A stretch of 25,300 bases of DNA. It comes from Sulfolobaceae archaeon. GTDB lineage: Archaea > Thermoproteota > Thermoprotei_A > Sulfolobales > Sulfolobaceae. Below, in pieces: positions 1 through 25,300 of the stretch. A program made the position numbers and the translations under genes. How positions within the stretch are numbered: the stretch's first letter is position 1; every line of letters starts with the position of its first letter. Below the pieces are notes generated by a model. That model was not told the origin of the DNA and ran no database searches. It was given only the letters and a program-made list of their open reading frames with translations. The DNA lies in assembly GCA_038893355.1 (NCBI GenBank), contig JAWARQ010000010.1, positions 1 to 25,300 of the forward strand. Reading direction: 5' to 3'.

Positions 1-145
1 CCGGTACGAATTTGGAGGCGGGCCAAGCTCCCCGTCGAGCTTTGAGCCCAAGGAAGTCAACGGCCTCAACCCCAGTCAGATCTGTATTACGCAGATCTGA
101 CTAATATGTTTTATATAAGGAAGTCAGATTATATAACTCCTGACC
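1..145. mobile_element. Probable terminal non-coding end of an insertion sequence (IS110-like suspected), truncated by the window edge
   Basis: Bases 1-100 are 57% GC against very AT-rich DNA after ~146. There is a perfect 11-bp inverted repeat (AGTCAGATCTG 74-84 / CAGATCTGACT 92-102) and a second hairpin at 20-49. The family call is from recollection of Sulfolobales IS110 ends and is unverified; the right boundary is approximate. Confidence 0.4.
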
Positions 146-312
146 ATCAACTAAGATACTAATAGTGATAACTTACTTAAATTTACAAAAACTTTACTTT
201 TCTGTTATTAAAATAATAGCTATATTTTTAATTATTAATAATTAATAAATTATATTATAGTATATTTTTGGAAAGTCTTTTATATAAGTTTAGGAAAAAT
301 GAAGTTAGGAAA

Positions 313-993
313 ATGTCGCTTGATGGTAAAAGTCTTAGGAAAAAGAGTGAGATGATATATGAGAGAATAAAAGAAGATATACAAAAAGGAAAATATTTGC
401 CCGGACAGAGGTTAGCGGAAGAATATTTAGCAAAGGAGTATAATGCTAGTAGAAACACTATTAGAGTTGCATTGGCAAGACTTGAAAAAGATGGGTTGGT
501 GACAAAAACTACTAGCGGTACTATAGTTTCTTTTGTAGATGCAAATGAAGCATTACAAATTTTAGAAATTAGAGAGATTCTTGAGGGATATCTAACAAGG
601 CTTGCAGCTAGAAAAATTAAGGAAAAGGAGTTAGAAAATTTAGAAAGAATTCTAAATGAAATGAGGGAAGTGATTGAGAAGAAAGAATACTATAAATATT
701 CACAGCTTAATGAGGACTTTCATAATATAATTTATGAAGCTTCGGGAAACAAAGTTGGAATTGAGTTAATAAAAAGTTTGAAATTAAGAATTATAAGGTT
801 GCAGTATTTAACAGCTTTATTACCAGGAAGGGCTAATGCGTCAATTATGGAACATGAACAAATACTGAATGCATTAAGAAATCATAATGAGGATGAAGCA
901 GAAAGGGCAGCAAGATTACATGTAGCTAACGTGAGGGAAGTTATAAAAAATAATATTATTCTATTTAACTTAAAGAGTGAATTAAACTATTAA
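313..993 (+). CDS. GntR family transcriptional regulator (wHTH + FCD domain)
   Basis: N-terminal IYERIKEDIQKGKYLPGQRLAEEYLAKEYNASRNTIRVAL wHTH. FCD motifs NEDFHNIIYEASGN, EHEQILNAL and ARLHV. ATG at 313 is preferred to TTG at 268 because a TTTATATA box lies ~30 bp upstream. Confidence 0.92.
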   Translation: MSLDGKSLRKKSEMIYERIKEDIQKGKYLPGQRLAEEYLAKEYNASRNTIRVALARLEKDGLVTKTTSGTIVSFVDANEALQILEIREILEGYLTRLAARKIKEKELENLERILNEMREVIEKKEYYKYSQLNEDFHNIIYEASGNKVGIELIKSLKLRIIRLQYLTALLPGRANASIMEHEQILNALRNHNEDEAERAARLHVANVREVIKNNIILFNLKSELNY

Positions 994-1013
994 TTAAATA
1001 TTAATTATAAGGA

Positions 1014-2366
1014 TTATTTATTCAAGTTTCCTATTATATCTTCAATCTCTTTAGAAATTCTAAGTAACTTTTCATCCTCTTTTGGTTTTCCTATAATCTG
1101 CAATCCCCATGGTAATGAATTTATCTTACCAGCAGGTAATGAAATTGCAGGAGAGCCAAATAAGTTAGGTAATGCAATATATTTAGTTAATATATTCCTG
1201 AACTTCATTTCATCCTTCTCGACCTCTTTAATTTCTGGAGCTACTATAGGAGTAGAAGGTGTTATTACTGCATCCACATCTAGCCTAAGAAACTCTATCA
1301 GCATCGATTCCCTTAATTTCAGAGCCCTAATGTATTCATAAGCGGGAATATTTAATCCCATCCTAATCAATTCAGCAACGTCCCTAGGGTATTCGTTCTC
1401 CCTTTTCATAAACAATTCATAATGTATCGCTGCCCCCTCGCTTAGCCTTATCGTTCTGGCAACTTCCGTTATCTTCTTCAAATCAATATCTAGCCTAATT
1501 ACCTCAATACCATGACTTTCAAGGACTGGAAGCAGTCTAATAAATTCCCTTTCTACTTCAAATTGTGCATTCTCATCAACTAGATATCCTAACCTTAATC
1601 TCCTATTAATCCCCTTACTTACTCTAAGAACATCTATTCCCTCTATGAAAATACTAGCTAGGTATGCAGAATCTATTACACTTCTGGTTAAGAAACCTAC
1701 TGTATCAAAACTCCATGCAGTAGGATATAATCCATGGTTACTTATTAAACCGTAACTCGGCTTATAACCTACTACCCCACATAAAGAAGCTGGAATTCTA
1801 ATGGAGCCAAAGGTATCACTACCTATAGAAGCCTTAACACTACCTACCGCAACTGTAACCGCAGAACCACCACTTGATCCACCAGAAATTCTATTAGGAT
1901 CATAAGGATTCTTCACTGGACCGAAGTCTGATGATACATTACTTACACCACTAGCTAATGCGTGTAAATTAGTCTTACCTATTACTATTCCGTCCTCCTT
2001 CTTTATTTTTATGATAACATCTGCATCATATGAAGGTAAAAAGTCCTTATAAATTCTTGAAGCAATAGTAGTTACTACATTTTTAGTGTAGATATTATCC
2101 TTTACTGCAACGGGAACTCCTATTAAAGCACCGAATTTCATATTACTCTTTACAATCTTGTTAATCATCCTTAAGAGTTCTTCTGATGGAGAGACGATAG
2201 TAATATAGCTGTTAAATCTTGAAGTTTCTTCTTTAACTCTCTCTAAACTCTTATGAACCACTTCTGACGGAGAAGAGTTCCCTCCTATAATATCAGCTAC
2301 TAAAGCAACTAACTCTGCTCTTTTACTGGAAGACACTAGCTCCTTAAGAACTTTCTCAAAGTCCAT
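1014..2366 (-). CDS. Amidase signature family protein
   Basis: GVPVAVKDNI (catalytic Lys), SGGSSGGSA, and GSDTFGSIRIPASLCG (Ser-cisSer-Lys triad motifs). Confidence 0.9.
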   Translation of the reverse strand: MDFEKVLKELVSSSKRAELVALVADIIGGNSSPSEVVHKSLERVKEETSRFNSYITIVSPSEELLRMINKIVKSNMKFGALIGVPVAVKDNIYTKNVVTTIASRIYKDFLPSYDADVIIKIKKEDGIVIGKTNLHALASGVSNVSSDFGPVKNPYDPNRISGGSSGGSAVTVAVGSVKASIGSDTFGSIRIPASLCGVVGYKPSYGLISNHGLYPTAWSFDTVGFLTRSVIDSAYLASIFIEGIDVLRVSKGINRRLRLGYLVDENAQFEVEREFIRLLPVLESHGIEVIRLDIDLKKITEVARTIRLSEGAAIHYELFMKRENEYPRDVAELIRMGLNIPAYEYIRALKLRESMLIEFLRLDVDAVITPSTPIVAPEIKEVEKDEMKFRNILTKYIALPNLFGSPAISLPAGKINSLPWGLQIIGKPKEDEKLLRISKEIEDIIGNLNK

Positions 2367-2497
2367 AGTTAAGTTCTAGAAAAGGTGGTTTATATCCTCT
2401 TAGGAGCATTCTATAATTTATACAAAATGTTTATTTAATTGTATCAAACAATATTAAATATATTTATCATAGTTATTATATAAGTATCTAATAACTA

Positions 2498-3469
2498 CTA
2501 TCCACCTCTGTACTTTACTATATTTATTACTTCCTTTACTATTTTCTCCTCATTAGGTATAACGTATTCTTCTAATGGCTTACTATAGGGTATGCTTGAA
2601 TCTAATGAACATATTCTCTTTATAGGTGATTTTAATAAATCAAACGCCTCCTCTTGAATTGTTGCAGCTATTTCACTAGCAACGCTTCCAGTCTTAGGTG
2701 CCTGATCCACGATAACTAATCTCCCGGTTTTCTCTAACGATTTAATGATAGTCTTCTTGTCTAGGGGAACTAATGTTCGAGGATCTATTACCTCGACACT
2801 TATTCCTTTCTCCTCAAGGATCTTAGCAGCATTAAGTGCCTTATGAACCATCCAGCCTATTGCGATTATAGTTACATCATCACCTCCTTTCTTTATATCT
2901 GCTACTCCGAAGGGAATAGAATAATCTTCTTCTGGAATTTCTTGTTCCATTAGGTAAATATTAAAGGGAGTCAAATAAAATACTGGATTTCCATCCCTAA
3001 TTGCAGTTTTAATAAGACCTTTAGCATCATAAGGTGTAGAGGGAATTACCAGTTTACTACCATAAGCTCTCATGAATAATTCGTACCAAGTGTTAGAATG
3101 CGTAGTACTCCATCCATAAACAAATCCGAAACCGGCCTTAAATACTACCGGAACTTTAACTTGACCTCCAGTACTGTACCTCATTCTGGGTGCTTGATTC
3201 AATAATTGTTCCATTGCAACAAGCATAAAATCAGTCATTATTAAATCTACTATAACCTTTAAACCAGTCATAGCAGCACCAATAGCCATTCCTACCTCAG
3301 CAGTTTCGGATATTGGAGTAAACCTTACCCTCTTACGACCAAATTTCTTTAAAAATGGGTCATCCTCGTTTAAAGCCATATTTTGCCCATAGTAGATAAT
3401 TGTAGGATCTTTTTCCATTTCCTCCATTATTCCCTCATTAATAGCCTGAATATACGTAACCTTCTTCAC
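2498..3469 (-). CDS. 2-oxoacid/acetoin dehydrogenase E1 component beta subunit
   Basis: TPISE, PSTPYDAKGLIKTAIRDGNPV and EVIDPRTLVPLD motifs. GTG start, directly downstream of E1 alpha. Confidence 0.9.
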   Translation of the reverse strand: MKKVTYIQAINEGIMEEMEKDPTIIYYGQNMALNEDDPFLKKFGRKRVRFTPISETAEVGMAIGAAMTGLKVIVDLIMTDFMLVAMEQLLNQAPRMRYSTGGQVKVPVVFKAGFGFVYGWSTTHSNTWYELFMRAYGSKLVIPSTPYDAKGLIKTAIRDGNPVFYLTPFNIYLMEQEIPEEDYSIPFGVADIKKGGDDVTIIAIGWMVHKALNAAKILEEKGISVEVIDPRTLVPLDKKTIIKSLEKTGRLVIVDQAPKTGSVASEIAATIQEEAFDLLKSPIKRICSLDSSIPYSKPLEEYVIPNEEKIVKEVINIVKYRGG

Positions 3470-3483
3470 GGTAAATAGACCCC

Positions 3484-4524
3484 CTACGCATAAATATCTT
3501 CTAATGCCTCTTCAGGTGAAGGGTATGGGCTTTCAAGTGCAAACTTTATTGCATCCCTTAATTCTTCATCTACTTTCAATTCAATTTTAACCAACTCATC
3601 TTCTCCACCTACTATTCCAGAATCTAAAAGATACTTTTTAAATCGAGGTATAGGATCCCTTGCTTTCCAGAATTCTAACTCTTCTGGCTTCTTATAATAC
3701 TCAATAGCCTCATGCTCAGGGAACCATGGAGTTAATGGAGGCGGTACTATTGAGTTACCATGAGCTACGAATCTATAAGTAATAGCTTCAATTAATGTGG
3801 GCCCTTCACCTTTTCTAGCCCTTTCTACAGCCTCCTTAACTGTTACATAAACTGCAATTGGATCCATTCCATCTATCGTTTTAGAGGGCATTGAAAACGC
3901 TTTTGCCTTTACAGATAATGGTTCTCCATTTGCTGCATTTGGATCTTCCAATTCGACTTTGGTATAAGCTTGATAGAGATTATTTTCTAAAATATATACT
4001 ATAGGTAATCTCCACAGTGATGCTATACTTAAAGACTCAAAAAATGCCCCCTGCTTTGTTGCTCCGTCACCAAAAAAGCAAAGAACAACCTGATTAGTAC
4101 CTAAAACTTGATTCCTTAATGCAACACCAGTAGCCTGCGGTATTCCCTGCGCTACTATTCCGTTTGCTGGTAAAAAGTTCTTACTTATATCACAAATATG
4201 CATTGAACCCCCTTTTCCTTTACAAACTCCGGTTTTCTTTCCGAATATTTCAGCTAATAAATTTCTCAAAGGAACACCTTTTGCTATTGCATGAGCATGG
4301 CACCTATACGTTGTTGCAACATAATCCTTAGGCTCGATAGCTGCAATTGATGCTACTGCAACTGCTTCTTGACCTATCGACGGATGTGTATGTCCTCTGA
4401 TTAACCCGGGGTACTCTTTAAAACTTCTAACGATAAACTCATCAAATCTTCTAGCCTTTAACATATTTTCGTATATCCATAACATTTTTTCTTTATTAGG
4501 ATATATAAGTGGTTCGATTTTCAT
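3484..4524 (-). CDS. 2-oxoacid/acetoin dehydrogenase E1 component alpha subunit (ThDP-dependent)
   Basis: GQEA, TYRCHAH and GKGGSMH motifs, ThDP motif GDGA...ENN, and GPTLIEAITYR. Confidence 0.9.
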   Translation of the reverse strand: MKIEPLIYPNKEKMLWIYENMLKARRFDEFIVRSFKEYPGLIRGHTHPSIGQEAVAVASIAAIEPKDYVATTYRCHAHAIAKGVPLRNLLAEIFGKKTGVCKGKGGSMHICDISKNFLPANGIVAQGIPQATGVALRNQVLGTNQVVLCFFGDGATKQGAFFESLSIASLWRLPIVYILENNLYQAYTKVELEDPNAANGEPLSVKAKAFSMPSKTIDGMDPIAVYVTVKEAVERARKGEGPTLIEAITYRFVAHGNSIVPPPLTPWFPEHEAIEYYKKPEELEFWKARDPIPRFKKYLLDSGIVGGEDELVKIELKVDEELRDAIKFALESPYPSPEEALEDIYA

Positions 4525-4574
4525 TAGTATAATTTATTAAAAAGGATCTAAAAAACCTTTACTATCCCAATAAT

Positions 4575-4883
4575 TCACTTATTCTTCTGTACTTTATATA
4601 CAACTTGTTCTTCCACCGGTCTATCGCCTAATCCTAAGATCACAAGCCTATAATCATGAATTATATACGGATTTATTCCATAGTTAAACATCTCTTCTGG
4701 ATCTGCCCTTAATAGGACTCTCATATCCTCTTCAGATAAGTTATACTGCATCATAACTTCGCGAGGGTTTTTCCTGAATTTTTCTCTTAATTCTTTATTT
4801 TCTCTTAAATCATAAATCAACTTATGTATATTGAATCGAGATATTTCGGGAAAGGTATAGTATATTACCATATATAATCCCAT
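4575..4883 (-). CDS. ligA: LigA-like small subunit of a LigAB-type extradiol ring-cleavage dioxygenase
   Basis: SRFNIHKLIYDL...LREKFRKNPREVMMQYNLSEED...LLRAD...GINPY matches the LigA domain pattern, and a LigB gene lies in the same cluster. The start may be the ATG at 4871. Confidence 0.7.
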   Translation of the reverse strand: MGLYMVIYYTFPEISRFNIHKLIYDLRENKELREKFRKNPREVMMQYNLSEEDMRVLLRADPEEMFNYGINPYIIHDYRLVILGLGDRPVEEQVVYKVQKNK

Positions 4884-4985
4884 TTCTATTTTAAATGTTC
4901 CGAGTATATTAGCTTTTAGGATATAGTGGATAGTATAATAATAAGATTAACCATACTTATAAATTTATATTCTTAATTTTTATAT

Positions 4986-5047
4986 TTATTCTATTTAATT
5001 TTATTTAATATAATAAAATATATATTTATTATTCTATTTAATTTTAT
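4986..5047. repeat. 19-bp direct repeat TTATTCTATTTAATTTTAT (4986-5004 and 5029-5047) in a divergent promoter region
   Basis: Read directly from the sequence; low-complexity AT context. Confidence 0.6.
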
Positions 5048-5123
5048 AGTACTAATAACTTATATCTCACAAAGATAATTCACAAGCTGTAAAGCATATA
5101 TTCTACTATACTTAGGTTAAAGC

Positions 5124-6722
5124 ATGGAAAGTGGTGCAAAACTATTCCTCTCTCTATTAAAGGAAATTGGAGTAGATAAAATATTTATTGTCTCAGGGAC
5201 TGACTATGCTGCTTTTATAGAAGAAAAAGTTAGGGATGAAGGCCTGCCAGAGTTTATAGTAGTACCACACGAAATTACTGCAGCAGCTGCAGCAGTAGGC
5301 TATTCTCTAGCTGGGAAAATAGGTGTAGTAGCTTTACATACTGTTCCGGGTACCGCCAATGCCTTAGGGATAATAATAAATGCTTTTACTTCTAGAATAC
5401 CATTAATTGTTATTGCAGGGAGATCGCCCTATACCGAATTCGGAAGTTCTGCAAGCAGGAATGCAAGAATACATTGGACTCAAGAAGCAAGAGATCAGGG
5501 AGGGATAGTAAGACAATGGGTAAAGTGGGATTTTGAAATAAGGAGGGCTGAACAAATCCCTGAGGTAATAGCTAGGGCATATCAAATTGCCTTTAGTGAA
5601 CCGAGAGGGCCGGTGTATATAATGATACCAAGAGAAGTAAGTATAGAAAAGGCTGAGAAAAGAGTAATTAAGACCGATACCTACGAGCCAGGAGCGAGTA
5701 GAGATGCTATAAAAAAGGCTGAGAAAATTATTGAGGAGAGTGAAAGACCAGTTATAATAACTTGGAGAGCAGGCAGAAGAAGAGAATGGTTTGAAAGCTT
5801 AAAGAGATTTGCTGATAATTATGGATTTCCAGTATTAAATTATGTTGGAGAAGTTGTGAATTATGATGGGGAATACAAATTAGATTATATCGATTTATCA
5901 GATGTAGATCTTGCAATAGTAGTTGAATGTGAAGTTCCATGGATACCTAAGAGAAAACAATTTAAGGGTAAGGTAATAAAGGTCGATGTAGATCCCTCCT
6001 ATTCTTATATTCCATTCTACGGGTTTCCATGTGACCTATGCGTTCAGAGTACAGTTTCGGAGTTTTTTGACCAGCTCAAAGTTAAGCGTAAGGATGAATG
6101 GAGTTATAAGATTAAGGAAATTATCAAGAGTCAAGAAAAAGAAAAGAAAAATGAAATTGAAATCTTATCTAGAAGTAAAAAGATACATCCTAGATACCTC
6201 TCTTATGAAATTGGTAAACTAGTTAATGAATCGACTGTAATTATAAACGAGTACTCATTTAATCCGAAATACGCTAATCTGACTTACGGACAGTACTATA
6301 GTGAACATGCGGCAGGTCATTTAGGATGGGTATTAGGTGCTTCCTTTGGTTATAGCATTGCTACCGGTAAGAAGGTAATTGCAACAGTAGGAGACGGCTC
6401 ATTTATTTTTGGCGTACCAGAAGCCCTATATTACGCAGTTGCAACATATGGTGGGGATGTCCTAATAGTTATTTATGATAATGCAGGCTGGCTAGCTAGT
6501 GCGCTTGCAGTTGAGGAGGTATTCCCAGAGGGATTAGCTAAAGCTAAGAAAATTTTCCCTGGAGCTGATTTTAAGAGATACAATATTGGTGAAACAGTTA
6601 AGGCATTTGGTGGTTATTATAAACTTGTTGAGGAGACTTCAGAGGTCGAACATGCATTACACGAGGCTTATAAAGTTAAAGGTCTTGCAGTTTTACAATT
6701 TATAGTTGAAAAAACTAGATAA
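5124..6722 (+). CDS. Thiamine pyrophosphate-requiring enzyme (acetolactate synthase / benzoylformate decarboxylase superfamily)
   Basis: SGTDY, PHE (catalytic Glu), GTAN and IHWTQEARDQG motifs, plus C-terminal ThDP motif GDGS...DNAGW. Confidence 0.88.
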   Translation: MESGAKLFLSLLKEIGVDKIFIVSGTDYAAFIEEKVRDEGLPEFIVVPHEITAAAAAVGYSLAGKIGVVALHTVPGTANALGIIINAFTSRIPLIVIAGRSPYTEFGSSASRNARIHWTQEARDQGGIVRQWVKWDFEIRRAEQIPEVIARAYQIAFSEPRGPVYIMIPREVSIEKAEKRVIKTDTYEPGASRDAIKKAEKIIEESERPVIITWRAGRRREWFESLKRFADNYGFPVLNYVGEVVNYDGEYKLDYIDLSDVDLAIVVECEVPWIPKRKQFKGKVIKVDVDPSYSYIPFYGFPCDLCVQSTVSEFFDQLKVKRKDEWSYKIKEIIKSQEKEKKNEIEILSRSKKIHPRYLSYEIGKLVNESTVIINEYSFNPKYANLTYGQYYSEHAAGHLGWVLGASFGYSIATGKKVIATVGDGSFIFGVPEALYYAVATYGGDVLIVIYDNAGWLASALAVEEVFPEGLAKAKKIFPGADFKRYNIGETVKAFGGYYKLVEETSEVEHALHEAYKVKGLAVLQFIVEKTR

Positions 6723-6735
6723 GTTATTCAAAATA

Positions 6736-7185
6736 TTAAATATTCATATTTACATTAAATCCAAATTTCTTTTTTAAATATTCTAGTCCTGCCCTTGCTA
6801 TTTCTTCGTCTTGATCTGGAGAAAAGGCTCCACCAACACCTATAGCACCAACAACCTTACCGTCTATTTCTACTGGTAAACCCCCCTTTAAAGTAGCAAA
6901 CTTACCGTTAAACATATTTTGGATACCATATGCTGGCTTTCCAGGCTGAGCTATATCCGAATACACCCTAGTAGGTCTCATCGTAACTGCTGCAGTAAAT
7001 GCTTTATTAATTGAAGTTTCAATACTTATAATCCTAGCACCATCCATTCTATGAAAAGCAATTAAATACCCTTCTTCATCAACAACTGCTATACTAACAC
7101 TTATACCCAACTCTTTGGCCTTTAACTCAGCACCTTCAATTAAAGCTCTAGCCTCATCCAACCCTAACCTTTGGACATTAATCAT
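6736..7185 (-). CDS. GlcG/HbpS family heme-binding protein (DUF336)
   Basis: IAVVDEEGYLIAFHRMDGA, KAFTA and GGLPVEIDGKVVGAIGVGG...DEEIA motifs. Confidence 0.9.
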   Translation of the reverse strand: MINVQRLGLDEARALIEGAELKAKELGISVSIAVVDEEGYLIAFHRMDGARIISIETSINKAFTAAVTMRPTRVYSDIAQPGKPAYGIQNMFNGKFATLKGGLPVEIDGKVVGAIGVGGAFSPDQDEEIARAGLEYLKKKFGFNVNMNI

Positions 7186-7202
7186 TCCTAAACACCTTAA
7201 TC

Positions 7203-9287
7203 TTACTCTGATCGTTTATGAGAAGAATTTGTTACTAACTCCTTTATGTAAGAAGGTGTTACTGGCGTCTTCTTAAATTTGACCTTAAGTAGTTTTTCTA
7301 GCGCTATAAAAGTTGCAGCTAATCCCCCTATCGTTCCTGCCTCGCCAACTCCTCTAACTCCACTACTTAATGCAGAAGGTACCGTAACTTCATAAATCCC
7401 TGCATTTCTGAATGTCTCCATTATCGTTGGAACTCCTACATCTGCTATTGAGCTAAACTTTGGCACGCCATTTTCATCATACTCCGCAACCTCTACTAGT
7501 ACTTGAGAAATACCTTGTAATGCACCACCAATAATCTGTCCTTCTATTTCTTCCTTTATCAGAACCCTTCCGACATCATCGACAGCATAAAATGCTATAA
7601 CCCTTGGAGAATAAGTTTCCCAATCGAAATCAACTACTGCAATATGAAAGCTCGGAGTGAAGATATCCTCAGCTTTTACGTAGACCTCTGCCTCATAAAT
7701 TGCCTCACTGTTAATAGCGTCTTTGATTGACAGATTAACCTCTGAAAGCTTCTTATTCAAAGCCTTAAAAGCCTCAATTATTGCAGCGCCTCCTACAGCA
7801 GCTGCCCTACTTCCATAACTCCCGACACCTTCCTTTAAACCCTCAGTTGTACCAGTCTTCACTACTATTAAGTCCTCATCAATCCCAAAATTCTCTTTAA
7901 CTAACTTACTGAAGGAAGATTGGTAAGCTTGCCCATGGTGACCAGAACCTACAATTATCTCCACTTTACCCTTACCTACTCTTACCTTAGCAGCTTCACC
8001 TGGTGAAGTTCTAATTAATTCATTAAAGAAAGCTATAGCTATTGACTTTCCTTTATAAATCTCTCTAAGCTTATTGTATAACTCCACCCCCTTATTAAAC
8101 ACCTCTACATAACCTGCCTTATCAAACTTTAAACCTAAAGGTGTTACATAAGAGTCTTTAACCATATTCTTCTTCCTTATCTCAATAGAATCCATTCCAA
8201 TCTTCTCTGCAAAATCCTCTACCAAAGTTTCATGGAATAATGTAGCTTCTGGCCTTCCTGCACCTCTATATATAACATACGGTGGTAAATTAGTATAAAC
8301 ACCCATAGCCCTAATCCTTGCAAATTTCATTACATATGGCCCAGTTAAGTTAGATGCTATAAACGAAGGCGTAGTTAGCGATATTGCGTAAGCATAAGCA
8401 CCTAGATTCATTATTATTTCTCCATCAATTCCTAGTATTGTACCGTCCTTCTTGCCATACAACCTTACTTTCCCGTAAACCCCTCTACCTTGAGATAGAC
8501 CTATTAAATGCTCATACCTTGTCTCAATCCATTTTACTGGCCTCTTTAATTTCATTGATGCATAAGCTGCGAGTATATACTCCGGAGGCGCATTTAACTT
8601 ACTTCCAAACCCTCCTCCTACATTAGGCGGTGCAATAACCGTAATCTTCTCCGGTGGTAATCCTAAAGTTTCTTGTAAATTACTTCTTATCCTAAATGCT
8701 GATTGAGTAGAAGCATAAACGAGCAATTTATCACCATCATAATAAGCGATAATTCCCCTAGGCTCCATAGGGTTCCCGGGAATCCTTTCTTGATAAATTT
8801 CCCTTTCAACTATAACCTCGGCATCCTTACTAGCTGAGATATCTCCTCCCTTAAGTTCTTGATCAACAGCGATATTCGATTTCAACCCTTGATGAATAAT
8901 AATATCCCCCTTAAGTGAGTCTTGAATCGTAACTACTGGCTTCAGCTCTTCATAATCTATCCCTACTTCCTCTAAAACGTCTTCAACCTCATATCTATCC
9001 TCAACTACTACAGCTGCTATTGGCTGACCATAAAAGTTAACTATTCCATCAGCAAGAACCGGCATTTTTACTATATTAGCATTCTGAACTGGAGTAGCCG
9101 GAAGGAATGCCTTAAAGTCCTTAGAAGTAACGAACAATAATGCCCTTGAAGGTTTACCAATATCCCTTATCCGCGCTCTAGCATAGGTAGATCTAACGAC
9201 AGCTAAGTATACTGTATCTTTCAAATTAATATCGTCTATATACGTAGACTTCCCAGAGATCACCGTGTAATGTTCCTTGAGTTTCAT
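7203..9287 (-). CDS. Xanthine dehydrogenase family molybdopterin-binding large subunit (CutA/CoxL-like aldehyde oxidoreductase)
   Basis: PMEPRG, VGGGFGSK, YRGAGRPEA, GSYGSR, EGQIIGG and RGVGEAG motifs. No FAD or 2Fe-2S subunit genes in the window. Confidence 0.9.
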   Translation of the reverse strand: MKLKEHYTVISGKSTYIDDINLKDTVYLAVVRSTYARARIRDIGKPSRALLFVTSKDFKAFLPATPVQNANIVKMPVLADGIVNFYGQPIAAVVVEDRYEVEDVLEEVGIDYEELKPVVTIQDSLKGDIIIHQGLKSNIAVDQELKGGDISASKDAEVIVEREIYQERIPGNPMEPRGIIAYYDGDKLLVYASTQSAFRIRSNLQETLGLPPEKITVIAPPNVGGGFGSKLNAPPEYILAAYASMKLKRPVKWIETRYEHLIGLSQGRGVYGKVRLYGKKDGTILGIDGEIIMNLGAYAYAISLTTPSFIASNLTGPYVMKFARIRAMGVYTNLPPYVIYRGAGRPEATLFHETLVEDFAEKIGMDSIEIRKKNMVKDSYVTPLGLKFDKAGYVEVFNKGVELYNKLREIYKGKSIAIAFFNELIRTSPGEAAKVRVGKGKVEIIVGSGHHGQAYQSSFSKLVKENFGIDEDLIVVKTGTTEGLKEGVGSYGSRAAAVGGAAIIEAFKALNKKLSEVNLSIKDAINSEAIYEAEVYVKAEDIFTPSFHIAVVDFDWETYSPRVIAFYAVDDVGRVLIKEEIEGQIIGGALQGISQVLVEVAEYDENGVPKFSSIADVGVPTIMETFRNAGIYEVTVPSALSSGVRGVGEAGTIGGLAATFIALEKLLKVKFKKTPVTPSYIKELVTNSSHKRSE

Positions 9288-9546
9288 AATTATGAGATAA
9301 GGTTAGAAGAATTAAAAACTTGTGATAATTCTTCCTATATCTAGCTTGATAGTCCTCATAAAACTTCATGGATAGCTAGAGATTACCCTACATTGGAGCG
9401 AAAGGTTAAAGAGGTCTCCTCGCTGTACTACATTATTTCCCTTTATAAGTAGGCCTTATACTTGAAAATTATAAATTATGATTCTTTTAAAGTCCAGAAA
9501 CTTTTGTAACGCAGAACTTTTAAATAAATCCTTGAATACTCCATTC

Positions 9547-10542
9547 ATGGATAAGCTTAGAATATCCCTAGCTTGTTACATATACGATAAAACATTGCCC
9601 CTTCTTTTAGGTAAAGTAAAGCCAGCTGGTATAGAGCTTATTTATATCCCATTATGGGTTCAAGAAACCTTCTCCAGAATGCTTAAGTATAAGGAATTCG
9701 ATGCCTCTGAAATGAGCTTCGGTGCTTTCTTGGAATACTATGAGACTAACGATTTCGTAGGAATACCAGTTTTTACATCCAGAATGTTTAGACATAGGTC
9801 AATTTATGTTAACAAGAATAGTGGAATAGAAAGTCCGAAAGATTTAATAGGTAAAAAGGTAGGTCTACCAGAGTGGAGGCAAACTGCAGTAGTCTGGATT
9901 AAAGGTATTCTTAAGGATTATTATAACGTACCGTATAATGCAGTAGAATATTATGTAGGACCTTTAGAAAACACTGAAGCATCAAGAAGAATGTCAGAAA
10001 CAGACACTCTTAAGGTGCGAGGAAATATAAGTATAAAGAGAATACCTAAGGGAAAGACGCTGTCTGAGATGTTGGAGAAAGGTGAGATAGATGCGCTTTA
10101 CAGTGCACAAGCACCATCAAGTTATATTAGGGGCAGTAACGTAAAAAGATTATTTGAGAATTATAGGGAGGTAGAATTAGAGTACTATAAAAATACTGGA
10201 ATATTCCCTATAATGCACTTAATAGTAATAAGAAGAGATGTATATGAGAGAAACCCATGGGTAGCATATAATCTATATAAGGCGTTTGAGGAAAGTAAAA
10301 AAATTGTTTTTCATGAAATTTATAATGTATCACAATTCGCGGTAGCATATATGTCAGCACCTTGGATAGAATATGACTTTGAGATCATGAGAAGAATTTC
10401 TGGTAATGACTTTTGGCCATATGGTGTTGAAAAGAATTATAGAGTACTAGAAACGTTCATTAGGTACTCTTACGAGCAGGGAATAATTGACAAAATTTAC
10501 TCTCCGAAGGAGATATTCGCAAAGGAAGTTCAGGATACCTAA
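9547..10542 (+). CDS. 4,5-dihydroxyphthalate decarboxylase-like protein (Pht5/OphC family, periplasmic-binding-protein fold)
   Basis: YDKTLPL, EFDASEMS, IPVFTSRMFRH, GLPEWRQTAVVW, TGIFPIMH and DFWPYG are characteristic of this family. ATG at 9547 is preferred to 9478 (TTTTAAATA box ~25 bp upstream). Confidence 0.82.
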   Translation: MDKLRISLACYIYDKTLPLLLGKVKPAGIELIYIPLWVQETFSRMLKYKEFDASEMSFGAFLEYYETNDFVGIPVFTSRMFRHRSIYVNKNSGIESPKDLIGKKVGLPEWRQTAVVWIKGILKDYYNVPYNAVEYYVGPLENTEASRRMSETDTLKVRGNISIKRIPKGKTLSEMLEKGEIDALYSAQAPSSYIRGSNVKRLFENYREVELEYYKNTGIFPIMHLIVIRRDVYERNPWVAYNLYKAFEESKKIVFHEIYNVSQFAVAYMSAPWIEYDFEIMRRISGNDFWPYGVEKNYRVLETFIRYSYEQGIIDKIYSPKEIFAKEVQDT

Positions 10543-11513
10543 TATTTATAGATGTTCTTAAGTGGTTCGCCTTTCAAAAACCTTATAACCTCTAATAATG
10601 CATTTTCTACGCCCCTTTCAAAAGCCTCAAATGTAGCTCCACCTATATGGGGAGTGATAATTACATTATCCAATTTTAATAAAGGATTTGATTCTAAGGG
10701 TGGCTCTACCGATAAAACGTCTAATCCAGCGCCAGCGATTCTACCATTAACTAAAGCCTCATAAAGGGCGTTCTCGTCGACAATTCCACCCCTACTGGTA
10801 TTTATTAATATTGCATTCCTCTTCATTAATAATATCTCGTTCCTACCAATCATCCCTCTTGTTTCCTTAGTTAATGGCACATGTAAAGTTATAATATCGC
10901 TTTCCGAGAGTAACGTCTTCAAATCTACAATCATATCTACTTCAGCAATCTTTTCGGAAACGTATGGGTCAAACCCTAAGACATTCATTTCGAATGCCTT
11001 AGAAATCTTTGCAACCCTTCTTCCTATACTCCCTAAACCTATTATCCCTATAGTCTTGCCGTATAACTCGTTGCCCAGAATCCTCTGACCTTCTACCCAT
11101 TTTCCCTTTCTAACAAATTCATTTATTTTAATAATTTTTCTATATAATGCTAGCATAAGCAGAAAAGTTAATTCAGCTACTGATTGGGAATTAACACCAG
11201 GGTTATAAGTTATTATAATACCTTTCTTTTTAGCCTCCTCGATATCGATCCTAGTCTCATCCACACCTACTCCTGTCCTCGCGATCAGCTTTAAATTACG
11301 TGCATATTCAAGAATTTCCTTATCCAATTTTGCCTTCCTATTTACAATTACATTAACATCCTTTACCTTTTTTAGCCACTCTTCTTTCGGGGCATAAGGA
11401 TCTATAACTTCTATTTCAGCAATATTCTGTAACTCCTTTAAAACTCTATTAATCCTTTCAGAATTTTGGTTTAAAATATCTTTCTCCAAAAGAACTTTTT
11501 GCCTTTGATTCAT
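10539..11513 (-). CDS. D-isomer-specific 2-hydroxyacid dehydrogenase (SerA-like, no ACT domain)
   Basis: GIIGLGSIG Rossmann motif, LHVPLT, INTSRGGIVDE, GLDV..EP and TPHIGG. The stop codon overlaps that of the convergent decarboxylase. Confidence 0.92.
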   Translation of the reverse strand: MNQRQKVLLEKDILNQNSERINRVLKELQNIAEIEVIDPYAPKEEWLKKVKDVNVIVNRKAKLDKEILEYARNLKLIARTGVGVDETRIDIEEAKKKGIIITYNPGVNSQSVAELTFLLMLALYRKIIKINEFVRKGKWVEGQRILGNELYGKTIGIIGLGSIGRRVAKISKAFEMNVLGFDPYVSEKIAEVDMIVDLKTLLSESDIITLHVPLTKETRGMIGRNEILLMKRNAILINTSRGGIVDENALYEALVNGRIAGAGLDVLSVEPPLESNPLLKLDNVIITPHIGGATFEAFERGVENALLEVIRFLKGEPLKNIYKY

Positions 11514-11576
11514 AATAAAAAATAATCCCTTTAACTTTTAACTATTACCTTCTTTTTCTAAAGGGAAGAATTGTGC

Positions 11577-12965
11577 TTACCTTTCATATAGCTCCTTCTC
11601 AGACCCTTTAGTCTCCCTCACTAGAATAGTACATATTAGACTAATAATAGAAGCGATAGAGTACGCAGCAGTGACATAGGGCCATGCTTGAACGACGGAA
11701 GGTGCTAAAGCGATTATGCTAGGAAGTATAAACGTAACAAAAATTCCACCAAAAAGCCCACCGAATTGGTAAGCTAATCCACTTCCAGAATACCTATACT
11801 TAGCCTCAAACTCCTTAGTATACCAATAGGCTTGAACTGAAGTAGGTATTATTACCACCATTGTCAGCATTATGTAGGCTAGTATTATTGTTGTTAGATC
11901 TAGACTATTTACAAGTAAGAAGAATATTGGGGTAATGACTGCACTAGCTATAGTAGATATATAAAAGAATATTTTGGGTGAAGGTCTTTTCTTATCCAAA
12001 ATTATTCCACTAGCTAAAACTACTGTGAATAACGCTACAATATAGCCTATTGAAACGCCTAATGTACCAACTGTTGCAGGAGGCAAACCACCAATTGGAC
12101 TTCCCTTAGCAAGAGCACTAATATAAGCAAAAGCAAAAGTTTGTGCTAATCCACTCATTATTGCAGTTATATAGAACCAACTTCCTGCTAATAATAATAT
12201 TTTTCCAGCATAATACCTTAAAACTTCCGCAGCAGGATACCTTGCAATCTGGGCACTCTTCTTTATCTTCAAAAACACTGGACTTTCCCTAAATAAATAT
12301 CTGATAATAGCACCAATTACTAATGCAGCAGCACCGATATAAAATAAAATCCTCCAACCCCAATCCAGTAGTGCAGGCCTTGGTAATAATAAACCAACTG
12401 CCGTAAATGCGATGGATGCAATAGCTATACCTAATTGACCTAATATATTATATATTGCACTATATAATCCTAATTCTCCCCTCCTATAAGCGAATTCTGT
12501 AAACCATGTAGCTCCCCCTCCCCACTCTCCACCAAATCCTAAGCCTAGTATGAATCTTAATACGAATAGTAGAATAACTGAAGCAATCCCAATACTAGAA
12601 TAGGGTGGTAATAACCCTATTCCAAGTACGCCAACAAATGCTAAGAGTAGTGTTAGGACTAGGGTAGACTGCCTACCAATCTTATCGCCTATATGCCCGA
12701 AGATAAAGGCGCCCAAAGGCCTAGCTAGGAATGCTATACCATAAGTAGCAATGCTTATGGCTAAAGCAAGGCTAGGATTACCACCAACAGCAGGCTGGAT
12801 ATAAATCGTAGGCCAAACTAGTGAAGCAGCACTTGCTGCTATAAAGAAGTCATAATAATCTATAAGATTACCTATACTAGCTACTGCAAGAACTTTTCTT
12901 GCCTCGGTTGGTGTAATTTCTTCAGTATATCCTTTCCCACCACTCAATTCCTTATCTCTACTCAT
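11577..12965 (-). CDS. MFS transporter, metabolite:H+ symporter (shikimate/aromatic acid-like)
   Basis: DYYDF, RPLGAFIFGHIGDKIGR, GGEWGG, WGWRI and RYSGSG motifs with ~12 hydrophobic segments. ATG at 12965 is preferred to 13016. Confidence 0.92.
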   Translation of the reverse strand: MSRDKELSGGKGYTEEITPTEARKVLAVASIGNLIDYYDFFIAASAASLVWPTIYIQPAVGGNPSLALAISIATYGIAFLARPLGAFIFGHIGDKIGRQSTLVLTLLLAFVGVLGIGLLPPYSSIGIASVILLFVLRFILGLGFGGEWGGGATWFTEFAYRRGELGLYSAIYNILGQLGIAIASIAFTAVGLLLPRPALLDWGWRILFYIGAAALVIGAIIRYLFRESPVFLKIKKSAQIARYPAAEVLRYYAGKILLLAGSWFYITAIMSGLAQTFAFAYISALAKGSPIGGLPPATVGTLGVSIGYIVALFTVVLASGIILDKKRPSPKIFFYISTIASAVITPIFFLLVNSLDLTTIILAYIMLTMVVIIPTSVQAYWYTKEFEAKYRYSGSGLAYQFGGLFGGIFVTFILPSIIALAPSVVQAWPYVTAAYSIASIISLICTILVRETKGSEKELYER

Positions 12966-13190
12966 TAAGATAGTTTTCAAGAAAAAATTTATAAATATTT
13001 CGATGATTTTCCTCATCAGAAAATCAACTAAATATTATATAGAAAAACACTGCTAAATATATGTTCACCAAGACTGGTTATCAAACTTCATTAGGTCTGA
13101 ACCATCTTGTAATATGTTTCTCATAATCCATTTCTTTTGAAATGATCATCAAGATTTTTAAACTATACATAGTTAATAAAATCGAGTAAC

Positions 13191-14003
13191 ATGGGAAAAA
13201 TAGTTGCAGCGGGTTGTTCATCTCATGCTCCACAATTAAGTAAAAAGGAGATTAAGTATTCTCCAGTTTATGCTGAACAAGTGAAAAAAATTCATAACGC
13301 ATTAGAAAGATTGTGGGAAAAGATGAGTGAGGAAAATCCAGATTCATTAATAATAATCTATCCAGATCATATAGAAACCTTCTTTCTCACTAATTTTCCG
13401 AGCATTAACATTATAGTTGATAGGGAAACGGAAGCTCATATACCCGGCTGGGGTACATTTAAATTTGAAGTAAATTACGAATTAGCTAAAACCATACTAT
13501 TTGGCCTAGTTGAAAACGGATTTGATCCTTCCTTCTCTCAGAGAATGCCTATTCCCCATGCAGCTTATGTTCCACTGTTGTATATGTTTAAAAAGAATAA
13601 GGTTCCAATAGTGCCGATACATGTAAATGCAAATGTAGATCCAAAAATCTTGCCTAAGAGAGCTTTAGAACTAGGAAGGGCTATTGCTAGGATAATTAAC
13701 AATAAAAGGCCAAGTAATGAAAAAATTGCTATAATAGGTACTGGGGGTCTCTCTCACTATCCGGGAACACCGTATTATGGTAAAATTGACGTTGAAACTG
13801 ATAATAAGATACTTTCATTATTAAGTGAAGGAAGAGGAGAAGAATTAGCTGAATTCACCCCCGAACAGCTTGAAGAAAGTGGAAATATAGAGTTAAGAAC
13901 TTGGATTGTAACCGTAGGTGCTGTTGGTAATAGGCCAGCGGAATTGATAGAGAGGCAAATAACTTATCACATAGACTATGCGGTAGTTAGGTTCTTGTTG
14001 TAA
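13191..14003 (+). CDS. ligB: LigB-like catalytic subunit of a class III extradiol dioxygenase (protocatechuate 4,5-/gallate dioxygenase family)
   Basis: Metal and catalytic motifs SHAP, PDH...FF, PH, GTGGLSH and GNIELRTW. Confidence 0.85.
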   Translation: MGKIVAAGCSSHAPQLSKKEIKYSPVYAEQVKKIHNALERLWEKMSEENPDSLIIIYPDHIETFFLTNFPSINIIVDRETEAHIPGWGTFKFEVNYELAKTILFGLVENGFDPSFSQRMPIPHAAYVPLLYMFKKNKVPIVPIHVNANVDPKILPKRALELGRAIARIINNKRPSNEKIAIIGTGGLSHYPGTPYYGKIDVETDNKILSLLSEGRGEELAEFTPEQLEESGNIELRTWIVTVGAVGNRPAELIERQITYHIDYAVVRFLL

Positions 14004-14021
14004 TTTAATATTTTTGAACCC

Positions 14022-14033
14022 TTTTTTCTTTTT
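14022..14033 (+). terminator. Oligo-T tract downstream of ligB, possible archaeal terminator
   Basis: TTTTTTCTTTTT about 20 bp after the stop codon. Confidence 0.35.
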
Positions 14034-14130
14034 GTTATAAAGCCCTACAGTACTATATCTCTTTATTGATGCGAAAACTTATAAATAATAGTCAAATATA
14101 ATTCTTAGGTGTCCTAAAGGGGTGTGAAGG

Positions 14131-14850
14131 ATGGGCTCCAGACTATTAGTCATAGCAGCACATGTGGGTGATTTCGTATGGAGAGCTTCTGGTGTTATAG
14201 CTAAATATGCAAAGCAAGGGAAACCAGTTCACATTGTAGCATTAACATACGGCGAGAAAGGTGAATCACCCTTAGCATGGAGACAAGGAGCTAAATCGAT
14301 AGATGAGGTGAAGAAAATAAGGAGGCAAGAAGGTGAATGCGCAGCAAAAGCATTAGGAAATGTCCCTATAGAGTTCTTAGACTGGGGAGACCATCCATTA
14401 ATAATCAATGACGAGAGACTGCTTATACTCGCTAATATTATTAGAAAATTTGCACCAGATATAATAATTACTCATGGCCCTGATGATAAATTAAGGCCAG
14501 ATCATGTAACCACCGCAAATGCCGTACTCTCAGCGGTAAGGCTAGCGGCAATCGATGGACTTAAATTAGATTATCCACCTGTCCCTGAGCCTAAGGTTTT
14601 TGGATTTGATCCGCATGTTGGTGAGCAGGCAGGGTTTTATCCCCATATCTATATAAATATTACTGAAGTATATGAAATGAAGCAAAAAGCCATGAGTTGT
14701 TTGGAATCGCAGAGGCATGAAATTGAATATTATGCATTAAGGGATCAATTAAGAGGTTTGCAAACCAGAAGATTTGGTTGGAAGAACTACTACAAATATG
14801 CAGAAGCATTTTACATGTATAGTCCAATAATTGGTGAGGACTTCCCATGA
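14131..14850 (+). CDS. galB: PIG-L/LmbE family protein, 4-oxalomesaconate hydratase GalB-like
   Basis: AHVGDFVWRASG (GalB-type AHxxDFVWR), YGEKGES, PDH and YAEAF motifs. Translationally coupled to the aldolase by an ATGA overlap. Confidence 0.82.
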   Translation: MGSRLLVIAAHVGDFVWRASGVIAKYAKQGKPVHIVALTYGEKGESPLAWRQGAKSIDEVKKIRRQEGECAAKALGNVPIEFLDWGDHPLIINDERLLILANIIRKFAPDIIITHGPDDKLRPDHVTTANAVLSAVRLAAIDGLKLDYPPVPEPKVFGFDPHVGEQAGFYPHIYINITEVYEMKQKAMSCLESQRHEIEYYALRDQLRGLQTRRFGWKNYYKYAEAFYMYSPIIGEDFP

Positions 14851-15554
14851 AGCCAGTAATAGTTAGGGAAATTCCTAGATCTCCTAAAGATCCAGAGAGG
14901 ATAAGGAAGCTTTTAGAGTATAGTGTAGCTACAATAGCGGAGGCTCAAGATAAATTAGGACTATTAGGGCCTAGTATTAGGCCAATTCAACCGGGATTAA
15001 AGGCAGCAGGTACTGCAATAACTGTTAGATGTGCAGATGGTGATAATTTAATGCTACATGCAGCCCTAGAGGTTGCAAAGCCTGGGGATATAATTGTTAT
15101 GACGACAATAAGTGGTACTGCTAATGGAGTATTTGGTGAACTTCTAGCTACCGCCTTTAGGGTAAGAGGTATAGCAGCTTTCATAACTGATTCGGGGGTA
15201 AGGGATGTAGCAAAACTAAGGGAAATGAAATATCCAGTTTGGGCTAAATACATAACTGCTGTAGGTACTTCTAAGAATAGGCCGGGCTGGATAAATGTTC
15301 CAATAACAATAGAAGGTGTTCTTGTTAAACCTGGGGACTTTATACTTGCAGATGATGATGGAGTAGTTGTAGTCCCTAGAGAGGAGATTGATGAAGTATT
15401 AGCTAGGGCTAAGGAAAGGGAAGAGAGGGAGAATGAGGTAAGGAAAAGGATACTGAATGGTGAATTAACAATAGACATTTATAACTTTAGAAAGGTTATT
15501 GCTGAGTTAGGAATAAAGTACGTAAATAGTCTAGACGAACTCAATAAAAAATAA
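14847..15554 (+). CDS. galC: 4-carboxy-4-hydroxy-2-oxoadipate (HMG/CHA) aldolase, RraA family (GalC/LigK)
   Basis: VATIAEAQ, IRPI, GDNLMLHAA, FGELLAT, GVRD and PGD...ADDDGVVVVP motifs; follows galB. Confidence 0.85.
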   Translation: MKPVIVREIPRSPKDPERIRKLLEYSVATIAEAQDKLGLLGPSIRPIQPGLKAAGTAITVRCADGDNLMLHAALEVAKPGDIIVMTTISGTANGVFGELLATAFRVRGIAAFITDSGVRDVAKLREMKYPVWAKYITAVGTSKNRPGWINVPITIEGVLVKPGDFILADDDGVVVVPREEIDEVLARAKEREERENEVRKRILNGELTIDIYNFRKVIAELGIKYVNSLDELNKK

Positions 15555-15561
15555 ATAAAAA

Positions 15562-15816
15562 TTATTCATTTTTATTATTACTATTATAGTTATATAATCT
15601 ATTTATATATTCATAAAAGTTTTCGTGATCCATAACTAAGATAGCCTCAAGCTCTAATGGATCTAAGAATTTCCTTAGGGAGAAGTTTGGAGAAAATATC
15701 TCTAGTCTTTCCCCATTCGCTGTCTTAACTTTTCTTATTAGAACATATGCATATTCATTCTTCAATTCTATATATCCTTCTTCATTATTATTATTATCTC
15801 CCTTTAGTTCTGACAT
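15562..15816 (-). CDS. Small conserved Rieske-dioxygenase-associated protein (copy 1)
   Basis: NEYAYV..RKVKTANGERLEI.S.....FLDPLELE is paralogous to 19690-19971. It resembles the small ORF following phtAb in actinobacterial phthalate operons. Alternative TTG start at 15819. Confidence 0.75.
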   Translation of the reverse strand: MSELKGDNNNNEEGYIELKNEYAYVLIRKVKTANGERLEIFSPNFSLRKFLDPLELEAILVMDHENFYEYINRLYNYNSNNKNE

Positions 15817-15825
15817 CAATATCGC

Positions 15826-16332
15826 CTAATAGAATGTTGGAAGATTATCTACAAGTATTATGTTAGTATCTGGTATAATCTCTCGCCTTGCTATCTTCCA
15901 ACTACCGTTTACCCTTCTTAGAATGTCATGCCTCTCATACGACAAAAATTCATGATATAGTGAATCATGTTTATGCCTATAGAACAATACATTACTAATT
16001 ACTTTAATTTCATTTTCATTATTAGTTGGCTCTATCCTTACATTAGTTACAAAGCGCCTAGTCATGGATCTAGGAATTTCAGCCCACGCATACTCAGTAT
16101 ATAACCTCTTAACCTTTTTCTCTAATAGAGTTCTATTATCCATTACAATTGGAGAGCCCAATTGCTCTTTAGGCGAATCAGCAACAACATTAAGCCTACT
16201 ATACATTATGTACTCAGCATCATCAGTCCATAATTCTAACCACTCCTTAAACTTATAATTATCTAAGAGCTCTGCTTCCTTATACAAAAACTGAACAATC
16301 TCAAACCATAATTCGTAATTCACCTTTTGCAT
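15826..16332 (-). CDS. Aromatic ring-hydroxylating dioxygenase beta subunit
   Basis: FLYKEAELLD...EWLEL, AWAEIPRSMTRRFVTNV and RHDILR...WKIARR motifs. Confidence 0.92.
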   Translation of the reverse strand: MQKVNYELWFEIVQFLYKEAELLDNYKFKEWLELWTDDAEYIMYSRLNVVADSPKEQLGSPIVMDNRTLLEKKVKRLYTEYAWAEIPRSMTRRFVTNVRIEPTNNENEIKVISNVLFYRHKHDSLYHEFLSYERHDILRRVNGSWKIARREIIPDTNIILVDNLPTFY

Positions 16333-16353
16333 TTTGAATACTCACCCCTTTTC

Positions 16354-17775
16354 TTAACTTAATAAAATTTCTACATACCTCTTCCAGAAGGCTAACGAGG
16401 ACTTATCAGAAGGTTCTCTATATACCTTAACCTCTTTACCATGAGGTAATGGAAAATCTTCAACGGGGCCTTCCTTAAGTCTCTGAACTAAAGGCAGTTT
16501 AATATCATCAGCTACAGATGATTGTGACATTTGGGTTTGCATCATCCAATTCTCCACATCATCAACATCCAAGATCCCTGAAGAACCCTGCATAAAGACA
16601 CACTGTCTATAGCTTGCCCTCTTGTACTCTTCTGGTGCACTCTTCGGAACCATACAGAACGTCAAAACTTCAGTCTTATCGAAATCTACTGGCCTCCATA
16701 CCCTAAGTAAATAGTCTTGAACGTACTTCTGCTTCTCCTCACCAGAAAATAACGAATGTATTATTATTGCAAGATTCGGGAAGATCCTAATTCTGGTTAT
16801 GGCGAGCGTTAACATTTCCATCTTTATTGCTAGCAATTGCTCTTCACTTAAATTCTTACTAATAGCCTGCAAGAAGTTAGGTGGATAGATCTCGTAAATC
16901 TTTTCTGGGATCGGTAACTCCTTTATCCTTTTTAGATTCTCTTGGGTAATATCATATAGTGATGTTATACCACCACCATGGCCTTTTATTGAAGCAAATT
17001 GATATCCAGAAAAACCTCCCGTAACTTTTTTAACACCCTCTGGAGGTTGTAATCCTACGTCCTCTAACTTCAGGGGATTAGCTGATATACTATATGTTGA
17101 TCTATGAGTAAAAGGTATATGATAAGAATCACTGCCAAAATTATCTACAGCGGCCTTCCATCCCATATGAACTACCCACCTTATTGGATTACCATAGACT
17201 TCTAACTCGCCACCCCTAATAGCAATATCAAAGTACCATTTAAATTCCCCTAGATAATCCTCTAAACTTTCAGCCTTTCCATCTAAATTCCCGAAAATAA
17301 ATCCTTTATAATTTTCAATTCTAACCGGAATTAAACCATACTGCGACCTATCTAAAACATCCTTAAATGTCTCATCTTGTGGTACGCCAACTAAGTCTCC
17401 CTTATTCGAATAAGTCCAGAAGTGATAAGGACATCTAAAAAATGAGGCATTACCTCTATCAGTCTTACAAAATGCTCTTCCTCTATGCCTACAAATATTA
17501 AGGAAAGCTCTTATTTTACCGTCATCACCCCTAGCTACTATAACGGATGTATTAGGTCCAATATATCTTAAAACATAATCACCCTCATTAGGGATTTCAC
17601 TTTCGTGGGCCAAGAAATGCCAGACTCTAGGCCAAAACTTTCTTACTTCTAATTCAAAAAGCTCTTGGCTTGCAAAAAGACTCAGAGGTAATAACGGATA
17701 TCCTGCTTCTATTGAACTCCTAAACTCTTCTAATTTTTCATATATTTTATTATGTACTTCTTCGTAATATTTCAT
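16354..17775 (-). CDS. Rieske aromatic ring-hydroxylating dioxygenase alpha subunit (phthalate 3,4-/phenylpropionate dioxygenase-like)
   Basis: Rieske ligands CRH...CPYH, mononuclear Fe motif DSYHIPFTH, and DDVENW. Confidence 0.93.
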   Translation of the reverse strand: MKYYEEVHNKIYEKLEEFRSSIEAGYPLLPLSLFASQELFELEVRKFWPRVWHFLAHESEIPNEGDYVLRYIGPNTSVIVARGDDGKIRAFLNICRHRGRAFCKTDRGNASFFRCPYHFWTYSNKGDLVGVPQDETFKDVLDRSQYGLIPVRIENYKGFIFGNLDGKAESLEDYLGEFKWYFDIAIRGGELEVYGNPIRWVVHMGWKAAVDNFGSDSYHIPFTHRSTYSISANPLKLEDVGLQPPEGVKKVTGGFSGYQFASIKGHGGGITSLYDITQENLKRIKELPIPEKIYEIYPPNFLQAISKNLSEEQLLAIKMEMLTLAITRIRIFPNLAIIIHSLFSGEEKQKYVQDYLLRVWRPVDFDKTEVLTFCMVPKSAPEEYKRASYRQCVFMQGSSGILDVDDVENWMMQTQMSQSSVADDIKLPLVQRLKEGPVEDFPLPHGKEVKVYREPSDKSSLAFWKRYVEILLS

Positions 17776-17880
17776 AGGTTTAAATGAAACTTTTAAGAAA
17801 AAAGCTTTACTGTGTATTTTTAAAGTATAGAGTGCTTGGCGATAATAATCTTTAAAATCTCTAATACTTAATTATTCACA
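17776..17880. promoter_or_regulatory. Divergent promoter region between the two dioxygenase units
   Basis: 105-bp spacer. TTTAAAA at 17851-17857 is ~25-30 bp upstream of ATG 17881, and an AT-rich TTAAAA on the minus strand lies upstream of 17775. Confidence 0.55.
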
Positions 17881-19176
17881 ATGTTATCAGAAAGAGTTAA
17901 AAGCATTCTTGAAAAATTCGAACCCGAAAAGGGTCGTATTCCACTTTCTCTTTTTATTGACCAAGAAATTTATGAGCTAGAATTAGCTACTGTCTTCAAA
18001 AGGAGCTGGTTATTTTTAGGATTTGAAAATATGGTGAAAAATGTTGGAGACTACTTCACAACGACAATGGGAGAAGTTCCAGTAATTGTAACAAGAGATA
18101 AGGATAATCAAGTTAGAGTATTCCTAAATTTCTGCATTCATAAAGGAATGAAATTATGCAGGGCAACTCAAGGTAACTCCACCTTCTTCAGATGCCCATA
18201 CCATGGTTGGACTTATTCAAATGACGGAAAGTTAGTTGGGGTGCCTTATTATGAGCCAGGATATGTTGGTATATTAGATAAGGATAAGCTCGGTTTAATA
18301 CATGTTCCTAACGTAAAGGTGTATAAAGGAACGATATGGGCATCACTTGCTGAAAAACCAAAACCTTTTGAGGAATTCTTAGGAGATATGAAACTTTACT
18401 TAGACCTAATACTCGATATGTTTGAAGAAAATATGGAAGTTTATGGAGGAATTCACAGATGGTTAATACCAGTAAATTGGAAGATTCCGATAGAAAACTT
18501 TGCCGGAGATGCTTATCATGCTCCATTCACTCATGCATCTGTTGTACCAATAGGATTAAGGGCGGGTTATCCTAGTAATGTAAGAATAATTTATCCTGGA
18601 AATGGGCATGGAATAGTTTCAATACCTGCAGGAATAGCTTCCAAAAAGGTAGTAGATATTGAGGGCCTAATGCCATTTAGAGAAAAATTGGAAAAAGCCA
18701 TAGAATTACTCTCCAAGAGATATGGAGAGTTCGTTAAAAACATATTCCCATTCGGTCCTCTAAACGTCTTTCCTAACTTTTCAATACATTTCACATGGAA
18801 TTACTTAATATTTAGAGTATGGCACCCGAGGGGCCCGACTTTAACAGAATTGCAAGGAGGGTTATTAGTATTTAAAGACTTACCGGAAGAGACTAAGAAG
18901 CAAGTTCTAAGGAGAGCGATGCATGAATTCGGGCCTGCCGGATTACTAGAGCAAGATGACGCAGAAATTTGGGGTAAGATTGCTGAAAACAGTATTGGGA
19001 TAAGGAAGCATTCAATAGACCCTGAGCTAATTTATACTAGAGGATTAGGAATGGATAAGCAAGCTGAAGAAGTATTAGGAAAAGGTGCGAAAGGAGTAGT
19101 TGGTGAATACTGGAGCGAGGTATCCTTAAGAGGGTTCTACTCTACCTTGAAGAAATATTTAACTGGTGAGGAGTAA
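17881..19176 (+). CDS. Rieske aromatic ring-hydroxylating dioxygenase alpha subunit (second)
   Basis: CIH...CPYHGW, NWK..ENFAGDAYHAPFTH and EQDDAE motifs. Confidence 0.93.
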   Translation: MLSERVKSILEKFEPEKGRIPLSLFIDQEIYELELATVFKRSWLFLGFENMVKNVGDYFTTTMGEVPVIVTRDKDNQVRVFLNFCIHKGMKLCRATQGNSTFFRCPYHGWTYSNDGKLVGVPYYEPGYVGILDKDKLGLIHVPNVKVYKGTIWASLAEKPKPFEEFLGDMKLYLDLILDMFEENMEVYGGIHRWLIPVNWKIPIENFAGDAYHAPFTHASVVPIGLRAGYPSNVRIIYPGNGHGIVSIPAGIASKKVVDIEGLMPFREKLEKAIELLSKRYGEFVKNIFPFGPLNVFPNFSIHFTWNYLIFRVWHPRGPTLTELQGGLLVFKDLPEETKKQVLRRAMHEFGPAGLLEQDDAEIWGKIAENSIGIRKHSIDPELIYTRGLGMDKQAEEVLGKGAKGVVGEYWSEVSLRGFYSTLKKYLTGEE

Positions 19177-19670
19177 TGAATGTAAGCTATGATGAATATC
19201 TTGCCATTCTCTCATTTTTATATAATGAAGCAATGCTTTTAGATGAGAAGAGATATAAAGATTGGTTAGGATTGCTAACAGAAAATTTCGAGTATAGAAT
19301 ATTTTTAGTTGACTTCGTACCTTACACTACTGAAGGACCAAAGCTAATTACGATACTTGATGAGGATAGAAAGTCTATAGAGAGAAGGATTAACAGGCTC
19401 TATACCGAATACGCTTGGGCTGAAGATCCCCAGTCCCATACACTAAGGGTAGTATCCAACGTAATTGTGGAAGGTAAGGTCGAAAATACATATAACGTAA
19501 GAAGTTATCTCATCTTACACAGAGATAGAGGAGATCTTAGAAATGAAGTGTTCTATGCTAGGAGAAATGATAAGATTGTAAAAATTGATGGTAAATTTAA
19601 ATTGAGCAAAAGAGACGTCATAATAATGGAAAGTATTCTTAGGGAGAGAAATATAAGTATTATACTCTAA
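19176..19670 (+). CDS. Aromatic ring-hydroxylating dioxygenase beta subunit (second)
   Basis: FLYNEAMLLD, AWAEDPQSHT and RRND...FKLSKR motifs. TAATG stop/start overlap with the alpha subunit. Confidence 0.92.
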   Translation: MNVSYDEYLAILSFLYNEAMLLDEKRYKDWLGLLTENFEYRIFLVDFVPYTTEGPKLITILDEDRKSIERRINRLYTEYAWAEDPQSHTLRVVSNVIVEGKVENTYNVRSYLILHRDRGDLRNEVFYARRNDKIVKIDGKFKLSKRDVIIMESILRERNISIIL

Positions 19671-19689
19671 AGGAGCAAGGGTGTAATTT

Positions 19690-19971
19690 TTGGAAATAGA
19701 TCTAGTTAATGAGTTTGCGCATGTTGTTATTAAAGTTGATAAAACAGCAAACGGTGTAAGGCTTGCAATAGAATCTAAAAGATTTGAGAGAGAAATATAT
19801 CTAGATCCACTCATGCTTGACTTTTTAACATTGGCAGACCAAGAAGAATTATTAAATTTTATTAAAAATATAATTGAACAAAAGTATCAGAGATTCTTTA
19901 GACTTTTAAATCCATTAACAGATACAAATAGTAATGAAAGCAATAGACTTTCACGTACACCTACCCCTTAA
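19690..19971 (+). CDS. Small conserved Rieske-dioxygenase-associated protein (copy 2)
   Basis: NEFAHV..KVDKTANGVRLAIES.....YLDPLMLD. TTG start after a GGGTG-type SD; overlaps the next gene by 38 bp. Confidence 0.72.
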   Translation: MEIDLVNEFAHVVIKVDKTANGVRLAIESKRFEREIYLDPLMLDFLTLADQEELLNFIKNIIEQKYQRFFRLLNPLTDTNSNESNRLSRTPTP

Positions 19972-20758
19972 AGAACATAACGAGTTTTTAGGAGATCTTC
20001 TTGAACCAGCAAAAAAATACTTTAATATTGATATCGAGGTAAAGGATACAAAAGAAGTATTAGACTATATGAGTAGTCTAGGGATAGAGAGAGTTGTTGT
20101 TTTACCCATTGACTGTTCTACAAATTTGGGCAGAAAGATCCCTAATGAGTCCGTTCTAAGTATTAAGGATGATAGGGTTATTAAATTCGTTTCCGTTGAC
20201 CCTCTTAAGACTAATTCTTTAGAAGAGTTGAGATCATTGCTTAGTAATTCTGAAGTTTTTGGGGTAAAGTTCCATCCTATTGCACAAAATTTTCATCCCT
20301 TAGACGAAAGAGCATTAAGGCTTTACCGTCTAATCGACGATAAAGGTTTAATCGCATTATTCCATACTGGCTTCACTGGGATCGGTGCTGGCATCAGGAC
20401 AAATTTTAGGTTAGATTATGGTAGACCGATCTATTTTGATGAAATTGCTATAAATTTTCCTAACATGAAAATCGTCTTAGCCCACTTCGGCTGGCCCTGG
20501 GTGGATGAAGCGATAGCAGTAGCACTACATAAGCCTAATGTTTATTTAGATCTCTCCGGTTGGGCCCCAAAATATATACCACAAACAATATGGAACTTCT
20601 CAAAGGGTAAACTACAAGATAAGCTACTGTTCGGCTCAGATTATCCAGTAATAAAACCAGAAAGGTGGTTAAGAGAATTCAATGAGATAATAAATATACC
20701 AAATGAAATAAAAGAAAAAATATTATATAAAAACGCAAAAAAATTACTTAATATTTGA
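19934..20758 (+). CDS. Amidohydrolase family protein (Amidohydro_2; CouO-like)
   Basis: IDFHVH, GVKFHP, FHTG.TGIGAG, AHFGWPW, HKPNVYLDLSGWAPKY and FGSDYP motifs. Confidence 0.88.
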   Translation: MKAIDFHVHLPLKEHNEFLGDLLEPAKKYFNIDIEVKDTKEVLDYMSSLGIERVVVLPIDCSTNLGRKIPNESVLSIKDDRVIKFVSVDPLKTNSLEELRSLLSNSEVFGVKFHPIAQNFHPLDERALRLYRLIDDKGLIALFHTGFTGIGAGIRTNFRLDYGRPIYFDEIAINFPNMKIVLAHFGWPWVDEAIAVALHKPNVYLDLSGWAPKYIPQTIWNFSKGKLQDKLLFGSDYPVIKPERWLREFNEIINIPNEIKEKILYKNAKKLLNI

Positions 20759-21078
20759 AAAAAGAAAAATATGAATATAATATAAATAAAATATAATATT
20801 TAAAAATATAGATCTTAATTCATATCAATTAATCCATCCCTCTTTTTCTACTTTCTTTTTTCATATTAGTTGCAAAGGATAGCTAGGTGCCTAATACGAA
20901 GTAGTGATTGGAGTAGCAAAATATATTTCGTATTGCCGAATGTTATTTTCTCCTCGCATTTACTATGAAAAAGACTATAATTATATTTAACCCCTTAAAG
21001 AATGAAACTAGTAAACCAATTCATAAATAATAAAAATAAAGACTAGTTTTTTATATCACAGAAAAGAATTAGTAACAA

Positions 21079-22692
21079 ATGACAGAGGAGAGTAATGTTT
21101 ATCAACTTTATCAGCCAATTTATAAAGAATTCATTAATAACCCTAAACTTTTCAAAATTTATTACTTTGATGATACTATAGACGGCCAAACTTTACTCGA
21201 GCACTCATTATCCTTGGCCTATTACCTTCTAGAAAGGGGTATTAGCAAAGGTGATAGAATTGCTGTCTATACTCAAAACATTCCCCAATTTATTATAGCG
21301 GAATTAGCAAGTTGGTTCATAGGTGCAATAGTTACCCCCCTCAATATAATGTTGAAGAGTCAAGAGCTAGAGTATTACCTTAGTGACTCTGAAGCTAGGG
21401 CGATCATAGCACTAGAAAGGGAATTTAAAGAGAATGTAAAGCCAATTTTAGATAGAACGAAAGTTGAGGTAATAATAACAACAATAGGTAGCGATTACTT
21501 GACCAATAAAGTAAAAATGTTAGAGAACGAGACCAAAACGTTCCCAATGGGTAAAGAAAATGATTTTAAGAGTATTATAGAGAGGTATAAGGGTAAAAAA
21601 GTAGATATTAGCATCCCAGATAGAGAAGAACTTTCAATGATATTATACACTTCTGGAACAACTGGTAAACCAAAAGGTGCAATGTACACCCACTTTAACC
21701 TTTTCTTCACCGCCTATGTCTTTAAGGAATTTTTTGGGCTGGATAGAAACAAGGATATAATAGGAATTTTTACTCCACTATCCCATAATATTGGAGCGTG
21801 TCTAGTTGCTGCATCCTTATATTCTCTAACGCCAGCACTGATCATGTACAGATTTGAGGCCGGAGAGGCCTTAAGACTAATAGAGAAGTATAAGGTTACA
21901 TTCGGGCTACTACCGTCGACTGGATTTATTGCATTAATGAATCATCCTGACTTTAAAAAACGTGATATTTCCTCATTTAGAAAATTATGGTCAGGTGGAG
22001 CCCCGGTACCCCCTTCATTAGTTGAAGAATGGGAAAAACTGACTGGAACTTATATCCATACTGGGTATGGAATGACAGAAACAAGCGGCACAATTTCAAT
22101 GACTCCACTTAATGAAAGGGCTCCAATAGACTCAGAAACTGGAGCATTAGCTGTAGGCAAGCCGATTCCTTATACTGAGGTCAAAATACTAGATCCAGAA
22201 ACTCATAAAGAACTCCCGATAGGTCAGGTAGGAGAGATAGCAGTTAGGGGCTCACACTTGATGAAAGGCTATTGGAAGAAACCAGAAGAAACAGAGAGAG
22301 TTATGTATAACGGATGGCTATTAACCGGGGATTTAGGAAAAATGGATGAAAAGGGGTGGTTATATTATGTAGATAGACTAAAGGATCTAATTGTAGTCTC
22401 AGGATTTAAAGTATGGCCTAGAGAGGTAGAGGATGTGATATATAAGCATCCAGGAGTAAAGGAGGTAGCAGTAGTAGGAATACCCGACCCATACAGAGGG
22501 GAAGTCCCGAAGGCTTACGTAGTCTTAAAAGATGAGTGGAAAGGAAAAGTCACAGAAGAAGAAATAATAAACCTAGTGAGAAAAACCTTAGCTAATTATA
22601 AGGTTCCTAGGGCAGTAGAATTTGTAGACGAATTGCCTAAGACCGCTTCAGGTAAGATAATGAGAAGATTATTAAAAGAAAAGAAATCATGA
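21079..22692 (+). CDS. AMP-forming acyl/aryl-CoA ligase (long-chain-fatty-acid--CoA ligase family)
   Basis: YTSGTTGKPKG, GYGMTE, TGDLG, DRLKD and LPKTASGKI motifs. Confidence 0.93.
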   Translation: MTEESNVYQLYQPIYKEFINNPKLFKIYYFDDTIDGQTLLEHSLSLAYYLLERGISKGDRIAVYTQNIPQFIIAELASWFIGAIVTPLNIMLKSQELEYYLSDSEARAIIALEREFKENVKPILDRTKVEVIITTIGSDYLTNKVKMLENETKTFPMGKENDFKSIIERYKGKKVDISIPDREELSMILYTSGTTGKPKGAMYTHFNLFFTAYVFKEFFGLDRNKDIIGIFTPLSHNIGACLVAASLYSLTPALIMYRFEAGEALRLIEKYKVTFGLLPSTGFIALMNHPDFKKRDISSFRKLWSGGAPVPPSLVEEWEKLTGTYIHTGYGMTETSGTISMTPLNERAPIDSETGALAVGKPIPYTEVKILDPETHKELPIGQVGEIAVRGSHLMKGYWKKPEETERVMYNGWLLTGDLGKMDEKGWLYYVDRLKDLIVVSGFKVWPREVEDVIYKHPGVKEVAVVGIPDPYRGEVPKAYVVLKDEWKGKVTEEEIINLVRKTLANYKVPRAVEFVDELPKTASGKIMRRLLKEKKS

Positions 22693-22839
22693 ATATATTG
22701 TAATTTTCATTTATATTAAATTAATTTTTATATAAAAGATAATTAAATTTTTAAATAATTATAAAAAATAATTATTTAAAAATTTATGCATCTGTTATTA
22801 CGTAAAATTTAAATATTACCTTATATTTAACAAATTTTA

Positions 22840-24162
22840 ATGGATGAGAAAAAAGGAAGTAAGGAGGAAATAGTTATAACTAGGGGAGAACTAGTAAAGG
22901 TAGCTTTTGCATCAGTAGTAGGAACAACAATAGAATGGTATGATTTTACTGTATCAGCAACTGCTGCCGCAATAGTATGGCCTTTCGTATTCTTCCCGCA
23001 ACAAGATCCGGCAGCCGCTTTCCTATTTTCAATAGTAACGTATAGTGTCGGTTTCCCTATTAGGCCTATAGGTGCAATAATATTTGGCCATTTTGGCGAC
23101 AAGTATGGTAGGAAAAGTGTACTAATCTTTACACTCCTTACAATGGGTATTGGAACTTTAGGCATAGGCCTAGTACCGCCCTATGCCACAATAGGAATAT
23201 GGGGCGCAATACTTGTTGGAATATTCAGAATCCTACAAGGACTTTCACTCGGTGGTGAGTGGGGTGCAGTTTCAACTTGGATCACCGAATTTGCTGCCAA
23301 GAGTAAATATAGGGCATTTTGGGCAAGCTGGGTTCAAATGGGAGGCCCAATCGGAATACTCTCATCCAACGCCCTATTCCTATACCTCACACTATCCCTC
23401 ACAAGATCAGACTTCCTAAACTGGGGCTGGAGAATACCATTCTACATCGGAGTAATAGTAGTAATAGTCGGGGCAATAATAAGGTATAGACTCAACGAAA
23501 GCCCATTATTCAAGATGATAATAACTAAGAGATTTACCGCAAGGGTGCCGGTCGTTGAGCTATTTAAGAACCAGTGGAGGACAATTGTAATACTAGCAAT
23601 AAGTTGGTGGTATATCAATACATTAATATGGACACTAACGACATTTACTCAAGGATATATATCTAGAGTAAATCCGAGTGTACCACCCTACATTGGCCCA
23701 CTAGCAGGAATAATGGTAAGTGTAGGCGGAATACCAGGTGTTTTAGCTGGTGCTTTTGCTTCAGATAGGATTGGTAGGAAAATAGCATGCTTGATTGGTA
23801 GTTCATTGGCTGCAGTCTTCTCGTTCCCTTACATCTTGCTAATCTCTACCGGTAGTTTAACATTAACATTCATTTCGCAAGTGATAATGGCATTTATAAT
23901 CCACTTCGGATATGCACCGTTGCCAGCGTTTTTTGCTGAACATTTCCCCACGAGGTATAGAGCCTCTGGTACCGGGTTTACCTATCATATAGCTAACCCG
24001 TTCTCTGGCGCAATAGCGCCGATAATTGCTGCTTACTTTACTGCAATTTATGGTGCAATTAACGCTGCACCATATATTGGGGCTATAGCATTTGCATACT
24101 CAATAACTTCAGTAATAGCCACGTTATTTACGAGGGAGACAATGAAGAAGGAATTAGAATAA
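22840..24162 (+). CDS. MFS transporter, metabolite:H+ symporter (second)
   Basis: GTTIEWYDF, GHFGDKYGRK, GGEWG, WGWRIPF, ESPLF and FPTRYRASG motifs. Confidence 0.93.
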   Translation: MDEKKGSKEEIVITRGELVKVAFASVVGTTIEWYDFTVSATAAAIVWPFVFFPQQDPAAAFLFSIVTYSVGFPIRPIGAIIFGHFGDKYGRKSVLIFTLLTMGIGTLGIGLVPPYATIGIWGAILVGIFRILQGLSLGGEWGAVSTWITEFAAKSKYRAFWASWVQMGGPIGILSSNALFLYLTLSLTRSDFLNWGWRIPFYIGVIVVIVGAIIRYRLNESPLFKMIITKRFTARVPVVELFKNQWRTIVILAISWWYINTLIWTLTTFTQGYISRVNPSVPPYIGPLAGIMVSVGGIPGVLAGAFASDRIGRKIACLIGSSLAAVFSFPYILLISTGSLTLTFISQVIMAFIIHFGYAPLPAFFAEHFPTRYRASGTGFTYHIANPFSGAIAPIIAAYFTAIYGAINAAPYIGAIAFAYSITSVIATLFTRETMKKELE

Positions 24163-24343
24163 TTTTTATAAAAAACAAATATTATTTTTCTCACCAATTA
24201 AATTAGATATGATTAGATTAAATATTCATTAGATTTAGTTTTAAATAAGATAAATTAACTTTTGATTTATAATTTAATAATGATATTATTTCTAATTAAT
24301 AAATGATTTAATCGAGAGAATTGACTAAAGGTAAAAAGAGGTT

Positions 24344-24541
24344 TTATTCTAATTTTTCTCTAAAAGCTCCTATGCTTCTGAATACGGGCTCATCGGAAAA
24401 TGAAAAGACTATTGCATCCCTCTTTCCTAAATTTCTTATCTTATATCTATACCATGGAGGAATTACTGCTACATCATAAGGCGTCATTGTAAAAATGCCG
24501 TAATCTTCTATAAGTATGTCTATATTTCCTTCCAGTGTGGA
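24344..24541 (-). pseudogene. 3' remnant of a cupin dioxygenase (gentisate 1,2-dioxygenase-like), truncated by IS insertion
   Basis: Manual minus-strand translation gives STLEGNIDILIEDYGIFTMTPYDVAVIPPWYRYKIRNLGKRDAIVFSFSDEPVFRSIGAFREKLE*. This matches the GtdA C-terminal pattern (D.FVVPSW...DAVLFSFSDRPV..ALG.FRE) and ends at the IS left end. Confidence 0.72.
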
Positions 24542-25177
24542 GATAGTATCGTCATTAGGGTATAAATTCTTGTATTATGAGTATATTACTTATGGGTAGG
24601 AAGCCTGTATTTAGGCAAGATATTTCTTGTCCTTCTTGTGGTAGTCATCATGTTGTTAAGTGTGGTAAGTCTTGGGGTAGGCAGAAGTTTTTGTGTAGGG
24701 TTTGTGGTAAGCGTTTTTTGGGTGATGCTTCTAGGCATCATTATCATAAGAGTGTTAGGGAGTTGGCTTTGAGGATGTATTCTAATGGTATGAGTATGAG
24801 GGCTATTTCTAGGGTTCTTAATGTGCCTTTGGGTACTGTTTTCACTTGGGTTAAGCGTTATGGTAAGCAGAAGCACGAGAAGGTCGTGGACTTGTGGAGT
24901 AGGGCTAAAGAGCTGGTCAAGGGTAAGGTCGTTACTAAGGTTGTTGATGAGATGTGGACGTACTTGTATAGAAACACTAGGGCTTTCTACAAGTGGGTGT
25001 TTACTTGTTATGTGTACACTAGGCTAGGGTTATACATAATTTACTCTGTTGGTGATAGGGACGAGAATACTTTTCGTGAGGTTAAAATGTACTTGCCAGA
25101 TGATGGTAGGTGGGTTAGTGACGATTATAACGTTTACTTTTGGTTAAAGGATCACAAGGTTGTCTCACTGGTTAACC
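24542..25177 (+). mobile_element. IS1-family insertion sequence (ISC796-like), interrupted at ~25177
   Basis: Abrupt shift to G/T-rich sequence. Putative left end GATAGTATCGTCATTAGGGTAT followed by the transposase. Boundaries approximate. Confidence 0.85.
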
Positions 25178-25194
25178 TATATAGGTTTTATTAG
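24592..25194 (+). pseudogene. IS1-family transposase, C-terminally truncated
   Basis: Zn ribbon CPSC...C..C, HTH (GMSMRAISRVLNVPLGTVFTW), DEMW and SDDY. It ends VVSLVN-LYRFY* and lacks the segment carrying the third (E) catalytic residue. The track start is 24577; MGRKP at 24592 is the likely start. Confidence 0.85.
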
Positions 25195-25300
25195 CCGGGG
25201 TTTAATACTCCCCGGCTGGGGAAACATGGTCGAGGAAAGAACTGAAGCAAAGTCTTCGGAAAAGGGCGTGACAAACCCCTACCGTCGGACTGAACATTGT
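25178..25300 (+). mobile_element. Left end of a second IS (IS110-like suspected), with an ORF starting at 25226 and running off the window
   Basis: Replaces the IS1 transposase C-terminus. Hairpin AGCCGGGG 25193-25200 / CCCCGGCT 25210-25217, then ORF MVEERTEAKSSEKGVTNPYRRTEHC. The family call is from recollection only. Confidence 0.55.

Follow-up and report, generated by a model that had tools for sequence, protein, structure and literature searches.

A conserved Sulfolobaceae gene cluster predicted to break down aromatic carboxylic acids, with a gallate-type lower route as its most likely reading

Introduction

Does a contig of a thermoacidophilic Sulfolobaceae archaeon, rich in oxygenase genes, encode a pathway for aerobic degradation of aromatic acids, and by which route would the ring be opened? 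The window analyzed here is the entire contig C10 (25,300 nt) of a 1.40 Mb genome in 17 contigs, 84% complete with 0.04% contamination. From the window sequence, the original prediction read it as a bacterial-type island leading from phthalates through protocatechuate to pyruvate and oxaloacetate, a reading that the present analysis bears out in part. Judged by gene families and conservation, the cluster probably serves to degrade one or more aromatic carboxylic acids aerobically; a gallate-type lower route is the most likely, which we hold with moderate confidence.

Gene content and conserved core

Genes were assigned to families by Pfam, NCBIfam and PDB matches (Table 1). All of the families named in the original prediction are present where it had placed them and are intact, save for the gentisate dioxygenase stub. 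The window also contains genes beyond that list, namely the amidase, E1 alpha and beta, the TPP enzyme, the Mo-cofactor oxidoreductase with its HbpS-like protein, the 2-hydroxyacid dehydrogenase, the Amidohydro_2 protein, the AMP-forming ligase and two paralogous small ORFs.

Table 1. Genes and elements of the 25,300-nt window
Feature	Position	Strand	Evidence or remark
GntR/FCD-family transcription regulator	268..993	+	Pfam FCD 104 bits, GntR 62.6 bits
Amidase-signature amidase, substrate unassigned	1014..2366	-	Pfam Amidase 280 bits
TPP-dependent 2-oxoacid dehydrogenase E1 beta	2498-3469	-	Pfam
TPP-dependent 2-oxoacid dehydrogenase E1 alpha	3484-4524	-	Pfam
LigA-like small subunit of extradiol dioxygenase	4575..4883	-	Pfam LigA 33.3 bits (cut-off 25.3)
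TPP-requiring enzyme, acetolactate-synthase/benzoylformate-decarboxylase superfamily	5124..6722	+	NF006203 679 bits (> 456)
HbpS/GlcG-like protein	6736-7185	-	Pfam HbpS-like 129 bits
Mo-cofactor oxidoreductase large subunit	7203-9287	-	Pfam MoCoBD_1/2 and hammerhead domains
Pht5-like (4,5-dihydroxyphthalate decarboxylase family) protein	9478..10542	+	PDB 9jp7, E 2.1e-64
D-isomer-specific 2-hydroxyacid dehydrogenase family protein	10539..11513	-	Pfam 222 bits
MFS transporter 1, metabolite/H+ symporter (MHS) type	11577..13016	-	Pfam; TIGR00883 223 bits (< 443)
LigB	13191-14003	+	120 bits
GalB-type PIG-L protein, putative oxalomesaconate hydratase	14131-14850	+	PDB 5cgz, E 7.7e-44
GalC-type CHA aldolase	14847-15554	+	NF006731 271.7 bits (cut-off 179); PDB 3noj, E 1.1e-59
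Small conserved ORF u85	15562-15819	-	Paralogous to u93
Rieske oxygenase 1 beta	15826-16332	-	
Rieske oxygenase 1 alpha	16354-17775	-	
Rieske oxygenase 2 alpha	17881-19176	+	
Rieske oxygenase 2 beta	19176-19670	+	
Small conserved ORF u93	19690-19971	+	Paralogous to u85
Amidohydro_2 protein, decarboxylase or lactone/ester hydrolase type	19934..20758	+	Pfam 151 bits
AMP-forming acyl-CoA ligase	21079-22692	+	63% ortholog in G009
MFS transporter 2, MHS type	22840-24162	+	TIGR00883 340 bits (< 443)
Gentisate-1,2-dioxygenase-like cupin gene, C-terminal remnant	24347..24547	-	67 codons
IS1-family insertion element	24542..25300	+	Transposase ORF 24577-25194; NF033558 102.6 bits (cut-off 100)

Relatives G056, G058 and G009, whose complete genomes match those of Sulfolobus/Saccharolobus sp. 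E5-1-F, S. tengchongensis and S. acidocaldarius SUSAZ, share a core set at 50-90% identity: the two alpha-beta Rieske oxygenases, LigA and LigB as separate genes, GalB, GalC, the Mo-oxidoreductase, the 2-hydroxyacid dehydrogenase, GntR and MFS. Part of this core also occurs in Metallosphaera yellowstonensis MK1 (G022), of the same family as the host. The likely start of the GntR/FCD regulator is its first in-frame ATG, at 313, as originally predicted; TTATATAA lies 26-33 nt upstream of it, and orthologs (50-71% identity) adjoin the cluster in five relatives. The 2-hydroxyacid dehydrogenase, which reached no NCBIfam cut-off, has 53-76% orthologs in all five related clusters. The amidase (no NCBIfam equivalog reached) also adjoins GntR in G056 (70%) and G058 (65%), and the MFS transporter 1 gene, divergent from LigB, has a 69% ortholog in G056. 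Orthologs of E1 alpha/beta (72-78%), which match NCBIfam PDH E1 models below their cut-offs, occur in the G009 cluster only; the TPP enzyme has a 59% ortholog in the M. yellowstonensis cluster and a 67% paralog on host contig C3; and the Amidohydro_2 protein, with no NCBIfam family and PDB matches only to the uncharacterised 3irs and 3nur, is absent from the related clusters in the ortholog comparison.

Ring cleavage and the lower pathway

LigB, GalB and GalC form an apparent operon (13191..15554, forward strand) whose gene order recurs in G056 and G058. TTTAAA, about 30 nt upstream of LigB, is invariant in four genomes, and a GGTG motif stands ahead of each of GalB, HbpS and u93, all of them operon-internal. 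The LigA gene, 8.3 kb away from LigB, is kept at 49-79% in five clusters and in M. yellowstonensis lies directly upstream of GalB-GalC-LigB. A model of the LigA-LigB complex scored an ipSAE of 0.93 versus 0.00 for the best of three controls, passing a mark that 58 of the 80 solved complexes reached, as did 2 of the 110 mismatched pairs; because a LigAB-like complex has already been solved, this resemblance may be all that the pass shows. Contacts agreed between runs to at least 97%, with a partner pLDDT of at least 87, and the modelled LigA interface covers LigB residues 60-62 and 190-198, next to those for metal and base.

The sequence of LigB places it in a small, divergent clade, in which H12, H60, H189 and E234 are invariant across 17 sequences; invariance holds for the positions that pair with His61, the SH motif and Glu242 of LigB in an alignment to 1b4u. 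It is about equally distant from MhpB (E 3.5e-18), LigB (3.1e-16) and the gallate dioxygenase DesB (3.3e-13) and falls far below all NCBIfam equivalog cut-offs (gallate dioxygenase 77 versus 412 bits; protocatechuate 4,5-dioxygenase 74 versus 837), so that these matches point to no one substrate. GalB is much closer to 5cgz ('4-oxalmesaconate hydratase') than to the next PIG-L structure (only 2e-10). The publication on 5cgz reportedly calls it a 4-carboxy-2-hydroxymuconate hydratase.

We infer the following scheme, including its substrates, step order, electron donors and gene expression. A gallate- or protocatechuate-like ring would be opened by a two-subunit class III extradiol dioxygenase consisting of LigB and a separate LigA cap. 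The GalB-type hydratase would convert 4-oxalomesaconate / 4-carboxy-2-hydroxymuconate to 4-carboxy-4-hydroxy-2-oxoadipate (CHA), which the GalC-type aldolase would split into pyruvate and oxaloacetate, an ending on which this scheme and the original prediction agree. In the gallate-type form, cleavage would yield oxalomesaconate directly and tautomerisation may be spontaneous at high temperature; the cluster contains no GalD/LigU tautomerase, and a PrpF-like gene lies on host contig C13 and was found in none of the five other cluster-bearing genomes searched. We consider this form the most likely because LigA, GalB, GalC and LigB constitute one contiguous, self-contained operon in M. yellowstonensis and because no LigC- or LigI-type gene occurs among the genes examined in the cluster and three orthologous clusters. 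Several points argue against it: no reductase, ferredoxin or cis-diol dehydrogenase occurs among those genes either; LigB is no closer to gallate dioxygenase than to its other homologs; the tautomerase is missing; LigB and GalB are fragmentary in some relatives and G051 keeps the lower module without this LigB (see below); and a pure gallate route would have no use for the conserved Mo-oxidoreductase and 2-hydroxyacid dehydrogenase.

These two enzymes would find a place in a variant of protocatechuate 4,5-cleavage that is possible, though unlikely: LigAB would cleave protocatechuate to the semialdehyde CHMS, and the Mo-cofactor aldehyde oxidoreductase (with an HbpS-like partner) or the 2-hydroxyacid dehydrogenase would oxidise CHMS directly to 4-carboxy-2-hydroxymuconate, substituting for LigC plus LigI ahead of GalB and GalC. 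In NCBIfam the Mo-oxidoreductase comes closest to the glyceraldehyde dehydrogenase alpha subunit of the Sulfolobales type (528 bits, short of the 790 cut-off), suggesting an aldehyde-oxidising lineage, and it is co-conserved with GalB/GalC in G056 (83%), G009 (69%) and G051 (52%). In G058, which lacks the ortholog, a distant MoCo gene immediately precedes LigB, and HbpS is followed by an aldehyde dehydrogenase (Aldedh, 490 bits). The name of 5cgz and the expected product of the Pht5-like protein, protocatechuate, also suit this variant. However, no small (2Fe-2S) or medium (FAD) subunit adjoins the Mo large subunit, the genome, 84% complete, yielded a single Fer2_2 gene, located on C4, and the four-gene M. 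yellowstonensis operon contains no dehydrogenase. We know of no precedent for such a replacement of LigC and LigI.

Ring hydroxylation and the phthalate reading

Upstream of a gallate-type lower route, substrates would enter through the MHS-type MFS symporters under control of the GntR/FCD regulator and be hydroxylated by the two alpha-beta Rieske non-haem-iron oxygenases. Electrons would have to come from components encoded elsewhere, one candidate being a housekeeping Rieske-type ferredoxin present in 45 of 46 family genomes. Both alpha subunits retain CxH...CxxH and the D/E-x3-D-x2-H-x4-H iron motif. Orthologs of oxygenase 1 occur in G056 (alpha 84%, beta 83%) and G009 (68% and 57%); those of alpha 2 (G056 80%, G058 81%, G009 68%) group as a monophyletic Sulfolobaceae clade. 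Species-variable genes (the Pht5-like decarboxylase, TPP enzyme, Amidohydro_2 protein, CoA ligase and amidase) may have peripheral funnelling roles, and in this host Pht5 could supply the route from a dihydroxyphthalate-like intermediate.

That the cluster is mainly a phthalate (or iso/terephthalate) pathway, running from a Rieske dioxygenase through a dihydrodiol dehydrogenase and Pht5 to protocatechuate and 4,5-cleavage, is distinctly unlikely. The Pht5-like protein does match 9jp7 ('4,5-dihydroxyphthalate decarboxylase') full length (residues 23-350) and shares 48% identity with Burkholderia genes that carry this enzyme's name; the one inspected lies in an oph-like context, between genes labelled oxidoreductase, ferredoxin and Rieske protein. 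Matched to 9jp5, the alpha subunit of phthalate 3,4-dioxygenase, the two alphas reach 241-242 bits, two Pht5-like genes lie amid Rieske alpha/beta genes in M. yellowstonensis, and phthalate-catabolism GO terms are enriched in that species in the part of PMC7325606 consulted. However, the alphas score equally or higher against Rhodococcus naphthalene dioxygenase and HcaE (241-256 bits for these two and phthalate 3,4-dioxygenase, their best matches) and just 84-116 bits against terephthalate dioxygenase; by sequence they resemble naphthalene and phenylpropionate oxygenases rather than phthalate 4,5-dioxygenase. A cognate reductase is lacking, and the window has no Gfo/Idh/MocA-type diol dehydrogenase, genome-wide matches to that family being weak (best 25 bits). 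Of the 40 relatives searched, one yielded Pht5. The G056, G058 and G009 clusters lack it yet keep both oxygenases, implying that the oxygenases have a function independent of Pht5. The Pht5-like gene appears to be an addition specific to the host lineage, and the predicted conversion of phthalate to protocatechuate, which hangs on this one gene, is weakened. LigAB, GalB and GalC fit a minimal gallate route better than a phthalate pathway.

Distribution and integrity of the cluster

Comparison with related genomes showed a conserved cluster that, in G056, G058 and G009, does not include Pht5. What had been taken for an island is not private to this organism; it is an accessory cluster, patchily distributed and common to several cultured Sulfolobaceae, among them S. 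tengchongensis, Saccharolobus shibatae, strain E5-1-F and M. yellowstonensis. LigA, LigB, GalB and GalC co-occur in five genomes of four genera. It is very unlikely that the locus is instead a mosaic of accessory, partly decaying catabolic genes in an IS-rich variable region, with the GalB/GalC/2-hydroxyacid dehydrogenase/MoCo module serving a non-aromatic organic acid. Such a mosaic would account for the IS or repeat sequences at both contig ends, the rearranged gene order between species, a LigB fragment in G019, a GalB fragment with a stop in G050 and an MFS transporter 2 ortholog (63-66%) broken into pieces in G009. The IS1-family element cuts the cupin gene and terminates the contig; the stub left aligns over 64 aa, at 36% identity, with the C-terminal end of a 361-aa protein from M. 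yellowstonensis, itself a match to gentisate 1,2-dioxygenase TIGR02272 (210 bits, < 442). G051 keeps MFS-GalB-GalC-2-hydroxyacid dehydrogenase-GntR-MoCo without this LigB or any oxygenase, so the lower module may serve something else. Yet here all core genes are intact with their catalytic motifs, the four lower-pathway genes keep company across genera and form one operon in one genome, and a conserved promoter element precedes LigB.

Host and assembly

The cluster sits on a Sulfolobaceae genome contig and the host is archaeal, in agreement with the predicted taxonomy: the genome carries an archaeal 16S rRNA gene on contig C1, and the IS element, from about position 24542, has copies on C16 (98%), inside C2 (93%) and on C1 (83%). 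Pieces of the contig were recovered with 0 differences in independent contigs and runs of three other studies, and the junction between the Mo-oxidoreductase and Pht5 is spanned by one independent 2662-bp piece, also with 0 differences. The cluster is best explained as accessory and chromosomal. Misbinned bacterial DNA, suggested by a GC content of 0.359 versus 0.311-0.328 in the five largest contigs and by bacteria being the best-known source of most families here, is a negligible prospect, already contradicted by the IS copies within C2 and on C1 and by orthologous clusters in complete single-contig Sulfolobaceae chromosomes, and at odds with a tetranucleotide correlation of 0.985 between C10 and the remaining genome and with the Sulfolobus/Saccharolobus names of the nearest homologs of alpha 2 and LigB.

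Comparison with known systems

Our literature search found no paper describing or characterising the route in Sulfolobales, consistent with its being uncharacterised there, as originally supposed; the portions consulted of reviews of 2018 and 2026 mention only the phenol route. Its novelty is qualified by PMC7325606 (2020), which in the part consulted already reports aromatic, benzoate and phthalate catabolism GO terms in M. yellowstonensis. The label 'bacterial-type' misfits LigB, whose few close relatives bear archaeal names where named. The gene set is common to a few cultured relatives.

Gene content

The contig is densely packed: 29 open reading frames (ORFs) of at least 80 amino acids were found, and 25 non-overlapping ones together with a gene stub make up the map below. 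All gene families named in the original prediction are present, as judged by domain, family and structure-sequence matches. No tRNA genes were found in the window. A 112-amino-acid ORF (22827-23165, minus strand), antisense to the start of the second MFS transporter gene, gave no family match and is probably not a gene.

Features of the contig, with the identity (%) of the corresponding protein in the complete chromosome G056, which is close to Sulfolobus sp. E5-1-F
Feature	Position	Strand	Supporting match	Identity in G056
GntR/FCD regulator	268-993 (first in-frame ATG 313)	+		71
Amidase	1014-2366	-		70
2-Oxoacid dehydrogenase E1 beta	2498-3469	-		
2-Oxoacid dehydrogenase E1 alpha	3484-4524	-		
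LigA	4575-4883	-	Pfam LigA, 33.3 bits (> 25.3)	83
TPP enzyme	5124-6722	+		
HbpS-like protein	6736-7185	-		76
Mo-cofactor oxidoreductase, large subunit	7203-9287	-		83
Pht5-like protein	9478-10542	+	PDB 9jp7	
2-Hydroxyacid dehydrogenase (2HADH)	10539-11513	-		71
MFS transporter 1 (MHS-type)	11577-13016	-		69
LigB	13191-14003	+	Pfam LigB, 120 bits (> 26.3)	89
GalB-like hydratase	14131-14850	+	PDB 5cgz	90
GalC-like aldolase	14847-15554	+	NF006731, PDB 3noj	87
Small ORF u85	15562-15819	-		80
Rieske beta1	15826-16332	-	Ring_hydroxyl_B	83
Rieske alpha1	16354-17775	-	Pfam Rieske + Ring_hydroxyl_A	84
Rieske alpha2	17881-19176	+	Pfam Rieske + Ring_hydroxyl_A	80
Rieske beta2	19176-19670	+	Ring_hydroxyl_B	79
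Small ORF u93	19690-19971	+		
Amidohydro_2 protein	19934-20758	+		
AMP-ligase	21079-22692	+		
MFS transporter 2	22840-24162	+		
Cupin gene stub (gentisate-dioxygenase-like)	24347-24547	-		
IS1-family transposase	24577-25194 (element 24542-25300)	+		

In four genomes the LigB start is preceded, at a distance of about 30 nt, by an invariant TTTAAA box. Most first genes have a TATA-like box 25-37 nt ahead of them, and three genes inside operons (GalB, HbpS and u93) follow GGTG motifs; we take these signals to agree with the promoters and ribosome-binding sites of Sulfolobales. On compositional grounds only the conserved box carries weight among them, the DNA being 64% A+T. A search of five intergenic regions for operators (inverted repeats) yielded AT-rich palindromes and nothing convincing. 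No RNA run came up as containing the stretch, and the metatranscriptome of a study whose DNA run contains it gave 0 reads in about 3% of the run, a sample too small to test expression.

Host and genomic setting

The genome comprises 1.40 Mb in 17 contigs and is 83.8% complete with 0.04% contamination. It carries an archaeal SSU rRNA gene on contig C1 (1513 bits) and falls in the same family as Metallosphaera yellowstonensis MK1, i.e. the Sulfolobaceae. The IS1-family element at the right end truncates the gentisate-dioxygenase-like gene and terminates the contig; copies occur on C16 (7158-7913, 98%), inside the 233-kb contig C2 (188339-188969, 93%) and on C1 (157326-157668, 83%), so the element has been active. 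At the other end, window positions 1-127 recur near the ends of contigs C9 (29485-29611, 100%) and C13 (14305-14437, 96%). This sequence is probably another assembly-breaking repeat, and a single variable region rich in IS elements may hold C9, C12, C13 and the present contig side by side. Tetranucleotide usage correlates with that of the rest of the genome at 0.985, and the GC content is 0.359 compared with 0.311-0.328 in the five largest contigs. Contigs from three runs of three other studies match pieces of the window with 0 differences; one such piece of 2662 bases spans the Mo-oxidoreductase gene into the Pht5-like gene.

Bacterial DNA misbinned into an archaeal genome is very unlikely, given the rRNA gene, the family placement, the shared IS and repeat, the tetranucleotide fit and the independently assembled contigs; the Sulfolobaceae origin of the contig thus stands. 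A plasmid origin was also considered, and none of 72,556 plasmids matched the 25 kb in megablast. Runs labelled as manure metagenomes contained 0.16-0.22 of the sampled words of the window, a figure to which we attach no conclusion.

Distribution among the Sulfolobaceae

Among 46 other Sulfolobaceae genomes, 15 carry some Rieske alpha subunit (E ≤ 1e-20) and only four an alpha2 ortholog (at least 64% identity). The closest homologs of alpha2 are those of Saccharolobus shibatae (81%), Sulfolobus sp. E5-1-F (80%) and S. acidocaldarius SUSAZ (68%), beyond which matches drop to 46%. GalB is found at 70% identity or more in five of the 46, with one further 58% fragment containing a stop and one 30% relative, and LigB of this kind (48-89%) in four, with the C-terminal half only in one more. 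GalB-like genes (E ≤ 1e-25) occur in 9 of 400 sampled genomes of the phylum, three of them Sulfolobaceae and six in three other families (38-43%).

Three complete chromosomes were compared over the 40 kb surrounding the matches: G056, whose alpha2 is identical to the E5-1-F protein, G058, close to S. tengchongensis, and G009, whose alpha2 is identical to that of S. acidocaldarius SUSAZ. The cluster is near-collinear and partly inverted in G056 and rearranged in the other two. The Pht5-like, TPP enzyme and Amidohydro_2 genes are absent from the 40 kb examined in all three. In M. yellowstonensis, LigA, GalB, GalC and LigB are four adjacent genes (52, 73, 81 and 48% identity) with 2HADH (63%), GntR (55%), TPP enzyme (59%), MFS and paralogous Rieske genes nearby. 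A second Metallosphaera genome, G051, has MFS, GalB, GalC, 2HADH, GntR and molybdenum cofactor (MoCo) genes within 20 kb, with no oxygenase match there and no match to the window LigB in the family survey.

Traces of loss were noted among the relatives. These are the lower module of G051 (8010-19212), which stands without LigB or oxygenase, the LigB C-terminal half at G019:C1:954548-955000 and the GalB fragment, interrupted by a TGA, at G050:C4:7944-8207. The MFS transporter 2 ortholog of G009 (about 2072-3383) lies in three overlapping pieces in different frames and is probably frameshifted.

Read from its sequence, the cluster is a real, intact archaeal gene set for aromatic-acid catabolism, of a pathway type already known in other forms. 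With its core common to several relatives, it is less singular than the original prediction supposed.

Ring-cleavage dioxygenase and lower-pathway enzymes

LigA and LigB together represent a two-subunit dioxygenase at the level of Pfam families, with gallate and protocatechuate as candidate substrates. Aligned with 1b4u, the window LigB retains the residues opposite the metal and base residues of the reference, and H12, H60, H189 and E234 are invariant in 17 members of the clade. The window protein is about equally distant from MhpB, LigB and the gallate dioxygenase DesB (1b4u_B, E 3.1e-16; DesB 3wku, E 3.3e-13) and scores far below every NCBIfam equivalog cut-off (NF009904, gallate dioxygenase, 77.4 vs 412 bits; NF009912, 74 vs 837 bits). 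An exhaustive search of 1.84 billion representatives returned 26 proteins at E ≤ 1e-30, with only three full-length clusters at least 43% identical to the window LigB; relatives named by word-indexed matches belong to Sulfolobus/Saccharolobus, a Thermoplasmatales MAG (46%) and Caldarchaeum (36%). By these searches the clade is small, divergent and, so far, archaeal.

The LigA gene lies 8 kb from LigB, is likewise separate in G056, G058 and G009, and has 27 positions invariant across five sequences. A model of the LigA-LigB complex reached an ipSAE of 0.93, compared with 0.00 for the best of three controls; its contacts agree to at least 97% between runs, the partners have a pLDDT of at least 87, and the modelled LigA interface on LigB involves residues 60-62 and 190-198. 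Of 80 solved complexes, 58 attain the mark that this model reached, as do 2 of 110 mismatched pairs, and the pass may reflect only likeness to the solved LigAB structure.

Residues 5-215 of GalB match PDB 5cgz (E 7.7e-44), with the second-best PIG-L structure far behind at 2.1e-10. GalC exceeds the NF006731 equivalog cut-off (271.7 vs 179 bits), aligns with PDB 3noj at E 1.1e-59 and stays below the TIGR02798 cut-off (238.7 vs 304.5 bits). On these matches, both are specific homologs of the bacterial enzymes. Neither a LigC-type Gfo/Idh/MocA gene nor a GalD-type PrpF tautomerase gene was found in the window, the best genome-wide GFO_IDH_MocA match being one of 25 bits on contig C5.

Candidates for steps lacking a gene in the window were also considered. 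The PrpF-like gene on C13 (217-1170, minus strand; 101 bits) was rejected as a conserved part in the role of the missing tautomerase, since it recurs in none of the five other cluster-bearing genomes and in 1 of 46 family genomes. The same contig also holds a 400-amino-acid Amidohydro_2 protein (7908-9110, minus) and another TPP enzyme (10236-11918, plus). The Amidohydro_2 protein of the window gained no support as LigI, LigJ or LigW; it had no NCBIfam match, matched only 3irs and 3nur in the PDB, and its gene is absent from the orthologous clusters. LigI has solved structures.

Rieske oxygenases and redox partners

Both alpha subunits have intact Rieske (CxH-x(15-20)-CxxH) and 2-His-1-carboxylate iron motifs, at residues 95/211 (alpha1) and 85/205 (alpha2), and each is directly followed by a beta subunit (Ring_hydroxyl_B, 112 and 102 bits). 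The two alphas scored 253 and 256 bits against Rhodococcus naphthalene dioxygenase, 251 and 203 against HcaE, 242 and 241 against phthalate 3,4-dioxygenase and only 116 and 84 against terephthalate dioxygenase. A midpoint-rooted tree, most of whose tips lack names and from which we claim neither donor nor direction of transfer, groups the alpha2 orthologs in a single, long-branched clade of Sulfolobaceae. Alpha1 and a third alpha, encoded on contig C12, lie apart from it as two paired, deeply branching clades.

No ferredoxin, reductase or cis-diol dehydrogenase gene was found in the window, nor among ten extra genes scanned in the G056, G058 and G009 regions (thiolase-like, ChsH2-like zinc ribbon, luciferase-like monooxygenase, Nre, radical SAM, UbiD, Zn-ADH, HTH_10 regulator, enoyl-CoA hydratase and aldehyde dehydrogenase); for the present genome these absences are provisional because it is incomplete. 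A 100-amino-acid Rieske ferredoxin is encoded on C2 among shikimate-pathway genes. Since 45 of 46 family genomes carry it, it would be available to the oxygenases without being specific to them, and as a dedicated partner it was rejected, its profile of occurrence being uninformative.

The cysteine-free ORFs u85 and u93, one after each Rieske beta gene, are mutual paralogs (37%). In G056, G058 and G009, too, ORFs of this type follow the beta genes, and 16 positions, an LDPL motif among them, do not vary. Their nearest look-alikes in the ESM Atlas, which are leads only, are Actinomycetota proteins of 67-87 amino acids (scores 0.86-0.88, TM 0.60-0.62), and one look-alike cluster is automatically named 'Dihydrodiol dehydrogenase'. 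Alpha-beta Rieske oxygenases may thus have an accessory protein that has escaped recognition.

A second aromatic cluster occupies positions 21-14750 of C12 and comprises MFS, Zn-ADH, a UbiD-type decarboxylase, Rieske beta3/alpha3, Zn-ADH, MFS, an HTH_10 regulator, AMP-ligase, enoyl-CoA hydratase and Mo-oxidoreductase. In G056 its counterpart, with the same gene order, directly adjoins LigA, so that both clusters form one block of about 30 kb there. Further Rieske-rich regions lie at G055:C1:1616293-1645196 and G058:C1:800434-819989; among their genes are one for a second Rieske ferredoxin, divergent at 36-38%, and, in G055 only, one of PrpF-like type.

Predicted pathway

In the proposed scheme the two Rieske oxygenases would hydroxylate the substrate in an upper stage, feeding a lower stage of LigAB, GalB and GalC that would end in pyruvate and oxaloacetate. 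With moderate confidence we favour a gallate-type lower pathway, because LigA, LigB, GalB and GalC make up the minimal gallate route, because they form an operon in M. yellowstonensis and because LigC and a recognisable LigI are lacking.

Protocatechuate might instead be cleaved to its semialdehyde, which a molybdenum aldehyde oxidoreductase would then oxidise directly to the substrate of GalB; we consider this rather unlikely. In its favour, the Mo-oxidoreductase is co-conserved with the cluster. The nearest model to this protein is the alpha subunit of glyceraldehyde dehydrogenase (528 bits, cut-off 790). Also favouring this reading is an apparent exchange in G058: the orthologous gene is absent there, LigB has a 32%-identical MoCo gene immediately upstream and HbpS is followed by a gene for an aldehyde dehydrogenase (positions 20017-22245 and 25778-27247 in the joined 40 kb), which may together be a non-orthologous replacement of the aldehyde-oxidising step. 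Against it, only a single Fer2_2 small-subunit gene for Mo-enzymes was found in this incomplete genome, on contig C4.

The original prediction of a phthalate-type pathway now seems improbable as the main function. The Pht5-like protein aligns end to end with PDB 9jp7 (E 2.1e-64, residues 23-350), a homology from which its activity is predicted, and is 48% identical to Burkholderia genes annotated as 4,5-dihydroxyphthalate decarboxylase, one of which sits among genes annotated as oxidoreductase, ferredoxin and Rieske protein. A match to it was found in only one of 40 relatives, M. yellowstonensis, which has three copies, one of them broken. Since relatives keep the oxygenases even where Pht5 is missing, the phthalate route cannot be the core function and the label was weakly founded; the route could be an add-on in this organism and M. 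yellowstonensis. The suggested relevance to PET monomers is likewise weak, similarity to terephthalate dioxygenase being low (84-116 bits). That the cluster is a mosaic or decaying, as the IS elements, the gene fragments in relatives and G051 might suggest, is very doubtful.

The gallate-type lower pathway can be taken further, into a composite reading that we hold only tentatively and think unlikely as a whole. The Sulfolobaceae would have their own gallate/protocatechuate meta-cleavage, working at about 75 °C and pH 3, in which the split LigA/LigB clade is restricted to archaea, a molybdenum aldehyde oxidoreductase replaces the LigC and LigI steps, and the alpha-beta Rieske oxygenases borrow the housekeeping Rieske ferredoxin in place of dedicated partners. 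A Pht5-type decarboxylase would extend the route to phthalate-like dicarboxylates in this organism and M. yellowstonensis.

Significance and comparison with known systems

If the prediction is true, a second thermoacidophile aromatic route, from aromatic acids to pyruvate and oxaloacetate, would widen the known diet in hot acidic springs, with plant-derived phenolic acids and perhaps phthalate-like compounds as likely substrate sources. At low pH aromatic acids are protonated, membrane-permeant and toxic, so that the cluster could have a second role in detoxification. The proteins encoded would be thermostable forms of Rieske oxygenases, LigAB, GalB and GalC. The cluster is well placed for experiment and open to direct tests, since cultured relatives carry it (S. 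tengchongensis, Saccharolobus shibatae, E5-1-F, M. yellowstonensis and S. acidocaldarius SUSAZ).

The gallate pathway of Pseudomonas putida KT2440 consists of the dioxygenase GalA, tautomerase GalD, hydratase GalB, aldolase GalC, transporter GalT and regulator GalR. The present cluster shares with it predicted LigB-type cleavage, a PIG-L-fold oxalomesaconate hydratase and an RraA-fold aldolase for 4-carboxy-4-hydroxy-2-oxoadipate (CHA), with LigB, GalB and GalC adjacent and an MFS transporter and a regulator alongside. It differs in that the dioxygenase is split into LigB and a distant LigA rather than fused, the window is without a PrpF-type tautomerase, the regulator is of the GntR/FCD and the transporter of the MHS type, a Mo-oxidoreductase and 2HADH are co-conserved, and the host is a thermoacidophilic archaeon.

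Protocatechuate 4,5-cleavage in Sphingobium sp. SYK-6 proceeds by LigAB, LigC, LigI, LigU, LigJ and LigK. The two-subunit LigA/LigB and the predicted end products via CHA aldolase are the same, whereas here LigC and a recognisable LigI are lacking in the window, the hydratase is GalB-type rather than the amidohydrolase LigJ, and LigA and LigB are not adjacent. With the phthalate 4,5-dioxygenase pathway of Pseudomonas and Burkholderia (Pht2/3/4/5, OphA1/A2/B/C) the cluster has in common a full-length decarboxylase homolog; however, its oxygenases are alpha-beta and naphthalene/HcaE-like instead of alpha-only, reductase and diol dehydrogenase are lacking, and the decarboxylase lies outside the conserved core. 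The phenol/catechol 2,3-dioxygenase route of Saccharolobus solfataricus is similar in host family, aerobic extradiol cleavage and archaeal promoters, but uses a multicomponent di-iron monooxygenase in place of Rieske alpha-beta oxygenases and catechol 2,3-dioxygenase in place of the class III LigB type, whereas the present route would lead through tricarboxylic intermediates to pyruvate and oxaloacetate.

Our literature search found no description of this pathway, either for Sulfolobus and Sulfolobales or, with phthalate dioxygenase and CHA, for archaea at large, and thus no earlier characterisation of the cluster. In the available portions of reviews from 2018 and 2026, Sulfolobales aromatic catabolism comprises only phenol meta-cleavage (PMC6140281, PMC13324097), and in those of a 2022 survey tmoA is the only one of its ring-hydroxylating oxygenases reported in Sulfolobales (PMC9535955). 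The word 'archaea' does not occur in the main text, as available, of a 2026 phthalate review (PMC13040137), and for hadal Thaumarchaeota a predicted Pht5 is on record (PMC10773090). For M. yellowstonensis MK1, strain-specific genes are enriched in GO terms on the catabolism of aromatics, benzoate and phthalate included, and benzoate/toluate dioxygenase is among the cross-domain transfers; the article text gives GO terms and HGT calls only, not this pathway, and its supplementary tables may name some of the genes concerned (PMC7325606).

Compared with the present contig, M. yellowstonensis MK1 differs in gene order and in its Rieske alphas, which at 28-35% identity are paralogs. It resembles the contig in LigA-GalB-GalC-LigB (48-81%), 2HADH, GntR, TPP enzyme and Pht5-like genes, as well as in Rieske alpha/beta and gentisate-dioxygenase-like genes, the whole set lying within about 70 kb.
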